Both the position numbers and the translations under genes were made by a program. Shown in pieces: positions 1 through 64,000 of a DNA stretch of 64,000 bases. This stretch comes from Trueperaceae bacterium (GTDB lineage Bacteria; Deinococcota; Deinococci; Deinococcales; Trueperaceae), in the NCBI GenBank assembly GCA_965213925.1, contig OZ243927.1, positions 2,400,001 to 2,464,000 on the forward strand, written 5' to 3'. Within the stretch, counting starts at the first letter, position 1. The number at the start of each line of letters is the position of its first letter. A model generated the notes under the pieces. The model saw only the letters and a program-made list of their open reading frames with translations, did no database searches and was not told the DNA's origin.

Positions 1-622
<622 letters not shown>

Positions 623-663
623 TGGTAAACCAAAGCTCTTATTATGATGTTACGATTAGCAAG

Positions 664-1305
664 ATGAGTTTGGAAACACAAAAATACTTGAGGATATTCG
701 TGCCTGGGGTTCTAATTTTACTTTTAGGAACTCCTCTTTTTTTAGAAAGCTTCGGTATAACCGATGTAAAATCCTTCCTTAGTTTTGAAAACGCTCTACT
801 AGTTCCGTTAGCAGTTGTTTTGGGCGTCTTTTACCACGTTTCTAGTGTAAGAAGCTTCGTTAAACAGATATTTACTCAAAAGACAGATAAGAAAATAGTT
901 GATAGATTGCTCTCAGTATCTGACGAATCTATTGAAGTAAGAAACGTAGCAAAATGGTGTAACGGTAAAACTGCTAACAGTATTTTTTACAATATCGTTG
1001 ATAATGACTCAAGTCTTTCGGAAAAGGTCAAGATAATACGTTTCAACGGAGTAATATGGACTTCATTTATTGACGCATCTACAATATGCTTCCTTTTCTC
1101 AGGTGTCTATCTAGGAAGCTATCAATTTGTCGAACGGTCTCACTTTATCACTCTTGCATTAGTGCTTTGGATAGCGAGCATCGTTTGCTTTCTTCTAATT
1201 TTCCCTACAGTCAATCGACATTTAGAGCTACAAGATGAGCAGATTGACGCCCTAATCGCAAATAAAAAGTCTGAGCTACTATCCAAGCTTCACGAGAACT
1301 TATGA
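664..1305 (+). CDS. Hypothetical 4-TM membrane protein (low GC)
   Basis: Two N-terminal and two C-terminal hydrophobic segments around a soluble loop; ATG 664 preferred because GTG 583 overlaps the pyr promoter. Confidence 0.75.
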   Translation: MSLETQKYLRIFVPGVLILLLGTPLFLESFGITDVKSFLSFENALLVPLAVVLGVFYHVSSVRSFVKQIFTQKTDKKIVDRLLSVSDESIEVRNVAKWCNGKTANSIFYNIVDNDSSLSEKVKIIRFNGVIWTSFIDASTICFLFSGVYLGSYQFVERSHFITLALVLWIASIVCFLLIFPTVNRHLELQDEQIDALIANKKSELLSKLHENL

Positions 1306-1327
1306 AGAAAAATAGCCTCTACACACT

Positions 1328-2368
1328 GTGATTTATGCTCTTCATGAAAAAACTATTCTTTTGATTCAAAAAGAGTATGTTGGCTCTTCTAACCCTTGGT
1401 ATTTAGGGTTCAGTGGAGGTAAAGATTCTTCTGCGCTGCTAAAGCTCGTTTTCACTGCTCTGCGAGAATTACCGGAAGTCTATAAACCGATAACCCTTAT
1501 CTACGTAGATACAGGCGTAGAAATCCCGCTTATTCGTGACCTTGTTATTGAAACTGTAAATGGCGTTCTGGAAGAGTCTGCGACTCATAATATTCCTGTG
1601 AAAGTAGAAATCGCAACACCAAAGCTTGAAGACCGCTTTTTCGTCAAGGTCATAGGAAGAGGTTATCCGCCTCCGACTAATAAATTTAGGTGGTGTACGG
1701 ATAGGCTACGTATTAACCCTGTTAAGAGAGTTTTAGATTCGGTCAAGGAAAAGCAAAGTCTTATACTGCTGGGCATAAGACACGGCGAAAGTAAGGAGCG
1801 AGACAGGACAATAGAGCGCCACAAGCAAGACAAAGAGTTTTATTTTCGGCAGGCGAACAACCGAAATACGCTTATATTCAGCCCTATTGTTGAGTATAGT
1901 ACGAAAGATATCTGGACAACGCTTGCACTTCTTACTGAGCCTGTTAGCTTAAATGCTATACGCTTGTTTGAACTTTATACAGAGGCTAGTGGTGAGTGTC
2001 CGACAGTTCGTGATCCGAAAGGTACTCCATGCGGAAAAGGAAGATTCGGGTGCTGGACGTGTACGGTAGTGCGAAAAGACCGTGCAGTTACGAGTATGGT
2101 GAAAGAGGGGCATCATAGCCTAGCCCCTTTGCTCGAATTTCGAAATTGGCTAGCCGAAATTAGAGATTTGCCTCAGTACCGATGTAAGGTGCGGCGTAAT
2201 GGACAACGCGGTCTAGGTCCGCTGACCCTCGCTGCTAGAAAAGAGACTCTTGCTAAACTACTTCACGCACAAATCGTTAGCCGCTACAAGCTAATAGATG
2301 GGGAAGAACTTTTGCTAATCGAAGAGCTTTGGAAGAAAGATGTAAACTCGACATCTTATCGTGAGTAA
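1328..2368 (+). CDS. DndC-like PAPS-reductase-family (PP-loop, Fe-S) protein
   Basis: FSGGKDS, VDTGVE, GRGYPPP..FRWCTDRLRINP, ECP..PCG..RFGCWTCT; the original start may be ATG 1302 with a 1-nt deletion. Confidence 0.85.
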   Translation: MIYALHEKTILLIQKEYVGSSNPWYLGFSGGKDSSALLKLVFTALRELPEVYKPITLIYVDTGVEIPLIRDLVIETVNGVLEESATHNIPVKVEIATPKLEDRFFVKVIGRGYPPPTNKFRWCTDRLRINPVKRVLDSVKEKQSLILLGIRHGESKERDRTIERHKQDKEFYFRQANNRNTLIFSPIVEYSTKDIWTTLALLTEPVSLNAIRLFELYTEASGECPTVRDPKGTPCGKGRFGCWTCTVVRKDRAVTSMVKEGHHSLAPLLEFRNWLAEIRDLPQYRCKVRRNGQRGLGPLTLAARKETLAKLLHAQIVSRYKLIDGEELLLIEELWKKDVNSTSYRE

Positions 2369-2378
2369 TGCGAAAAGT

Positions 2379-2687
2379 ATGATTGCGCTTCTCAACCAAA
2401 ACCGCCCCGCCCTCGAGCACCTCTGCCGCCAATTCTTCGTAGAGCGCCTAGAGGTTTTCGGCTCTGCCACAACGACCTCTTTTGACCTCGAGCACAGCGA
2501 CCTAGACTTTTTGGTGCGCTTTCAGCAGCCTGCCCCCATAAACCTCTCCGACCAGTATTTCGGACTCGCAGAAGGATTAGAGGCGCTCTTTGGTCGTAAG
2601 ATTGACTTAGTGATGGAGGGGGCGCTTAAAAATCCTTACTTTATCGAGAGCGTGAATGAGACGAGAGAACTACTCTATGCAGCGTAG
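2379..2687 (+). CDS. Minimal nucleotidyltransferase (MntA-type antitoxin)
   Basis: VFGS....SDLDFLV and GRKIDLV motifs; alternative start GTG 2361. Confidence 0.9.
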   Translation: MIALLNQNRPALEHLCRQFFVERLEVFGSATTTSFDLEHSDLDFLVRFQQPAPINLSDQYFGLAEGLEALFGRKIDLVMEGALKNPYFIESVNETRELLYAA

Positions 2688-3076
2688 AACGCTCAAAATG
2701 TTAGAGGACATCAGAGATGCGGCGGCGTTTATTCTTGAGCAAACGAGGAATGTGTCCCTAACGGACTTATAGACAAGACCGCCTTTTGCGTCAAGCTGTC
2801 GAGCGTAACTTTGAAATCATCGGTGAGGCGATTCGCCGTTTGCGAGACCATGACCCCAAGGTGGCGAACAAAATAGGCGAATCGGGGCGTATCATCTCAT
2901 TTCGCAACACGCTTATTCACGGCTACGATTTGATAGATGACGCTCTGGTGTGGGATGTGGTGGAGAATAAACTTCCTGTACTACTTCATGAGGTCGAAGC
3001 GTTGATGCAAAGTTAAGAGACTAACGTTTTGAAGTTGTCACCGCGCTTCTCAACCAGAACTGCCCCGCCCTCGAGC
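2385..3076 (+). repeat. 34-bp direct repeat flanking the MNT-HEPN module (2385-2418 and 3043-3076)
   Basis: gcgcttctcaacca(a/g)aac(c/t)gccccgccctcgagc, 2 mismatches. Confidence 0.85.
2677..3016 (+). pseudogene. HEPN/DUF86 (HepT-type) RNase toxin, +1 frameshift near 2767
   Basis: ATG 2677 MQRRTLKMLEDIRDA...TD, then an extra T; removing it gives YRQDRLLRQAVERNFEIIGEA...FRNTLIHGY (RxxxxH). Confidence 0.85.
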
Positions 3077-3767
3077 CTCATTCTACAAAGCCAGCCAAGT
3101 ACATCCGTAGAAACCAGATAGACTGAACCTCATGAGGTTTACCGAAGCAGAACTTCGCGCAGCAGGGCTGTCAGAAGAGGAAATCGGGGCTATAAAAAGG
3201 CAGCATCTAGGCGGCACATCTGGCGGTGAAGGGCTTCGCTACGAAGAGGAATACGCGGTTTATCGGCTCATCACTGCTATGTTTGACTATATTGAGCAAG
3301 GCAGAGATTTTGGCGTTCTTCTTCAGGATATGTGTCCGGTTGATGACGTAGTGATTGACGCGGAGACTCGAGAATACTGCCAACTCAAGACGGGAGCTGC
3401 GGAAACGTGGGGCGCGAACTCCAGCAAATTAGAGAGGCAATTCAAGCTGCAAAAGAGGCTTTGCGAGGCTAGAGGTGACTCAGCATTTCTACTAAGGTTG
3501 GTCACGCCGCATGAGGAGCGCTACAAGAGCTTCAACGAAAACTTGCCCGCAGAGCTTAAACGCTGCACGGAAATAACGCTTTTTAGGCAGTTGGGGGGGC
3601 GCAGGGAGATGTGGTCCGAAACGAGTCCTTGCTACGAAGAACTCCGCGAACTCTGCGCGTATGAACCGGACAGCCCTTCGCACCGAGAGGTCGTCGTGGC
3701 GCTTTTCTATGACCGGCTTCAAGCAACGTCGCCCGGCGAATGGTATCTGAGCGCGATTTCTGACTAT

Positions 3768-3997
3768 TACACTGTCAACTAAGTATTGCTACCTCTTGTA
3801 TGTCACCCTGAGCCGAAGGCGTAAGGGTCTCGTTTGGTTACTGCCAAAACTTTGTAACTCGCATCTCGGCTGGTTGGGAATGAAAGACGAGATTCTTTCA
3901 TCGTTCATCCCCGAAAGGGGGCTCCACGGAGCCTGTCCTGAGCTTGCCGAAGGGTTGCGTTCAAAATGACATCACTCATTTTTTACTTGACGGTGTA
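3768..3997. mobile_element. MITE family A (230 bp)
   Basis: TIR tacactgtcaactaa / ttacttgacggtgta, CTAT on both sides, internal REP-like palindromes (tgtcaccctgagc...aaaatgaca; cctgtcctgagcttgccgaagg). Confidence 0.85.
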
Positions 3998-4145
3998 CTA
4001 TCTCAAAAGCAATGAAGATTTAGCCTTCGCTGTTCCGATGGTACTTAGCGACGTTGAGCCTCCGCCTCGGTGGGAAGAAGCCGTCGCAACTGCTGAGCGC
4101 ATTTCGGGCTTGACGCTACACATCAATGGTGATTTCTGCTACTAT

Positions 4146-4256
4146 TAGCAGGTATCATCTGGTTTGAGACACTCTCACTCTAAAAAACAGCGTCTAGCAC
4201 ACACGTTATGAGATGATACCTGCGGCATTCTCTCTCAGTATGTTGCGGAACTGCTA
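4146..4256. mobile_element. MITE family B (111 bp)
   Basis: TAGCAG...CTGCTA ends, CTAT on both sides, internal IR gcaggtatcatct/agatgatacctgc; homolog at 49180. Confidence 0.85.
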
Positions 4257-4394
4257 CTATAGTTACATTTACAATTCGGGCGCTTTTGATAGCGGAGCCA
4301 TCGGAAGAGTAGGGAGTGACAGGCTTCACAGGTTTTTGGACAGAATCGTGAATACTAAACCTGGTGTTATAGATGAGTTTTGGGAGCAACTGCT

Positions 4395-4921
4395 ATGAAC
4401 AGAACTATATCTGAGATGGTCACACCTAGAGCGGAAGATAGCCTCAACGAACTCTTGAACGCCAAGGGCGACGTACCCCACTATCAAAAAGCGATGACAG
4501 CGCTCGGTCAGGAGTTGGGGAGGCACATCTCGAGCCAACTCTTAGAAACCTCTTCTGTTTGTTTAGTATTCACCGTAGAAGATGCCGACTTCTTGGCGCG
4601 TGGTCTCTTAAAAAGCATCTCAGGAGTAGTTGACGCGGATAATATTCATGTTGTTTGCTTTTGGAACAAGCGTGAGCAATTGGGCGGCGTGAGCGTCGCT
4701 CCTATCATTCGCCGCTACATCGAGCCCTTTGACAAGGTGGACGCCGTCATCGTGCTCAAGTCAATCATCTCGAGTTCATGCGTTGTCAGAACGAATCTGA
4801 TGGAGATATTAAGCAAAGCGGAGCCAGAAAGGGTCTTCGTTACGGCTCCAGTTATGTTTGTAGGTTCTACTAAAATGTTGGAGCAAGAGTTTTCGGCGGA
4901 TATCGCTTCGAAGTTTGAGTA
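4395..4921 (+). pseudogene. UPRTase-like phosphoribosyltransferase-fold protein, N-terminal part
   Basis: ATG overlaps the nuclease TGA; TVEDADFLA, VCFWN, KSIISSSCVV, APVM; cut by IS982 after KFE. Confidence 0.75.
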
Positions 4922-5913
4922 ACCTAAGTTCGGAGTTTCCAAATAGCATAAGCATCTCCTAGAATGAGGGTGTTGAAGGCTCAAAAAAGGAGATGCTTAG
5001 GATGAGTTTACTAGAATTGTTCTGCGAGGTGGATGACTTCTGCAGAGGCTTCGCGCTCTGGGCACATAAACAGCAGCTTGCTGAGAGTAGAAAGCGTGGT
5101 CCTAAGTGCCGCTTGAGCGTAAGCGAAGTGATGACGATCATGATTCACTTTCACAGTTCAGGCTACCGAGACTTCAAGAGCCACTACCAGAAACACGTGT
5201 GCAAGCAGCTTAAAGGTGAGTTTCCAGCACTGGTATCGTACTCGCGCTTTGTAGAACTGACCTCAGAGGTTTTGCTGCCGCTTTGCGCCTATCTGCGAGC
5301 GAGTATAGGTGAAGTAACAGGTATCAGCTTTGTAGATAGCACGCATGTGGCAGTGCGCCACAACAAACGTATTGAACGCAACAAGGTCTTTGCAGGCTTA
5401 GCAGCGCGTGGCTGTACCGGCATGGGTTGGTTCTATGGTTTCGAGCTGCATCTCATCATCAACGATAAGGGTGAACTGCTCGCCGTCTATCTAACGCCTG
5501 GCGATACGGATGATCGCAAGCCGCTCGGTGTACTTACGCAAAACCTGTTCGGTAAGCTTTTCGGTGACAAGGGTTATCTCTCACAAGACCTCTTCGAAAA
5601 GTTCTTTGAGCAAGGCATAGAACTCATCACGACCATCCGCAAGAACATGAAAAGCGCGCTGAAGCTTGAGGACAAGATTCTCCTGCGCAAGCGGTTCATC
5701 ACCGTTCGTCCAGCTTGACTGGATCGAAACGGTGAACGATCAGCTCAAGAATATCTCGCAGATTGAGCACACCAGACACCGAAAGCCTGCTAACTTTGCT
5801 GTCAATCTCATCGCTGGACTCATCGCCTATCAGCACCAGCCCAAGAAGCCTTCGCTGAATCTGGGAGCTGACATTGACCCTCTCCCTGTCCTGATTTGAC
5901 TTCGAACTTAGGT
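4922..5913 (+). mobile_element. IS982-family element, copy 1
   Basis: TIR ACCTAAGTTCG / CGAACTTAGGT; near-identical to 31682-32673. Confidence 0.92.
4993..5899 (+). pseudogene. IS982 transposase with a 22-nt frameshifting insertion (5701-5722)
   Basis: FVDST, GWFYGFELH, GDKGY motifs; [14 protein letters not shown] split into two frames. Confidence 0.85.
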
Positions 5914-5937
5914 TACATAATGATAGGCGCCTTACTT

Positions 5938-6820
5938 ACGCCAATTCGGAAAAGATTTGACAGCGGGAGAAGTGAGGGTTGCAATGATGTATGCGCAAAA
6001 TCCCAACCCTCGAAGAGATTATACAAGCCGTCGAACGTTTACCCCTCAAGAAGCGTAGAAAAGCCCCTCAAGGACGTGCTCCTGTTTTTCCAGACTCGTT
6101 CATCATCGCCTTAGCGGTCTATCAGAAGCTGTCGAGTTTTCGCTATAGCCGGAAGATGCTTGAAGTTGCTGCATCGTTCGGCGTGGACGTACCTGTACCC
6201 TCAACGTTTTGTGAGCGTAAGCGCCTCCTGATAGGACAGATTATTCTCGCGGTTAAACAGCTTTGCACCGGGCATAACACGACGAAACAGCACCTCGACT
6301 CGAAGAAACTAGAAGTAGTAGATTTTGCCCGTGCTAAAAGGACCAAGCTTGCGGGCAGTTATGGGCGTGACCACGTCCATAACACCACCTTCTATGGCTT
6401 TCGGCTTCATGCGCGTGTGGACGATACAGGCAGACTCTGTGAGGTACTGCTGCGAGGCGCGAACGAACATGATGTTAAGGTCGCGCCTCGCCTACTAGAC
6501 AAACTCACTTACGCCATTGTAACCGCCGATAAAGGCTATATCAGCTCCGAGCTTAAAGCCGACGTTGCCTCCCAAGCGGTTGACCTTATAACCCCGCGCC
6601 GCAGCAACCAGCTACCCCCGCCCAAGCGTGAGCAGAGGCTTTACCAAGGACACCGCATCGTTGAGTCGGTCTTCTCGTCCTTGGATAGACTTGGACTCTC
6701 TGACAGACCCTACCGCTCGACGGTGGGCTGCATCCTGCACGTTTACACCACCTTGCTCGCTTACCAACTCAGCCGTTTAGGGGCATTTGAGCTTTGAATT
6801 TCCCTTTTCCGAATTGGGGT
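5938..6820 (+). mobile_element. Second, distinct IS982-like element
   Basis: 17-bp TIR ac(g/c)ccaattcggaaaag; 6-bp TSD TTACTT (5932-5937, 6821-6826). Confidence 0.9.
5991..6797 (+). CDS. DDE transposase (IS982-like), apparently intact
   Basis: HLDS, FYGFRLH, ANEHD, ADKGY, RIVESVFS. Confidence 0.88.
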   Translation: MRKIPTLEEIIQAVERLPLKKRRKAPQGRAPVFPDSFIIALAVYQKLSSFRYSRKMLEVAASFGVDVPVPSTFCERKRLLIGQIILAVKQLCTGHNTTKQHLDSKKLEVVDFARAKRTKLAGSYGRDHVHNTTFYGFRLHARVDDTGRLCEVLLRGANEHDVKVAPRLLDKLTYAIVTADKGYISSELKADVASQAVDLITPRRSNQLPPPKREQRLYQGHRIVESVFSSLDRLGLSDRPYRSTVGCILHVYTTLLAYQLSRLGAFEL

Positions 6821-6920
6821 TTACTTTATTATATTCACAAAGCCTTAACTATGAAGCGAGCAGCAGACCCTTGAGGACAGCGTAGCTTCAGCTTTAGGGG
6901 GCTGCAAGAAAGGAGAAGAC

Positions 6921-7085
6921 GTGAGCGACGCAGAACTCCGAAAATTGCATCAGCATTTGCGTAAGGCGTCACAGAAAACGGCGGGGCTTAGTGTAAAGAC
7001 GTTCCCGGAGATGATGACGATGCTCGCGCTGCGGCGCGAACTGAGCCGCGCGCTCAGCGTTGTTGAGCGGAGCATGAAAGATTGA
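6921..7085 (+). CDS. Small hypothetical protein (54 aa)
   Basis: AAGGAG RBS, GTG start, MSDAELRKLHQHLRK...SMKD. Confidence 0.45.
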   Translation: MSDAELRKLHQHLRKASQKTAGLSVKTFPEMMTMLALRRELSRALSVVERSMKD

Positions 7086-7207
7086 CGCGCTGGCGTTCGT
7101 GAGAGGGCTCGATATTTCGAATCTTTACACAGTGGTCGCCTCGCGCGGTGACGCCCTTCAGTTTTTCTGGTGTAAATAAATGGTGCCGAGGCGCTGACGA
7201 GCCACTT

Positions 7208-7393
7208 TCACTTAGGCTTGTTGTCCGTTTCTTTAGGCTTATTGCCCCGGCGAAACATGTAGAACGTCGCGCCTACGCCCCCTAGCAAGCTGAGCCCCAA
7301 GCTCCAGAAAAGGGGCGTGCCGAAAGCGAGAAGGCCGATAAAGAGGAGCGCCGTTGCGCCGATTCCCCAAAGCATCGCGTCTTCAAAATCCAT
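7208..7393 (-). CDS. Small 2-TM membrane protein
   Basis: Two hydrophobic segments and a basic tail. Confidence 0.6.
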   Translation of the reverse strand: MDFEDAMLWGIGATALLFIGLLAFGTPLFWSLGLSLLGGVGATFYMFRRGNKPKETDNKPK

Positions 7394-7600
7394 AGTTCCA
7401 TGCTGCTAGGAAAAGAGAGGCGTTGCAAGTGAAGGTACTACATTTATGAAGACATAGTTTATGAAGACATACGGACCCCACTTCACTCCCTATCACTGAG
7501 AGAAGGCCTCGACGACGTAATTCGATTTTGCAAGACGGCGAGTAACCGAGCACGCTACAAGATATTGACATTCCTGTGTTAAGAAGCTCACTATAGGGGT

Positions 7601-8392
7601 ATGAATCAGCGTCAGATTGACCTTGCCCTGCTCGCCGGAATCGGCGTTCTGCTCGTCGCCATCCTCGTGCTCGCCTTGAGCGCCGCGCCTATGCGGGGCG
7701 GCTCGGCGGAAGACCCGCCTAACGCGGAGCAGACATCGAACGACGCCGCGAATCCTTCTGGAAATCCGGCGGAAAACCAAGCGGAGCAAGGGGAAGCCGC
7801 GCAGAATCAGCCCTCGGAAGAGGTGAGCGCCGTGGACGTGACGCCCGAGGAAACGAGCGCCGCTGAGGGTGTGTCCGTAGAGAACGCGGAGGACGACGCG
7901 GCGCAAACGGCTGAAGGCGACGCTGCCGAGAGCGCCGCACCCTCGGAGGGAGAAGGAGGGGGCGAAGCGGACGCCGAGGGTGCGTCAGATGCAGAGGCGA
8001 ATACCGCGGATACTGAGGCGGGCACGGAGGGCGCGCAAGCGGGCGAAGAGGCGGCGGCTCCCGTAGAGGGGGCGCAAGCTACCCCGACTGGAGCGGTCAA
8101 CTTGAGCCGCGTCGGTTTCGCGTTCATCACCGCCGAGTCGGGCGCGTGCAGCATCCCCTTACAGCCCTGGCGTCAGGTCGCAGTGAGCCGCGACCTCTTG
8201 GCACAGTACGGCTGCGGCGCGACGGTCACGCTCGACTTAGCTGACACCGTCAACGGCACACAGCAAGTTACCGCGCAGATCGCCGACACGATGAACCCGA
8301 GTTTCGAACGCACCGTGAATATCTTTGTTGGGGAGGAGGAGCCGGCGCTCGAGTACGGCATCACTACCGGCACCCTGCAAGGTGGGCCATAA
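7601..8392 (+). CDS. Membrane-anchored protein with acidic linker and C-terminal 3D/DPBB-like domain
   Basis: N-terminal TM; QVAVSRDLL...IADTMNP...TVNIF. Confidence 0.7.
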   Translation: MNQRQIDLALLAGIGVLLVAILVLALSAAPMRGGSAEDPPNAEQTSNDAANPSGNPAENQAEQGEAAQNQPSEEVSAVDVTPEETSAAEGVSVENAEDDAAQTAEGDAAESAAPSEGEGGGEADAEGASDAEANTADTEAGTEGAQAGEEAAAPVEGAQATPTGAVNLSRVGFAFITAESGACSIPLQPWRQVAVSRDLLAQYGCGATVTLDLADTVNGTQQVTAQIADTMNPSFERTVNIFVGEEEPALEYGITTGTLQGGP

Positions 8393-8498
8393 GTTGAACC
8401 TCCACGTGTTTATGTACGAGTAGCTTTACGAAAGTTGAGAGGACTGAGGTAAAAGTTTTCTCTTAGTCCTCAGTCCTTTCCTCTTGTATTCTGTTCCT

Positions 8499-8828
8499 AT
8501 GCGCCGCTTCACCGCTCAAGGAACCAACACGGGCTTCGCCTGCGTCCACTGCGGCCGCGACGTGCCGCCCCTCGCGAACGGCTCGTACCGCAACCACTGC
8601 CCGCACTGCCTCTACTCGCTTCACGTCGACGTTTTCCCCGGCGACAGGGCGAGCGACTGCGGCGGCGTGTTGGAGCCCGTGAGCGTGGATTACAGCGGCA
8701 AAAAAGGCTGGGTCATCGTTCACCACTGCCAGACGTGCGGCGAGGTGCGGCGCAACAAAGCCGCGCTCGGTGACGCGGCAATGCCCGACGATTACGACGT
8801 GATTTTGGAGCTTAGTCAGCGAGCTTAG
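8499..8828 (+). CDS. RNHCP domain protein
   Basis: CxxC, YRNHCPHCLYSLHVD.PGDR. Confidence 0.9.
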   Translation: MRRFTAQGTNTGFACVHCGRDVPPLANGSYRNHCPHCLYSLHVDVFPGDRASDCGGVLEPVSVDYSGKKGWVIVHHCQTCGEVRRNKAALGDAAMPDDYDVILELSQRA

Positions 8829-8908
8829 CGAGGTACACAGACGAGGTATCTGAACGGCGTGGTTTTAAGCTGGTACCTAATCGCTCGCCCCTTTCGAAAG
8901 GACCCCTT

Positions 8909-9700
8909 ATGGCTTACGCACCGCCGGACGTCGAGACGCTCGAGCTGACCCACCAAGACGCCGCCCTGCGAATCACCCTCAACCGCCCCGACGTGCTCAA
9001 CGCCCTCTCGCTAGACCTCTTAGGTGAACTGCGAGACGCGCTGCAAGAGGCGGCGGCGGCGGACGACGTTCGCGCCGTTCTCTTGACGGGCGCAGGGCGC
9101 GGCTTCTCGGCGGGCGCGGACCTCGCCTCGACGCCCGTAGACGGAAACTTCGAAGACCTCATCGAAACTTACTACAACCCCGTCGTTCGGGCTATCGCGA
9201 CGATGCCTAAGCCCGTTATCGCGGGCGTCAACGGCGTGGCGGCGGGCGCGGGAATGTCTTTAGCGCTCGCATGTGACACGCGCTTACTTTCATCCGCGGC
9301 CGCCTTCGCCGTCGGGTTCACGGGCATCGGCTTGGTCATGGACGCCTCGGCGAGCTACTTTTTGCCGCGCCTAGTCGGCCGGGGACGCGCCTTCGAACTG
9401 ACCTACACCGGGCGAAAGGTGGGAGCAGAGGAGGCGCTAAATCTAGGCTTAGCCGAGCAAATCGTTCCGGCTGAGGACTTCGCGGAGACCGCCTGGGCGC
9501 TGACCCGGCGTTTGGCGCAGGGACCCACCAAGGCGTTCGCGCTGGTCAAAGAGGAGATCAACGCCTCGGCGCATCACGACTTAGAGGCGCAGCTCGGGCT
9601 CGAGGCGAAACTCCAAGAAGTCGCCTCGAACACCGCCGACGTGCGCGAAGGGGTCGCCGCGTTTAGAGAGAAACGCGCGCCGAACTTCAAGGGTGAATAG
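8909..9700 (+). CDS. Enoyl-CoA hydratase/isomerase (PaaG-like)
   Basis: GRGFSAGADL, NGVAAGAG, EGVAAFREKR. Confidence 0.88.
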   Translation: MAYAPPDVETLELTHQDAALRITLNRPDVLNALSLDLLGELRDALQEAAAADDVRAVLLTGAGRGFSAGADLASTPVDGNFEDLIETYYNPVVRAIATMPKPVIAGVNGVAAGAGMSLALACDTRLLSSAAAFAVGFTGIGLVMDASASYFLPRLVGRGRAFELTYTGRKVGAEEALNLGLAEQIVPAEDFAETAWALTRRLAQGPTKAFALVKEEINASAHHDLEAQLGLEAKLQEVASNTADVREGVAAFREKRAPNFKGE

Positions 9701-9716
9701 CGTTTGAGCATATTAG

Positions 9717-9931
9717 TACACCGTTGATCAAGTTTCGCAACACTGTTGTCACCCCGTTCACGTAGTCGGGCGTAGCCTTGCGAAGCGAAGCGCAGTCGAG
9801 GGGTCTCGCCTCGCAATCTCTCACGGAGGAGAAGGCGAATGCAGAGATTCTTTCACTCCACAGCCTGCCCTGAGCAAAGTCGAATGGGTTACGTTCAGAA
9901 TGACATTACTCATTCTTTAATTAACAGAGTA
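9717..9931. mobile_element. MITE family A, diverged copy
   Basis: tacaccgttga...ttaacagagta ends; shares gggtctcg, gagattctttca, agcctg.cctgagc and gttca.aatgacat.actcatt with 3768-3997. Confidence 0.75.
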
Positions 9932-9945
9932 GTTAGTATGGCGCG

Positions 9946-10488
9946 TCAGCGCTTCTTGCGCCGCCGCTTGCGTCCTTTCCACATGTGGTCAGGCTGGATA
10001 CCGTCCGCTAAGAGGTGGAGCCACTGCGAGAGGTAGTAGCCCGCGAGCGCGCCGACGGCGAGTTCTTGCCAGTTTTCACGTAAGGCTAGGCGGATGCGGA
10101 AGGTGTAGCCGAAAAAGGGCGAGAGCGCCGACACGCCCCACCCTAGCGCGAGCGCGACGAGCGCCATGTAGAGAAGGCGGGTCAGCGGACCAACGAGCCA
10201 GGAGTGCGAGAGCCCCCGGTGCTTGAAGAGCTTACCGTAAGGCACCCAGAGGAGCCCCAAGAGCCCCCAGTTACTCTTCGCGCGCACGCGGTTCTCGGCG
10301 AGGTCGAGGTCGGGGGTGACGAGATACGTGCCGGTAAAATACGCCGCCGTAAAGACGCCGACCGTTTCGGGCGCTAAGAGCACGTCGTATTCGGCGGTGT
10401 AGCCCTGCGACTGGGCGAGCGCGTAGCCGCTCACGAGAAGACCGAAGGCGGTGAGGTTGATGGCTTCGTGGGTGCGTCCGCTAGGCAT
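9946..10488 (-). CDS. DUF2227-family putative metal-binding membrane protein
   Basis: MPSGRTH, PDLD, HRGLSH, HLLAD. Confidence 0.85.
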   Translation of the reverse strand: MPSGRTHEAINLTAFGLLVSGYALAQSQGYTAEYDVLLAPETVGVFTAAYFTGTYLVTPDLDLAENRVRAKSNWGLLGLLWVPYGKLFKHRGLSHSWLVGPLTRLLYMALVALALGWGVSALSPFFGYTFRIRLALRENWQELAVGALAGYYLSQWLHLLADGIQPDHMWKGRKRRRKKR

Positions 10489-10754
10489 CTCTTCACCATA
10501 AAGGCTGAAGGTGAAAGGAGCCGTAAGGGAGTTCTCGCTTCTGTTCAGGCTCGAGCATGACTTCGCAGGATTAAAAAATCGGGGTCGTGGCGCTATCTGG
10601 AACGGTGCAAGGGTCAGATTAAAGGGTTGCAAAGGTCTGGTTGTAGTAGCGCGCCTCGACGGGAGTACGCAGAAACATTCGACTTGGAGCCGCTGACATC
10701 TCAACGGGAAGCTAACTCATGGTGACGCCTAACCCCGGGTTGCTACACTGTCCT

Positions 10755-12011
10755 ATGAAAACTACAGTATACCTATGCAGCCTTTGGTTGCTGCTCTTGA
10801 GCACGGCTGCGGCGCAGCGCATCGCTTACGTGACGCCGGCGGGCGAGCTGGCGACGGTGGAGCCGGACGGATCGCAAACAAGAATTCTTGCGGAACCGGG
10901 ACGCTACCAGTTCCCGGCGTGGTCACCTGACGGCGAGCGGATTGCCGTTATCGGCGCGGACGCGGAGGGCGCGGCCGTCTTTAGCGTCGCGGACGCGGCG
11001 TGGGGCGAACCCGCGCGTCACTACAGCAGCCAACGCGAAGCGCCCATCTATCTCTACTGGTCGCCCGACTCCGAGACCATCAGCTTTCTCGCCAACCGCC
11101 CCGAGGTCGGGCTAGCGCTGCACCTCGCGCCTGTGAGCCGCGAGGACAACCCCGAAGAGAGCCGACTTCTCTCGACGGGGAGCCCTTTTTACTGGCAGTG
11201 GACCGAGGACGCGCAGCGTTTGCTCGTGCATACCGGACTGACGGGAGAGGACGCGCGGCTCGGCTTCATGGCGGCGGCGGAGGATAACCTCACCGAAAAC
11301 CTCTCCAACCCCGGGCTCTTCCAAGCGCCGGGCATCTCGGCGAGTGGCGACTACATCGCCTACGCGGAGATAGACGCTGCGGGGCGCGGTCGCGTCGTCT
11401 TAGCGGACACAACGGAAGGGGCAGGCGAAAGCGAGCGGCGTGAGGTGCCGCACCAGGGGCTCGTCGCCCTGTCGTGGAGCCCCGCTGAGGACACGCTCGC
11501 GCTGATGAGCCCGCCCGTTGCTGCGCCGCATACCTACGGACCGATTCGCCTCCTAGACGCCGCGACGGGCGACCTGACGCCGCTCGTCGAGGAGGTCGCC
11601 ATCGCCTTTTTCTGGTCGCCGGACGGCAGCAAAATCGCCTACCTCTCGCCGCTGACAAGCGAGGACGAGGGACAACAGGCGCGAGCGCCGATGACGCAGG
11701 TCAGCTTGCGTACCCCAACCTCCCAGCCCAGGGCTCCGCTGCTCCTCAACCTCTCGGTTGTTGATGTGGCGAGCGGCGTGAGCGAGCGGCTCACGACCTT
11801 CGCGCCGAGCCCTCTGTTCATCGGTCAATATCTGCCCTTTTTCGACCAGTACGCGCTCAGCCACCGCCTCTGGTCGCCAGCGAGCGACGCGCTCGCACTG
11901 CCGATGTTGACGGTGGAGGACGGGCAACCGAGGTCACAAGTGGTCGTCGTGCCCCTTCAAGGGGAGCCGCGTCCTATCGTGCCGGGTGACATGCCGTCTT
12001 GGAGTCCCTAA
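10755..12011 (+). CDS. Secreted TolB-like beta-propeller protein
   Basis: Signal peptide and repeated WSPDG motifs. Confidence 0.8.
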   Translation: MKTTVYLCSLWLLLLSTAAAQRIAYVTPAGELATVEPDGSQTRILAEPGRYQFPAWSPDGERIAVIGADAEGAAVFSVADAAWGEPARHYSSQREAPIYLYWSPDSETISFLANRPEVGLALHLAPVSREDNPEESRLLSTGSPFYWQWTEDAQRLLVHTGLTGEDARLGFMAAAEDNLTENLSNPGLFQAPGISASGDYIAYAEIDAAGRGRVVLADTTEGAGESERREVPHQGLVALSWSPAEDTLALMSPPVAAPHTYGPIRLLDAATGDLTPLVEEVAIAFFWSPDGSKIAYLSPLTSEDEGQQARAPMTQVSLRTPTSQPRAPLLLNLSVVDVASGVSERLTTFAPSPLFIGQYLPFFDQYALSHRLWSPASDALALPMLTVEDGQPRSQVVVVPLQGEPRPIVPGDMPSWSP

Positions 12012-12195
12012 CGTCCGTTCAATGAGGTGCGTCTGCTTTAGATGTCGAGCTGAGTCTGCGAGCTACCGAACTGCGCTCGAGAGGTCTTGAAAGATACCTA
12101 CACTACGAGTTCCTGGGCGTTCCTCAAGATAACCTCACGAGTCCCCAAGAGGTCGAGTGAGGTGAGCCGAGTGGTGAAGCGGTCAACCTACACGA

Positions 12196-12221
12196 AAAAG
12201 CGCACCTCGAGGTGCGCTTTT
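12196..12221. terminator. Bidirectional terminator
   Basis: Perfect palindrome aaaagcgcacctcgaggtgcgctttt between convergent genes. Confidence 0.75.
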
Positions 12222-12240
12222 AAGCGTTTAGAACGCGGTA

Positions 12241-14688
12241 TTACTGGGAGAGAAACTCTGGCGCGAGCGCGACCGACTCGGCGTTATCGACGTCTACCGA
12301 TGTAGACGGTTTAATGTTCCAGTCGCCCTTGTCGTAATCTAGGATGTTATTGAACGCGAGCACGCTGTCCTTGGTCTTCTCCGCGACGAAAAGGGTTTCG
12401 CCGTCAAAGGTGATGTCTACTGGGTTACCCAGTGTCGTATTGGGTCCGCGCACGCGCGCGCTCACTTCAACATCGCCATTCGCACTGCTCGCGTCGGTCA
12501 GGACGTAAAGTGCGCCGTCCGCGTCGAACCCGTCTTGGTCGGGCGTGGTCGCCGCGCCTACGTCCGAGAGGATGAGCAGGTCTTGGTCCGCGACGTGGAC
12601 GATACCGTGCAGGTTCGCTGAGGCCTTTTCGCCCGCTCTCGTCGGGGTGATTTCGCGCTCGGGACCGTCATCATAGTCTTCGGTGTAGTTTTCATAAACG
12701 AGCACGACGCCGTCCGTTCCCGCCGCGAAGAGGGTGTCGCTCGCGGGGTCGTAGTCCAAGTCCCAGACGCTGCGCTCGTCGTTGCCGAGGTCGGTGGTGT
12801 AGCGCGGGGCGGCGTTGCCCTCCGCGTCAGTGCTGAACACCTTGATGTCCTTTGCGCCGAAGTCAGCGACGATGACGATACCTAGCGAACTTACGACGTC
12901 CAACCCTTTGGGCGCGACGAGGTTTGTCTTATCGCCCATGATAGTGCGGCTTTCTTCAACCTCTCCGCCGTCCTGCGCTGCTAAGCCATCGACGAATAAG
13001 ATGCCGCCTTCGCTAGGCGTGTCGCCATTGTCAAAGGTAAGGTAGCCGTTCCCACTAGTATCAAAGGTGAGGTTCTCGGGGTTGCTGGTCACGTCTGACG
13101 TGTCGAACGCGCCGAGGCTTTCCGAGAGGTCGGGCGCTAACTTGACGACGAAATCGTCGCCCGACTCGGGCGCGTTGCTGACCGCGAAGAGCGCGTCGAT
13201 CTCTATTTCGGCGTCGTCGATGTCGGTCACGTCAGGGTTTTGTGTAGGCTCAGGAGTGGGTTCTGGGTTGGGCTCGGGGCTTGGCTCAGGCGCGTCGAAG
13301 TCCATCGGCGCAGCCACGAGCGACTCGGGCTTCGTCTCGGGCTTGACCAGGTCCGGCATGACCTCGCCGTCCGGTGCGTCCGGCGCGAAGAAGTCGTCGA
13401 AGATGAGCAAGACATCGTTGGCTTTTTCAGCGATGCGAACCTCGTCGTAACCGTTGAAGATCACATCAACTGGGTTGCCGAGGAGTGTCCAGCGACCTCT
13501 GATAAGGCGGTCCGGGGTAGCGTTGCCGTCCAAGGTGCTCGCGTTTAGGAAAGCGTAGATGCTGCCGTCAGTCTTGAAGCCGGGCTGGTCAGGCGTGGTC
13601 GCCGCGCCGACGTCCGTGACGACGAGTGTGTCCGAGCCTGAGTCGTAGGCGACGCCGTGGATGTTGTCCGAGATTTTTTCGCCGTCTTGAGCGGGGGTGA
13701 TGAGGCGGCTGGGGCCATTCGCGCCGTAGTCCTCTAGGTAGCTGTCAAAGACGCCGATGGTACCGTCCGTGATCGCAACGAAAAGGCGGTCCGTGTTCGG
13801 GTCGTAAGCGACGTCCCAGGGCGCGGCGTCCAGCGCGGTCGTGGCAACAGGTGAAGCGTTGCCGCTGTCTGAAGCGTTAAAGACCTTGAGGTCGCCGTCG
13901 CCGAAGTCGGCGGCGATGATGAGACCCGCGTCCTCGGCTAGCTCGATACCCTTAGGAGCCACGAGACCGGTTGCGTCACCGCTGATCTCACGGTCTAGCT
14001 CAGGGTCGAATTCGCTTGCGTTCTCCGGTCTGTCGTAGAGCTGCGCAATGATGCGGATGCTGGGGCCGTTTTCCCCGTCGCCCGCTTGGTACACGTTGCC
14101 GAAGTGGTCCACCTCAACGCCCTCGTTGTTGCCCGCGTTAAAGGTGCTCTGTAACTCGAAGCGCTGGTTGAAGGTGTCGATGAGACCGGCGTTTTCCGGG
14201 CCGTTATTGGAGACATAAACAGTGCGCTCGTCGGGAACGAAGCCGCCGGACGCAGGATTCACAACCACCACGACGACAACAGTGAGCGTGTCGCCGTCCG
14301 TCGTTTGGACGGTGATGGTGACCGTGTAGCCGCCCATCGCGAGGTCGGAGAGGTCAATCGTGAAGGTGCCGCCGTCCAGCGTGACGGGGTTGTCCGCGCT
14401 GATGACCTCGTCGGTACTGCCTTGCACGGTGTAGCGCATGTTCGTTACCGGGACGCTCACGGTGCCCGCGAGGGTCAGTGCGTCGCCGCTCAACATGAGC
14501 GTGCAGTCGCCCGAGACGTCCGTGCAGACGGCGGGCTCGCTCAGCGTCACGGGGGACGCGCTTGGGTCATTTGGTGCTGGCTCGGTTGGCTCAGTGAACG
14601 GCGTGCCGCACGCGGCGAGCAGTCCGGCGGTGAGGAGGAATACTAGTAGTCGGTATGGACGTTTCTCTTTGCGGGTTGGTTGCGTCAT
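12241..14688 (-). CDS. Acidic lipoprotein: Ig-like domain plus two tandem beta-propeller repeats
   Basis: Lipobox LAAC; internal duplication (LVAPKG, DVGAATTPDQ, LGNPVD twice). Confidence 0.8.
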   Translation of the reverse strand: MTQPTRKEKRPYRLLVFLLTAGLLAACGTPFTEPTEPAPNDPSASPVTLSEPAVCTDVSGDCTLMLSGDALTLAGTVSVPVTNMRYTVQGSTDEVISADNPVTLDGGTFTIDLSDLAMGGYTVTITVQTTDGDTLTVVVVVVVNPASGGFVPDERTVYVSNNGPENAGLIDTFNQRFELQSTFNAGNNEGVEVDHFGNVYQAGDGENGPSIRIIAQLYDRPENASEFDPELDREISGDATGLVAPKGIELAEDAGLIIAADFGDGDLKVFNASDSGNASPVATTALDAAPWDVAYDPNTDRLFVAITDGTIGVFDSYLEDYGANGPSRLITPAQDGEKISDNIHGVAYDSGSDTLVVTDVGAATTPDQPGFKTDGSIYAFLNASTLDGNATPDRLIRGRWTLLGNPVDVIFNGYDEVRIAEKANDVLLIFDDFFAPDAPDGEVMPDLVKPETKPESLVAAPMDFDAPEPSPEPNPEPTPEPTQNPDVTDIDDAEIEIDALFAVSNAPESGDDFVVKLAPDLSESLGAFDTSDVTSNPENLTFDTSGNGYLTFDNGDTPSEGGILFVDGLAAQDGGEVEESRTIMGDKTNLVAPKGLDVVSSLGIVIVADFGAKDIKVFSTDAEGNAAPRYTTDLGNDERSVWDLDYDPASDTLFAAGTDGVVLVYENYTEDYDDGPEREITPTRAGEKASANLHGIVHVADQDLLILSDVGAATTPDQDGFDADGALYVLTDASSANGDVEVSARVRGPNTTLGNPVDITFDGETLFVAEKTKDSVLAFNNILDYDKGDWNIKPSTSVDVDNAESVALAPEFLSQ

Positions 14689-14846
14689 TGTTTCCTCTCG
14701 CGAGTCGCGTTGAGATGATCTGAGGTTTCTTTAGGCTCGAGATGTTGCCGAGGTGAAAAGCTTCTCTAGGGCTGCCTCCTCCTGAACTAGAACGCGCCGC
14801 CGAGCCGCTAGCTGACCCTCGGCGCTTTTTCCCTTTAACTCACCTA

Positions 14847-14871
14847 ACGCATGAAATTTCACTTTGGATGC
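14847..14871 (-). promoter_or_regulatory. Candidate ECF promoter for the lipoprotein gene
   Basis: GCATCCAAA-N12-GCGT on the minus strand. Confidence 0.5.
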
Positions 14872-14939
14872 GTCCGCGTGATGAAATTCGGCGCTGCACA
14901 GCCCGAGTGAGCGAAGAGGGAAGACAGACGGCTTCTCGC

Positions 14940-14964
14940 GCATCTAAAACGCTCTGGCGCGCGT
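14940..14964 (+). promoter_or_regulatory. Candidate ECF promoter
   Basis: GCATCTAAA-N12-GCGT. Confidence 0.45.
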
Positions 14965-15006
14965 TTCTTTACAGATGAAGCGTGAGGAAAGGGCATTGAC
15001 GACGCT

Positions 15007-15231
15007 ATGGTAAAACGTAGATACAGTGCGGAAGCCGGCGTAGGGGTGAAGCTGAGCGACATCCAGTGTCTCCCGAAAGATGACCTCTTGGTCCTTATCC
15101 ACCAGGTCGAGGAAGCGGTCGTCCGAGGTACGGCGCAGATGAGGGACTACGAGACGTTCGTGCGCTGCCAAAAGGAGCTGTTGAGGCGTGAATTTTTCCA
15201 CTTTGAACGTGACAAAGCATCCAAACCCTGA
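15007..15231 (+). CDS. Small hypothetical protein
   Basis: 74-aa ORF downstream of the candidate ECF promoter; no recognisable motif. Confidence 0.35.
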   Translation: MVKRRYSAEAGVGVKLSDIQCLPKDDLLVLIHQVEEAVVRGTAQMRDYETFVRCQKELLRREFFHFERDKASKP

Positions 15232-15242
15232 GGTGCGCGCGT
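15217..15242 (+). promoter_or_regulatory. Candidate autoregulatory ECF promoter of the sigma gene
   Basis: GCATCCAAA-N13-GCGT just upstream of GTG 15258. Confidence 0.55.
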
Positions 15243-15257
15243 AAAGATGGGTAGAGC

Positions 15258-15851
15258 GTGAAGGGCTCGCCGCCAGATTTGCCGCCAGATTCGTCAGTCG
15301 ACCCGCCGGTGGACCCGGAGGCAGCCCTCGTCATCCGTCTAGGGCGCGGCGACGAAAGCGCCCTGGATGAGCTTTACACTCGTCTAGGTGGAGGCGTTTT
15401 TGCACTAGCGTTCGAGTTACTCAGGAGCAGAGAGGAGACTGAAGAGGTCGTGCAAGATACGTTCCTAACGTTGTGCCGCAAAGCGCACCTCTACAACACG
15501 CCCGAACGCTCGCCTCGAGCCTTCGTCTTCACCGTCGCGCGCAATAAAGCGCTCTCGAGGCTGAGACGGCGCAAAGCGCGTCCTACCAAAGCGAGCGGCT
15601 GGGACGTGCACGAGCCCAGCGTCCCCTTCGTCGCGCCTCAGAGCGAGCAGACGACGCGCCTCTACGCCCAAGACCTCTTGGCGACGCTGAGTGGCGAGGA
15701 GCGGGAGCTTGTCGAGGGCGCGTTCTACAAGGGGTACACGCACGCCGAACTCGCCGAACTGACCGGGCTGCCCCTGGGCACCTTGAAGAGCAAGCTGCGC
15801 CGCGCGCTGCTCAAACTCAGAGATCACGCAAAAGCAGGGACGAAGCGATGA
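15258..15851 (+). CDS. ECF RNA polymerase sigma factor (SigK-like)
   Basis: EEVVQDTF region 2; GYTHAELAELTGLPLGTLKSKLRR region 4. Confidence 0.92.
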   Translation: MKGSPPDLPPDSSVDPPVDPEAALVIRLGRGDESALDELYTRLGGGVFALAFELLRSREETEEVVQDTFLTLCRKAHLYNTPERSPRAFVFTVARNKALSRLRRRKARPTKASGWDVHEPSVPFVAPQSEQTTRLYAQDLLATLSGEERELVEGAFYKGYTHAELAELTGLPLGTLKSKLRRALLKLRDHAKAGTKR

Positions 15852-16936
15852 GTGAGCCTCTGACCATGTCGAGCGACCATCCCAAAGACCTCTTGCCCGA
15901 CTACGTGCTGGGACTGCTCACCCCCGCAGAGGTCGCCGCGGTCGAGGCGCACCTAGCGGGTTGCGCCGAATGTCAAAACGAGGCGTGGGACCTAGCCGAG
16001 CCGCTCGTCGTGCTGAGCGAAGCATTGCCGAGCGAGCCGCCACCCGAGCGCCTTTTACGGGCGGTCAAAGCGGAGCTGGCGGGCGCGCGACTCCCTGAAC
16101 TTGCCGAATTTGTGTCGGATGAGCCTCGAGGCGGTAAAGCCAGCGAGGTCCGTGACACCACACCCCTTCCGCTGCCGACGACGCGACCAAGCGTGTCTTA
16201 CGCTTGGCCGCTCGCCGCTGCTTTCGCGTTTGTGCTCGCCCTTGGTGGGTTCTTGTGGGGCTTCGATACCTACGGAACCCTCCAGCAAGTCCGCGCCGAC
16301 GAACGCCTCTTGAGCCATTACCTCGCGCGCCCAGAGGTACAAAAGGTCGTGCTCGAGAACGTCTTAACAAGCGACCGCACCGAGCCTATCGGCAGCGCCC
16401 TTTTAGTCTCGGAAAGACCCGCCGAGGTGCTCTTCGTGCTCAGTGAGAACGCACCTCAAGGGCGCACCTACCAAGCCTGGGGGCATACCAGCAGCGACTG
16501 GGACCCGGAAGGTGGGGAGACTTTGGAGTCCCTTCTCACCTCGCGAGACGACGTCTTTGAAGTGGACGCGGGCGGATTCGCCTCGCTCTACTTGAGCCTC
16601 GAGCCCGCTGGCGGCAGCCCGCAACCGACGAACCCGCTGAGCAAAGTGTCACTCCTCAACCCGGTCGCGAACGCGCCCCTCGAGATCACTACGCCCGAAG
16701 ACGGCAGCACCGTGTCGGCGGACAGCCTCATCGTCAGCGGCGCGCTCGACCCCTCCATAAGAGACCTCAGCTACACCCTGAATGGCGGCGAGCCCACCCG
16801 AACGAGCGCGGCGAACAACCGCTTCAGCTTCACGGTAAACGGGCTGCGCGAGGGGCAAAATACGCTCGAGGTCGTCGCCACGGACAGAAACGGCGAGCGT
16901 GTAACCGCGTCTGTGCAGGTGACCTATACGCCCTAA
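15848..16936 (+). CDS. Anti-sigma factor (zf-HC2, TM, RskA-like, C-terminal Ig-like)
   Basis: HLAGCAEC, one TM, YQAW, SLEPAGGSPQPT, GQNTLEVVATD. Confidence 0.88.
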   Translation: MSEPLTMSSDHPKDLLPDYVLGLLTPAEVAAVEAHLAGCAECQNEAWDLAEPLVVLSEALPSEPPPERLLRAVKAELAGARLPELAEFVSDEPRGGKASEVRDTTPLPLPTTRPSVSYAWPLAAAFAFVLALGGFLWGFDTYGTLQQVRADERLLSHYLARPEVQKVVLENVLTSDRTEPIGSALLVSERPAEVLFVLSENAPQGRTYQAWGHTSSDWDPEGGETLESLLTSRDDVFEVDAGGFASLYLSLEPAGGSPQPTNPLSKVSLLNPVANAPLEITTPEDGSTVSADSLIVSGALDPSIRDLSYTLNGGEPTRTSAANNRFSFTVNGLREGQNTLEVVATDRNGERVTASVQVTYTP

Positions 16937-17042
16937 CGCTCGTCACCCAACCTCACCCCAACTTTGTACTTCCCCTTGCACTGTGACCTCCATGACGAGC
17001 TGTTAAACTGTCCTTGCGGACCAAATCAGGGAGGCTTGTGCT

Positions 17043-18182
17043 ATGAAGAGACGAAATGTATGTGTGTTCAGGGTCAAGACGCTCTTGTCCGCCCCCCTAT
17101 TCGCGCTGTTCGTAGGAGGCTGGGTCGGGGAGTTACCAGGACCGGGCTTCGCCCTCGCGCGGGGTGAAAGCGCCGACGTGATCATCGTGAGCAAGCCGCC
17201 GCCGCCCACCGTGCCGAGCGACCCCTCTCAAGGGCTGATCTTTCGCGCGCCCCTCGACATGTCCGCCTCGAGCATCACCTTCGACACCTCCAACACAGTG
17301 GAAGGTGAGACTACGGACGTGCCTAAAAGCCTCGAGTACCTCCGCTTAGACGCCGCTGGCGACGCCTACATCACCTTCGACGACGGACCCGCCGAAGCTG
17401 CGCCCGGCGGCGTTATGGTCATCGAAGACTTCATGAACCGGACGGGCTTCGATTCGTCCAGAGACCGCCTTATCACGGGCGAAGCGGCGGGTTTAGTGGG
17501 ACCGAAAGACCTCGCTTTAGCGGACGACTCAGGCGTCGTCATCGTCTCGGACTTTGCCGAGGCGAAGGTGGCTGTTTTCGACACTCGAGCCGGTAGTGAC
17601 GCCGCGCCGCGCTTCGTCACGTCCGAGCTTGGTCTGACGGAAGCGGGCGAGCCGCGCCGTCCTTGGGGTCTCGCCTTCGACACGGCGGCGGACAGGCTTT
17701 TCGTCGGCGGCACCGACGGCACGGTGCTCGTCTTCGACGACTACCTCGTCAACCGGGGCGAGGGCGGACCGGACCGCGTCATCACGCCCTTTTCAGGAGG
17801 CGGACAGGCATCTGCTAACATCCACGACCTCGTCTACTTAGCGGACGAAGACGTGCTCATCGCAACGGACGTGGGCGCGGCGACCACCGCCGACCAGCCG
17901 GGTTTCGACACGGACGGCAAGGTGTTTGTGCTCGAGAACGCGAGCACCGCCGAGGGCGAGACCGAAGTCAAGGCGCAACTCGCCGGACCGAGCACCATGC
18001 TGGGCAACCCCGTCGGCGCAGCATCCCACGGCAGCGACCTCTTCATCACCGAAAAAACGAAGGACACCGTGCTTCGCTTCGGTAACGTCCTTGGCATGTT
18101 GGGCGCGGTGAACGCCGCGCCGACGGGCGCAGTCACGGTGGCGAAACCCGAAGCGGTGGCGCTGGTGTCCGAGGAACGCTAG
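17043..18182 (+). CDS. Secreted beta-propeller, paralog of the 12241-14688 repeats
   Basis: LVGPKD, ANIHD, TDVGAATTADQPGFDTDG, LGNPV. Confidence 0.78.
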   Translation: MKRRNVCVFRVKTLLSAPLFALFVGGWVGELPGPGFALARGESADVIIVSKPPPPTVPSDPSQGLIFRAPLDMSASSITFDTSNTVEGETTDVPKSLEYLRLDAAGDAYITFDDGPAEAAPGGVMVIEDFMNRTGFDSSRDRLITGEAAGLVGPKDLALADDSGVVIVSDFAEAKVAVFDTRAGSDAAPRFVTSELGLTEAGEPRRPWGLAFDTAADRLFVGGTDGTVLVFDDYLVNRGEGGPDRVITPFSGGGQASANIHDLVYLADEDVLIATDVGAATTADQPGFDTDGKVFVLENASTAEGETEVKAQLAGPSTMLGNPVGAASHGSDLFITEKTKDTVLRFGNVLGMLGAVNAAPTGAVTVAKPEAVALVSEER

Positions 18183-18383
18183 ATGAAGGCTTTATAAAGG
18201 TTTCTCTACACTTTCGCAAAGCGTTTTTGTGTGCTCTGAGCCCGCTTAGCTATATGAAATCCTTATAGTAAAGAAAACAATCTAGGGAAACCTATAGCGA
18301 AGTTGCTGCAGCAGGGCTACCGCTGTGAGAAACGCGCTAAAAAATGCAGCGAAAGCGACGTGCAGACGAGTCAAAGGAGAACC

Positions 18384-20378
18384 ATGAACACGGCAGCGAA
18401 AAGCGTCTCTCGGGTGCCCCACCCTTCCGCACCCGAGTCCACAGGTATCTACACCGCCCCCGAAGGGACGGGGCACGCCGTTTTGGGGCGCACGCTGCCC
18501 TCTTTGCTCGACGAAGCGTGCCGCAACAACCCGAACGAGCGGGCGTTTAATCAGTTTAGGGAGGGCGTGTGGCAGCCCCTGTCTACCGCTGACTTCCGCA
18601 CCCAGAGCGAAGCTTTAGCGCTCGGGCTTACCGATCTGGGCTTAGAGAGAGGCGACCGCGTCGCCTTTTTCACGCACAGCGACCTCTCGTTCTGCCTCCT
18701 CGACATGGCGTGCGCTATCGCGGGCTTGGTCAGCGTGCCGATTTACCTCACGCACGCACCCGAGGCGATACGCTTTATATTAGATGAGACCCAGGCGAAG
18801 GTGCTCGCCGTTTCGGACGGGGCACTTTTAGCCGATATCGAGCCGCTGTTGGGTAATGTGAAGGGGCTCGAGTCCCTCCTCATTTGCGACGCCGAGAACG
18901 CTCCCTCAACCTCTAAGCTCCCTCTTCTCTCTTACAGCGACGTGCAAGAACGCGGTGAGCACGTGCGCCGCGAGCGTCCAGACGCGGTTAAAGCGCTCCG
19001 CGCGGACCTGCAACCGGACGACCTCGCCACCATCATCTACACCTCCGGCACGACGGGTACGCCCAAAGGCGTCATGCTCAGTCACGAGAACCTATCCTCA
19101 AACGCGGTCGCAGCCTTTAGCGGCATCCACGACCTTAAACGCGGCGAAGAGGTGGCGCTCTCCTTTTTGCCCCTCACGCACGTGTTCGCGCGGGCGATCC
19201 AGTACGGCTATATGGCGTGGGGCGTCGCGGTGTACTTCACGACGCCGGACAAGGTCGGCGAGCACCTGCGCGACGTGGAGCCCACTGTTTTTGCCACCGT
19301 GCCGCGCGTGTTGGAAAAGGTCTACGAGCGCATCCTTACGGCGGGCAGCGCCCTCTCCGGCACTAAAAAGCGGCTTTTCGACTGGGCGCTAGAGTTGGCG
19401 CGGCGCTACCGCGTCGGTGAGATGCCTAAGAGCCTCTACGCGCTGCAACTGCGCGCCGCCGACAGGCTCGTCTTAGCGCGTTGGCGCGCGGCTTTGGGCG
19501 GCGAAATGCGCTTAGTCATCGTGGGCGGCGCAGCCTTGCGCCCCGAACTGGTGCACCTCTTCGGCGCAGTCGGCATCGACGTGTTGCAAGGCTACGGTCT
19601 CACCGAGACGAGCCCCATCATCGCCTACAACCGCCCCGAGGCGAACCGCGCTGGCACGGTTGGGCAAGTCTTAGCTGGCGCAGAGGTCAAGCTGAGCGAA
19701 GAGGGCGAAATCTTGACGCGCGGTCCGCACATCATGAAGGGCTACTACAACAACCCTAAAGAGACGAATAAAGTCATTGACGAAGAGGGCTGGTTTCACA
19801 CCGGCGACTTAGGCGAAGTATCCGAAGACGGCTTTCTCAGCATCACCGGACGGGTCAAAAACCTCTTCAAGCTCTCGACGGGCAAGTACGTGATGCCGCA
19901 ACCCTTGGAAGGCGTTTTAGAAACCGACGACCTCATCGAAACCGCGCTAGTCGTGGGCGAAAGCGAGAAGTACACCGCCGCGCTGCTCTTTTTAAGCCAG
20001 GACCAACTTAGGAGCTTCGCCAAGCGCCTCGAGCTAACGGGGGAGATGGCGGATTGGCTCAAATCTGACGCCCTGCAAACGCATCTCAAAGAGGTCATCG
20101 AGCACGCCAACCATAGCCTGCCGCACTGGTCACACGTCAAACGCGCGGCGCTGATTGCGGAGAGTCTGACGCTCGAGGGCGGTCTCCTCACGCCGACGTT
20201 GAAAGTTAAGCGGCAAGAGGTCAAGGCGCACTACAAGGCGCAGCTCGACGCCCTATTCAGTCGCGGCGACGCGCTCAGTGAAGAAAGTAGCGCGCAAGAT
20301 GGCGAGGGACACAGCGGAAAAGCCCCTCCTGCGAGTGCTATTATAGGTGTCGAAACGCAAAAAAGCGTCCAGGCTTAG
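18384..20378 (+). CDS. Long-chain fatty acid-CoA ligase
   Basis: YTSGTTGTPKG, QGYGLTE, WFHTGDLG; AGGAG RBS before ATG 18384. Confidence 0.92.
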   Translation: MNTAAKSVSRVPHPSAPESTGIYTAPEGTGHAVLGRTLPSLLDEACRNNPNERAFNQFREGVWQPLSTADFRTQSEALALGLTDLGLERGDRVAFFTHSDLSFCLLDMACAIAGLVSVPIYLTHAPEAIRFILDETQAKVLAVSDGALLADIEPLLGNVKGLESLLICDAENAPSTSKLPLLSYSDVQERGEHVRRERPDAVKALRADLQPDDLATIIYTSGTTGTPKGVMLSHENLSSNAVAAFSGIHDLKRGEEVALSFLPLTHVFARAIQYGYMAWGVAVYFTTPDKVGEHLRDVEPTVFATVPRVLEKVYERILTAGSALSGTKKRLFDWALELARRYRVGEMPKSLYALQLRAADRLVLARWRAALGGEMRLVIVGGAALRPELVHLFGAVGIDVLQGYGLTETSPIIAYNRPEANRAGTVGQVLAGAEVKLSEEGEILTRGPHIMKGYYNNPKETNKVIDEEGWFHTGDLGEVSEDGFLSITGRVKNLFKLSTGKYVMPQPLEGVLETDDLIETALVVGESEKYTAALLFLSQDQLRSFAKRLELTGEMADWLKSDALQTHLKEVIEHANHSLPHWSHVKRAALIAESLTLEGGLLTPTLKVKRQEVKAHYKAQLDALFSRGDALSEESSAQDGEGHSGKAPPASAIIGVETQKSVQA

Positions 20379-20431
20379 TGACGTTGTAGCCGCGAATAGC
20401 AACTAAGTAAAACCCAAGATTGGAGCAACGC

Positions 20432-21785
20432 ATGGCGATTAAAAACCCTATGAAGATGATGGAGCTGATGAACAAGCTCGACGTGGATAAGGTCGCGAAA
20501 CTGTCCGAAAAGGTTGACCTCAACAAGCTCATCGGCATGGTCTCCTCGATGGACGAGAAAACCTTGAACCGCATGATGAAGATGGCTGCACCAAAAGAGG
20601 CGAGCGACTTGCCCCCCGCCAACGGCGACTTCTACGACATGGCTTCGACCTTCACCGAGCGCCAACGCATGATTCAGATGAAGCTCCGCGCCTTTATGGA
20701 GAACGAAGTCGAGCCGATCATCAACGACTACTGGCAGCGCGACGAGTTCCCCCAAGAACTCATCCCCAAGTTCCGCGAGTTAAACCTCATCAAAGAGATT
20801 TTCGACGAGAACGGCGAGCGCACCCCCGACGCTTCGATGATCGAGGGTATCACCACGATGGAGATGTCGCGCATCGACGTGTCCACAACCGTCTTCTTCG
20901 GTGTTCACGCCGGTCTCGCCATGTGCTCGATTTTGGTCGGCGGCTCCGAAGCGCAGAAGCGCAAGTGGCTCCCCAAAATGCGCGATATGGAGAGTCATCG
21001 GCGCGTTCGGTCTGACCGAGCCCGACGTCGGCTCCGCCGTCTCGCAAGGCATGAAGACCACCTGCCGCCGCGAGGGGGACGAGTGGGTCTTAAACGGCGA
21101 GAAGTACTGGATCGGCAACTCGACGTTTAGCGACATCACGATCATTTGGGCTCGCGACGAGGACGACGGACAGGTCAAAGGCTTCATCGTCCGCAACGAC
21201 ACGCCCGGCTTTAGCGTGAAGAAAATCGAGGGTAAGATCGCCCTACGCGCTGTTGAAAACGGTCACATCACCATGCAGAACTGCCGCGTCGCGGAAGAGG
21301 ACCGCCTCCAAAACGCCAACTCGTTCCGCGCCACCGCCAATGTGCTGCGCATGACCCGCGCGGGCGTCGCTTGGCAAGGCGTCGGCTGCTCGATGGGCGC
21401 GTACGAAAAGGCGCACGCCTACGCCCAGAGCCGCACCCAGTTCGGGCGTCCGATTGCCAACTATCAGCTCGTCCAGAACCTCTTAGTGCAGATGCTCGGC
21501 AACACCACCGCGCTGCAAACGATGTGCGTGCGCCTCTCGCAGATGCAAGACCTGGGCGAGATGACCGACGAGCAAGCCTCACTTGCCAAAGTCTTCTCCG
21601 CGAAGCGCTGCCGCGAGTCCGTCGCCCTAGCCCGCGAAGCGTTCGGCGGTAAAGGGATTCTCTTGGAAAACCACGTCGCTCGCTACTTCTGCGATACCGA
21701 AGCGATCTACTCGTATGAGGGGACGAACGAGATCAATACGCTCGTGGTGGGGCGTGCGGTGACGGGGTTAAGTGCGTTTGTGTAG
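20432..21785 (+). pseudogene. Acyl-CoA dehydrogenase (glutaryl-CoA DH-like), +1 frameshift near 20990
   Basis: Frame 1 to [10 protein letters not shown], frame 2 [10 protein letters not shown]...[10 protein letters not shown]...YSYEGT; may be a sequencing indel. Confidence 0.85.
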
Positions 21786-21807
21786 AGGTCGGAATCGATA
21801 AAATTTT

Positions 21808-21837
21808 AGAGGGTACAGTTCACTGTACCCTCTTTTA
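21808..21837 (+). terminator. Intrinsic terminator
   Basis: agagggtacag-ttca-ctgtaccctct followed by T's. Confidence 0.75.
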
Positions 21838-21858
21838 ATTATCGTATGGCTTGTTAGT

Positions 21859-22821
21859 CTAGCGTAACGACATTACTGGATGGTTCTCGAGCGCATAGTC
21901 AATAAAGGGTACCAAGCCCATCTCGCCGACCTCTGCAAGTGCTCTTTCCGTCACCGGTAGCGTTCCCATCTCTTCGAACGCGGTAACCTGCACCTCGTCT
22001 TGAAGCAGTGCACTTAGAAACGCCCCGGCGACCTCTCCGTTGGATTCTGCGCTGAGGTACGCCTGCGTCATATCTACCCGAGGCTCGAGTCCCTCCGTCA
22101 GAAGGGGTGAGAGGTCGGTCTGCTCTACCGCGCCTAAAAGTTGGCTCGAATGTGCGAACAAGAGGTCGGCTTCGTTTATCGCTAGCTCTGTATCAAGCGT
22201 CTCGATAAGAGCTGCCCAAGGCCAGGACCAAGGGGAAGGCTTAGGTAGCGGAAAGGGAAAGGGATAAGGGGGACCGCCGCACCAGCCGACGAGTAGCTCA
22301 CCTTCTCGTGCTTGACGGAGAATGTCGTTTATCGGTACAGGCGTTGGACCAACGCCACCGTGAGATGTGAAAACGCCCGTGTAGCCCCAACTTACTGGAA
22401 CGCTCAAGTCCAGAGTATCTGTAGGTCCAGGCGGATCGCAAACGCGCGGGTCGCACCGAAAGGGATTTTCGAACCGCTCGAGCAGTTCGTAAATCTCCCT
22501 AGATGAGCGCCAATTATCCTCACGGCACCAGAGCGGCGTACATTCAACATCGGTGATAACAAGGTCGAAGTCAGTGGCCTTCTCCACCAATACGTCTTGC
22601 AGTTCCTCTAGCTCGAAATAGATGATCTCAGCGTTTATTTGGGCGTTGTCAGCCGCTTTCTCATAAAGTGCCTGCGCTTCCTCGCCTTGCGTATGTACGA
22701 TGGTGAGCGCTTCATGCTTGCCGAGCGTTTGTAAACCTGCCTCATCTACATTGCACGCCGCGAGTAGCGCTGCAGTGAGAACGCTCAAGCTTGCTAGCCC
22801 AATCTTCTTACAGTGTTTCAT
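21859..22821 (-). CDS. Hypothetical lipoprotein with Cys/Pro-rich inserts, distantly solute-binding-like
   Basis: Lipobox LAAC; FDLVITD, AFLSALLQDEVQ...GTLPV. Confidence 0.65.
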   Translation of the reverse strand: MKHCKKIGLASLSVLTAALLAACNVDEAGLQTLGKHEALTIVHTQGEEAQALYEKAADNAQINAEIIYFELEELQDVLVEKATDFDLVITDVECTPLWCREDNWRSSREIYELLERFENPFRCDPRVCDPPGPTDTLDLSVPVSWGYTGVFTSHGGVGPTPVPINDILRQAREGELLVGWCGGPPYPFPFPLPKPSPWSWPWAALIETLDTELAINEADLLFAHSSQLLGAVEQTDLSPLLTEGLEPRVDMTQAYLSAESNGEVAGAFLSALLQDEVQVTAFEEMGTLPVTERALAEVGEMGLVPFIDYALENHPVMSLR

Positions 22822-22922
22822 CGGTTTCTCCCTCTATTTAATTGCTCCGTACGAAAGCTGAAGCGAGAATAGGGAAAAGACCCTGAACGCAGCCTGACCG
22901 TGAGGAAAGTATGGGACTTTCT

Positions 22923-23885
22923 TTAGTACCCCCGCTCCTTATCCACCACATGCGTCAGCGCCTCCCCCGCCTCATACCGCCGCAAATTCTCTAAAAAAAT
23001 CTCTAGTGCCCTTTCGTCGTAGTGCGGTGTATCCCCCGAGTAGTGCGCCGTTACAATGACGTTCTCCATCTCCCAGAGCGGCGAGTCTTCCGGCAGCGGC
23101 TCCTCTTCAAATACGTCTAAGCCTGCTCCGGCAATTTGTCCTTCCTGTAGCGCCCAGATGAGGTCAGCCTCGTTCACGGTGCCGCCGCGCCCAATGTTGA
23201 TGAGGTAGCCCGAATCTTTCATCGCCCCGAATTCGTCCGCCGACATCATGTGCCGCGTCTCTTTGGTTAAGGGAACGGTAAGAATGACGAAATCCGCTTC
23301 GGGTAAGAGGGTGTGGAGTTCGTCTCGAGTCACCATCTTTTCCACACACGCAACCTCTTTCGAGGGATCACGCCGTACGCCCCAAACGCGCATTCCCAAG
23401 GTGGCGGCGAGCTTAGCCGTGCGTTCACCGATTGCGCCTACGCCGATAAGCAGCGCCGTCTTGCCTGCAAGTTCGAAGACGCTTCGCTCGTCCGCCTTGC
23501 GCCACCTATGCTGCGCTTGGTCTCGTACCGCGCCCGGCAGACCTCTTGCAAAGGCGAGCATGAACGACAAAATGTGTTCACTAATTGGAACGGCGTGAAC
23601 ACCTGAGACGTTCGTCAGGGTGAAAGGATGCTCGGCAGCGTCGGGGTACTTGAGGAGCCAGTCAGCGCCCGCGCCCCACTGCTGAAACCACCTAAGGTTC
23701 GGCGCTTTCGCCAAGAGGTCCCTGGGAAAAGACCCCGCTGCAACTTCGATATCGCTCAGCGAAGAGGTTACTTCATCCTTGTCTCTCGTGGCGCGAATCT
23801 CTAAGCGCGGCGCAGCGCGGCGCACTTCGTCCCACTGCGCGCCTGAAAAGTGGTCTTCGTTAAAGCCGATCAGAAGGATACCCAT
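22923..23885 (-). CDS. D-2-hydroxyacid dehydrogenase
   Basis: GVGAIG, NIGRG, GAGLDVFEEEPLP, TAH. Confidence 0.92.
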   Translation of the reverse strand: MGILLIGFNEDHFSGAQWDEVRRAAPRLEIRATRDKDEVTSSLSDIEVAAGSFPRDLLAKAPNLRWFQQWGAGADWLLKYPDAAEHPFTLTNVSGVHAVPISEHILSFMLAFARGLPGAVRDQAQHRWRKADERSVFELAGKTALLIGVGAIGERTAKLAATLGMRVWGVRRDPSKEVACVEKMVTRDELHTLLPEADFVILTVPLTKETRHMMSADEFGAMKDSGYLINIGRGGTVNEADLIWALQEGQIAGAGLDVFEEEPLPEDSPLWEMENVIVTAHYSGDTPHYDERALEIFLENLRRYEAGEALTHVVDKERGY

Positions 23886-24149
23886 AGAGATAGCGTTAGC
23901 TAAAACGGTGAATACGTTCGTAAGGTGGCGCGAAATGTCGGGATCAGGTGGCTAAAAAGGGCTTGAGCCCCCTGCACCTCAACCGTTTCGACTGCAACCT
24001 AAAACCCGGACGAAACTCGTTTAGCACCGTTTAGCACGGTGAAACTAGCAGTGAACCTCAGAACAGCCGATTTTCCTGTTCTCAACAGTGTTCTTCAAGA
24101 ACCTCGAGAAGCGTTATGCAGACTTTCGTCTGGGTTTGAGTGCAACCTC

Positions 24150-24178
24150 TTGACGAATAGCGCATACGGGTGTATAAT
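24150..24178 (+). promoter_or_regulatory. Near-consensus sigma70 promoter
   Basis: TTGACG-N17-TATAAT. Confidence 0.7.
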
Positions 24179-24203
24179 ATTCCTTACTAGTCAACAAGAA
24201 GAC

Positions 24204-24229
24204 GCGCTCAGGACGAGCGCTTTTTTATT
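24204..24229 (+). terminator. Terminator immediately after that promoter
   Basis: gcgctc-aggac-gagcgc-tttttt. Confidence 0.65.
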
Positions 24230-24331
24230 GCTCTTTTGAGCGGCTGCCGCCCGAGTCTCATCTCTACAGTCTTCCTTACAATGTCTTTGCTCCTGAGTCT
24301 TTATCGTTTCAGGAGGAGGAAGGGGTAAGCT

Positions 24332-24502
24332 ATGAACGAAGACCAGCGCAGAGAGTACGACGCCTTGATTCGCGGCATCATGGACCAGGCCGAAGAGATG
24401 AAAAACCCGGAAGACGACGAAGAGATGCTCTTTAGTAGGGTGAGTGACCTCTCGAGCAAGGTGGACGAACTGCGAGACTTGCTAGGAACGGTCTACAGTT
24501 AA
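24332..24502 (+). CDS. Small acidic hypothetical protein (56 aa)
   Basis: AGGAGG RBS; MNEDQRREYDALIRG...LGTVYS. Confidence 0.6.
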   Translation: MNEDQRREYDALIRGIMDQAEEMKNPEDDEEMLFSRVSDLSSKVDELRDLLGTVYS

Positions 24503-24548
24503 AAAAGTAGACGATGTTGGGGGCGTGCACCAGAAGGTGCGCGCCCCT

Positions 24549-26339
24549 TCAGTTGCTCGTGAGGGCGTCTCGAGCCGCTCTACTGCCGGTCTGTACCCTC
24601 CACAGTCCCGCGTAAATTCCGCTACGCTCCAACAACGTTTCGTGCTGACCCGCCTCCGCCAACTGCCCATGTTCCAACACATAAATTTTGTCCGCGTTGC
24701 GAATTGTCGAGAGTCTATGCGCAATAAGGATGACGGTGCGGTTCTCCGAAATCGTCTCTAGCGAGCGCTGGATCGCCGCCTCGGTCTCGTTGTCCACCGC
24801 TGAAGTTGCCTCGTCCAGAATCAGAATCGGCGGGTCCTTAAGTACCGCCCTCGCGATCGAGATGCGCTGACGCTGCCCGCCCGAGAGTTTCTGCCCTCGT
24901 TCGCCTACAACCGTGTCGTAACCGTTCGGTAAACCCTGGATGAAGTCGTGCGCTTCAGCAATCTTGGCAGCTTGAATTACATGCTTTTCGTCCGCGTCCA
25001 AGTCACCGTAGACGATGTTTTCCCAGACCGTCCCGTGAAACAAGAAAACATCTTGGCTGACGAAGCCGATAGCTCCGCGTAGGCTTCGCATTCGCAAATC
25101 GCGCAAATCTACGCCGTCTAGCGTGACGCGCCCTGCGGTGGGGTCATAAAAGCGCAACAGCAGTTTGATGAGCGTGCTCTTGCCCGCGCCCGTCGCGCCA
25201 ACAATCGCAGTGGTCTCGCCTTCACGCATGGTCAGGGAGAGGTTGTTGAGGACGTTGGGGCCATCCTTGTAAGCAAAGCTGACCTCTTCTAAGCGAATCT
25301 CGCCGCGCACGTTTGCCAGAACTTTAGAACCGTCAGTCATACTCGAGTCCGTATCGAGCAGATTCAAAATCCGCCTCGTGGACGCCATCGCCCGCTGGTA
25401 AAGGTCCAAAGTTTGCCCGAGCCGCGTGAGGGGCCACAGAAGCCGCTGGGTCATGAAGACGAGCACGCTGTAGACGCCCACCGCCATCGCCCCGCTCGTC
25501 GTCAGGTAGCCGCCATATACAAGCGTTGCAATAAAGCCCATCACGATCGCCATGCGAATAACCGGCACGAAGAGCGAGCTGAGCCGAATCGCTTTCTTGT
25601 TGCTCTCGCGGTACTCATCACTGCCCGCTTCAACCCTTTTAGCTTCGAACGCCTCCGCTGCAAAGCTCTTGATGGTCGCGATGCCGCTCAGGTTATTCGC
25701 AAGCTGCGAGTTGAGGAGCCCGACCCTTTCTCTCACCTCCGCGTAGCGCGGCGCGATGCGCTTTTGAAAGCGGAGCGAGCCCCAGATAATCACGGGCATC
25801 GGCAAAAAGGCGAGCCACGCCACCCCCGGAGCCGCCGCGAAGAAGATCGCGCCGATGATGAGGACTGTTGTGACAAGCTGCACGATGTCGTTTGCGCCCA
25901 CATCTAAAAAGCGCTCCAACTGGTTGATGTCGTCGTTCAACACAGATAAAAGCCCACCCGTCGAGCGGTCCTCGAAGTACGCTAGCTCCAAGTTCTGCAC
26001 GTGGTCGTAGGTCTCTACCCGCAGTTCATGCTGTAAAGTCTGCGCGAGGTTGCGCCACAGCACCTCCGCGATGTAGTCCGTCACCGACTCCAAACCCCAC
26101 ACTAAGAGGGTGATCGCCGCCAACACCCAAAGCTGCGTCATCACGTCTGTGAGCCCGAACCGCGCCAAAAAGGAGTCTTGCTGCTGCACCACCGTGTCCA
26201 CCGCTACCCCGATGAGGAGAGGCGGCGTGAGGTCGAAGGCTTTGTTTCCGACTGAAGCGATAATGGACCAGACCAGGTAGGCGCGGTGGTTGCGGGCGTA
26301 GTGCCAGAGGCGCGTAAGGGGATGAGCGGAGTCCGGCAT
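24549..26339 (-). CDS. ABC transporter, fused permease/ATPase
   Basis: [24 protein letters not shown]. Confidence 0.93.
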
Positions 26340-26524
26340 GAAGTAGACTCTACCTCATGGACGCTTTAGGCCTCATTGCTTTAGCGCACGAAGTTGCCCG
26401 CCCTGTCTATCCGAGCGAGTCTTGCCAAGCGGGGACCCCGCCTCAACCATCACCGAAAGGCTTTAGTCTCCGTGATAGACTCATCTCACAGCGCTAAGGC
26501 GTCATCTAATATGGAGTCGCAACT

Positions 26525-27478
26525 TTGAAAATCGTTCTTCCAGGAGGTTCAGGGCAGGTTGGGTCGGTGTTGGCTCGAGCCTTTCTGTCAGACGGGCACG
26601 ACGTCACCGTGCTGAGCCGTCAGCCAACCCCTGGCGCGTGTCATACCGCCCTTTGGAATGGTAAAACCCTCGGTCCTTGGGCAGAGACGTTTGAGGGAGC
26701 GGACGTTGTCATTAACTTGGCGGGGAAAAACGTCAACTGCCGCTACACGCCGGAAAATAAGCGCGAGATCATGCGCTCACGGGTCGATTCGACGCGGGTT
26801 GTCGGTGAGGCTATCGCGCAGTGTAAGCGTCCACCTAAGCTGTGGCTCCAGTCGAGCACCGCGACGATTTACGCCCACCGCTACGACGCACCGAATGGCA
26901 AGATAACAGGCATCATTGGCGGTAACGAGCCCGACGCGCCTCGCAAGTGGGACTACAGCGTCGAGGTCGCTAAAGCGTGGGAAGCCGCCGTTGACGAGGC
27001 TAAGGTTCCCCGTACGAGAACCGTTCAACTGCGCTCCGCCATGATCATGAGCCCGGACGAGGGGGGTATCTTCGCGACGCTGCTCCGCCTCATCCAATCT
27101 GGGCTAGGCGGCAAGGCGGGCGACGGGCGGCAGTACGTGTCATGGATTCACGAGCGCGACTTCGTCCGCGCTCTGTACTGGCTCATTGAGCATGAGGAAT
27201 TAGAGGGTGCCATCAACCTCTCCTCGCCCAACCCCTTGCCCTACGCGGACTTCATGCGGCAACTGCGGGAGAGCGCAGGCGTACCTATAGGGCTGCCTGC
27301 AACCGAGTGGATGTTAGACATCGGCACGTGGCTACTCCGAACGGAAACGGAACTCGTTTTGAAGAGCCGGCGGGTTGCGCCGGCGCGGTTATTAGAGAGC
27401 GGCTTCTCGTTCGACTATCCTAAGTGGTCCGGGGCTGCGGATAACCTGTGCGAACGGTTTAAGAATCGGCGTGATTAG
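26525..27478 (+). CDS. TIGR01777-type NAD-dependent epimerase (DUF1731)
   Basis: GGSGQVG, INLAG, SWIH. Confidence 0.88.
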   Translation: MKIVLPGGSGQVGSVLARAFLSDGHDVTVLSRQPTPGACHTALWNGKTLGPWAETFEGADVVINLAGKNVNCRYTPENKREIMRSRVDSTRVVGEAIAQCKRPPKLWLQSSTATIYAHRYDAPNGKITGIIGGNEPDAPRKWDYSVEVAKAWEAAVDEAKVPRTRTVQLRSAMIMSPDEGGIFATLLRLIQSGLGGKAGDGRQYVSWIHERDFVRALYWLIEHEELEGAINLSSPNPLPYADFMRQLRESAGVPIGLPATEWMLDIGTWLLRTETELVLKSRRVAPARLLESGFSFDYPKWSGAADNLCERFKNRRD

Positions 27479-28024
27479 GTGAGCAAGAATCTCAAACGCA
27501 CCAGTAAGTTTTTAAGCCTCGTGCTGCGGCATAAGCCAGAAGTTGTTGACTTGTCGCTCGACGCTAGGGGTTGGGTAAACGTTGATACACTTCTTAGAGC
27601 GGCGCAGCGTCACGGACATCCGCTCACGAAAGACCTCTTAGATGAAGTCGTTTTCACTAACGACAAACAGCGCTTTGCTTACAGCCCGGACGGGTCGAAG
27701 ATTCGGGCGAACCAGGGGCATTCGGTGGCGGTGGACTTGGGGCTCGAGCCTACCGAGCCGCCCCCTGTGCTCTATCACGGTACGGTGGCAAAGGTTTTAG
27801 AGTCGATCAAAGCGTCGGGCTTAGAGAAGCGGAGTCGGCAGCACGTTCACCTTTCTGCAACGGTTACAATAGCCAAGCGCGTCGGCGCACGTCGCGGAGA
27901 GCCTGTCGTGCTGCGCATTGACGCAAAGAGGATGAGCAAGGAGGGCTACCTCTTCTACCGCTCGGCGAACGGCGTCTGGCTGACAGAAGAGGTGCCTCAG
28001 CGCTACATCGCCGTCAGTCCGTAG
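27479..28024 (+). CDS. kptA: RNA 2'-phosphotransferase
   Basis: LRHKP, IRANQGHS, LYHGT, RQHVHLS, NGVWL. Confidence 0.93.
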   Translation: MSKNLKRTSKFLSLVLRHKPEVVDLSLDARGWVNVDTLLRAAQRHGHPLTKDLLDEVVFTNDKQRFAYSPDGSKIRANQGHSVAVDLGLEPTEPPPVLYHGTVAKVLESIKASGLEKRSRQHVHLSATVTIAKRVGARRGEPVVLRIDAKRMSKEGYLFYRSANGVWLTEEVPQRYIAVSP

Positions 28025-28048
28025 AGCCTGCTCTTTGTGACGTTCGCG

Positions 28049-28264
28049 CTACTCGGAACCGCCCGGCAGGTTCTCGTCTGGCCCTTCACGTATCTCGGGC
28101 TCGGGTTGGTCGGGCACCTCTCTAGGCTCGGGCGGTGTTTCTAAGTCGTCTGGCGTCTCTATCGGTCTTTCGGTCGGTGGAGCGGCGGGCGCGTCCATCG
28201 GCGGTGCGGCGGGCGCGTCGTTCGGGCTGGGCATCGTGGGCTGCTGCGGGTTGTAGTCACTCAT
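28049..28264 (-). CDS. Small Pro/Glu-rich hypothetical protein
   Basis: GAGGGG RBS, repeated DAPAAPP. Confidence 0.55.
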   Translation of the reverse strand: MSDYNPQQPTMPSPNDAPAAPPMDAPAAPPTERPIETPDDLETPPEPREVPDQPEPEIREGPDENLPGGSE

Positions 28265-28339
28265 AGATGTATCCCCCTCTAATCTTACTATGCGCCACGT
28301 CGCGGTGAGAAACAACGTCCTTAGGCTACGATTGACCTT

Positions 28340-28831
28340 ATGGCGAAATTTAACTACGACCTAGACTTCGACAGCATCAACTTTCGCGAGCAGCCCGAAC
28401 TCTACCGCGTCGGCAGGGGGGAGCAGGGCGTTTTGAAAGTCGAGCCCTACAAGAGCGAAATCCTACCGCATTGGCGCTTTAAAACGCCCGACATTGCTGA
28501 AGAGTCTTCGGAGAAAATCCTGGAGATGTTCTACAAATATCTAGATAATGAGGACTTCGTCGGCGCGGACATGGCGCGCAAGTTCTTGCAGATGGGCTGG
28601 ACGCGCTCGAGGCGCTACGCTAACCACAAAGGCGGTAAGAAGTATAAGGGTCCAGTACCAGACGATAAAAAAGGGCAGAGCGGCGCACACGGGCGCGAAG
28701 AGAAGCCTCGAGAAATCGACGAGGAAAAAGCCAAGTCAGCGGAAATTTTTTACGAGAAGTACGTCGAGGCGCGGGAGAACGAGCGGTACAAGGAGATGAA
28801 AGAGGCGCATAAAAAGAGCAATGAGCAATGA
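28340..28831 (+). CDS. DUF4385 family protein
   Basis: YRVGRGEQGVL.VEPYKSEILPHWRFK; DMARKFLQMG. Confidence 0.88.
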   Translation: MAKFNYDLDFDSINFREQPELYRVGRGEQGVLKVEPYKSEILPHWRFKTPDIAEESSEKILEMFYKYLDNEDFVGADMARKFLQMGWTRSRRYANHKGGKKYKGPVPDDKKGQSGAHGREEKPREIDEEKAKSAEIFYEKYVEARENERYKEMKEAHKKSNEQ

Positions 28832-28898
28832 GTAAGGACAAAGGGTTTTCACTCATTGCTCGTTTCTGATTGCTCATTGCTTTTAACTCATTGCTGTT

Positions 28899-29147
28899 TT
28901 AGTCGATCCACCCATACGTATCTTTCTCTTCACCCGGCTGATACGTCCCCTCGCGTCCGCAGTTATCGCACTTCGCTTCGACTTCTGCCGCTTCCTTGCC
29001 GCCACCGCCCTCGGCAGGGTCGCTCGCGAGTTCGACGTGGACGTCCTCAGCGCCGCAGTTGGGACACTCAGTTTTCTCGTTGCGTTGGAAAGTTTGCCAG
29101 AGAGCCTCGAGTTCGTCGTGCGTGTAGTGTTCCTGCGTGGTTGCCAT
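28899..29147 (-). CDS. Small Zn-ribbon protein
   Basis: CPNCG...CDNCG. Confidence 0.7.
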   Translation of the reverse strand: MATTQEHYTHDELEALWQTFQRNEKTECPNCGAEDVHVELASDPAEGGGGKEAAEVEAKCDNCGREGTYQPGEEKDTYGWID

Positions 29148-29335
29148 ACTTCAAGTGTACGTGCAACCTTTCACAAAGAAAGTAGACCGCAACCCTGTAG
29201 CGCCGCGGAGAAGTTCACAGTTCTCCGCAGAGGACGCTCACAGAAAATATGACGCTGTCCTACCCTTTCACAAGAGGTGACTCGCTATAGTTCTTGGAGT
29301 GAAGTGCGCTTTTGTACGCATTTGGAAAGGAACCT

Positions 29336-30235
29336 ATGGCACACCAGGAGAACATGCTGGGCAAAGTTTGCTTAGTCACGGGCGCAAGCTCGGGTATCGG
29401 ACACGAAATCGCGAAGGCGTTGGCGAGAACAGGCGCGACTGTCGTAACGGTCTCACGTGGCGGCGGTAGCGGCGACGAGAAGACCTCGCAGATTCGGCGC
29501 GAAACGGGCAACAGCGAGGTTACTTTCATGCCCGCTGACCTCTCGTCTATGAATGAGGTTCGTAACCTCGCGGCGCGGTTCAAGGCGCGCTTTGACAGGC
29601 TCGACGTGCTCGTTAATAACGCGGGCATCTTTATGTCCGAGCGCAAGCTCACTGAAGATGGCTTTGAAAAGACCTTCGCCTTAAACCACCTCGCGCCCTT
29701 TTTGCTGACGCACCTCTTGATGGAGCCGCTTGTCAAGAGCGCTCCTGCGCGGGTCGTCACGACTTCATCTCGAGGCGAGAGCTTTGGCAAAATGCACTTT
29801 GACGACCTGATGTTAGAGAATTACGGCGGCTGGAAAGCCTATGGTCAGTCTAAACTCGCCAACTTGCTCTTCACCTACGAACTGAGCAAGCGTCTAGCCG
29901 GCACGGGCGTTGCGGCGAACGCCTTTCATCCCGGCGGTGTGGCGACGGGTTTCGGGCTCAATAACGAGGGGTTCGTGTCGCTGCTCTTCGGTACAGTGAT
30001 AAGACCGTTTCTCAAAACGCCTGCGCAGGGAGCGCAGAGCGGCATCTACCTCGCTTCGTCACCCGAAGTTGAAGGGGTTACGGGTCGCTACTACATTGAC
30101 GAGATGCCCGCGACCTCCTCCAAACGCTCCTATGACGTGAACGCGCAGCGGCGGCTCTGGACGGAGAGCGAGCGCCTCGTCGGGTTGAGCAAAGAGGAGA
30201 GTGCACCTCTTAATCTTGCGGGCGTGAGCGCGTAG
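29336..30235 (+). CDS. SDR oxidoreductase (retinol dehydrogenase-like)
   Basis: TGASSGIG, NNAG, YGQSK. Confidence 0.9.
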   Translation: MAHQENMLGKVCLVTGASSGIGHEIAKALARTGATVVTVSRGGGSGDEKTSQIRRETGNSEVTFMPADLSSMNEVRNLAARFKARFDRLDVLVNNAGIFMSERKLTEDGFEKTFALNHLAPFLLTHLLMEPLVKSAPARVVTTSSRGESFGKMHFDDLMLENYGGWKAYGQSKLANLLFTYELSKRLAGTGVAANAFHPGGVATGFGLNNEGFVSLLFGTVIRPFLKTPAQGAQSGIYLASSPEVEGVTGRYYIDEMPATSSKRSYDVNAQRRLWTESERLVGLSKEESAPLNLAGVSA

Positions 30236-30871
30236 ATGAGTTCTTCTAGTTCTGGTCAGCCGGGTAGAACCGTGCAGCCGGACTACCCCATTTTAGAGGT
30301 CATCCGAAAGCGTTGGAGCCCGAGGGCGTTCGCGGACAAACCCGTTGAAAAGGAGAAACTCCTGAGCGTTTTAGAGGCGGCGCGGTGGGCGTCGTCCTCG
30401 AACAACCGTCAGCCCTGGCGCTTTATCGTGGCGCAAAGAGGAGAGGCGAGCTTCGAGGAGCTTCTGGGCTGCCTGCGAGAGGGTAACGTCGGCTGGGCGC
30501 AGCACGCGCCCGTCCTCGTTTTGAGCCTCGCAGAGAAAGCGTTTCCCGCGAGAGGGGACAAGCCCGCTAGGGAGAACCGCCACGCTTGGCACGACGTCGG
30601 CGCGGCGGTCAATACCCTCATCTTGCAAGCGACCGCTCTAGACTTCTACGTCCACCAGATGGCGGGTTTCTACCCCGAAAAAGCGGCGGGAGCGTTCGAG
30701 GTGCCTGAAACCTTTGAACCTGTCGCGGTCTTAGCGCTCGGCTATTTAGGCGATCCCGATAGTCTGCCCGACGCCCTGCGAGAACGTGAAGCTGCGCCGA
30801 GGACGCGCCAGCCACTGAGTGACCTTGTGTTCGGAGAGCGATTTGGTGCAAGGTGGGAGGGGTTGGAGTAA
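30236..30871 (+). CDS. Nitroreductase family protein
   Basis: RWSPRAF, ASSSNNRQPWRF. Confidence 0.9.
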   Translation: MSSSSSGQPGRTVQPDYPILEVIRKRWSPRAFADKPVEKEKLLSVLEAARWASSSNNRQPWRFIVAQRGEASFEELLGCLREGNVGWAQHAPVLVLSLAEKAFPARGDKPARENRHAWHDVGAAVNTLILQATALDFYVHQMAGFYPEKAAGAFEVPETFEPVAVLALGYLGDPDSLPDALREREAAPRTRQPLSDLVFGERFGARWEGLE

Positions 30872-30918
30872 TACGGTTTCCGGGTGATTCCCGTAGGAAT
30901 CACCCGGAAACCGTATTA
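30869..30918. repeat. Perfect 23-bp inverted repeat (fold-back element / bidirectional terminator)
   Basis: taatacggtttccgggtgattcc-cgta-ggaatcacccggaaaccgtatta. Confidence 0.9.
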
Positions 30919-31107
30919 AATTCCCTCTGACTGCGGCATCACCAACCACAAGATGATGTAAAGAATCAGCCCGCCCCCCGAGAAAAGCGTCAGGAGCACG
31001 AATACGACGCGCACCAAAGTCGCGTCGATGTCGAAGTAGCGTGCTAAACCGCCGCATACCCCGGCAATCTTCTTGTCTAAGCTGCTGCGTACCAACCTTT
31101 TTTCCAT
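30916..31107 (-). CDS. PspC domain protein
   Basis: [12 protein letters not shown]...YIILWLVMP. Confidence 0.88.
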
Positions 31108-31258
31108 TTTATCCACCCCTTTTCTCAAAGTTCGTTCAAACCGTACTCTAACAGAAAAGGATGAACGTTCGGCGAAGTGGGAAAGCTGCCTGGTGCACCC
31201 GCTAGGAGCAGAGAGGTTCATCTGCTGACTTTACGCCCACAGCTCACGCCCAGACCTC

Positions 31259-31612
31259 TTATTTTGCGTGGAGGAACTCGAGCCGATTTCCGAACACGTC
31301 GTGCGTGTGAAAACGGCGCACGTTAGGAATATCGTCGCTCCATCGGAGAGAGAAGCCAGCGTCCTCTAACCTCTTCGCAAGTCCATCTAAATCTTCTACC
31401 CGAAAGGCGGGATGCGCTTTTTTAGCGGATGAGAAGGGCGTTTCGACGCCTAGATGAAGCTGATGTTCACCGACTTGAAACCAGACGCCGCCTTTAGACT
31501 TTAAGAGGTCGGGTTTCTCGAGTTCTTCTAACCCTAAGATTTCGCCGTAAAAGTAGCGAGCGTTGTTCTCTTCTCCTTGGGGCATGGCGAGTTGAACATG
31601 GTCGAGCGTCAT
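31259..31612 (-). CDS. VOC/glyoxalase family protein
   Basis: LDHVQL, QLHLG, HPAF, GNRLEF. Confidence 0.88.
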   Translation of the reverse strand: MTLDHVQLAMPQGEENNARYFYGEILGLEELEKPDLLKSKGGVWFQVGEHQLHLGVETPFSSAKKAHPAFRVEDLDGLAKRLEDAGFSLRWSDDIPNVRRFHTHDVFGNRLEFLHAK

Positions 31613-31681
31613 AAGTGCCTCCAGGCTCGAGTCTGTACCTCTTCTATATGATTTGAAAGCGTTAAAATCATTCTAAATGTA

Positions 31682-32673
31682 ACCTAAGTTCGGAGTTTCC
31701 AAATAGCATAAGCATCTCCTAGAATGAGGGTGTTGAAGGCTCAAAAAAGGAGATGCTTAGGACGAGTTTACTAGAATTGTTCTGCGAGGTGGATGACTTC
31801 TGCAGAGGCTTCGCGCTCTGGGCACATAAACAGCAGCTTGCTGAGAGTAGAAAGCGTGGTCCTAAGTGCCGCTTGAGCGTAAGCGAAGTGATGACGATCA
31901 TGATTCACTTTCACAGTTCAGGCTACCGAGATTTCAAGAGCCACTACCAGAAACACGTGTGCAAGCAGCTTAAAGGTGAGTTTCCAGCACTGGTATCGTA
32001 CTCGCGCTTTGTAGAACTGACCTCAGAGGTTTTGCTGCCGCTTTGCGCCTATCTGCGAGCGAGTATAGGTGAAGTAACAGGTATCAGCTTTGTAGATAGC
32101 ACGCATGTGGCAGTGCGCCACAACAAACGTATTGAACGCAACAAGGTCTTTGCAGGCTTAGCAGCGCGTGGCTGTACCGGCATGGGTTGGTTCTATGGTT
32201 TCGAGCTGCATCTCATCATCAACGATAAGGGTGAACTGCTCGCCGTCTATCTAACGCCTGGCGATACGGATGATCGCAAGCCGCTCGGTGTACTTACGCA
32301 AAACCTGTTCGGTAAGCTTTTCGGTGACAAGGGTTATCTCTCACAAGACCTCTTCGAAAAGTTCTTTGAGCAAGGCATAGAACTCATCACGACCATCCGC
32401 AAGAACATGAAAAGCGCGCTGAAGCTTGAGGACAAGATTCTCCTGCGCAAGCGGTTCATCACCGTTCGTCCAGCTTGACTGGATCGAAACGGTGAACGAT
32501 CAGCTCAAGAATATCTCGCAGATTGAGCACACCAGACACCGAAAGCCTGCTAACTTTGCTGTCAATCTCATCGCTGGACTCATCGCCTATCAGCACCAGC
32601 CCAAGAAGCCTTCGCTGAATCTGGGAGCTGACATTGACCCTCTCCCTGTCCTGATTTGACTTCGAACTTAGGT
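31682..32673 (+). mobile_element. IS982-family element, copy 2
   Basis: Same TIRs and same 22-nt insertion as copy 1; at least 2 substitutions relative to copy 1. Confidence 0.92.
31753..32659 (+). pseudogene. IS982 transposase with the frameshifting insertion
   Basis: As in copy 1. Confidence 0.85.
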
Positions 32674-32674
32674 T

Positions 32675-32836
32675 GAGTATGTTTATTTCGCTCAAGACGA
32701 AGAGAGGGACCCCTCAACCAACATTGTTAATCCGGGGATTGGGGGCAATGTCTATGAGCTTCTAGGGTTTGAGAATCAAGAGGTGAAAAACCGCTATACT
32801 CCCCGCCTCATTAACGAGCGTCAACTACGCTTGTAG
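32675..32836 (+). pseudogene. C-terminal part of the UPRTase-like gene begun at 4395
   Basis: EYVYFAQDEERDPSTNIVNPGIGGNVYELLG...RL*, in frame across the TGAGTA duplication. Confidence 0.85.
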
Positions 32837-32882
32837 TTCATCTCATTGCTCCCAAGCTAAAGTATGCTGTTTTCGCGTTTCT

Positions 32883-33851
32883 CTACCTCAACGTTTCCCA
32901 ATCCTCGACCCCCACAGGCTCGAGCGGGTCCTCATATCGAATCACGGAGCCTCGCATAGACGACTTCCAATCCTCCAACAACCTTAGCAGCGCCACATCC
33001 TTCTGCTTCGCCTCGAGCATCACATCATAAGGTTCATCGCCGCCAATTTGTTCTAGCGTGTCGGTCACTTGCAAAAAGTCGCCTAGCTCAATAAAGTCGG
33101 CGTGCGCCGTGGTGAAGTCTCTGGGTGAGGAGAGATGAAACTTGGGAATGCGCCCGTTCCATGTGTTCACGACGCGCTCCACAAGTTCAACAAGCCCTTC
33201 GTCCCACGTTTCATGCACAGGGTTGAGCTTGTGGTGAAAGAAGTCGAAGATGACGGGGAGTCCGACGCTTTCGCAGACGCTCAAGATATCTTCAGTGTGG
33301 AAGGTGCGGTCGTCGTTCTCTAGGGTCAGCTTACCTCTAGCAAGTGGTGAAAGGAGATTGATGTTTTCTTTCAACCTCTCGAGCGCTGTAACTTTGTCAC
33401 CATATGCACCTCCGGCGTGCAGCGTCATGGTGCCGCTTTCGGGGTCTACGGCTTCTAAAAAGGCGGCGTGGTACTCGAGTTCCCTCACCGACGCCCTCAC
33501 GACTGTCTCTTTAGGCGAGTTGAGCACGGTGTACTGTCCGGGGTGCATGGAGAGGCGCATGTGGTGCTGGCGTGTGAAGTCGCGGATGTGGGCGAGTTCT
33601 TTTTCGAAGCGTTCGCGCCAGTCGAATGGAAAGGCTTCGTGCGAGGCGAGCGGAATGATAGAGGAGCCGATGCGCAAGAAGTGGATGCCTTGCGAGAGGT
33701 TCCACTCGAGCATCTTGGTGAGCGTCGTCAAGTTCTCGCGGGCGACAGCTTCAGCCTTTTCGTCCGTGAGGTTAGCGAGCCGCACAGTTTTACCTGTTGT
33801 GTATTTCAGTGTGACATTGGTGCAGGGATAGCCTAAGTAGCGCAGTTTCAT
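32883..33851 (-). CDS. uvsE: UV damage endonuclease
   Basis: LGYPC, RLSMHPGQY, LEND, DFFHH, HADF, EAKQKD. Confidence 0.93.
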   Translation of the reverse strand: MKLRYLGYPCTNVTLKYTTGKTVRLANLTDEKAEAVARENLTTLTKMLEWNLSQGIHFLRIGSSIIPLASHEAFPFDWRERFEKELAHIRDFTRQHHMRLSMHPGQYTVLNSPKETVVRASVRELEYHAAFLEAVDPESGTMTLHAGGAYGDKVTALERLKENINLLSPLARGKLTLENDDRTFHTEDILSVCESVGLPVIFDFFHHKLNPVHETWDEGLVELVERVVNTWNGRIPKFHLSSPRDFTTAHADFIELGDFLQVTDTLEQIGGDEPYDVMLEAKQKDVALLRLLEDWKSSMRGSVIRYEDPLEPVGVEDWETLR

Positions 33852-33977
33852 CCCCTTACTTTAAGAGAAACAGGGAGAGCGCACCGTGAAGTGCACCGAG
33901 GCGACTGCTTTGGCGAATTAAGTCTACTATTTTGCCAAGTCACCACGACGTTTAGAAATGGTTCGTAAAAACTAGCG

Positions 33978-34007
33978 TTGACAAGCCTCGGAAAACTCGG
34001 GTATTAT
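33978..34007 (+). promoter_or_regulatory. sigma70 promoter of the tRNA operon
   Basis: TTGACA-N18-TATTAT. Confidence 0.7.
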
Positions 34008-34037
34008 GCACTTCGCTCACTCGGGTGAGCGCGACGT

Positions 34038-34113
34038 GGAGCCGTAGTGTAGCGGTTAGCATATCTGCCTGTCACGCAGAAGGTCGCGGGTTCAAATCCC
34101 GTCGGCTCCGCCA
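34038..34113 (+). tRNA. tRNA-Asp(GTC)
   Basis: Cloverleaf, anticodon loop ctGTCac, GGTTCAAATCC, CCA end. Confidence 0.96.
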
Positions 34114-34270
34114 ACAGGGAGGCATCACCTTCAAATAGAAAGTGATACCTTCATCTGAAAGAGCCTTAAATAGCAAGTAGCGCTCAGTTACCAATGAAAG
34201 CGACGGAGTCTACTTCGAAAGGTTTTTAGATTTCACAAGGTATTGTTCATTGCTGGATGATACCCACCTT

Positions 34271-34346
34271 GGCCAGATAGCTCAGTTGGTAGAGCATACG
34301 ACTGAAAATCGTAGTGTCGGCGGTTCAATCCCGCCTCTGGCCACCA
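34271..34346 (+). tRNA. tRNA-Phe(GAA)
   Basis: Cloverleaf, anticodon loop ctGAAaa, CCA end. Confidence 0.96.
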
Positions 34347-34405
34347 ACGCAACTAAGAGGTGTCATCTATCCTTACAATCCGTTTTGACAGATGATGCCT
34401 CGCTT

Positions 34406-34477
34406 GCCGATGTAGCTCAGCGGTAGAGCAGCCGATTCGTAATCGGCAGGTCGTCGGTTCAATTCCGACCATCGGCT
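34406..34477 (+). tRNA. tRNA-Thr(CGT), no encoded CCA
   Basis: Cloverleaf, anticodon loop ttCGTaa; discriminator followed by TCT. Confidence 0.93.
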
Positions 34478-34483
34478 TCTGAC

Positions 34484-34528
34484 AGGGACGACATTCTTAG
34501 AGTAAAAAGGTGTCGTCCTTCTCTTTTT
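34484..34528 (+). terminator. tRNA operon terminator
   Basis: agggacgaca...tgtcgtcctt followed by a T-rich tract. Confidence 0.65.
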
Positions 34529-34643
34529 GACCCCCAACTTGACCCCCGCGCTCTATGAACATTGAGAGCGACCTCTTTTATGTCCTGCTAACTGAAGCAC
34601 CTACAACTGACGCCACTCCTCTAAGCAAACGCTATAGTCGGGT

Positions 34644-35420
34644 ATGTCTACGCTGCTAACCGACGATCAGAACGCCGTTCGCGTTCTCACCCTCGACCGC
34701 CCCGACGTGCGCAACGCACTGAATAGCGACCTTATCCGCGCGTTACTAGAAGCGTTAGATGAAGCCGAGAGCGCGCAAGAGGTCCGTGCGATTGTTCTAA
34801 CCGGCAGCGGCAAAGCCTTCTGCGCCGGGCTCGACCTTGCTGACTTAAAGGCGATCAGCACGCGCTCCACGGAGGAGAACCGCCGCGACTCGGCACATTT
34901 AGCAACCCTACTCAAACGCATCTACACCTTTCCAAAACCTATCGTTGCGGCACTTAACGGTCACGCCGTCGCAGGCGGCGCGGGGCTCGCCTCGGTCTGC
35001 GATTTGGTGGTGATGAGTGAGGCGGCGAAGCTCGGGTATACAGAGGCGCGAATCGGATTCGTGGCGGCTTTAGTCGGGGTGTTTTTGGTACGGCAGGTGG
35101 GTGAGAAAGCGGCGAGGGACCTTCTTCTCTCTGCCCGCTTGGTAAGAGCCGAAGAAGCAGAAGAGATGGGGCTCGTCAACGAAATTTGCGCCGAAGAAGA
35201 GGTCATGACGCGGGCGCTAGCGCGGGCGGACGAACTCGCCCAGAACGCGCCGACCTCTTTGGCGATGACTAAGCAACTCCTTGCCGCCGTACCGAGCATG
35301 GGACTAGATGAGGGGCTTCGTTACGCGGTAGAGGTGAACGCTCTAGCCCGTACGACGGACGATTTGAAAGAGGGCGTCTCGGCGTTTTTAGAGAAGCGTG
35401 AGCCGCGTTGGAAGGCGTAA
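34644..35420 (+). CDS. Enoyl-CoA hydratase (methylglutaconyl-CoA hydratase-like)
   Basis: AFCAGLDL, GHAVAGGAG, TEARIG. Confidence 0.88.
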   Translation: MSTLLTDDQNAVRVLTLDRPDVRNALNSDLIRALLEALDEAESAQEVRAIVLTGSGKAFCAGLDLADLKAISTRSTEENRRDSAHLATLLKRIYTFPKPIVAALNGHAVAGGAGLASVCDLVVMSEAAKLGYTEARIGFVAALVGVFLVRQVGEKAARDLLLSARLVRAEEAEEMGLVNEICAEEEVMTRALARADELAQNAPTSLAMTKQLLAAVPSMGLDEGLRYAVEVNALARTTDDLKEGVSAFLEKREPRWKA

Positions 35421-35468
35421 GCAGCTCGGTTTCGGGCTGCACTAAGCGAACCTGCATTCATCGGCTGG

Positions 35469-35580
35469 TAGTGGCTCTATCTGGCATGACGCCAGTGTCA
35501 AAGCAAGGGGGTTCAATCCCTTGTTCATCGCATGGAGACGGCAGAAGGAGCGCGCGGCGGCATTCGACTTGGAACCACTA
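35469..35580. repeat. 112-bp structured element with TAGTGG..CCACTA ends (possible MITE or ncRNA)
   Basis: Terminal IR and two internal hairpins; no TSD, single copy in the window. Confidence 0.45.
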
Positions 35581-35709
35581 CCCATCGGCTAATGAGGGAA
35601 GAGGTCAAATCTCTACATCCATTCAGAATGACGCAGTCCTTTTACGAAAAACACCTGCACAACTAGCTGTGCAGGCGTTTGAATTCAGAATTGAATAGCG
35701 ACGTCGAAC

Positions 35710-37914
35710 TTAGACCATCGGCACGGGCTTCGCAAAGATGATCTCGTCGTCTTCAACTGTCACGATGATGCCCTCTTGCGTGCCGTGCGACAAAATCTCC
35801 AAGGACAGCGGGTCCTCGATGTATTCGCGCATCACAGCGCGTAGCGGACGGGCGCTTTCACCTTTGGGCAGCTTCGAGACGAGGAACGAAGCGACTTCTG
35901 CGCCGAACGTGACCTGAATATCGCGTCCCCCCAAGTCCTCGCGAATCTCGTCGAGCATCTGGTTGGTGATGTGAAGGACACCTTGCTCGTCGAAGGTCTC
36001 GAAGGAGATGACCTCGTCTAAGCGGTCTAAGAATTCGGGGCTGAAGATGCGTTTGAGAGGTCCTTGCACGTCTCTCGAGACCTCTTGAAAGCCTATTGAC
36101 TGTCCGACGTTAAAGCCCGTGTTTGAGGTCATGATGAGAATCACGCGGCGGAAGTCTACCGTACGACCCAAGCCGTCCGTCAAGCGTCCGTCATCTAAGA
36201 CCTGTAAGAAGGTGTTGTAGATGTCGGGGTGCGCCTTTTCAATCTCGTCTAGGAGCACGACCGAGAACGGTTGACGCCGCACGGCTTCGGTCAAGCGTCC
36301 GCCCTGCTCGTGACCGACGTAGCCTGGCGGTGCGCCGATGAGCTTCGAGGTCGAGTGCGCCTCTTGGTACTCGGACATGTCTAAACGGACTAGAGCACGC
36401 TCGCTACCGAAGAGTTGCAGGGCGAGCTGCTTGGCTAAAAAGGTCTTACCGACGCCTGAAGGTCCGACGAACAAGAACGACGCCGAGACGCGGGTGCGTC
36501 CGCCTAAGCCGACGCGGGCGCGGCGCAGGGCTGCGCCTAACGCGGCGATGGCTCTATCTTGCCCGACGACGTGAGTTTTCAGTTCCGTTTCGATGTTGGC
36601 GAGCTTCTCGTCGTCCTGCTCGTCGACGTAGATGCCGCCCCACGAGTTCACGACCGCTTCCACGTCGTCGCGGCTCACGATAGGCGTGCCGTCCTCTTCC
36701 TCTAAAATCGGGAAGCCCAACGACTTATTCAGGCGCGTTCGCGCCGCCGCCTCGTCGATGAGGTCGATGGCTTTGTCGGGGAAGTTGCGCCCCGGCAAGC
36801 TGCGCTCGCCGTAGCGCACCGAAATCTCTAAAATCTGCTCGGGGATAACGACGCCGTGGTGCGCTTCGTAACGTTCGCGGAGCCCGTGCATGATCTCCAA
36901 AGTCTCTTCGGGGGAGGGCTCTAAGACGATCACAGGCTGGAAGCGGCGCTCTAACGCGGCGTCCTTTTCGATGTAGCGGTGATACTCGCCCGTGGTGGTC
37001 GCGCCGATAACTTGCACTTCGCCTCTCGAGAGAGGCGGCTTCAAGATGTTCGCCGCGTCCAGCGTACCTTCTGCGCCACCCGCACCCACTAAGGTGTGAA
37101 GCTCGTCGATAAAGGCAACCACGCGAGCACTGCGCAGCTCTTCGATAATCTGGCGCAACCGCTCCTCGAACTCGCCCCGGTATTTCGTTCCGGCGACGAC
37201 GTTCGAAAGGTCGATGGATAAGACGCGCATGTTGCGCAAGTTGGGCGGTACGCGGCCTTCGATGACGGACTGCGCCAATCCCTCGACGATGGCGGTTTTG
37301 CCGACGCCCGGTTCACCGATCAGCACCGGGTTGTTTTTATTGCGGCGGCTCAGAATCTGGATGACGCGGCGAATCTCTTCGGTGCGTCCGATGACGGGGT
37401 CGAGCTTGCTCTCGCGCGCCTCTTTGGTGAGGTCGCGGGCGTATTCGTCCAAAAAGGGCGTGTTGACGGTTTCGGCTTGCCCTTTGGGGTCGGCGGCGGC
37501 GAGGATACGCCAGCGCACCGTGTCCACGTCTCGAGTGAGCTGCTGCAAGATACGGTACGCCACACCGTCGCCCTCGCGGATGATACCTAAGAGGATGTGC
37601 TCGGTGGCGATCACGTTCGAGCCTAGCGAGCGAGCTTCGGAGCCGGCGAGTTCCATCACGCGGCGCGCACGGGGGGTGATCGCGGCAGTTTCGTTGCGCG
37701 GCAAGCCGTCGCCGCGTCCGACCATCTCTTCGACTTGGCGGCGCAAACCTTCTAGCGTCGCGCCGAATTCACCTAAGACGCGGCTCGCCGTGCCGCCTTC
37801 ACGCATGAGCCCTAAGAGCAGATGCTCAGGACCAATCATGGCGTGACCTAATTTGGAGCCTTCTTCTCTAGCGAAGTGGAAGACCAACCTCGCGCGGTCG
37901 TCGTATCGGTTCAA
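35710..37914 (-). CDS. clpC: ATP-dependent Clp protease ATPase subunit
   Basis: Two Clp-N repeats, GEPGVGKT, GPSGVGKT, PGYVG. Confidence 0.93.
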   Translation of the reverse strand: MNRYDDRARLVFHFAREEGSKLGHAMIGPEHLLLGLMREGGTASRVLGEFGATLEGLRRQVEEMVGRGDGLPRNETAAITPRARRVMELAGSEARSLGSNVIATEHILLGIIREGDGVAYRILQQLTRDVDTVRWRILAAADPKGQAETVNTPFLDEYARDLTKEARESKLDPVIGRTEEIRRVIQILSRRNKNNPVLIGEPGVGKTAIVEGLAQSVIEGRVPPNLRNMRVLSIDLSNVVAGTKYRGEFEERLRQIIEELRSARVVAFIDELHTLVGAGGAEGTLDAANILKPPLSRGEVQVIGATTTGEYHRYIEKDAALERRFQPVIVLEPSPEETLEIMHGLRERYEAHHGVVIPEQILEISVRYGERSLPGRNFPDKAIDLIDEAAARTRLNKSLGFPILEEEDGTPIVSRDDVEAVVNSWGGIYVDEQDDEKLANIETELKTHVVGQDRAIAALGAALRRARVGLGGRTRVSASFLFVGPSGVGKTFLAKQLALQLFGSERALVRLDMSEYQEAHSTSKLIGAPPGYVGHEQGGRLTEAVRRQPFSVVLLDEIEKAHPDIYNTFLQVLDDGRLTDGLGRTVDFRRVILIMTSNTGFNVGQSIGFQEVSRDVQGPLKRIFSPEFLDRLDEVISFETFDEQGVLHITNQMLDEIREDLGGRDIQVTFGAEVASFLVSKLPKGESARPLRAVMREYIEDPLSLEILSHGTQEGIIVTVEDDEIIFAKPVPMV

Positions 37915-38247
37915 GTCCCTCTCCTTTACGCAGCCTCGGCGGACGCGCTTGCGCAGACCGGCGGGCAGAAAGAATATGGCGGGAGTGTAGAAGTCTTCAT
38001 AGTGTTATACTACGCGCTCAGCGGGCGACCTGAAAGGTCTTTCGTTACTTTCGGCGCGCCAAAGGTCCCTCACGCTTCGGTTACTTTTTTCACATCTGCT
38101 ACTAACTTGATGCTGACTGAGGTGGACATGACTGAATTTGAGGAACATATATTTAAGAGCAGCGTGAAGCTGAACGTGATAAAGGTTGCTATAGACTACA
38201 CGGATGACGTCTTCATAGACGCTATGTGCGGAAGGTAAGGAGTATCG

Positions 38248-39113
<866 letters not shown>

Positions 39114-39114
<1 letters not shown>

Positions 39115-41246
39115 TGGCGAGCCTGCTCTTTGAGATCGGCACGGAAGAGCTGCCGAGTTGGTACGTGCCGCGAGCTGAGGCGAGCCTCGGCAGGTTGATG
39201 CGGGAGCGGCTCACGCAAGCAGGTTTAGACTTCGGTGAGGTCCGCACCTACGCGACGCCACGCCGCGTCGCCGCGCTCGTGCAAGAGGTTGCCGATAAGA
39301 GCGAGGTGCGCACCGAGCTGCGGCGCGGACCCGCCGCCGAGGTCGCCTTCAACGACGAGGGGAACCCGAGTCGCGCGGCGCAAGGCTTCGCTAAGTCCAA
39401 CAGCATCGATCCGTCCGAACTCGTCACGAAAGAGACGGACAAGGGGCGTTACGTCTTCGCGGAGCGGCAACTCGGTGGCGAGGACGCGGCGGCGCTACTG
39501 CCGCCTCTTTTGGAGGGCATCGTCAAAGACTTTCCTGCGCCGCGCAAGATGCACTGGAGCGATGTGGAGACGCCCTTTTTACGCCCGATTGCGTGGCTCG
39601 TGGCGCTTTTAGATGAACAGGTTTTAGAGGTGTCTGTGGCAGGATTGCGGGCGGGGCGGGTCTCGAGGGGGCACCGCTTCCTAGCCTCCGGCGACGTTCA
39701 GCTCACTCACGCCGAAGATTACCTGGAAACGCTGCGCGACGCCTTCGTGATTGCGGATGTGGCGGCGCGGCAGAAAAAGACGTTGGAGGTGGCGCAAGAG
39801 GTCGCCGCACAGGACGACCTCACCCTTATCTACAATGACGACCTCTTAGAAGAGGTCAGCCATTTAGTCGAATACCCGACGCCGATTCTAGGCGCTTTCG
39901 ACGAGCGCTACTTAGAACTCCCCGAAGAGGTCCTGACGACCACCATGACGCACCACCAGAGCTTCTTCCCGACGCGGCGGGGCAACGGCTCGCTCGCCCC
40001 CGTGTTCGTCGGCGTGTCGAACAACCGCGTGCCGGACGCAGGCGTCGTGCGTAAAGGCTATGAGCACGTTTTAGATGGACGCCTGGGTGACGCTCGCTTC
40101 TTCTGGGACGCGGACCGAGAGAAGTCGCTGTCGCAGCATGCTTGGGGGCTTTCGGGTATCGGCATCCACCGGCAACTCGGCACGGTGGCGGACAAGGTGG
40201 CGCGGGTCGGCGTGAGCACGGGTGTGTTGGCGGAGCGCCTCCAATTCTCCGAGCGCGAGCGCGAGGTGTTGGACAAAGCCGTGCCCGTTTTCCGCGCCGA
40301 CTTAGCGACGCAGATGGTCGCGGAGCTGCCCGAATTGGAAGGGGTCATGGCGCGGGCGTACGCCACCGCCGACGGGTACAATTTGGAAGTTGCCACCGCC
40401 CTAGAGGACGGCGCACGCCCCGTCACCGCAGGCGGTCCGCTGCCCGAGTCGAACGTCGGCGCACTTTTAGCGGCGGCGGACCGCATGGACAAGCTCGTCG
40501 GTTTTTTCGAGGTCGAGCGGCGTCCTTCGGGTTCCGCCGACCCCTTCGGGCTGCGACGCGACGCGATTGCCGCCGCTCGTATCCTCAACGCACAAGGGTG
40601 GTTAGAGCCGCCGAACAGCTTCACCGAGGCGGCGGCGCAGGGGTACGACCCCAACCGAGACATCGGCGACGAGGTGCAAGCCGAAGTCATCGACTTTCTA
40701 TGGGACCGCGTCGCCGGGCTCCTAGCCGATGAGGGCATCCGCACGCAGTTCATCCGCGCCGCCGCCGCCGACAATCCGCCCGTGATTACCGCCTCGAGGC
40801 GCTGCCACCTGCTCCGCACGCTGAGCCGCGAGGAGGAGTTCGAGACGCTCCTCACGCTCTACAAACGCGCCGCGAACCTAGCGAGAGAACTCGACGAGAC
40901 CACCGACATCAACACGTCCCGCTTTGAAAGCGAGTACGAAGGACCGCTCTACGACGCGCTAATACCCGCCAGGGACGCCGTAAGTGAACTCATGGAGACA
41001 GTCGAAGAGGTCTTGACGCCCTGGGATTTGGGGCGCGGACCCGAACGGGAGCTGCCCGACTTGGACGACAAGGTCGCCCAGATCATCGCCCTTAAAACGC
41101 CCTTAGATGAATTTTTAGATAACGTCTACGTCAACGTAGACGACGTTCAATTACGCCGCAACCGCTTGACCTTGCTGAGCGAGGTGCGCGACGCCCTGAG
41201 ACCGTTGGGGCGGCTCGAGGCACTCGAAGGCATGGCAACGAGTTAA
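39114..41246 (+). CDS. glyS: Glycine-tRNA ligase beta subunit
   Basis: FEIGTEELP, TPRR, GSADPFGLRR. Confidence 0.96.
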
Positions 41247-41288
41247 ATGAATCTCTCTGGTGGTCACGGGAGGGTTAGAAACCCTCCC

Positions 41289-41876
41289 CTACGACCCTTT
41301 TGTTCTGCTCAGGAATCTGAAGGCGGCTTGTGACCACAGCTCGAGCCGCTCCTCCACCTCTTCGACCTCTTGCCATTTCACAAAGCCGCCCGCCAACTTG
41401 TGCGTCTCTCGCACAGCAACTTCTCCCTCGTTAGGGATTCTGGCGCGGTACAAGATACCTGTGTGAACGCGCTCAACGACGGTCTCAGCGCGGTGAATGA
41501 GTCCAACTGCTTCGGCGAAGAAGGCTCCTATATGCAACTCTTCGCGGAGTTCTCGAGCCAGCGCACCCTCGATAGGGTCTCGCGCGTTCGCATGGTCGAT
41601 GGGGTTGATGTGTCCGCCAAGCCCGAGCGACAAGCGGTTGTGCAGCCGCGCTTCGGAGCCCGCTTTGAGGCGTTCGACTAAAAAGATGCGGTTCTCCTGC
41701 AGGAGAACCGCATAGGGGATAATTTGACGGTAGGTCTCGTCCGTTTCTACACTATCCCTCGCTCTAAATTCGCCTTTTTCTGCAATAAGTTCGTAGAGCG
41801 CTTCGTCAAGCGGGAGAACGTCGGGGCTTGGTTCCGGCAGACGGTCAGCAGGTAGGCAAAAGACCTCTTCGGGCAT
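41289..41876 (-). CDS. NUDIX-like hydrolase
   Basis: QIIPY, SLGLGGHIN, RELREE. Confidence 0.8.
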   Translation of the reverse strand: MPEEVFCLPADRLPEPSPDVLPLDEALYELIAEKGEFRARDSVETDETYRQIIPYAVLLQENRIFLVERLKAGSEARLHNRLSLGLGGHINPIDHANARDPIEGALARELREELHIGAFFAEAVGLIHRAETVVERVHTGILYRARIPNEGEVAVRETHKLAGGFVKWQEVEEVEERLELWSQAAFRFLSRTKGS

Positions 41877-41906
41877 AGCCGCAACCTAACATGGGCGGTT
41901 GCCGCT

Positions 41907-42602
41907 TTACTGCTCAATACCGTACGCCACCCCCACGGAGACGCTCACCGAGAGCTGCCCCGCCGAGACGGGCATGTCGCTCGCCGCTTCCATCTGCATC
42001 ATGCGGGTTTGCTGGGGGACGGGCTGCGAGCCGCTGTCTTGCTCCGTGATGCGTTTGACCATGCCCAACTCGACGCCTGCTAAAGAGGCAAGTTGTTCGG
42101 CTTTGTCTCTGGCGGCGTTCATCGCGCTTTCGCGGGCGCGGTCCTCGAGCGCCTTCGCGTCCGCAAAGGTGTAGCGCACGTTGCTCACCTCGTTCGCCCC
42201 GGCTTGGACGCTGCGCCCCAAAAGCGTGCTGAGTTGCTCGGTGTCTCGCACGGTGACGCGCAGCCGGTTCACCACACGAAAGCGCGTGCCCGTGAGTTCA
42301 CCTTCGCGGTTGTAGTTCTGCTCGGGAAAGATGCTCACGTCCACCGTGCGGATGTCCCGCTCGGCGACGCCGAGTGCTCTGAGCGTGGCGAGGAGTCGCG
42401 TGACCTTCTCGCTGACCTCATCGCTCGCCGCGACCACGTCCGCTTGAAAGGCGCTCACGCCTACGTCGAAGGTCGCTAAGTCGGGCTCGGCGTAAACTGT
42501 GCCCACGCCGGTGACAGAGATTGCGTTTTCGTTCATAGAGTCCTGCGCATAGGCGAATGCGCTAAGCAGCGTTAGAAGAATCGCTAGGATAAGAGGCTTC
42601 AT
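41907..42602 (-). CDS. SIMPL (DUF541) periplasmic protein
   Basis: Signal peptide, ISVTGVG..PD, GANEV, ARDKAEQLA. Confidence 0.88.
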   Translation of the reverse strand: MKPLILAILLTLLSAFAYAQDSMNENAISVTGVGTVYAEPDLATFDVGVSAFQADVVAASDEVSEKVTRLLATLRALGVAERDIRTVDVSIFPEQNYNREGELTGTRFRVVNRLRVTVRDTEQLSTLLGRSVQAGANEVSNVRYTFADAKALEDRARESAMNAARDKAEQLASLAGVELGMVKRITEQDSGSQPVPQQTRMMQMEAASDMPVSAGQLSVSVSVGVAYGIEQ

Positions 42603-42707
42603 CGGTAACTCCTTTGGTTGAAAGATTAGGTTCGGATGACCTACTCTAACTCGGAGTATGACGCCCAACTTTAATAAACCCTTCTAAAGGAGCTAAACGG
42701 CGCTTCA

Positions 42708-43277
42708 TCAAACGCGTTCGTTCTTGACTTGCCACGCTTGCCAGAGGTGCCGCCGCTCGTGTGCGAGCAGCAAGCCGAACGCCTCGGAGCCGCTCATCCT
42801 GAGCCATTTACTTTCAGGAGACGTGATTTTCAGCGTGTTGAGAGGTAAACCTTCGGCGCGGAGCAAGAGGTCGCGCATCTTTTCTTGAAGACTTAAAAAG
42901 GTCGGCAGCGCGGACGCATCCGGTACGGCGACAGGGCGAAAGGCTTTGGGAGACGCCATGCGCCAGCGGACAGGCGGCTCCTGTGCGCGGATGAAAAGAC
43001 CCGTGAGCAGACCGTAGCGAAGCGTTCCGTTGCCCCTTTCGCCCTTCGCTTTCGCCGCGCCTACGACGGGCTCGAGCATCTCCAAATAAAGCTCACCCGT
43101 GATGTTGAGATGCACCAAACATTCCTGAACCGACCAGCCGCCCGAGAGAGGTTGTTGCGTGAACTGCTCAGGGGTTAAGCCAGCGCAGAGGTCTTTGGCA
43201 TCCTCCTCGATATCGCGGAGTTGCTCTTCGAAGGACGCTACGCTCGGTTTCCCTATCTTCGTCGCCGCTACGGTCAT
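42708..43277 (-). CDS. DinB family protein
   Basis: WSVQECLVHL, HERRHLWQ. Confidence 0.85.
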   Translation of the reverse strand: MTVAATKIGKPSVASFEEQLRDIEEDAKDLCAGLTPEQFTQQPLSGGWSVQECLVHLNITGELYLEMLEPVVGAAKAKGERGNGTLRYGLLTGLFIRAQEPPVRWRMASPKAFRPVAVPDASALPTFLSLQEKMRDLLLRAEGLPLNTLKITSPESKWLRMSGSEAFGLLLAHERRHLWQAWQVKNERV

Positions 43278-43441
43278 TGTTTTCCTCCTTTCGGACTATT
43301 TTAGGGAAGAGGTCAATGTACGGACCAGGTGGAAATGTCCCGGGTGTTATCGAATTGTATAAACGGGTGTACAACGCTGCCTCGCAGGGGAGATTCATGA
43401 ATCTCCCCTACGCCGCCCGCTCTATCTACGTGTTCCCACGC

Positions 43442-45019
43442 TCAACCAAACAACTTTTCGACTTCCACCTCATCTTGCGGCTCGATATAGGCCGTGTCCA
43501 TCTGTGCGAGTTGAAGTTTGCCCGATACGTCGTCGTTGACGCCGTGCCAGTAGGTGTACGAATCTAAGACCCAAATCCCCGACTCGCGCGCGCCGTTGCC
43601 CGAGCCCTTCACGCCGCCAAAAGGCATGTGCGCCTCCGCGCCCGAGGTCGAGTTGTTGATACTCGTCATGCCCGCCTGAATCTCATCCTTGAAGCGGTGC
43701 GCCCATTCGCGATTGTTGGTGTAAATCGCGGAGGATAAGCCGTAGTCTACGGCGTTGGCGACCCCTATGGCTTCTTCGATCCCCTCGACTTTGACGAGGT
43801 TGATGGTCGGTCCGAAGACCTCTTGTTGAAACTGCCGCATTCCCGGTTTGACGCCCTCCCAGATGGTGGGCCAACCGTAGAAGCTGCTGTCCGCGTCGCT
43901 CACGAAGCCTTCGGGCTTGTTGTCTTTCGTAATGCGACCTTCACCGTAAAGGCGCGTCGCCCCGTCCTCTTCGCCCCAGGTGTAATGCTCCGCCCAGCGC
44001 TCATAGAACTTCTCGCTGATAAAAGGACCGTAGAGCACGTCCTCCACCTCGTTCGGGTCGCCGATTTTGACCTCTTTAGCAGCGGCTAAGAACTTCTCTT
44101 TGAACTCGTCGTAAATAGGCGCGTCCACGATGAGGTTGCCCGCCGAGGTGCAGCGCTGCCCGCCCGTGCCGAACGACGCCCAAAGCGCCCCGGTTACGGC
44201 GTTCTCCAGGTCCGCGTCGCGCATGACCACTAAAGGATTTTTGCCGCCGAGTTCTAAGGTCGGGTGTAGGAGGTTGCGCCCTGCCACCCCGCCGATCATC
44301 TTGCCGACTTCAGTCGAACCCGTAAAGGCGAACTTGCCCAGGTAGCCCTCGTCCATCATATCGATGAGGTGCTGACCCGCTTTGTCTTTGCCGCCGCCGA
44401 AGACGAGATTGACGACCCCTTCGGGGATGCCCGCCTCCTGAATCAGCTTGACGAAAGCGTACGCGACGGCGGGCGCGTCCTCCGAGGGCTTCCAGACGAC
44501 CGTGTTACCTGTGACGAGCGCCGGGATGATCTTCCAACTCGGCACGGCGATGGGGAAGTTGCCCGCCGTGACCATGCCGACCACGCCGAGCGGTCGGCGG
44601 TAGGTGTTGAGGTCTTTATTGGGCATTTCCGAGGGGACGGTTTGCCCGTACAGTCGGCGACCTTCGGACTGAAAGAAGTGGCAGGTGTCGATAGCTTCTT
44701 GCACCTCGCCTCTCGCCTCTTTGAGCGTTTTGCCCATCTCTCGAGTAACGAGACGCGAGAGCGCTTCTTTCTCTCGCTCTAAAGCTGTCCCGATTGTGCC
44801 GATGAGTTCGCCGCGCACCGGGGCGGGCGTCTTCGACCAGCGCTTGAAGGCGTCTTTAGCGACCCGGCAGGCTTCGCGGACTTGCTCCTTGGTCGCTTCG
44901 GGAAAGGTGCCGATAATATCTTCTTGGTTGGACGAGTTGCGCGACTCGAAGGTTTCTTGACTCTCGACCTCTTGACCTCCGATAAGGTTGGTGAATGTTT
45001 TTGTGGCTGTTTGGGGCAT
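43442..45019 (-). CDS. Aldehyde dehydrogenase
   Basis: FTGS, LELGGKN, GQRCT, EVFGP. Confidence 0.92.
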   Translation of the reverse strand: MPQTATKTFTNLIGGQEVESQETFESRNSSNQEDIIGTFPEATKEQVREACRVAKDAFKRWSKTPAPVRGELIGTIGTALEREKEALSRLVTREMGKTLKEARGEVQEAIDTCHFFQSEGRRLYGQTVPSEMPNKDLNTYRRPLGVVGMVTAGNFPIAVPSWKIIPALVTGNTVVWKPSEDAPAVAYAFVKLIQEAGIPEGVVNLVFGGGKDKAGQHLIDMMDEGYLGKFAFTGSTEVGKMIGGVAGRNLLHPTLELGGKNPLVVMRDADLENAVTGALWASFGTGGQRCTSAGNLIVDAPIYDEFKEKFLAAAKEVKIGDPNEVEDVLYGPFISEKFYERWAEHYTWGEEDGATRLYGEGRITKDNKPEGFVSDADSSFYGWPTIWEGVKPGMRQFQQEVFGPTINLVKVEGIEEAIGVANAVDYGLSSAIYTNNREWAHRFKDEIQAGMTSINNSTSGAEAHMPFGGVKGSGNGARESGIWVLDSYTYWHGVNDDVSGKLQLAQMDTAYIEPQDEVEVEKLFG

Positions 45020-45235
45020 GTGTTTCTCCTCTACGTCAACGAGTGTTTTCTCGATGCTAGCACGAGGGAAGCTCGAGACTTCACTGTGCAAAGAGGTCGA
45101 GAAAACACGCGGGCGCAATTTTGAAAGAGGCTCGAGCCTACGTTAAGAACCGTCTTTACGCTATTCGGAGAGTGTGACCCGAAAATACCGTGAGCAACGC
45201 GCTACGGCACGTTTTGCAGATAAAATCGAGAGGTT

Positions 45236-45532
45236 GTGAGCGTCACTGCGAAGCCCGCCAAACCTGAACACTGCGCCATGTGCGCCCGCGACAAACCCTT
45301 GACCTTTCACCACCTCATCCCGCGCACGAACCATAGCAACAAGTGGTTCAAAAAGCGCTTCGACAAACTGGACATGACCCACCGGGGGGTGTGGCTCTGC
45401 CGCGCCTGTCACAAGCATCTGCACCGCACCTTCTCCGAAAAGGAGCTAGGGCGCGAGTACAACACGCTCGAGGCGATTCTCTCAGAGCCGCAGATTCAGA
45501 AGTTCGTGGGGTGGGTTAGGAAGCAGCGTTAG
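45236..45532 (+). CDS. Small HNH-like Zn-binding protein
   Basis: CAMC, HHLIP, LCRACH. Confidence 0.75.
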   Translation: MSVTAKPAKPEHCAMCARDKPLTFHHLIPRTNHSNKWFKKRFDKLDMTHRGVWLCRACHKHLHRTFSEKELGREYNTLEAILSEPQIQKFVGWVRKQR

Positions 45533-45676
45533 GTGGCGGCTTGTTTACGTTGCAAAGGCGAACGGGCTTGACGTGAAAAAGGCAGAAGGGAAATTTCTTC
45601 GTTCTCCCTTCCGCCTTCTCAACTCTGCTTCTCAGCACCCAGGCTTCGAAGCAACTTGCTCTAAATCTTCCGACCT

Positions 45677-46162
45677 CTAACGCTTCTTACCTAAAAAACG
45701 CTTCGCGGCAAACGCTGCGAGTCCGGCTAGCGCCATTTTGCCGCCGCGACTATTCAGCGGGCTATTTTGCCCCATGAGTTGCTCCAAGAGGTCGGGGTCT
45801 TGCTTGGCGGCGCGGCGCGTCATCTTGCCTAGCTCTCTGGGTGACGCGGCTTGCTCCACGTCGTTCGTCCTGTCGTAACCCTGATAGGAGCGGTTGCCGT
45901 CCTCGGTCGCCTTGAGGTAGCGCTCCGCTAAGTCGCGCCGCTCTTGGGGCGAGAGATTGCTGAAGGCGCGTTCGTACTCGCGCTGCACCTCTTCGTCCTC
46001 GTCCTGGTCGTCCACTTGCCCCATCATTTCGCGGTAGCGCTGGGCCGCCTCCCGGTCGGAGATTTGTTCGGGGTTCTCCCGCTGGCGACGCTCGAAGTCG
46101 CGGTAGTCTTCTTCGCGGTTTTTATCCTGCCCAAAAAATTCGTTCAACGCTTTGTCCAACAT
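45677..46162 (-). CDS. Hypothetical protein, paralog of 62465-62938
   Basis: GGAGGG RBS; shared motifs with the paralog along its length. Confidence 0.8.
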   Translation of the reverse strand: MLDKALNEFFGQDKNREEDYRDFERRQRENPEQISDREAAQRYREMMGQVDDQDEDEEVQREYERAFSNLSPQERRDLAERYLKATEDGNRSYQGYDRTNDVEQAASPRELGKMTRRAAKQDPDLLEQLMGQNSPLNSRGGKMALAGLAAFAAKRFLGKKR

Positions 46163-46400
46163 CAGTTTTTCCCTCCTGGTAGAGTGAAAGAATGCTTACA
46201 TTTGCGCCTGTCAACTTCACTATAGAGGGGGATGAAATCAGAGACTGTAGCCATGTTCGGATTGAGGAAGGTGTTTCGACTTGCGCTCACGAGTTGCTGT
46301 GGGCGTGAGCGACAGGATTAACACGCGAGAGCTTGAGGTAGAAAGTTTTTTTCACCGCAAAGCGTTTACGAGCGCGCAGTCAATGCACGAACACCACGGA

Positions 46401-47078
46401 TTACGCCTCGCGAACGGCGTCCTCTAACTCGTCCTTGTCCATCTTGCTACGCCCTGATACATCCAAGTCTTGGGCACGTTCGTAAAGTTCGTCTTTGGTG
46501 AGGTCTGAGAGATTCCCGTCTTCGCTCCCCTCTATCTCCGCGTCACGAATCGCCTGCACGAGTTCGTCTTTGGTCATGGTGCTGCGCCCAGAGATGTCTA
46601 GCTGCGCCGCCCACGTCTGCAACTCGTCCTTGGTCGGCTCCGGTACGTCCTCACCTTCGGCAAAGCCAAGCGCCCACATCGCCTTTTTAACTGCGTCGGG
46701 CCAGTCGGCGTGCTGCTCGCCCTCCCTAGAGACCTCTTTTTTCGTCTTCTCGGCTTCTTTGGTTTGCTCGTCTGTGAGCATTGCCCAAGCTTTTTGGGGC
46801 AAGTAACGCTTCATCGCGCTGCCCTGCTGCGCGTCCGCGTCGCCCTCTTTGGTCTGCCAGTCTTGGTTCGTCCACGCTTCTAAAGACTGCGCCGCGTCGT
46901 CCTTTTCGTCCTTTTTATAGCCGCCGCCCCTTTTTTCATATTCCTGCACCAAAAGCTGACTCTTACGCGCCGACCACTGCCCCGGCTCGCCGCCCTTATC
47001 CGACTGCTTGATGTCCTCTTTCAGCTCGCGGCGCAGGTCGGGTTTGGTGTACTTTTCCTCGTAGTCGTCACTCGCCAT
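46401..47078 (-). CDS. DUF5872-like protein with two Rho-N-like HEH repeats
   Basis: YTKP, GQWSARK, RYLP..AW; two TKDEL...GRS.M.KDEL. Confidence 0.8.
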   Translation of the reverse strand: MASDDYEEKYTKPDLRRELKEDIKQSDKGGEPGQWSARKSQLLVQEYEKRGGGYKKDEKDDAAQSLEAWTNQDWQTKEGDADAQQGSAMKRYLPQKAWAMLTDEQTKEAEKTKKEVSREGEQHADWPDAVKKAMWALGFAEGEDVPEPTKDELQTWAAQLDISGRSTMTKDELVQAIRDAEIEGSEDGNLSDLTKDELYERAQDLDVSGRSKMDKDELEDAVREA

Positions 47079-47553
47079 AGCGCAACCCCTCCAAAACTTG
47101 CTGCGCTTTGTCCGCGTAGTCATTGTCCACCATGACGTTGTAGCTCTCCGCTTGCATCCCCCCTACCGAGGTGAAGTCGCGCTTGCCGCCCGTCATCGCG
47201 TAGCCGACGACGCCTAAGAGTGCACCTGCAATCGCGCCCGCGATTAGACCGTAAAGAAGCATCGTGAGAATAGGCGCGAAGCCGAACAAGCCGAAGATAA
47301 GCCCGATGAAGAGCCCCGTAGTCGCGCCGCTCGCCGCGCCGTTAAGCGTCGCTTTGCCGTAGTCCAGGCTGCCCGTCACCTGTTCGACGAACTTGAGCCC
47401 TTCCGCGACGATGGCGGTGTGCTCGACGGGAAAGTCGTTATCCGAGAGGTAGTCGACGGCTTTTTGCGCGGCGGCGTAGTCTGAATACGTCGCAATCGTT
47501 TGCCTGGGTCTTTTAGATGCTGCCTGGGGGGTTCTCTGCATAGGTTGGTCCAT
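47068..47553 (-). CDS. General stress protein (YflT/17M-like, 2 TM)
   Basis: AQKAVDYLSD..FPV, GKRDFTS. Confidence 0.8.
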   Translation of the reverse strand: MDQPMQRTPQAASKRPRQTIATYSDYAAAQKAVDYLSDNDFPVEHTAIVAEGLKFVEQVTGSLDYGKATLNGAASGATTGLFIGLIFGLFGFAPILTMLLYGLIAGAIAGALLGVVGYAMTGGKRDFTSVGGMQAESYNVMVDNDYADKAQQVLEGLRYGE

Positions 47554-47655
47554 GGGTTCCTCCTGTAAAGTTCAGATTAGGAGGAAACGCGCCCTCGCTT
47601 ATCGCACTGCGTTACAGAGCGGCGCTGTAAGCGTAAGCCAACTGGGTTTATCTCT

Positions 47656-48537
47656 TTAAATGGGGGAGACACCGTCCAACCACGCCCGCAATTCCTTCCC
47701 GATCTCGAGGGGTCTATCCTCCGGCAGAAAATGCAACCCCTCCCCGACATCCACCGCCGTAAGATTCGGCAACCTCTTACACCACGCGACCTCTTCCGCG
47801 CCGATGATCGCCCCCGGCTGCGCGTAGAGGAGGAGCTTGGGAACGTTTGAGGTCTCGAGGTAAGCGTTGTAACCGTCCACGATCTGAACCACGTCAGCAG
47901 GTTGACCCTCGATAGGTATCTCCCTGACCTCTTGCAGGATAGGCTCGCGGTCTTGCGGCTTTACGAAGGGCGCGCGGTAGGCGTTCATCTCCGCTTCGGA
48001 CAACTCGCGCAGGGTGCCGCCCGGTAAGACGGTCTCAACGAAGAAATTCTCCTCCAAAATCATCCGCTCCCCGACGCCTTCTGTGCGCAACTTCTTGAAC
48101 ATCTCCTGTGAGCCTTCGTCAAAATCATCCCAAGTGTTCGTGTGAAGGTGCCCCTCCATGAACGCAACCGCTCTGACGTTTTCGGGATAGCGCGTGAGGT
48201 AGTGAAGCCCAATCGCGACGCCCCAGTCATGCATGACGAAGGTGATGTTGCGGAGCCCTAACATTTCAATGAACGCATCCACGTAGGCGATGTGTTCAAC
48301 CAAGCGGTAGTCGATATCCGGCTTGCCCGACGCCCCCATCCCGATGAGGTCGGGGGCGAGGCAGCGTCCCTTGTCCTCCATGTAGGGAATAACGTTGCGC
48401 CACAGGTACGAAGAGGTTGGGTTGCCGTGTAAAAAGACGATAGGGTCGCCCTGCCCAGCCTCGAGGTAGTGTATAAACGAGTCTTTCACCTCAACCGTCT
48501 TCGAAGTGAGGGACTCAGGAATCGCAGCGTCAAACAT
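47656..48537 (-). CDS. Haloalkane dehalogenase (DhaA-like)
   Basis: HGNPTSSYLW, HDWG, GLHFLPED. Confidence 0.9.
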   Translation of the reverse strand: MFDAAIPESLTSKTVEVKDSFIHYLEAGQGDPIVFLHGNPTSSYLWRNVIPYMEDKGRCLAPDLIGMGASGKPDIDYRLVEHIAYVDAFIEMLGLRNITFVMHDWGVAIGLHYLTRYPENVRAVAFMEGHLHTNTWDDFDEGSQEMFKKLRTEGVGERMILEENFFVETVLPGGTLRELSEAEMNAYRAPFVKPQDREPILQEVREIPIEGQPADVVQIVDGYNAYLETSNVPKLLLYAQPGAIIGAEEVAWCKRLPNLTAVDVGEGLHFLPEDRPLEIGKELRAWLDGVSPI

Positions 48538-48545
48538 CGCCGAGC

Positions 48546-49163
48546 CTACTTGTGCGCTTTATTCGCGTGCGGAAAAGGAACCTCAGGACGCGCCAAGCCG
48601 AGAAAGCCCGCGAGCTTATCCCAGCCGTCGCCCTCCTCCCAGCAGACTTCTAAGAGGTCGCCCGGTCGCGTCTTGAAGTAGCGCCTTATCTCCTCTAAAT
48701 GCCGCTCGTAAAAGCGGATGTGTTCGTCCTTGTGTTCGTGGGGCATGGCGTAGCCGTAGATGACCTTGCGAAACTCCGTGGGTCCGGTCAGCTCGGCGTG
48801 TTTGCGCAGGCTCTCGAACCAGGTTTCGGCGTCTTTGCGTCTCGTTAGGATGAACTTTGTACCGGGAAATGTCTGGTCGAATTCTCTGTAGAGGAGGGGC
48901 CAGGGCCAGTCTTCAAAGGAGTCGAAGTGGCTGGCTTGCCGCAACACGCGCGTGTAGTCGCGCTCGCGCCACGCTCTAAATGCCTCCATACTGTAAGAGG
49001 TGTGCTTCATGCCCCAATGTTGCAAACACACGCCCAAAGTCGAGGTGCCCGTTTTGTTGAGCCCGATGCCGACGACTTTTCCTCTTTCTTCCATCTCTGG
49101 ACCGCTCCCCTTCATCCGATTTCGCGCTGCTTGCGCTGCGAGACGACCTGCGATGATAAACAT
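48546..49163 (-). CDS. Sulfotransferase-family P-loop protein
   Basis: GIGLNKTGTST, KFILTRR, FPHAN. Confidence 0.82.
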   Translation of the reverse strand: MFIIAGRLAAQAARNRMKGSGPEMEERGKVVGIGLNKTGTSTLGVCLQHWGMKHTSYSMEAFRAWRERDYTRVLRQASHFDSFEDWPWPLLYREFDQTFPGTKFILTRRKDAETWFESLRKHAELTGPTEFRKVIYGYAMPHEHKDEHIRFYERHLEEIRRYFKTRPGDLLEVCWEEGDGWDKLAGFLGLARPEVPFPHANKAHK

Positions 49164-49179
49164 ACGTTACCTCCGTTTT

Positions 49180-49290
49180 CAGCAGGTATTATCTGGTCAG
49201 AAGCATTCGCACTTTACAAAACGTTGCTTAGCCCGCACTTTCGGAGATGATACCTGTGCCACTTTGCCTCAGTGTGCTGTAGAGCTGCTA
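49180..49290. mobile_element. MITE family B, diverged copy (111 bp)
   Basis: Colinear with 4146-4256 (agcaggtat.atctggt...gagatgatacctg...ctgcta). Confidence 0.8.
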
Positions 49291-49489
49291 CAGAGTTCGT
49301 TTCTGTTTGCGTCACCTTCAGCGTTTTACTTCTTTTTCTTCGACCTCTTTTCCTACTCAATCTCTTACTTCTTTTGACCTCTTGCCTCGCTAACTCTTTT
49401 CCTTACGAGCCTGCTATTTCGTATGACCTCCTAACCTCATCGGCACTTCTTCTCGAGGAGTTTCTCGAGCACCTCCTTCAGAAAACTAT

Positions 49490-49516
49490 CTGAATCGATT
49501 TTCTGAATCGTTTCAG
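49490..49516. promoter_or_regulatory. Candidate LacI operators
   Basis: Tandem tgaatcgatttt / ctgaatcgtttcag, CG-centred near-palindromes upstream of the LacI gene. Confidence 0.55.
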
Positions 49517-49535
49517 TAGTATAGACTGAAGCTCT

Positions 49536-50657
49536 ATGGATGTCAAATCTTCTCAACCTCTGCGCCGCGTCACCCTCAAAGCCATCGCCGAGGACTTGGG
49601 CGTCGCGCCCTCCACCGTCTCAAACGCCTACAACCGCCCCGACCAACTTTCGCCGGCGTTGCGAGCGAAGGTTTTAGAGCGTGCCAAAGAACTCGGGTAC
49701 GCCGGACCCGACCCGATGGCGGCGAGTCTGCGCCGAGGTAAAACGGGCGCGGTCGGTCTCGTCTTTCCCAACTCGCTCTCCTACACCTTTACCGACCCTA
49801 TCGCCGCTTCGTTCGTGCGAGGCGTCGCGGGCGAAGTGGAGCGCTCGGGCTACGGGCTGCTGCTCGTCGGCGGATTTTTTACCGAAGATAAGGGTGAAGA
49901 CCAAGAGGGCAGTGGTGCACAGCGGGAGACGTTTCTGGCGGCGCAGGCGAACGTGGACGGGTTCGTGCTCTACAACCTCTCGAGCGACGACCCACTCCTA
50001 GAGACGGCGCTGGGGCGCAATTTACCGACTGTACTCGTGGACAATCCTGATGTTGCGGACGTTCCCTCGGTCATCGTTGAGGATGAGGTGGGGGCGTATA
50101 AGGCAGCGGAACACCTGCTCAGCTTGGGTCACAAGAGGTTAGGGGTGATTTCGCTCGAGCTAGACCTGAACGCGAAGGGTGGTCTAATCGACCTGGCGCG
50201 GCAAAAGCGAGCCGCGTATCGTCCGACGCAGACGCGCTTGAAAGGTTATGCCGCCGCCGTGCAAGCCGCTGGGCTCGCCTGGGGCGAGGTGCTCGTCTAC
50301 GAGACGGAGGACAACTCCGTAGAACAGGGGCGGAAAGCGGCGGCGACGCTCCTCAGTCACCTGAGACCTCCGACTGCCCTCCTCGCGATGAGCGACCAAC
50401 TCGCGCTAGGCGCACTCGCCTACGCTACCGAGTGGGGCGTCCGTGTGCCCGCAGACCTCTCCGTCGTCGGCTATGACGACAGCGTGCTTGCGGCGCGAGC
50501 GTCGCCACCACTGACGACCGTGCGCCAACCTTACGTTGACAAGGGGCGCATCGCGGGGGAGATGCTCTTAACCAAGCTTCGCGGCGAGACACCAACCTCT
50601 CGGAGTTTGGAGACGGAACTGGTCGTAAGGGACTCGAGCGGGAAGGCGCAGCGCTGA
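49536..50657 (+). CDS. LacI family transcriptional regulator
   Basis: TLKAIA..LGV..STVS, VVGYDD, LTTVRQ. Confidence 0.93.
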   Translation: MDVKSSQPLRRVTLKAIAEDLGVAPSTVSNAYNRPDQLSPALRAKVLERAKELGYAGPDPMAASLRRGKTGAVGLVFPNSLSYTFTDPIAASFVRGVAGEVERSGYGLLLVGGFFTEDKGEDQEGSGAQRETFLAAQANVDGFVLYNLSSDDPLLETALGRNLPTVLVDNPDVADVPSVIVEDEVGAYKAAEHLLSLGHKRLGVISLELDLNAKGGLIDLARQKRAAYRPTQTRLKGYAAAVQAAGLAWGEVLVYETEDNSVEQGRKAAATLLSHLRPPTALLAMSDQLALGALAYATEWGVRVPADLSVVGYDDSVLAARASPPLTTVRQPYVDKGRIAGEMLLTKLRGETPTSRSLETELVVRDSSGKAQR

Positions 50658-50788
50658 GTAGTGAGATAGGTAAAGCGTGTGTTTACGGGTGAGGAGATGA
50701 GGGATGAGAAGAGAAAGCAGACCTCTTCCCCTCATCCCCGCTACTCGCCGCACCTCCTCACGCCGCCGACTTTACGTTAGACTACCCC

Positions 50789-51427
50789 ATGCCTTTCTAT
50801 CGTTTTGGAGGGGGCTGGCTCGAGCTGATCGTCGGTCCCATGTTTTCAGGCAAGTCCGAAGAACTCATCCGCCGCGTGACCCGCGCCTTCATCGCCAAGC
50901 AAGAGGTGCAGGTCTTTAAGCCCGCGCTAGATACGCGCTACGACGTGGTCTCGGTCGCTTCGCATAACGGGCGCACCTTGGAGGCGGTAGCGGTGCGCGA
51001 CGCCGAGGAGATGGGCGGACGTTTAGAGCCGCAAACCCAAGTGGTCGCCATTGACGAGGGGCAGTTTTTAGGGGACGAACTCGTTTCTCTGGCGCTAGAC
51101 CTAGCGGACGAGGGCAAGCGCGTCATCCTTGCGGGTCTCGACCTGGACTTTCGCGGCGAGCCTTTCGGGGTGATGCCGCAGCTTTTAGCGCGGGCGGAGT
51201 CGGTGACGAAGCTCACCGCCATTTGCAGGTGTACCCGCGCCGCGACGCGCACGCAGAGGCTCATCGGCGGGCATCCGGCGCACTACGACGACCCGGTCAT
51301 CTTAGTCGGCGCAGCCGAGAGCTACGAGCCGCGCTGCCGCGCCTGCCACTGTGTACCGCGTGCGGAGCGGGTGACGCCACTTTTTCAAGTCGGAGCGCGG
51401 CGGGAGAAGGACGGGCTCGAGCGCTAA
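50789..51427 (+). CDS. tdk: Thymidine kinase
   Basis: [22 protein letters not shown]. Confidence 0.95.
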
Positions 51428-51672
51428 CCTGTCCCGAATAAAACGTTCGTAAGTAGAGCATCTGCTACAGTTTATCTAGTACACTTGTACTATCAAGGGT
51501 CGGTCAACGGTTCGGGAGAGCGTCGTGTGACCCTAAAGCAATCGCCGGGCGAGCGCACCTACGCATACACACGGCGCGCCGTGTTCTGCGCGGTGACTCT
51601 AGCCGTACTCAGGAAAGGGGCAAGCCGACGTGTGTTCTCCAACGATAGCTCTGGCGCGGTATACTTAGCCTT

Positions 51673-53028
51673 ATGGCGGGACCTCAGTTGACACCCTCTC
51701 GAGACGCGCTAGAACGTGCGGTAAACGTGGCGCGCCATGTATTCGGCGTGTCTACCGTTCTCCTCGGCGGTGAAGGAGCGATGTTCGCGCGTGACTTGGA
51801 CGACCGACGAAAGGCAGCGCTCTGGTCACTTGCGCGCGCGCTAGACGTCTCTGAAAACGCCGACGAGGTCGCTGTCGTTCTCGACGCGGAACACGACGGG
51901 CGTTTGGCTCGGCACGAGGCGGTAAGGGCTGAAGGGTTCCGCTTCTTCGCAGGCGTACGCCAAGGCGATCAGCGCTTCTGCATCGCTCACAGCGAGCCGC
52001 GCGAGCATTTTAGTGAAGAGGAGCGCGCTGTTCTTTTAGATATCGCGACCTTGACCCTCGAGCGCTACGCCCTCCACACCGCCGCCGCCGCGCTCTATAG
52101 CAGCCGCGAATTCAATCAGCGGATGCTCGGTAGCATCCAGGATTGCATCAAGGTGCTTGACCTAAATAACACGCTTCTCTACATGAGCCCGAACGGGCAA
52201 AGGGCGCTAGAGCTTGACAACGTCGAAGACTTTCTAGGAACGTCGTGGCTCGAGCTGTGGCACGGCGCAGACACTCCAGACGCGCGGCGGGCGCTGCAGC
52301 GCGCTAAAGATGGAGAGATGGGGCACTTTCAGGAATCCTTGGCAACAGCAAAGGGTACGCCCAAGTTTTGGGACGTTTGGGTCACGCCCATGTTGGACCC
52401 CGAGGGGGAGCCCGAGAAGCTCCTGCTCGTCTCTCGCGACATCACCGCGCAAAAGCGGCGCGAGGACGAACTCGCGGAGTTGCGCGAAGAGCTGGAACTC
52501 GCCAATCTGAAGCTCGAGCACGACACCTTACACGACATGCTCACGGGCTTGCCCAACCGCAAGCTCTTCGCTGAACACGTCTGGAACGCGATCAGCCGCC
52601 TGGAGCGCCATTCCGAGCAGCGCTACGCGGTGCTCTTTCTCGACTTCGACGACTTCAAACGGATCAATGACGCCTTCGGGCACGGCGTCGGCGACGAGCT
52701 GCTCGTCGCCATCGCTGAGCGGCTCAAACGCGTGGTGCGTCCCTCGGATATCGTAGCGCGGCTCGCCGGCGACGAATTCACGGTGCTCCTGGGCGACGTG
52801 CAAGGTGAACGCGACGCGGCGCAGGCGGCGGAGCGCGTCGCGCAAGCTTTCGCAGAACCCTTGGAGCTGAGCGATGAAGTCCTGCGCGTCACCGTGAGCA
52901 TCGGCATCGTGATGAGCGAGCCGCACTACCGCCGACCCGAGGAGATTCTGCGCGACGCCGACGCCGCCATGTACCGCGCGAAGGCGGCGGGCAAAGCGGG
53001 CTACAGTCTGTTTCGACCTGCTTCCTAG
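51673..53028 (+). CDS. GAF-like/PAS diguanylate cyclase
   Basis: PAS ending SRDIT; LTGLPNR, RLAGDEF, ADAAMY. Confidence 0.88.
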   Translation: MAGPQLTPSRDALERAVNVARHVFGVSTVLLGGEGAMFARDLDDRRKAALWSLARALDVSENADEVAVVLDAEHDGRLARHEAVRAEGFRFFAGVRQGDQRFCIAHSEPREHFSEEERAVLLDIATLTLERYALHTAAAALYSSREFNQRMLGSIQDCIKVLDLNNTLLYMSPNGQRALELDNVEDFLGTSWLELWHGADTPDARRALQRAKDGEMGHFQESLATAKGTPKFWDVWVTPMLDPEGEPEKLLLVSRDITAQKRREDELAELREELELANLKLEHDTLHDMLTGLPNRKLFAEHVWNAISRLERHSEQRYAVLFLDFDDFKRINDAFGHGVGDELLVAIAERLKRVVRPSDIVARLAGDEFTVLLGDVQGERDAAQAAERVAQAFAEPLELSDEVLRVTVSIGIVMSEPHYRRPEEILRDADAAMYRAKAAGKAGYSLFRPAS

Positions 53029-53051
53029 TACCGAACTCGAGTAGGGTTTCT

Positions 53052-54433
53052 CTAGCGTCTTTGGGGCTCGAGTTTCCTTACGCGGCTACGTTCGTCGCGG
53101 CGCTCGAGTCCCGCCACGATAGCCTGCGCTCTGCGCCAGAGCCACGCCACCTGCACGCCGCTCCCGACGACGAACGCCGCCACACCGACGTAGAGCCCCG
53201 CGACGCCTTCCCAAACGACACCACCAACGAGAATCAGGGCGCTCACAGCCAAGGACAGCGCGACGGACTGCATGACGCTGCTCGTCCTTTTGCCGTGTAC
53301 GATCAGCCCCTGATACCAGTTTTGCAGCACGCTGAGGCTCGGCCAAAAGAGCGCGAACCAGAGACCCGACTGGGCAAGCCTCGCCAGCTCAGGCTCCAAC
53401 CCTGCGACGTTCTCGAACCAGAATGTGCTCAGTGGCGTCGCCGCGATGAGGAGGAGCGCGCCAAAAATTCCCGCCGTGAGGAGCCAGGTAAAGCGCCGCA
53501 AACTGCTCAGCGACTGCGGCTCGTCGGCGAGCGCCACGACGACTTCGTTATACGCCATCCCCAAGCTCCGAAAGATGAAGATAAAGCCGCTCAGGATAGG
53601 CCAGGCGGCTAGGGACTCTAACGCCCGAGGCATCCGCCCCAGCGCCGCGCTGCCGAGCGGTTGGACGAGCAAAAGGAGCAGCGAGGTGGCGGCGAGTGGA
53701 ATATAGAAGCTGTAGAACGCCGGCCAGGTAAGGTCGTCGTCGCGCGGTCCTTCCCTGAGTTCGCGCAGCGCCGGACGCACGCGCCAACCGATATAGACCA
53801 TTTCGGTGAGCACGCCCGCCGCAATCCCCAACGCGCCTACCACGATGCCGGGCAGCCCGCCTACGAAGACCGCCACGCTCACCCCGGTACTCATGGCGAG
53901 GATGTTCGCGCAGAGGCGAATGAGCGTCCCCGTACTCACCGCTCTGGCGTGTCCAAAGCGGATCAGCACCCCCTGATGAAAGCGGCGGTGCGCGATGCTC
54001 CAGGTCCAGGGCAAGATGACCATGAGCCCTAAGCGTGCGGGCCCCACAACCTCTTGCGGCGGGTTGAGCGCTGCGACGATGATGAGGTCGTAAAGCGGGG
54101 TGAAAACGAGAAGGATGTGGAGCAGCGTGAGCAGCCCGCCCGTCCACATCATGAAGCGGTAGAGCTTTTATACGACGCCCAGTCCTTGCTGAGCGCGGTA
54201 GAAGCGGCTAAGAGCATGATGACGGGCGCTTCGATGATGAGCGCCACAGGGAAGACGACGCCCCCGAGCGCGGCTAAGTTGATAGTCGGCTCGGCGAGGC
54301 GCGCGATAACCGCGCCCACGAGCGGCTGCTCTAGGCCCATAAAGAGCCAGCTCACGGCTAAGGGCCACCAAGTTTTGAAGATGTGAGAAAAAGAAAGCGC
54401 GTGCATGACGGCGTTTACCATACCCCGCGCCAC
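53052..54433 (-). pseudogene. MATE/ANKH-like membrane transporter, frameshift in an A-run near 54165
   Basis: WWPLAVSW...SYK continues as LYRFMMW if one A is restored; possible sequencing indel. Confidence 0.75.
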
Positions 54434-54516
54434 TCGTTTTAGATTGCGGGGCTAGCTGTGTTTCGAAGATAAAAGACGCGAGAAACATTCGGTCTTCTTA
54501 CTGACCCGCAGCTCAA

Positions 54517-54553
54517 TACGCTGTTAAGCAAGTTTTGCAACACTGTTGTCACC
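54517..54553. mobile_element. Left-end remnant of MITE family A
   Basis: tacgctgttaagcaagttttgcaacactgttgtcacc matches the start of the 9717 element. Confidence 0.65.
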
Positions 54554-54735
54554 TCGAGCCCCCGAACCTTCAACCGCGCCGCGTCCCACCCCTCTTGCCG
54601 CGCCACCTCTCGCAGCGCGCCAAAGTTCTTGTCCGTCAGATACGCCCGCGCACCGCGCTCGGCGAGTTGCGACGCCACGTGCCACCCGATGCCGCTGGCG
54701 CAACCCGTGACGAGGTAGACGCGCTCGTCCGTCAC
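54554..54735 (-). pseudogene. Truncated SDR oxidoreductase
   Basis: VTGCASGIG, ends at the MITE remnant after about 60 aa. Confidence 0.75.
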
Positions 54736-55994
54736 GTTGTGACCTGCTGGGTCGCTTGAACGGATGTGGCTTGTGTTGAGGCGGTTGCGGGGAGCGTTGT
54801 GGGGATGGTCTCGAGGAGACGCCGCAACGTCTTCGCGTAGACGAAGTGGTCCACCTCCAGCGCGTGCCGCTCGCTCTCTACAAAGCGCCGCTTACCCCGC
54901 ACGTCTTCGGGGATGACGTGCGCCAGCGTATGCGCCGCCAAGCCCACCGCGCGCCGCGCCCGTAGGTGCTTGGCGATGAGCTGCGCTTGCAAGTCGCAGA
55001 GCCAGAACATGCCGCTGTCGGGCTGGATGAGCCCCACGAAGAAGAGGCTCTTGTCGTCCAGATGAAAGACGTTGAGGTCCAAAGCGGGTATGCCGTTCTG
55101 CCAGGGCAAGAGAGCTTCGTTTAGAAAGGGAAACGAGACGCGGTAGCCCGTCGCGTAGATGATGAGGTCGATAACCTCGTCCGAACCATCGGCAAACGTT
55201 ACCGTCCGCTCCTCTAAAGAGGTGATGTCGGGCTTCGCGGTGAGGTCGCCGTGACCGAGATAGTACGTGAGCTGCGAGTTGATCGTCGAATGGCTCTCGA
55301 AGAGCTTGTGGTCGGGTTTGGGCAGCCCCAACGTGGTCGGGTCGCCGCGTACGATGCCCATGAGCACGTTGCTGAGCGCCCGCCGGACGCGCAGCGGCAC
55401 GCCTAAGCGGATGAGGTCTTCGGCGGCTTGGTCGGCGGGCTTGCCCAAGAGGTACCTGGGGATGAAGTGGTAGCCGCGCCGCAGGCTGTGAAAAGCGGCG
55501 TCGGCGTGCTGCGCCGCCTCCACCGCGATGTCGCAGCCGGAGTTGCCGCCGCCGCCGACTAACACGCGCTTACCGCGCAAGAGGTCGGGGTGTTTGTAGG
55601 CTTTGGCGTGGCGGGTTTCGCCCGTGAATGTGCCAGGATACGCAGGGCATTTCGGATGCCATAAATGCCCGTTAGCAACGATGAGCCCAGCGTAGTGACG
55701 GACCTCTTGCGTGTCGGTCTCGAACCGCCGCACCGTCACCGCCCAACCCCCATTCACCTTGCCGGCGTTCACCACTTCAGTCTTGAATTCGGCGTGGTCA
55801 TAGATACCGAAATGCTGTGCGTAGTTGCGCAGATAGGCTAAAACCTGGGTGTGCTTGGGATAGTCGGGATACGACTCGGGCATCGGGTAGTCGGGGTATT
55901 CGGTCAGCGGTTTGCTGGAGATGAGGTGCGTGGAGCTGTAGACGCTCGAGCCCTCCGCCCCGTAATACCAGTTGCCGCCCACGTCGTCCTCGCG
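54732..55994 (-). pseudogene. Flavin monooxygenase lacking its N-terminal FAD-binding GxGxxG
   Basis: REDDVGGNW, ANGH, HAKAYK, GGGNSG, ATGY. Confidence 0.8.
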
Positions 55995-56867
55995 CACCCG
56001 TTTGCGCCCCACTACCTCAGCGTCTCGGACTTTGAAGGCGACGAACTGCGCGTTCACTATCTGGATGAGGGAGGAGGTCCTACCGTGCCCCTCTTACACG
56101 GCGAGCCGACCTGGTCTTACCTCTACCGCCGCATGATTCCGCCGCTCGTCGGGGCGGGCTTTCGCGTCGTCGCGCCCGACCTCGTGGGTTTCGGCAAGTC
56201 GGACAAACCTTCTCAAAAAAAGGATCACACCTACGCGCGGCACGTGGGCTGGCTGAGAGAGGCGCTTTTTGAGAGGCTAAACTTGGAGGACGTGACGCTT
56301 TTCTGTCAGGACTGGGGCTCGCTCATAGGCTTGCGGCTCGTCGCAGAACACCCCGAGCGCTTCTCACGGGTGGTGCTGGCTAATGGTGGACTCCCAACTG
56401 GGGACGAAAAGATGCCCGTTCCCTTCAGAATCTGGTTGACGTTTTCGAAGCTGACGCCTGTGTTGCCTGTCGGGAGAATCGTTCAGCTCGGTACGACTAC
56501 AAAGCTAACTAAGGATGTGATCAAGGCGTACGGTGCGCCCTTTCCGAGCGAAGCCTATAAAGCGGGGGCGCACGTCTTTCCCTCGCTCGTGCCGAACCAT
56601 CCTGATGACCCTGCCGAGGGTGCCAACCGCCAAGCGTGGACCTCAGAAAAGTTCGATAAACCTTTTCTCACCGCCTTTAGCGACGGCGACCCGATTACCA
56701 AAGGGGGCGAACGCATCTTCCAAAACCGCGTGCCGGGAGCGCAAGGTCAGCCGCACGTTGTGACGAAAGGCGCTGGACATTTCTTACAAGAGGACCGCCC
56801 GGACTACTTGGCGAAGCGCATCACGCAGTTCATTCGCGGAGGTAGTCACGCTGAGCGCGTACACTAA
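55995..56867 (+). pseudogene. Haloalkane dehalogenase (DhmA-like), 5'-truncated
   Basis: PFAPHY, HGEPTWSYLY, QDWG, GHFLQED; no own start or RBS. Confidence 0.78.
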
Positions 56868-56901
56868 GCTGTATGAACCTTTCTTATATTTTGGAGCCCC
56901 T

Positions 56902-57430
56902 TTGAGCGTTCGTAAACGCAGTAACGGTCTCGCCACCCATCAGAAGATCGTCAGCGCCGCTGTGACGATTATGCGCGAGGAGGGACCGGCGGGCGTCGCC
57001 ACGGCGCGACTTGCCGAAGCGTCGGGTATCGTCCAGTCGGGCTTTTACACGCACTTCAAGAACGTGGACGAGGCGATCGTCGCCGCCGCCGAGCACACGG
57101 GGCGGCGTCTCCGTGACATCATCAAACGGTGGCGTATGGAGATCGTGGCGTTAGGGGACGTCACCGTGCAGCAACTCGCTGAACAGTATTGCGTCACTCA
57201 TCCACCTGCTCTTAGAGGAGCGCCACTTCACCGAACTCTACCTGCAATATCGGCGCACCCCGACCTCATTAGGTGCGGTGTTGCGGCAGTTTAAAATGGA
57301 TGTGGTAGCAGATGTCGTCGTGCATTTGGAGCAGATGATCCCAGCCGAATTTAGAGGTTTGGAGGACAACCGCTTCTCCAAGTGTCGCAGCCTGCTCATC
57401 CCCGACCACAAGGGCCAGCCGGACTGTTAG
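56902..57430 (+). pseudogene. TetR regulator, frameshift near 57190
   Basis: HTH LAEASGIVQSGFYTHF; the shifted frame continues ASLIHLLLEERHF. Confidence 0.7.
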
Positions 57431-58008
57431 GTGCTCGTCATAGAACACCGCACAGCACGAGGCGGAAGCGCGCTTCGAGCAAACCTTCGCCGCCAACCCG
57501 GCGCCCACTATGCGCGCCGGTTGCAGCCTCTATCAACCTTTTGGACGACCTCCGTATCCTCAATATCAATGAGGCATTTCAAAAGGCGACGGGTTTACTA
57601 AGGTAACCCACGACGGAAGGGTGTGAAGTATTACACATCTGTTGGTATGACCTTGCTACTATTAAAGGTGTAAAAAGTGAGAGAGTATACGTTTTAGGGG
57701 CAAGTATACGAATTCGGGGGGTACATGATCATCATTACTATTGGGCGAAAACGCAGCTCATTTACCAAACCCTGTTCAAACAGGAAGATCTAAATGAGAA
57801 GTTGTGTTCACTTCATCGTCCTAGAAGCGTTGCGCCAGGAGCGCAGCCAACTGAATGAGCGCTTGTCCAGCACGCCGGAGGGCGCGGGCGGCACTACTGA
57901 TAGCCCCACCGACAACCCGACCGGCGCAGAGCCGCAAGCACCTAACGTCAAATCAATAGGACCTGGTTAGTAGAACCTGAGTCAACGAGACTTCGCTAGG
58001 AGCGTTTT

Positions 58009-58155
58009 GTGAACATCATCTTATGGCTCATCTGTAGAAGCCTTAGCGGGCTGGATCGCCAGCCTCATCGTCAAGACAGACCAGGGTCTTCTGCTCGTTA
58101 TCGTCGGCTCAGCCGTGCTGCTCTTATCGTCAAGGCGGTCACGAGCCGAACCTAA
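58009..58155 (+). pseudogene. GlsB/YeaQ/YmgE stress membrane protein remnant
   Basis: NIILWLI../LAGWIASLIVKT../IVGSAVLL fragments in shifted frames. Confidence 0.6.
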
Positions 58156-58252
58156 CGATTTAGTACACAGGTGTTAGTACGTAGGTGAAGGAGGCAACTT
58201 GAATTGAGACCAGTCAACCCAACGCGCAGTATCACCCACAAGGGGGGACAAC

Positions 58253-58459
58253 ATGGCAGATAAGGACAGAGTCGGCGTTTACGGCGATGACACAACTACC
58301 GAGGTCGTCGAACCGACCCAAACGGACACGACTACAACTGAAACCCGCACAACTGAAACCTATTCAGCGGATGAGAAGAAGGGCGGGGGCATCCCGAGCT
58401 GGGCGATTGCACTGATCGTCCTGGTTGTCGTGATTCTCGCTATCATCCTCCTCTTTTAA
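58253..58459 (+). CDS. Small tail-anchored membrane protein
   Basis: RBS, Thr-rich body, C-terminal TM. Confidence 0.7.
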   Translation: MADKDRVGVYGDDTTTEVVEPTQTDTTTTETRTTETYSADEKKGGGIPSWAIALIVLVVVILAIILLF

Positions 58460-58466
58460 GGTAGGG

Positions 58467-59093
58467 GTGAATGAGGTGGAGTTCGTAACGCTCACCGACC
58501 TAGAAGGTCGCCGCACCAAAGCGGAACTGCTCTCTCGGGACGGGAGCCAGCGGCACATCCGCTTGGAGAGCGGTCAGGCCGTTTCCTTACCCGAAGATGC
58601 GTTGGTCAAGCAGAACGGCGGCGACTACTACCTGCTCCTCAAGCTGAGCGAGTTGGAGGCGAGTGCGGGTGAGCCTGAGAGGGCGGACGTGTCACCCGGA
58701 CGTGAAGAGGCTGTCATTCCCGTCGCTGAAGAGCGTATAAACGTCCAGAAGCGCCGGGTCGAAGGCGACACAGTGCGCGTGACGAAGCAGGTGCACGAAC
58801 ACGAAGAGGTCGTAGACGAACCCCTCCGTGGCGAAGAGGTCACCGTGGAGCGCGTCAAGCTGGGTCGGATCGTCGAGGAAGCCGAACCCATCCGCACAGA
58901 GGGTAACACCACCATCATCCCCCTGTACGAAGAGGTTTTAGTGGTCGAGAAGCGCCTCGTCTTGGCTGAAGAGCTGCGCGTGACGAAGCGGCAGACGGAG
59001 CGGCGCGAGCCGCAAACCGTGACACTTCGCCGCGAGGAGGCCACCGTAGAGCGCCTAGGACCAGGAGAGGGGGTGGTCGGGGGGGACGAATAG
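58467..59093 (+). CDS. YsnF/AvaK (DUF2382) domain protein
   Basis: IPVAEERINVQKR, EEVLVVEKRL, TLRREE. Confidence 0.88.
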   Translation: MNEVEFVTLTDLEGRRTKAELLSRDGSQRHIRLESGQAVSLPEDALVKQNGGDYYLLLKLSELEASAGEPERADVSPGREEAVIPVAEERINVQKRRVEGDTVRVTKQVHEHEEVVDEPLRGEEVTVERVKLGRIVEEAEPIRTEGNTTIIPLYEEVLVVEKRLVLAEELRVTKRQTERREPQTVTLRREEATVERLGPGEGVVGGDE

Positions 59094-59189
59094 AAGTATT
59101 CGCGAGATAGCGCATCACAAGATGCAGCCCATCAGAAACACAACGCACCAGAAACACAACCGTAACTCAGAACATAAAGGAGATACACC

Positions 59190-59951
59190 ATGGCAAACAC
59201 CATCATTGGACTCTACAACGACGCCAGCACCGCCGAGCGCGTGATCGACGACCTGACGGATAGTGGCTTTAACCGTAGCAATGTCGAGATGCACCGCGAA
59301 AGCGACGCTTCAGGCTTGCACAGTGAACTCGTGGACGAAGGCATCCCTCGTGACGACGCCGACTACTACGTCGAGGGGCTGCGCGACGGCGGCGTTTTGG
59401 TAAGTGTCCAGGCGGAGGACAGCGACACCGACAAGGCGGTGGACATCATGAACCGCTACGCGGATGAAGGCGGCTACGAGGACAGGCGCGAGTTCGACGA
59501 CGACCTCCGCACAGACGCTGACGGAACGAACGTTGACCGGGATGCGGGCAGAGGTACGAGGACCACGGACGACGACACCATTGAGGTGGCCGAAGAGCGG
59601 ATGAACATCGGCAAGCGTCGCGTCAACCGGGGTGGCGTCCGCGTGCGCAGCCGCGTGGTCGAGGAGGATGTCGAAGAGGACGTAACCCTGCGCGACGAAG
59701 AGGTCAGAGTGGAGCGCGAGCGCGTGGACCGTGAAGTAAGTGGCGCTGACGGCGACCTCTTTCAAGAGCGCACCATCGAAGCCACTGAGACGGACGAAGA
59801 AGCGGTCGTGGACAAAGAGGCCCGCGTCACCGAAGAGATACACGTCGACAAAGAGGCAACGGAGCACACCGAGACCGTGAGCGACACTGTGCGCCGCACG
59901 GAAGTAGACGTTGAAGAGACGGACGGCGACACGAGGCGCGACCGAAGCTAA
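59190..59951 (+). CDS. YsnF/AvaK protein with YflT-like N-terminus
   Basis: EERMNIGKR..GGVRVRSRVVE, DTVRRTEVDVE. Confidence 0.88.
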   Translation: MANTIIGLYNDASTAERVIDDLTDSGFNRSNVEMHRESDASGLHSELVDEGIPRDDADYYVEGLRDGGVLVSVQAEDSDTDKAVDIMNRYADEGGYEDRREFDDDLRTDADGTNVDRDAGRGTRTTDDDTIEVAEERMNIGKRRVNRGGVRVRSRVVEEDVEEDVTLRDEEVRVERERVDREVSGADGDLFQERTIEATETDEEAVVDKEARVTEEIHVDKEATEHTETVSDTVRRTEVDVEETDGDTRRDRS

Positions 59952-60011
59952 ATGACCAAACCAGGGGGGCTTTTCTGGTTCTCCGCTCACAGTATCTGAT
60001 AGGAGAACCTT

Positions 60012-60983
60012 ATGGCAGACGCACATCCGAGGCGTACCGACCGCGTCATCGTCGAATCAAACTCGAACGATTACGACCGCGACAATCGCGACGGCAGACC
60101 CGTCAAGCGCATCTCGTGGGGCGCGATTGTCGCGGGCGCGCTCACCGCACTTGCGGTGCTCACGCTCCTTAACCTGCTCTTCTACGGCATCGGCATCTCG
60201 ACGATCAACCCGACGAGTGAGCAGAACCCCTTTGCCGGCTTGCCCGTAGGGATGCTCATCGCGACCATCATCAGCAACCTGGTCGCGCTCTTCGTCGGCG
60301 GTTACGTCGCGGGCAAACTCGCGGGCACGCCGCGCACCTTCCCAGGGCTTATGCACGGCATCCTCACCTGGGTGCTCCTGACCATTTTCACCTTTTTCTT
60401 AGCCTCGACCGCCCTCGGCAGCCTGGTCAGCGGTGTGACGAGCACGCTCGGCTCGGCCTTTAGCGCCGCCAGCTCGGGCATAAGCAGCGCAGCCAGCGCT
60501 GTCCCCGTACCTAACTCACCGCAAGGCGCGACGAGCGCTCTCAACCAAATTCCAGGTCTTAGCAATGTTCAACAGCAGATCGACCAGCTTCTCAGCCAAG
60601 CGGGGGTACAAAATCCGCAGCAGGTCGCTCAGCAACTCACCAGCACGGCGGTCAACACCGTGCAGTCTGGTGAGAGCTTGACCTCGCAGGCGACGCAGCA
60701 GGAATTCACTCAAACCATCGCTCAGAACTCTGAGCTGTCCGAGCAAGAGGTTCAGCAGCAGGTGAGCCAGTTCACGCAGAACGCGCAGCAGCAGCTCGAT
60801 CAGGCGCAACAGCAGGCGTCGCAGACGGCGCAACAGGCTGCGAACGCGGTGGGCACAGCGGCGATTATCGCCTTTTTCGTCCTGCTTATAGGCGCAGGCG
60901 TCGCCGCTGCCGGGAGCACCGTCGGCAGCCCTAAAGATGCGCGCGAAGCGCAAGGTGAAGGCGCACGGACCCGCAGGGCGTAA
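60012..60983 (+). CDS. Membrane protein with a Gln-rich domain
   Basis: RISWGAIVAG, GGYVAG, HGILTW, several TMs. Confidence 0.8.
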   Translation: MADAHPRRTDRVIVESNSNDYDRDNRDGRPVKRISWGAIVAGALTALAVLTLLNLLFYGIGISTINPTSEQNPFAGLPVGMLIATIISNLVALFVGGYVAGKLAGTPRTFPGLMHGILTWVLLTIFTFFLASTALGSLVSGVTSTLGSAFSAASSGISSAASAVPVPNSPQGATSALNQIPGLSNVQQQIDQLLSQAGVQNPQQVAQQLTSTAVNTVQSGESLTSQATQQEFTQTIAQNSELSEQEVQQQVSQFTQNAQQQLDQAQQQASQTAQQAANAVGTAAIIAFFVLLIGAGVAAAGSTVGSPKDAREAQGEGARTRRA

Positions 60984-61110
60984 ACCGTCAACTTTGCAAC
61001 ACCTTCGTACCAAGCCCAGGTTTCAAGCTCAGATTAAACGACCTAACGCGCATAGATGCGCTCACTACAAGAACCTCATTCACGCACACCTCAGTCCAAG
61101 GGGGGACATT

Positions 61111-62442
61111 ATGTCACAGAACACACCACAATCCGCCTCACAGAAACGAATTCTAACCTGGCTCAATGACGCCTACGCGATGGAGACCGAGGGCGCGAAA
61201 ACGCTCGAGCGCCACGCGAACGCCGCCGAGAACTACCCCCAAATCCAGTCGAAATTGCAGCGCCACGCCGAGGAGACGCGCCAGCACGCCGAGAAGGTCA
61301 AAGGTTGCGCCCAGCGGCTCGGCGGGCAACCGTCCGCCGCTAGGGAAGCGTTAGGCACGGTGATGGGCACGGCCAGAGGCGTCGCCACTCGCGCCGCTAA
61401 AGACACCGTCGTCAAGAACGTGCTAGCCGACTACGCCTCTGAGCACTTCGAAATTGCCTGCTACAAGTCGCTCATCGCCGCCGCCGAAAGGGAGGGCGAT
61501 CAGGAGACCGCCAGGGTCTGCCGAGAGATTTTAAGAGAAGAAGAAACGATGGTTGGGTTTTTAGACGAGCAAATAGGCGACGTAACCGAGCAATTCCTGA
61601 GCAAGCAGGCGAGCGAAGAGCAGAGCAGCAGCGGCTCGAGTTCGCAAGACATGCAGGAGACAGGTCAGAAACTCCTCAAAGGGGCGCAGCAAAACGCCCT
61701 GCCCATCGTGGGCGGACTCGTCGTCGCGGGCGCAGGAGCGGGACTCTTACTCACGCGCGTGCTCGGGGGCAAACAACAGTCCAGTGAGGACCAGGACGCG
61801 GACCGAGACGTGTACGGAAGCTCAGGCTATCAAGAGGAGAGCAGCCCGTACAGCGCCGTCCAGGGCGGAGCCTACTCGGGCGAAGCGGCCGGCTACGCCC
61901 AACCCCTCGAGCAACCCTATGATCAGCCTTCGGTGACGCCGACCCAGCTCGAGTTGGATGTTGATAGTGGGTTGCAGGGTGACCTGCAAAGCGATGGGCT
62001 GCAAAGTGATGGGCTGCAAAGCGGTGACTTGCAGAGTGTCGGGTTGCAAAGTGGCGATTTGCAGAGTGGCAGCTTGCAAGACGACCTTCAAAACAGCGCG
62101 CAGCGTGACAGCTTTGAAAACGACGTTGTAGGCGTGCAGAGTGTCACGGACCAAAGCCCCGCTCGAAGCGGTGATGCGAGTCCCGCAGTTGTAGAGGTTG
62201 CCGAGACCGAAGAATCTCCAACCGGCGACCCGGTAGCAGATGAGGTCATGACGCGCCTCAAGGAGCACAGACAGGTGGACGACAGCGACATCGAGGTCAC
62301 CGTGGAGAAGAACGGGCGCGTGACCTTAAAAGGCGTGGTTGACAGCAAGGACATCAAGCAGCGGGCGGAAAAGGCTGTCGCGGGCGTGTTGAGCGTCAGC
62401 CAGGTCCGCAACCAGCTCAAGGTGAAGTCGCAAAAAGCGTAG
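61111..62442 (+). CDS. DUF892 ferritin-like, TM, acidic linker and BON fusion protein
   Basis: WLNDAYAME, HAEET, EHFEIACY; C-terminal VTLKGVV..AE..V.NQLKV. Confidence 0.85.
   Translation: MSQNTPQSASQKRILTWLNDAYAMETEGAKTLERHANAAENYPQIQSKLQRHAEETRQHAEKVKGCAQRLGGQPSAAREALGTVMGTARGVATRAAKDTVVKNVLADYASEHFEIACYKSLIAAAEREGDQETARVCREILREEETMVGFLDEQIGDVTEQFLSKQASEEQSSSGSSSQDMQETGQKLLKGAQQNALPIVGGLVVAGAGAGLLLTRVLGGKQQSSEDQDADRDVYGSSGYQEESSPYSAVQGGAYSGEAAGYAQPLEQPYDQPSVTPTQLELDVDSGLQGDLQSDGLQSDGLQSGDLQSVGLQSGDLQSGSLQDDLQNSAQRDSFENDVVGVQSVTDQSPARSGDASPAVVEVAETEESPTGDPVADEVMTRLKEHRQVDDSDIEVTVEKNGRVTLKGVVDSKDIKQRAEKAVAGVLSVSQVRNQLKVKSQKA
61972..62091 (+). repeat. 15-bp tandem repeat encoding LQ(S/G)xx pentapeptides
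   Basis: About 8 units of (c/t)tgca(a/g)ag..g..g.. Confidence 0.8.
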
Positions 62443-62464
62443 CACTCGCACTTAGGAGACCGAC

Positions 62465-62938
62465 ATGGATAAACTCAGCAGCCTCTTCGGGGGCGACCAG
62501 AACCGTCATGACGAGCTGCGCGACTTCGAGCGCCGCCACCGCGACAACCCGGACGACATCTCCGAAGAGGAGGCGGCGCGGCGCTACCGCGAGATGATGG
62601 CCCACACCCACGATGAGGACGAAGACGAGGAGATGCACCGCGAGTACGAGCGGGCCTTTTCGCAGATGTCGCCCGAGGAGCGGCGCACCTTGGCGCAGCG
62701 CTTTCAAGAGGCGCATCATGACAGCGACCGCTCCTATAGCCACCGAGAAACGCAAGACCTGGACCAAGCCAGCTCGCCGCGCTCGCTCGGACGCATGACG
62801 CGCCAGGCCGCACACAAAGACCCTGACCTGCTCCAGCAGCTCACCGGGCCGGGTAGCCCCCTGTCGGGCAGGGTCGGCAAGATGGCGATGTCCGGGCTCG
62901 CCGCCTACGCCGCCAAGCGTTTTCTAGGCCGCCGATAA
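62465..62938 (+). CDS. Hypothetical protein, paralog of 45677-46162
   Basis: AGGAG RBS; RDFERR, EAARRYREMM, DPDLL, AAKRFLG. Confidence 0.8.
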   Translation: MDKLSSLFGGDQNRHDELRDFERRHRDNPDDISEEEAARRYREMMAHTHDEDEDEEMHREYERAFSQMSPEERRTLAQRFQEAHHDSDRSYSHRETQDLDQASSPRSLGRMTRQAAHKDPDLLQQLTGPGSPLSGRVGKMAMSGLAAYAAKRFLGRR

Positions 62939-63149
62939 GGTAGACGCTCGAGGCGTCGCAGCGGCGAGCATTCAGGAGGTCAGGGCGTAGGCTCTGACCT
63001 CCTCTCACGTCTCGAGGTTTAGCCGAGCATTGATGCGGCTGCTCTAGTGTCACGCCTAACGCGGTTGTTCTATGATGTTGAAGACGCTAAGGTCAACTTT
63101 ATACGCTTCTCGTCGCGGGCGAGCATCCACAGCAGCTCATAGTGCACCG

Positions 63150-64000
63150 CTACCCCTTCCGTGGGTCCAAAGCGTCCCTAAGGCCGTCACCCAGCAGGTT
63201 AAAAGCGAGCACGGTCAGAAAGATGGCCACGCCTGGCGCGACCGAGAGGTGGCGCGCCGTCGTGAGATACGTTCTGCCTTCGTTGATCATAGCGCCCCAC
63301 TCCGCTATAGGCGGTTGCGCGCCGAGCCCTAAAAAACTCAGCGTGGCCGCGGTCAAGATCGAGGTAGCGAGGCGCAACGAACCGTAGATGATGAGCGGGG
63401 AGAGGATGTTTGGGAGCACCGCCCAGGCTAGGATGCGCACGTCGCCTGCGCCGAGCGACCGCGCCGCGGTGACGTAGTCGCGCCCCCGCACCGACATGGC
63501 GGAGCCGCGGGTGATGCGCGCGAAGGTCGGGACCGAGAAGATGGCGACCGCCAAGATGACGTTGCCGAGCCCGGTGCCGATGGCAGCTACGATTGCAATC
63601 GCTAGCAGGATGCCCGGAAAGGCGATAAGCACATCCACGCAGCCCATGATCGGGCGGTCCAGCCTGGGGAAGTAGCCCGCGAGCAAGCCGAGCACTGTGC
63701 CGACGGCGAGCCCCAACAACACCGAACTCAGCCCGACGAAGAGCGAAATCCGCGACCCGAAGAGCACCCGGCTCCAGATGTCGCGGCCGAACTGATCGGT
63801 GCCGAGAGGATGTCCGGGGGTGCCGGGCGGCGCGAGCACCGCGCCGTAGTCCTGGAAGTAGGGGTCGGCTGGGGCGAGCCAGGGAGCGAAGGCGGCGCAG
63901 ACGAGGATGCCAAAGGTGAGCAAACCGCCCATCAGGAAGTGCGGGCTCCGCAACAGGCTCCTTAGAACAGGCGAGGTGACCCGCTTGAGAACAGCCGAGG
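63150..64000 (-). CDS. Peptide ABC transporter permease (OppC/DppC type); start probably outside the window
   Basis: HPLGTDQFGRD, EAA-like YVTAARSLGA, NLLGDGLRD. Confidence 0.9.
   Translation of the reverse strand, partial: SAVLKRVTSPVLRSLLRSPHFLMGGLLTFGILVCAAFAPWLAPADPYFQDYGAVLAPPGTPGHPLGTDQFGRDIWSRVLFGSRISLFVGLSSVLLGLAVGTVLGLLAGYFPRLDRPIMGCVDVLIAFPGILLAIAIVAAIGTGLGNVILAVAIFSVPTFARITRGSAMSVRGRDYVTAARSLGAGDVRILAWAVLPNILSPLIIYGSLRLATSILTAATLSFLGLGAQPPIAEWGAMINEGRTYLTTARHLSVAPGVAIFLTVLAFNLLGDGLRDALDPRKG

Follow-up and report, generated by a model that had tools for sequence, protein, structure and literature searches.

A DndC-type enzyme conserved as a pair with a four-helix membrane protein may represent a new kind of defence module

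To our knowledge, DndC-type chemistry has so far been known only in multi-protein DNA-scanning machines (Dnd, Ssp and BREX type 4); within them, SspD and BrxP are used in defence-linked DNA phosphorothioation. DndC (DptC, of DndABCDE) is the best family match of the enzyme described here, with which it has in common the PP-loop motif SGGKDS, the RWCT motif and all five cysteines. Some DndC proteins are also short. A split form of 376 to 409 amino acids, found in Alphaproteobacteria, Burkholderiales and others, is of similar length and covers about positions 10 to 375 of the 481 of the DndC profile. It differs from the enzyme in that it sits in dnd/pbe operons with DndA and DndD/PbeC and nests in the canonical clade, and in two of the three cases tested it is followed by an ORF of ~70 amino acids that matches the C-terminal module of DndC. 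The preliminary description of the locus had noted that DndC is usually longer; given these bona fide dnd/pbe operons, length is not diagnostic, and shortness was discarded as a mark of novelty. Here, we compare with these systems an enzyme encoded next to a small membrane protein in a 64,000-nucleotide stretch of Trueperaceae DNA, the whole of which is called the window below.

The two genes and their immediate surroundings are listed in Table 1. Both ORFs were present, and the pair is indeed the AT-rich unit that had been noted, with a GC content of 0.35 to 0.47 versus about 0.6 to 0.69 in the flanks. The left edge of the insert is located at ~600, right after the pyrR intergenic region. Two genomes of the same genus matched only positions 3 to 599 and 7235 to 9000, at unlinked places, and held no counterpart of the insert, while the partner gene appeared in 0 of 60 related genomes searched. 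The MntA-like and broken HepT genes (2361..3016) constitute a type VII toxin-antitoxin module adjoining the pair, and IS elements are also found beside it. Logan contigs from two runs of one sample (X1 and X2) covered positions 558 to 3797 with zero differences and zero indels; two further runs with the same species label (X3 and X4) contained next to no words of the locus, which is not proof of absence.

Table 1. Position of the gene pair and of adjoining features in the window
Feature	Position	Strand	Size or composition	Description
Membrane-partner gene	664..1305	+	213 aa, ATG 664	Four-helix inner-membrane protein, unnamed new family
DndC-like enzyme gene	1328..2368	+	346 aa	DndC-clade PP-loop/Fe-S-type enzyme
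Gene junction	1302..1330	+		ATG 1302 overlapping partner TGA (ATGA); enzyme start GTG 1328
Lower-GC insert carrying the pair	600..3800	no strand	GC 0.35-0.53, minimum over the pair	
MntA-like nucleotidyltransferase, neighbour outside the pair	2361/2379-2687	+		Pfam, PADLOC PDC-S09 and NCBIfam matches
Broken HepT, neighbour outside the pair	2678-2771 plus 2786-3016	+		In-frame stop in the sequence

The enzyme matched the PADLOC DndC model with an E value of 3.5e-92 (profile positions 15 to 375 of 481) and TIGR03183 with 282.7 bits (E 5.3e-84), under the cut-off of 290.4 bits, the latter match stopping at model position 352 of 447. Scores of 233.7 to 283.6 bits placed six of six clade members under that cut-off, whereas the short split DndC scored above it (366.6 bits), and another canonical example reached 567.8 bits. 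Both models fit the enzyme far better than Pfam PAPS_reduct (E 6.2e-12, 46.3 bits, threshold 22.5), and the same genome carries a separate CysH-like gene of 217 amino acids (112.4 bits). The part that is absent is the C-terminal module (TIGR03183 positions ~385 to 447), and the neighbour ORFs of 43 loci included no conserved small ORF 3' of the enzyme gene that could supply it. Along the whole shared length, by contrast with this missing part, the residues conserved in canonical DndC are retained, the Arg-rich region 272-297 among them. The signatures that had been read in the 346-aa protein are present and conserved: SGGKDS (residues 29 to 34) does not vary within the clade and reaches a conservation of at least 90% among 71 canonical DndCs, RWCT and C..CG..RFGCWTC are kept as well, and Cys123, 224, 235, 242 and 245 are 100% conserved in both the partnered clade and canonical DndC. 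Judged from these alignments, the catalytic set (PP-loop plus five cysteines) is retained. At position 60 the window enzyme has a valine, where nine of ten clade members have a cysteine. The fold of the predicted model matches CysH (over about 205 to 215 residues), APS reductase, NcsA and TtuA; the sequence search for a solved DndC structure found none, its sole matches being PAPS-like domains of FAD synthase.

To place the enzyme relative to DndC, a quick IQ-TREE phylogeny was used (LG+G4, 81 rows, midpoint root only). A branch with an SH-aLRT of 100 separated all ten of the ten partnered enzymes, as a clade of their own, from canonical DndC. The gene neighbourhoods follow the same division: of the canonical loci, 53 of 56 long and eight of eight short ones (61/64) are followed by a DndD/PbeC-like ORF, versus none of the six testable partnered loci. 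The statement that no dnd or ssp partners lie beside the pair agrees with Pfam, PADLOC and NCBIfam scans of the window, which contained none. The suggested search of the rest of the genome was carried out too, and in this 96.9% complete assembly profiles of DndB, DndD, DndE and DUF4007 (the SspB domain) found no match; the DndD and DndE models do detect members in other genomes, and the DUF4007 model matched in no control genome. Of five other genomes with the pair, one contained a DndD above the cut-off. In the genome of the window, an IscS-like desulfurase gene is present. Neither in the window nor at 36 other loci did the neighbours include PglZ, BrxL or BrxC.

Collecting the family of the membrane protein required an exhaustive profile search, because a word-based homology search returned only the query itself and a profile of ten sequences only eight proteins. 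The exhaustive search yielded 481 representative clusters (50% identity) of constant length, typically ~212 amino acids. In the window, the start at ATG 664 fits the N termini of homologues (MSLETQKYLR versus MEQ-TLK-LR), a longer one at GTG 583 does not, and the product aligns with the upstream ORFs of nine related loci. Four hydrophobic segments at the level of the family and an AlphaFold2 model with helices throughout (pLDDT 93.4) bear out the description of this ORF as a four-TM protein. Lys/Arg counts put the N terminus, the loop 62-129 and the C-terminal tail on the cytoplasmic side, so described as a cytoplasmic helical domain (residues 62 to 129) and a cytoplasmic C-terminal helix, and TM3 carries an invariant Asp137. 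The invariant polar residues cluster at the interface of the cytoplasmic face and the membrane, a placement that suits a site for docking or ligand binding no less than it suits a pore. No family match came from Pfam, NCBIfam, PADLOC or the protein atlas, a VIA wide fold search gave a best Z of 6.8, inside the range common for helical models, and the fold has no informative structural relative in these comparisons. With tblastn, phage and plasmid collections gave no match, which is weak evidence for a single-sequence query from a family with ~30% identity.

Pairing of the two genes was apparent from both sides. Among 80 DndC-related genome loci, the partner gene lay beside nine, and those nine were exactly the closest relatives; the closest homologues of the enzyme (41 to 64% identity) are located outside dnd operons, with the TM gene conserved alongside. 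A search that used only the partner recovered 38 loci (with four near-duplicate pairs), 32 of them with at least 300 nt of downstream sequence, and in 31 of these 32 a DndC-like ORF followed directly on the same strand. The proposed survey of the neighbourhoods of TM homologues showed a DndC-like gene conserved beside them and no dnd operon, the opposite of what a deletion remnant would show, namely complete dnd operons around the homologues with no conserved TM gene. The two proteins also co-diverge (Mantel r 0.79 for 33 pairs, with 0 of 2,000 permutations as high). The pair spans several bacterial phyla, a scan of viral contigs with the membrane family gave one locus, and the 251 neighbour ORFs of 43 loci revealed no third conserved gene. 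In the end, the two genes are a genuine, conserved, self-contained pair. PADLOC has no model for it, a full-text survey of the literature on DndC, PAPS-reductase and PP-loop defence found no description of it, and it is not described in passages on these terms in PMC10853773, PMC8569181, PMC12839542 and bioRxiv 10.64898/2026.04.06.716658.

Overlapping or abutting ORFs (-92 to +10 nt) are the rule in the family, with 28 of 31 loci; in the window the two are separated by 22 nt and the enzyme starts with GTG. The ATG at 1302 that had been seen to overlap the stop of the membrane gene is there (ATGA), but it reads MKKNSLYTL*, in a different frame from the enzyme ORF. That of the enzyme is open from 1316, and PLHT, encoded in it just 5' of GTG 1328, lines up with the N termini of homologues. 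From this alignment and the common overlap in other loci, a loss of translational coupling in the window copy is plausible, as first proposed. At the junction, the X1 and X2 contigs agree with the window, without an indel. Because of Val60, the GTG start after a gap of 22 nt, and the decaying neighbours, the window copy may have lower activity than other copies.

Next to the pair, the different loci carry restriction-modification systems, Shedu SduA, PDC-S28, PDC-M11A, PDC-S06 and E1/E2/JAB genes, as well as a dCTP deaminase-like gene, SIR2, TIR, HNH, integrases and a P4-type integrase/AlpA/antirepressor element. Defence or mobile-element genes flanked 13 of 27 new loci but, among arbitrarily chosen control places, only two of 20 (p 0.010, Fisher test), the controls being taken from isolate and MAG genomes and most pair loci from metagenome contigs; these flanks are consistent with the defence-type role suggested earlier. 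At a permissive PADLOC threshold the rates were similar (12/27 and 7/20), the control matches being generic ABC, topoisomerase or tRNA-methylase proteins, and around the nine genome-derived loci the flanks were mostly housekeeping, with defence-like neighbours in one to three of them. The defence-context signal is moderate. The distribution of the pair is sporadic and strain-specific, and its presence in about three of 401 sampled Bacteroidota genomes, together with the low-GC insert and the absence from 60 relatives, indicates that it is horizontally mobile.

We propose, with a probability of roughly 0.45, that the pair is a conflict module, complete in itself and horizontally mobile, whose membrane protein docks or regulates the DndC-type enzyme. 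We infer the physical interaction, substrate, sulfur transfer, defence phenotype and mechanism as follows. A four-helix protein of ~212 amino acids, translationally coupled to a ~350-aa enzyme of the sister clade of DndC, would take the place of the DndD/E DNA-scanning partners and, at the inner membrane's cytoplasmic face, would dock or regulate the enzyme. The PP-loop would serve as ATP pyrophosphatase or in adenylation, the five cysteines would hold an Fe-S cluster and relay sulfur provided by a housekeeping IscS-like desulfurase, and the enzyme would in this way activate and sulfurate a target that carries phosphate, nucleic acid being the most likely one. Canonical systems have the C-terminal module either fused to the enzyme or encoded next to DndD/DndE; here it has been lost. 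The pair would be used in conflict with phages or with other mobile DNA. A bolder form of this proposal is possible, though doubtful: a new system of two genes directed against phages or mobile DNA, in which a DndC-type PP-loop/Fe-S enzyme without a DNA-scanning ATPase would be tethered and controlled by the four-helix protein and would act at the inner membrane on incoming DNA or on a non-DNA phosphate (lipid-linked or nucleotide).

The combination of enzyme and membrane protein, set among many defence genes, also recalls abortive infection by signalling or sensing, where the enzyme would sense infection or make or modify a small molecule and the four-TM protein would be the membrane-disrupting effector. 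The invariant Asp in TM3 would suit such an effector, as would weak matches of a holin family to six of 80 partner proteins (best E 1.9e-4) and the best Foldseek rows against the PDB, which were ion-conducting stator/ExbB proteins that share its TM2-loop-TM3 topology (6ysl_C, E 0.31; TM-scores 0.2 to 0.3). However, the holin matches and the stator/ExbB rows are both at noise level, with no row at E ≤ 0.001, and the MotA_ExbB Pfam domain was found in 0 of 80 family members; nor did the neighbour ORFs include a conserved third gene, as a MotB/ExbD-type partner would be. The enzyme keeps all residues conserved in the DNA-modifying DndC, the Arg-rich stretch included, and therefore DndC-like chemistry is favoured over a new signalling product; the invariant residues of the partner, moreover, gather at the cytoplasmic face like those of a binding site. 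We thus consider abortive infection of this kind unlikely. We also give little credit to an accessory, non-defence function, a membrane-linked thiolation or adenylation of a non-DNA target (lipid-linked phosphate, nucleotide or RNA) carried on mobile DNA for some other benefit. The housekeeping flanks of most genome loci are compatible with it, the partner, whose invariant polar residues lie where membrane and cytoplasm meet, resembles a small scaffold or enzyme of the membrane, and the PP-loop/Fe-S relatives NcsA and TtuA thiolate RNA, but the enrichment of defence and mobile genes in the flanks, the strain-specific distribution, the lack of a conserved linked metabolic gene and a nearest enzyme family that acts on DNA all point away from it.

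Two further readings connect the pair to Dnd itself. The enzyme could provide DndC activity in trans to DndC-less DndD/DndE cores. Passages of PMC10853773 report that DndC is lacking in many such cores, and in G062, a genome with the pair, all that lies beside DndD and DndE is an ORF of 71 aa for the C-terminal module of DndC, the genome having no further catalytic DndC. Such a role is improbable, given that four of six pair-bearing genomes (that of the window included) had no DndD at E ≤ 0.001 above the level of generic ATPases, a further genome (G065) carries its own canonical DndC adjoining DndD/E, and the pair was linked to DndD/E in 0 of six loci. That the pair is what remains of a deleted dnd operon, next to an unrelated membrane gene, is a reading to which we attach almost no probability, even though automatic pipelines annotate the enzyme as DndC, it is shorter than most DndCs, and in the window the genes around it are in decay, with a broken HepT and IS elements. 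A remnant would hardly be conserved across phyla with overlapping reading frames, as a monophyletic clade of enzymes co-diverging with a partner family of hundreds of clusters of constant length, and it was discarded on the conserved pairing, the separate clade and the lack of DndD linkage.

The preferred reading, a mobile conflict module, would mean that a sister clade of DndC has swapped its DNA-scanning partners for a membrane protein and spreads horizontally with all catalytic residues kept, which raises the questions of what a DndC-like enzyme can do alone and at which place in the cell. The membrane family was previously undescribed, and the pair may be a new kind of defence module; if so, it would be a compact one, of two genes, with unusual enzymology and a new membrane component. 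Should the target indeed be a new one, phosphorothioate-type chemistry would extend to it and to a new cellular location. The name "DNA sulfur modification protein DndC" that pipelines assign to such enzymes probably misleads those who score genomes for phosphorothioation.

Compared with described systems, the pair shares with two-gene defence systems of an enzyme and a transmembrane effector the bicistronic layout, the small multi-pass membrane protein and the defence-rich or mobile contexts; it differs from them in that no PADLOC model matches its membrane protein and none of those in the literature searched has a DndC-clade enzyme. From DndC proper the enzyme is set apart by its own clade, a score under the curated cut-off and the lost C-terminal module, and from Dnd systems by having no adjoining DndA/B/D/E, nor, in most hosts, any elsewhere in the genome, and by an obligate neighbour, the four-TM protein, that is unknown in them. 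SspD (of SspABCD) and BrxP (BREX type 4), which likewise belong to the PP-loop PAPS-reductase family, matched the enzyme at only 1.3e-10 and, over the PP-loop part, 2.6e-13, far more weakly than DndC. BrxP is without the cysteine dyad unique to DndC, according to passages of PMC12839542, and, unlike it, the partnered clade keeps every cysteine column conserved in canonical DndC.

The membrane-protein gene and the DndC-like enzyme gene of the window belong together well beyond this genome. When one genome per species was scanned with the enzyme, 80 loci were obtained. The nine closest (41 to 55% identity) have a ~212-aa ORF that runs into the 5' end of the enzyme gene and can be aligned with the membrane protein of the window; a profile of this ORF matched the same nine loci but not one of the remaining 71. 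The reverse search, with the membrane protein alone, yielded 35 metagenome loci, one viral-collection locus, and two Bacteroidota genomes (two further genomes of the 401 sampled, seed genome not counted). These 38 loci include four near-identical pairs, and downstream sequence of 300 nt or more is available for 32. A DndC-like ORF follows on the same strand in 31 of the 32, with a gap of −92 to +10 nt in 28 of these 31, and the single exception contains just a 91-aa remnant of the membrane gene. The two-gene unit put forward in the preliminary description is thus upheld from both directions of search. Pairwise distances for the one protein track those for the other (Mantel r of 0.79 for 33 pairs; none of 2,000 permutations was equally high). 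No third gene recurs, since the 251 neighbor ORFs of 43 loci gave only three clusters, of two loci each.

A different origin, in which the pair is the remnant of a deleted dnd operon, is contradicted by the membrane gene standing beside the closest homologues and by what lies downstream. With a profile made from DndD/PbeC-like proteins, such an ORF was found just downstream of 53 of 56 long canonical DndCs and of all eight short canonical ones with room, and in none of six partnered loci. The lack of dnd partners beside the pair also extends to the rest of the window's genome (4.75 Mb, 96.9% complete), where DndD, DndE, DndB, and the SspB-type domain DUF4007 had no match. The DndD and DndE models do give matches in other genomes; the DUF4007 model matched nowhere, so that its blank here is weak. 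An IscS-like desulfurase is encoded in the genome, as is a CysH-like protein distinct from the enzyme of the pair. Among five other pair-bearing genomes, three are without DndD, and another carries a complete canonical dnd cluster away from the pair. In the pair-bearing genome G062, DndD/DndE are adjoined only by a 71-aa ORF, a mini-ORF of the DndC C-terminal module (G062:C3:2035604-2035774), with no catalytic DndC adjacent. Overall, the data show the two genes to be a mobile unit of their own, its DndC-clade enzyme having a membrane protein as partner in place of DndD/E.

Features of the window around the pair
Feature	Coordinates	Strand	Remarks
pyrR-like gene	2-475	opposite to pair	pair directly after
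Membrane-protein ORF	664-1305	+	213 aa, ATG 664 start (ORF listing)
DndC-like enzyme ORF	1328-2368	+	346 aa, GTG start (ORF listing)
Type VII toxin-antitoxin module	2361-3078		directly after pair
ORF within insert, 216 aa	3132-3782		no Pfam, NCBIfam, or PADLOC match
ORF within insert, 180 aa	4380-4922		no Pfam, NCBIfam, or PADLOC match
DDE_Tnp_1_3 transposase ORF	4993-5718		E 1.5e-55; side by side with the next
DDE_Tnp_1_3 transposase ORF	5991-6797		E 1.8e-17

The enzyme matches the PADLOC DndC model at 3.5e-92, limited to profile positions 15 to 375 of 481, and Pfam PAPS_reduct at 6.2e-12. Against TIGR03183, the NCBIfam DndC model, it scores 282.7 bits, below the curated 290.4, a cutoff missed by all six partnered enzymes scored (233.7 to 283.6 bits). 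Its relatives number in the thousands, the best 120 having 323 to 378 aa and 51 to 64% identity. A quick maximum-likelihood tree was built from 81 proteins, with midpoint rooting only and long branches flagged. In it, a branch with an SH-aLRT of 100 sets the ten partnered enzymes apart, and long branches lie between them and all 71 others. The SGGKDS motif and Cys123, 224, 235, 242, and 245 are conserved in the partnered clade and canonical DndC alike, as are many further residues up to position 335; by sequence, every catalytic hallmark of DndC is retained by the partnered enzymes. The window enzyme has Val60, where 9 of 10 clade members have Cys. In its AlphaFold2 model (pLDDT of 86.5), the ~205 to 215 N-terminal residues match CysH and APS reductases, the Fe-S tRNA thiolases NcsA/TtuA, and GMP synthetase PP-loop domains; a sequence search of the PDB found no DndC structure.

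Overlapping ORFs are the usual arrangement of the two genes across family loci. In the window, an ATG at 1302 overlaps the stop codon of the partner, yet a stop is reached after nine codons, and the enzyme frame, open from 1316, has its start codon at GTG 1328. Positions 1316 to 1327 encode PLHT, which aligns with the N termini of homologues (e.g., CLTP-V), and a one-base gain at ~1313 to 1316 would give an N terminus equal in length to those of the closest Bacteroidota members. Together with the usual overlap, this supports the suggestion of the preliminary description that the enzyme gene formerly had a coupled start. Contigs from the source sample contained no indel at the junction. An alternative, longer start of the membrane-protein ORF at GTG 583 is possible but finds no support in the N termini of homologues.

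The membrane protein has no family match in Pfam, NCBIfam, or PADLOC, and 80 members scanned singly gave scattered noise-level matches only. In an exhaustive profile search, 481 representative clusters (50% identity) were matched, 428 of them with E ≤ 1e-10; those listed are close to 200 to 235 aa, with a few up to 268. Family-averaged hydropathy indicates four membrane segments, and an alignment-based AlphaFold2 model (pLDDT of 93.4, pTM of 0.88) is all-helical. By K/R counts, the N terminus, a helical domain at 62 to 129 (11.4 K+R per sequence), and the C-terminal helix are cytoplasmic. The invariant or nearly invariant residues (Arg10, Pro14, Tyr57, Asn77, Phe108, Tyr109, Asp113, Ser117, Leu118, Asn128, Gly129, Asp137, and Gln193) are predicted at or near the cytoplasmic face, Asp137 within TM3. 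Neither Foldseek nor VIA gave a significant fold relative: the top Foldseek rows, MotA, PomA, and ExbB, were not significant (E of 0.3 to 2, TM-scores of 0.2 to 0.3), and the best VIA Z of 6.8 is within the range common for helical models.

The stretch with the pair has a GC content of 0.35 to 0.47 versus ~0.6 to 0.69 in the flanking genome. The membrane gene was absent from all 60 relatives (2 congeneric, 34 from the family, and 24 from the order), and the two same-genus genomes match the window at 3 to 599 and 7235 to 9000 only, at unlinked places. Two runs of one sample contain the stretch, with contigs spanning 558 to 3797 and zero differences; two runs with the same species label contain next to none of it. 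Downstream of the pair come an MntA-like nucleotidyltransferase gene (PADLOC PDC-S09, 3.2e-35), a broken HepT gene (in-frame stop at ~2769 to 2771, resuming in another frame from 2786), two unmatched ORFs, and two DDE transposase genes, the first of which appears to stop before the full domain. A 34-nt direct repeat (2385 to 2418 and 3043 to 3076, 94%) shows that a second mntA 5' end is still present after the MntA/HepT unit. Two contigs of one run, X2, join ~582/584 to 3043/3044, skipping ~2.46 kb. The skipped segment corresponds exactly to the pair and the MntA/HepT unit and stops at the second repeat copy. With sides of just 26 to 30 letters and likeness set at 85%, these joins hint only weakly that the sample also contains a variant lacking the block. 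A ~112-bp repeat at 4145 to 4256 (and ~3765 to 4000) has dozens of copies in both same-genus genomes (80 to 90% identity), forms a depth spike in the contigs of the sample, and resembles a MITE- or REP-type element. The two transposase ORFs and the repeats mark a rearrangement hotspot. In the high-GC flank right of the insert, a 263-aa ORF (7601 to 8392) encodes an N-terminal hydrophobic segment followed by a long acidic Ala/Glu/Gly-rich low-complexity region.

Elsewhere, the pair lies near type II RM systems (loci L094 and L115), Shedu SduA with PDC-M11A (L108), PDC-S28 (L094), PDC-S06 (L128), a dCTP-deaminase-like gene with ParE (L117), SIR2 (L097), TIR (L119), HNH nucleases (L099 and L103), an Eco57I-type methylase (L121), integrases (L093, L115, L120, and L128), and a transposase (L127). 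On the viral-collection contig, it is flanked by a P4-type integrase and an AlpA/antirepressor block. Just upstream of the pair in two metagenome loci (L117, 4004 to 5952; L120, 2349 to 4678) is an E2/E1(ThiF)-JAB and DUF6527 set. Apart from an integrase, this set is the sole neighbor cluster to recur between loci, and it is probably an independent ubiquitin-like defense system. As a control, ORFs were sampled likewise at twenty 12-kb places chosen arbitrarily from six pair-bearing genomes. PADLOC matches (E ≤ 1e-8) were given by 18 of 109 pair-neighbor ORFs versus 7 of 139 control ORFs; by Pfam, six of these seven are ABC transporters, topoisomerase, tRNA methylase, and amine oxidase, the remaining one is a HerA-like ATPase, and none is an integrase or transposase. 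A defense or mobile-element neighbor was found in 13 of 27 pair loci versus 2 of 20 control places (Fisher P of 0.010), by our own classification and with a control drawn from outside metagenome contigs. Since, in addition, the flanks of the nine genome-derived pair loci are mostly housekeeping genes, we rate the association as real but moderate.

In our view, the likeliest role of the pair is in conflicts with phages or other mobile DNA. The membrane protein would dock or gate the enzyme at the cytoplasmic face, and may be a scaffold, a sensor, or an effector. Residue conservation points to DNA as a possible substrate, but another target is also conceivable, and the reaction may or may not include sulfur transfer. 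Full-text literature searches turned up no published account of such a pairing between a DndC-like enzyme and a membrane protein. Among known systems, the SspD and BrxP models match the enzyme at just 1e-10 to 1e-13 (PADLOC). Shortness relative to DndC, noted in the preliminary description, does not by itself set the enzyme apart, because nine DndCs of 376 to 409 aa were found in operons with DndA and PbeC/DndD. In such short-DndC dnd/pbe operons, a ~70-aa ORF between DndC and DndD (L045, 11070 to 11282; L068, 11061 to 11276) matches the last 60 positions of the DndC model (TIGR03183 positions 385 to 445, in two of three cases tested), so that the module has been split off there, not lost. The partnered clade differs from these split canonical DndCs in having neither a fused C-terminal module nor the ~70-aa ORF.

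Follow-up and report, generated by a model that had tools for sequence, protein, structure and literature searches.

A decayed two-gene locus encoding a Cap4/LmuA-like nuclease and a UPRTase-fold partner, a candidate anti-phage module, in a Trueperaceae genome

The locus and its reconstruction

The window, a 64,000-nucleotide stretch of a Trueperaceae bacterium genome, holds a dead, decayed copy of a conserved two-gene operon, together with the elements that interrupt it and its neighbours:

1328–3013, + strand: upstream context in the same low-GC island (GC 0.45–0.50), with DndC-like, MNT and HepT-like ORFs (Pfam)
1328–2365, + strand: DndC-like PAPS-reductase gene (PADLOC DndC, E 3.5e-92)
2361–2684, + strand: MNT nucleotidyltransferase (Pfam)
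2786–3013, + strand: short HepT-like ORF (Pfam)
3132–3767, + strand: gene 1 fragment A from the ORF list, codons 1–212, spanning the Cap4/LmuA-like nuclease domain, where VDDVV and QLK lie, and running into the C-terminal domain
3768–4001, no strand: insertion 1, MITE-like and 234 bp long, bounded by terminal inverted repeats TACACTGTCAA / TTGACGGTGTA and flanked on each side by ACTAT
4002–4145, + strand: gene 1 fragment B, 48 codons
4146–4260, no strand: insertion 2, a 115-bp repeat element with a hairpin and an internal 13-bp inverted repeat
4261–4398, + strand: gene 1 fragment C, with 45 codons and a stop that overlaps the gene 2 start
4395–4920, + strand: N-terminal fragment of gene 2, the UPRTase-fold partner, 175 codons, with TVEDAD and KSIISSSC motifs
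4921–5914, + strand: IS982-like IS, copy 1, 994 bp, transposase split into 241-aa and 77-aa ORFs
5915–31680, no strand: inter-IS block, 25.8 kb of higher GC with mostly housekeeping-type genes, outside the module
31681–32674, + strand: IS982-like IS, copy 2, in direct orientation, with 2 differences from copy 1 over 994 positions
32675–32836, + strand: gene 2 C-terminal fragment carrying NPGIGGNVYELLG, with coding restarting at 32678/32679 and a stop at 32834–32836

Joined by script, 3132–3767, 4002–4145 and 4261–4398 gave a gene 1 of 305 codons, and 4395–4920 and 32679–32836 gave a gene 2 of 227 codons, each with a single terminal stop; the sequence ATGA at 4395–4398 places the stop of gene 1 over the start of gene 2. 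The five fragments thus join into 305-aa and 227-aa ORFs, in an order that matches the intact homologs P0002 (306 aa, gene 1) and P0005 (227 aa, gene 2). When these homologs were compared with the window by tblastn, P0002 residues 1–212 matched 3132–3767 (E 7.5e-117, with the HSP extending into insertion 1), residues 213–261 matched 3999–4145 (E 2e-43), and residues 259–305 matched 4252–4392 (E 2e-43), while P0005 residues 1–175 matched 4395–4919 (91% identity, E 2e-101) and residues 175–227 matched 32675–32833 (96% identity, E 2e-29). This colinearity and the single terminal stops bear out the five-fragment, two-gene reconstruction proposed in an earlier note on this DNA, and the motifs that it listed (CPVDDVV, YCQLK and IVNPGIGGNVYELLG) were all found as given.

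Both small insertions are located at ACTAT. The terminal inverted repeats of insertion 1 are 11 bp long with one mismatch, its DNA fold has an energy of −34.8 kcal/mol, and no further copy was found within the window. Insertion 2 has a second copy at 49181–49291 that is 73% identical and is therefore a member of a repeat family; because CTGCTAC is this element's own right end, what looks like a 10-bp direct repeat cannot be put down to target duplication alone. A MITE as the third insertion was rejected, the element being a 994-bp IS with perfect 12-bp terminal inverted repeats and a transposase that matches DDE_Tnp_1_3 (Pfam); the nearest plasmid matches of this IS are annotated as IS982 family. 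The 4-bp sequence GAGT flanks the outside of the entire IS/25.8 kb/IS unit, occurring before copy 1 and again at 32675, and a second, different DDE transposase gene (5991–6794) opens the inter-IS block. The two small repeat elements inactivated gene 1 and the IS982-like element gene 2, where this IS now forms one end of a composite-transposon-like block. The earlier note took the three insertions as a sign that the system was costly to the host, a reading that is not supported: neutral decay after the first hit, or a target preference for the AT-richer island, accounts for the pattern as well. UvdE adjoins the gene 2 C-terminal fragment in the window.

Folds and conserved motifs of the two proteins

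By its AF2 model (pLDDT 96.1), the gene 1 product is a distant Cap4/LmuA-type PD-(D/E)xK DNA nuclease of ~300 aa, with the catalytic DD...QxK located N-terminally. Foldseek recovered the PD-(D/E)xK restriction-endonuclease-like core fold at marginal E and TM values: the best match was Lamassu LmuA (9nxx_D, E 1.8e-3), followed by Hachiman HamA (8zue_A, E 3.1e-3), further leading matches were LmuA 9hr5, Cap4 6vm5/6wam and HerA-DUF 9c1m, and the top nine PDB matches were LmuA, HamA and Cap4 chains at marginal E values of 1.8e-3 to 4e-2 and TM of 0.33–0.39. The gene 1 family profile also matched the Hachiman nuclease chain 8zue_A (E 0.002) with GG..G..YE and DD...QxK aligned, so that gene 1 presents catalytic acidic residues followed by (E/Q)xK opposite DD...QVK of that chain. 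Across 66 gene 1 sequences, D72 and Q84 were invariant and D71 and K86 were conserved in at least 90%, and DD..QxK was kept in 58/58 full-length locus copies. Cap4_nuclease (PF14130) was matched at E ≤ 0.1 by 20 of the 66 family members (best 3.7e-6); at the curated Pfam threshold P0002, P0003 and the window fragments matched 0 families, and the sole weak match in a PADLOC scan of homologs was LmuA (P0003, E 0.049).

The gene 2 product (~230 aa) is, in its AF2 model (pLDDT 95.8), a uracil phosphoribosyltransferase fold with a strongly conserved but remodelled pocket. The model shows the type I PRTase fold together with the N- and C-terminal elements specific to UPRTases, and the first 24 Foldseek matches listed were UPRTases or same-fold chains (E 1e-9 to 8e-6), with TM of 0.62–0.77 over 210–228 alignment columns; Atlas structure rows gave a TM of 0.75. 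At the sequence level the family profile matched Sulfolobus solfataricus UPRTase (E 3.2e-4), and Pfam UPRTase (PF14681) was matched at E ≤ 0.1 by 9 of 50 members, with no scan below E 1.4e-4. P0032 scored 11.7 bits against the curated Pfam cut-off of 27 and 12.1 against the NCBIfam PRK00129 cut-off of 114, and PADLOC scans of P0005, P0007 and P0032 at E ≤ 5, with PsyrT models included, gave only noise. These matches, together with the alignment of the PGIGG tail (the C-terminal PG(I/L)G hood loop) with PGLG of a solved UPRTase, uphold the UPRTase-like assignment made in the earlier note, as the 8zue_A profile match, the LmuA/HamA/Cap4 fold matches and the 20 members that touch Cap4_nuclease uphold its Cap4-like assignment of gene 1.

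Gene 2 shares its whole fold and hood loop with Upp (PF14681) but departs from it at the substrate site. The acidic PRPP-binding motif of UPRTases, an Asp-Pro followed by a phosphate loop, is also seen in the alignment with 1vst; gene 2 lacks it, and the invariant K122-S123 of its family sits opposite the Asp-Pro of the 1vst PRPP loop in the profile alignment. In addition, GG.VY replaces GDAGDR, an invariant EDAD cluster is new, and many of the family's 24 invariant positions belong to motifs matching the UPRTase pocket in the alignment. The canonical PRPP pattern occurred in 0 of 80 gene 2 locus copies, a count that is biased, like all gene 2 motif counts in these loci, by retrieval with patterns built from the family's own motifs. 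Ordinary PRPP chemistry is doubtful because an invariant Lys-Ser replaces the acidic motif, and the earlier note's proposal that the partner makes a pyrimidine nucleotide is not supported.

Pairing, predicted complex and genomic neighbourhood

Homologs of the two genes keep close company: of 80 related loci, drawn from at least seven phyla, 73 (72 flagged by script and L007 added by eye) have a gene 1 homolog directly upstream of gene 2 on the same strand, with a 4-bp overlap in 50 of the 73. Both plasmid copies are likewise paired. The gene 2 tree largely tracks phyla (8 label changes compared to a minimum of 6), indicating less cross-phylum transfer than for many defence systems. A model of the gene 1–gene 2 complex scored 0.91 compared to 0.26 for the best control; 116 of 157 solved complexes attained that mark, as did 2 of 215 mismatched pairs, counts that are approximate as our own alignments were used. 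Runs agreed in at least 97% of contacts, with partner pLDDT of at least 91, and the modelled interface sets gene 1 residues 157–306 against gene 2 residues 90–111, 133–140 and the C-terminus. The C-terminal domain of gene 1 is thus predicted to dock onto the gene 2 product.

Translational coupling and a tight predicted complex would also suit a toxin-antitoxin or addiction module, in which the nuclease is the toxin, the UPRTase-fold protein is the antitoxin, and the pair stabilises plasmids or islands rather than sensing phage. One pair does lie on a 10.4-kb cyanobacterial plasmid, of which the 6.7 kb read holds six annotated features (the pair itself, two hypothetical ORFs, an HTH gene and the replication gene CyRepA1), and the window copy adjoins the MNT/HepT toxin-antitoxin pair. 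We consider this reading unlikely: both proteins exceed the size usual in a type II system, the partner has no DNA-binding domain, and its 24 invariant positions, many pocket-aligned, suggest that ligand binding or catalysis matters. It also overlaps with abortive-infection defence and is compatible with it.

To place the pair in its genomic context, we scanned 280 neighbouring ORFs, up to two per side, in the 80 loci. A specific PADLOC model was matched at E ≤ 1e-30 within two ORFs in 29 loci. In 5 of these the match is only to PADLOC candidate families that are unvalidated (PDC-*), and in several more it is to single components rather than complete systems; the remaining 51 had no strong defence match within two ORFs. 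Defence genes make up a few percent of a genome, and the apparent enrichment in 29/80 rests on this baseline. Neighbours include Gabija GajA+GajB (L004), Dsr2 (L016), Cas1/Cas4 (L067), type I, IIG and III restriction-modification genes and DruE-like helicases, and the window island at 1328–3013 contains a PDC-S09 match (E 3.2e-35). The defence role suggested in the earlier note is supported by association, through the strong PADLOC neighbours in 29 of the 80 loci.

Some of these neighbourhoods raise the alternative that the pair is no autonomous system but supplies an accessory effector to larger systems built on a methylase and a helicase (DISARM, Druantia, BREX-like or type IV-like restriction of modified DNA). 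In cyanobacterial L052, L056, L058 and L070 the pair is flanked by a DrmMI/type IIG-like methylase on one side and on the other by a DruE-like helicase of 1270–1810 aa, whose start overlaps the gene 2 stop in L058; the same layout recurs on a Chroococcidiopsis plasmid, and L046 has the helicase without the methylase. Elsewhere the pair sits inside a BREX locus, with PglZ/PglX on either side (L063, L064), or inside an Hma locus (L033, L080). However, none of the other neighbouring genes recurs as a conserved third member throughout the 80 loci, helicase and methylase are both missing from Proteobacterial, Bacteroidota and myxobacterial copies, and independent cassettes are often embedded in BREX and similar loci, making a dependent role improbable.

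Other loci have housekeeping neighbours, including ribosomal L13/S9 (L021), MnmG/GidA (L009) and PsbQ (Coleofasciculus). With the UPRTase fold of gene 2 and UvdE beside its C-terminal fragment in the window, these would fit a pair for pyrimidine salvage or DNA repair that has no role in conflict. Such a function is very improbable for a pair that is rare (197 relatives found among 185,579 species genomes), variable in context, devoid of the canonical PRPP motif, and dispensable enough in this genome to have been broken three times, and whose nuclease has only defence nucleases as its nearest fold relatives.

Proposed function and relation to named systems

We favour, with a probability of roughly 60%, the reading that the window holds a decayed copy of an undescribed nuclease-plus-sensor module directed against phages or mobile elements and working like Lamassu or Hachiman. 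Neither protein is named by a model in Pfam, NCBIfam or PADLOC or passes a curated threshold there, RefSeq labels both hypothetical, and no published pair of a nuclease and a UPRTase-like protein of this kind was found in the literature searches, in line with the earlier note, which did not recognise the pair as a named system. LmuA, a Cap4-type nuclease of the ABC-3C group, is the closest structural relative of gene 1 and likewise joins an N-terminal Cap4-like nuclease to a C-terminal partner-binding domain; an Atlas feature search listed clusters with an ABC-3C CTD1 domain and Cap4_nuclease. Gene 1 is, however, shorter than LmuA chains (377–391 aa), its conserved partner is a UPRTase-fold protein rather than the SMC-like ATPase LmuB/LmuC, and the scan of the 280 neighbour ORFs gave no LmuB match at its thresholds, which sets the pair apart from Lamassu. 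Hachiman HamA/HamB is also a two-gene system of a nuclease and a partner, and its HamA chain is both the profile match and the second-ranked fold match of gene 1, but the Hachiman partner is a helicase, which here accompanies only a cyanobacterial subset. Gene 1 shares its nuclease fold with CBASS Cap4 (6vm5, 6wam) as well; searches of both proteins with PADLOC and Pfam and of the gene 1 fold found no CD-NTase and no SAVED/CARF domain, unlike in CBASS, and activation by cyclic oligonucleotides is not indicated.

In a module of this type, the partner would hold the nuclease inactive within the modelled complex, would use its salvage-enzyme pocket to detect a nucleotide or other small molecule that signals infection, by analogy with these systems, and would then release or switch on the nuclease so that it cuts DNA. 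That the partner senses a nucleotide, as the earlier note proposed, is plausible as a conjecture. More tentatively, and with the odds against it, the UPRTase-like subunit may represent a new class of small-molecule sensor that directly gates a Lamassu-type, LmuA-like nuclease in response to phage-altered nucleotide pools; candidate cues would be changes in pyrimidine or other nucleotide pools, such as modified bases, PRPP or alarmones. If so, the fold of a salvage enzyme has been recruited as an immune receptor, and the LmuA effector is a portable module that serves two or more unrelated sensors, the SMC-like LmuBC being one and the UPRTase-like protein another.

PRTase-fold proteins are described in several anti-phage systems, namely as the type III retron effector, ShosT, PsyrT and Ophion OpnC, and these defence PRTases, as characterised in that source, form one clade of canonical PRTases that act as effectors or toxins (10.1101/2025.09.30.679545). 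Compared to the PRTases so described, gene 2 has no acidic PRPP motif and is paired with a nuclease as a distinct effector. For Ophion, which PADLOC v2 does not cover, the comparison was made with the published description. The partners in ShosTA/DprA-PRTase, PsyrTA, type III retron and Ophion systems (DprA-like; RT plus ncRNA; rSAM plus PHP) differ from the nuclease that accompanies gene 2.

Reconstruction of the two broken genes

We identified homologs of the first broken gene, whose open reading frame (ORF) spans 3132–3782 (216 aa) and ends at a stop within the first of two small insertions, by a word-index search that returned P0002 (intact, 306 aa, 81% identity), P0003 (305 aa, 47% identity), and P0004 (partial, 201 aa). 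In tblastn alignments against the window, P0002 matched three colinear pieces of this gene (gene 1), and P0005, an intact 227-aa homolog of the second gene (gene 2), matched two pieces.

Fragments of the two genes, in window coordinates
3132–3767: gene 1 piece A, P0002 residues 1–212
3999–4145: gene 1 piece B, P0002 residues 213–261
4252–4392: gene 1 piece C, P0002 residues 259–305
4395–4919: gene 2 N-terminal piece, P0005 residues 1–175, 91% identity
32675–32833: gene 2 C-terminal piece, P0005 residues 175–227, 96% identity

Excising 3768–4001 and 4146–4260 by coordinate join gave a gene 1 of 305 codons with a single terminal stop. Gene 2 starts with the ATG at 4395, sharing ATGA with the gene 1 stop, and its joined pieces comprise 227 codons and a stop. 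Thus, the five fragments from which the earlier note had rebuilt a hidden two-gene defence system are genuine and fit together as claimed. The lesson from the window proper is a modest one: its own copy is a pseudogene with three breaks, lying within a low-GC island.

A nuclease and a UPRTase-fold partner encoded as a unit

Neither the five fragments nor the intact homologs matched a significant family among curated Pfam, NCBIfam, and PADLOC models. With P0002 as query, exhaustive HMMER searching gave 164 cluster representatives related to gene 1 at E ≤ 0.001, mostly of 280–310 aa. In the gene 1 family alignment (n = 66), D72, Q84, W93, and Q107 are invariant, and G27, G28, G34, Y37, D71, and K86 are conserved in at least 90% of sequences. 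The family profile matched the N-terminal end of 8zue_A, a Hachiman nuclease chain (E 0.002), with the GG..G..YE and DD...QxK motifs aligned. The AF2 model of gene 1 (pLDDT 96.1) had its best PDB fold matches, with marginal E-values and TM scores of 0.33–0.39, to LmuA (9nxx_D, E 1.8e-3; 9hr5) and HamA (8zue_A), followed by Cap4 (6vm5, 6wam, 6vm6) and HerA-DUF4297 (9c1m). Pfam Cap4_nuclease was reached by 20 of the 66 members at E ≤ 0.1 (best 3.7e-6), and an Atlas feature search found further clusters combining ABC-3C CTD1 with Cap4_nuclease. Because of these profile, fold, Pfam, and Atlas matches, we place gene 1 in the Cap4 superfamily, as the earlier note had proposed, where sequence and model together indicate a distant, short, LmuA-like member with an intact catalytic motif.

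The gene 2 family is larger, with 239 proteins found by word-index search at E ≤ 0.001, mostly of 225–240 aa; JGI names three of them phosphoribosyltransferases (PRTases) of some kind, and the others are hypothetical or unnamed. Its alignment (n = 50) contains 24 invariant positions, including E62-D63-A64-D65, K122, D182, and P194-G195-x-G197-G198. The family profile matched the uracil phosphoribosyltransferase (UPRTase) of S. solfataricus (1vst, E 3.2e-4), with vvPGiG opposite ILPGLG and an invariant K-S opposite the D-P of the PRPP loop. The AF2 model (pLDDT 95.8) had UPRTases as its leading matches (E from 1.3e-9; TM 0.62–0.77 across ranks 1–24), with lower scores for other type I PRTases, and Pfam UPRTase was reached by 9 of the 50 members at E ≤ 0.1. 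The UPRTase-like assignment of the earlier note is thus upheld by both profile and fold: the predicted fold is that of a UPRTase from which, judging by the alignments, the acidic PRPP motif has been lost and in which a new acidic cluster lies elsewhere. The pocket looks functional but non-canonical, and loss of the acidic motif argues against ordinary phosphoribosyl transfer but not against a different chemistry. A tblastn search with P0005 against 50,697 phage records gave no match, and the matches in a viral structure library were all to the generic PRTase fold, with TM < 0.5.

Scanning 185,579 species genomes by sequence pattern yielded 197 gene 2 relatives, and we analysed the best 80 of these 197 loci, which belong to Cyanobacteriota (45), Pseudomonadota (23), Bacteroidota (3), Myxococcota (2), Planctomycetota (2), Actinomycetota (1), and Bdellovibrionota (1), with 3 unplaced. 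By a local HMM of the gene 1 family alignment, 73 of the 80 loci have a gene 1 homolog, so that intact homologous pairs do co-occur; gene 1 lay directly upstream on the same strand in 72 loci and was also adjacent in L007 once an over-extended gene 2 start was discounted. The 4-bp overlap of the two genes recurred in 50 of the 73 pairs. At L049 the upstream sequence is absent, at L055 gene 1 is apparently deleted relative to Coleofasciculus relatives, and at L035, L066, and L068 no gene 1 homolog was detected. The upstream ORFs of L004 (5986–6939, 318 aa) and L051 (5670–6752, 361 aa) were rejected as gene 1 at hhalign probabilities of 0.2 and 0.9 percent, respectively; neither matched PADLOC or the gene 1 profile, the L004 ORF also had no Pfam match, and both may be alternative effectors. 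The pair also occurs on two plasmids, where both genes are annotated "hypothetical protein" in RefSeq; tblastn of P0002 against plasmids gave no match, and the HMM nevertheless detected gene 1 at both loci. No fused nuclease–UPRTase proteins of 399–2000 aa were found, in a search that is itself weak evidence. The gene 2 tree mostly tracks phyla, with 8 label changes compared to a minimum of 6, and with so few changes inter-phylum transfer does not appear prominent.

Complex prediction from both family alignments scored 0.91, 0.91, and 0.90, compared to 0.26 for the best control; among reference cases, 116 of 157 solved complexes and 2 of 215 mismatched pairs attain this mark, counts that apply here only approximately because the prediction used our own alignments. 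The runs shared at least 97% of contacts, with partner pLDDT of at least 91. Recall of a solved structure by the model seems unlikely, since PDB searches returned no complex of both families. The prediction is of a heterocomplex formed via the nuclease C-terminal domain (157–306, including strand 265–274), which would contact helix 133–140, the C-terminus, and β-hairpin 90–111 of gene 2, the last of which we take to be the flexible arm beside the UPRTase active site.

Defence context, proposed mechanism, and known systems

From either flank of the pair at the 80 loci we collected a maximum of two ORFs, each 100 aa or longer (280 ORFs), and scanned them with PADLOC-DB v2 (2023), 140 at E ≤ 1e-10, 135 at E ≤ 1e-20, and 5 at E ≤ 1e-8, leaving out transposon-type matches (TnpB/Cas12f-like, TnsB) and generic ones (kinases, ABC, RNase T/DEDDh, RtcR, Cas-associated PD-DExK). 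A specific defence model was matched within two ORFs at E ≤ 1e-30 in 29 of the 80 loci (36%), 5 of which rest solely on unvalidated PDC-* candidate families and several others on single components. The other 51 loci had no such match, and some of these copies lie beside plainly housekeeping genes. Defence systems make up only a few percent of bacterial genes, and against this general baseline we judge 36% to be a probable enrichment.

Defence matches within two ORFs of the pair, by locus
L004: GajA and GajB; McrBC by Pfam
L006, L029, L042, L066, L077: PDC-* candidate families only
L012, L065: type I specificity subunit
L013: HEAT-ARM_XIII
L016: Dsr2
L023, L025: HEC-02A
L033, L080: Hma components, both sides
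L040, L047, L052, L056, L058, L059, L070: type IIG / DrmMI-like
L046, also L052, L056, L058, L070: DruE-like helicase
L050: type III REase
L057: PDC-M01 / PtuA-like
L063, L064: BREX PglZ on one side, PglX on the other
L067: Cas1 / Cas4
L072: PD-Lambda-2_B
L073: IetA

At L004, a complete Gabija system lies directly upstream and McrBC downstream. At L063 and L064, a type 1 BREX locus encloses the pair as a cassette that lies between its pglZ and pglX genes in opposite orientation. In a cyanobacterial subset (L052, L056, L058, L070, and the plasmid locus L082, NZ_CP097481.1; L046 has the helicase only), it is found between a DrmMI/type IIG-like methylase of 1280–1470 aa and a DruE-like helicase of 1270–1810 aa; at L058 the gene 2 stop and the start of the helicase overlap, suggesting a larger operon.

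The window copy is preceded by a DndC-like gene (PADLOC DndC, E 3.5e-92) and an MNT/HepT toxin–antitoxin pair. The former, a PAPS-reductase gene at 1328–2365, runs a few bases into the start of the MNT gene; no DndA, DndB, DndD, or DndE was recognisable beside it, and the 240-aa ORF upstream (583–1302) has no family match. Within the MNT/HepT pair (2361–3013), a 100-bp gap follows MNT, and the 76-aa HepT ORF, which covers profile positions 27–119 of 120, is possibly truncated, or its start may be wrongly assigned.

The pair combines a Cap4/LmuA nuclease that retains conserved catalytic residues with a remodelled, conserved UPRTase-fold pocket, in tight operonic coupling. The Cap4-type nucleases of Lamassu, Hachiman, and CBASS stay inactive until their assembly state is altered by a partner or ligand. 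By analogy, the UPRTase-fold partner would be both keeper and sensor; once a ligand or a protein acted as cue at the partner's pocket, the nuclease would be set free or switched on and would degrade DNA. In its working the pair would be most similar to Lamassu and Hachiman, but neither the LmuB-type ATPase of Lamassu nor the HamB-type helicase of Hachiman is conserved beside it. It is not CBASS, because it has neither a CD-NTase nor a SAVED domain.

Known defence PRTases are reported to serve type III retrons, ShosTA, PsyrTA, and Ophion as effectors and to form a single clade (10.1101/2025.09.30.679545); a PRTase is also mentioned in a figure legend of PMC13092281. The gene 2 family differs from these PRTases in giving no match to PADLOC models of this kind and in having a separate nuclease alongside. 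Full-text searching of literature outside subscription journals turned up no description in which a PRTase or UPRTase is paired with a nuclease of the Cap4, DUF4297, or Lamassu type. Within the curated PADLOC (2023), Pfam, and NCBIfam models and this literature, the pair, which the earlier note did not recognise as a named system, matches none.

If experiment bears it out, the pair is a defence module made up of a nuclease and a keeper, the keeper being of a new kind. Should it protect against phages, it would be a new system that uses a repurposed nucleotide-salvage fold as sensor, and the nuclease effector of Lamassu, Hachiman, and CBASS would be controllable by a fourth, unrelated kind of partner; the reading of infection-time changes in nucleotide pools by immune proteins would then become testable. 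The family is compact (~530 aa in total for both proteins) and widespread in Cyanobacteria and Proteobacteria, and because confident models exist of both subunits and the complex, it should be experimentally tractable.

Insertions and the surrounding block

Elements interrupting the two genes
3768–4001: insertion 1, 234 bp, terminal inverted repeats of 11 bp (one mismatch), ACTAT on either side
4146–4260: insertion 2, 115 bp, containing a 13-bp inverted repeat
4921–5914: third break, insertion sequence (IS) copy 1, 994 bp, perfect 12-bp terminal inverted repeat
31681–32674: IS copy 2, direct orientation, differing from copy 1 at 2 of 994 positions

Insertion 1 has a strong DNA fold (−34.8 kcal/mol), and no second copy of it was found within the window. 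Insertion 2 has a 73%-identical intergenic copy at 49181–49291, which shows that CTGCTAC is part of the element's terminus; what looks like a 10-bp direct repeat at insertion 2 is therefore a target duplication only in part. An ACTAT pentamer (3763–3767; 4141–4145) directly precedes both small insertions in gene 1, suggesting a shared target preference of the two elements, though their sequences are unrelated. The third break was rejected as a MITE: it is an IS with a DDE_Tnp_1_3 transposase, split into ORFs of 241 and 77 aa in both copies, and its distant plasmid matches are annotated as IS982 family.

The two IS copies enclose 25.8 kb (5915–31680) of GC 0.55–0.64 with housekeeping-type genes; the GC of the module's island is 0.45–0.50. 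GAGT borders the whole block on both sides, and the inner flanks, ACAT and ATGT, are mutual reverse complements. A simple inversion was rejected as the block's origin, since the two IS copies, like the two halves of gene 2, lie in direct orientation. The arrangement looks like the product of composite transposition and equally like that of a circle recombined into a single IS (IS-mediated integration), each of which would yield it; misassembly at the IS repeat may also have produced it.

Three insertions fall within about 1.6 kb, and the rest of the window has one more transposase gene and one more small-element copy; the insertions are a local excess. The earlier note took them as a sign that the module was costly to the host. 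Neutral decay of an already inactivated module is equally expected to give such an excess, as is element preference for the AT-richer island, with which ACTAT at both small insertions agrees.

Directly after IS copy 1 lies a second, distinct DDE transposase gene (5991–6794, DDE_Tnp_1_3 / DDE_Tnp_1, 268 aa), which points to an IS pile-up at the island edge. The 25.8-kb block also contains a Tpt1/KptA RNA 2'-phosphotransferase gene (27479–28021) and an RNHCP-domain gene (8484–8825). Further along the window, a 252-nt inverted repeat (45884–46135 / 62486–62737, 72% complementarity) overlaps two ORFs of ~160 aa on opposite strands, which are probably diverged paralogs.
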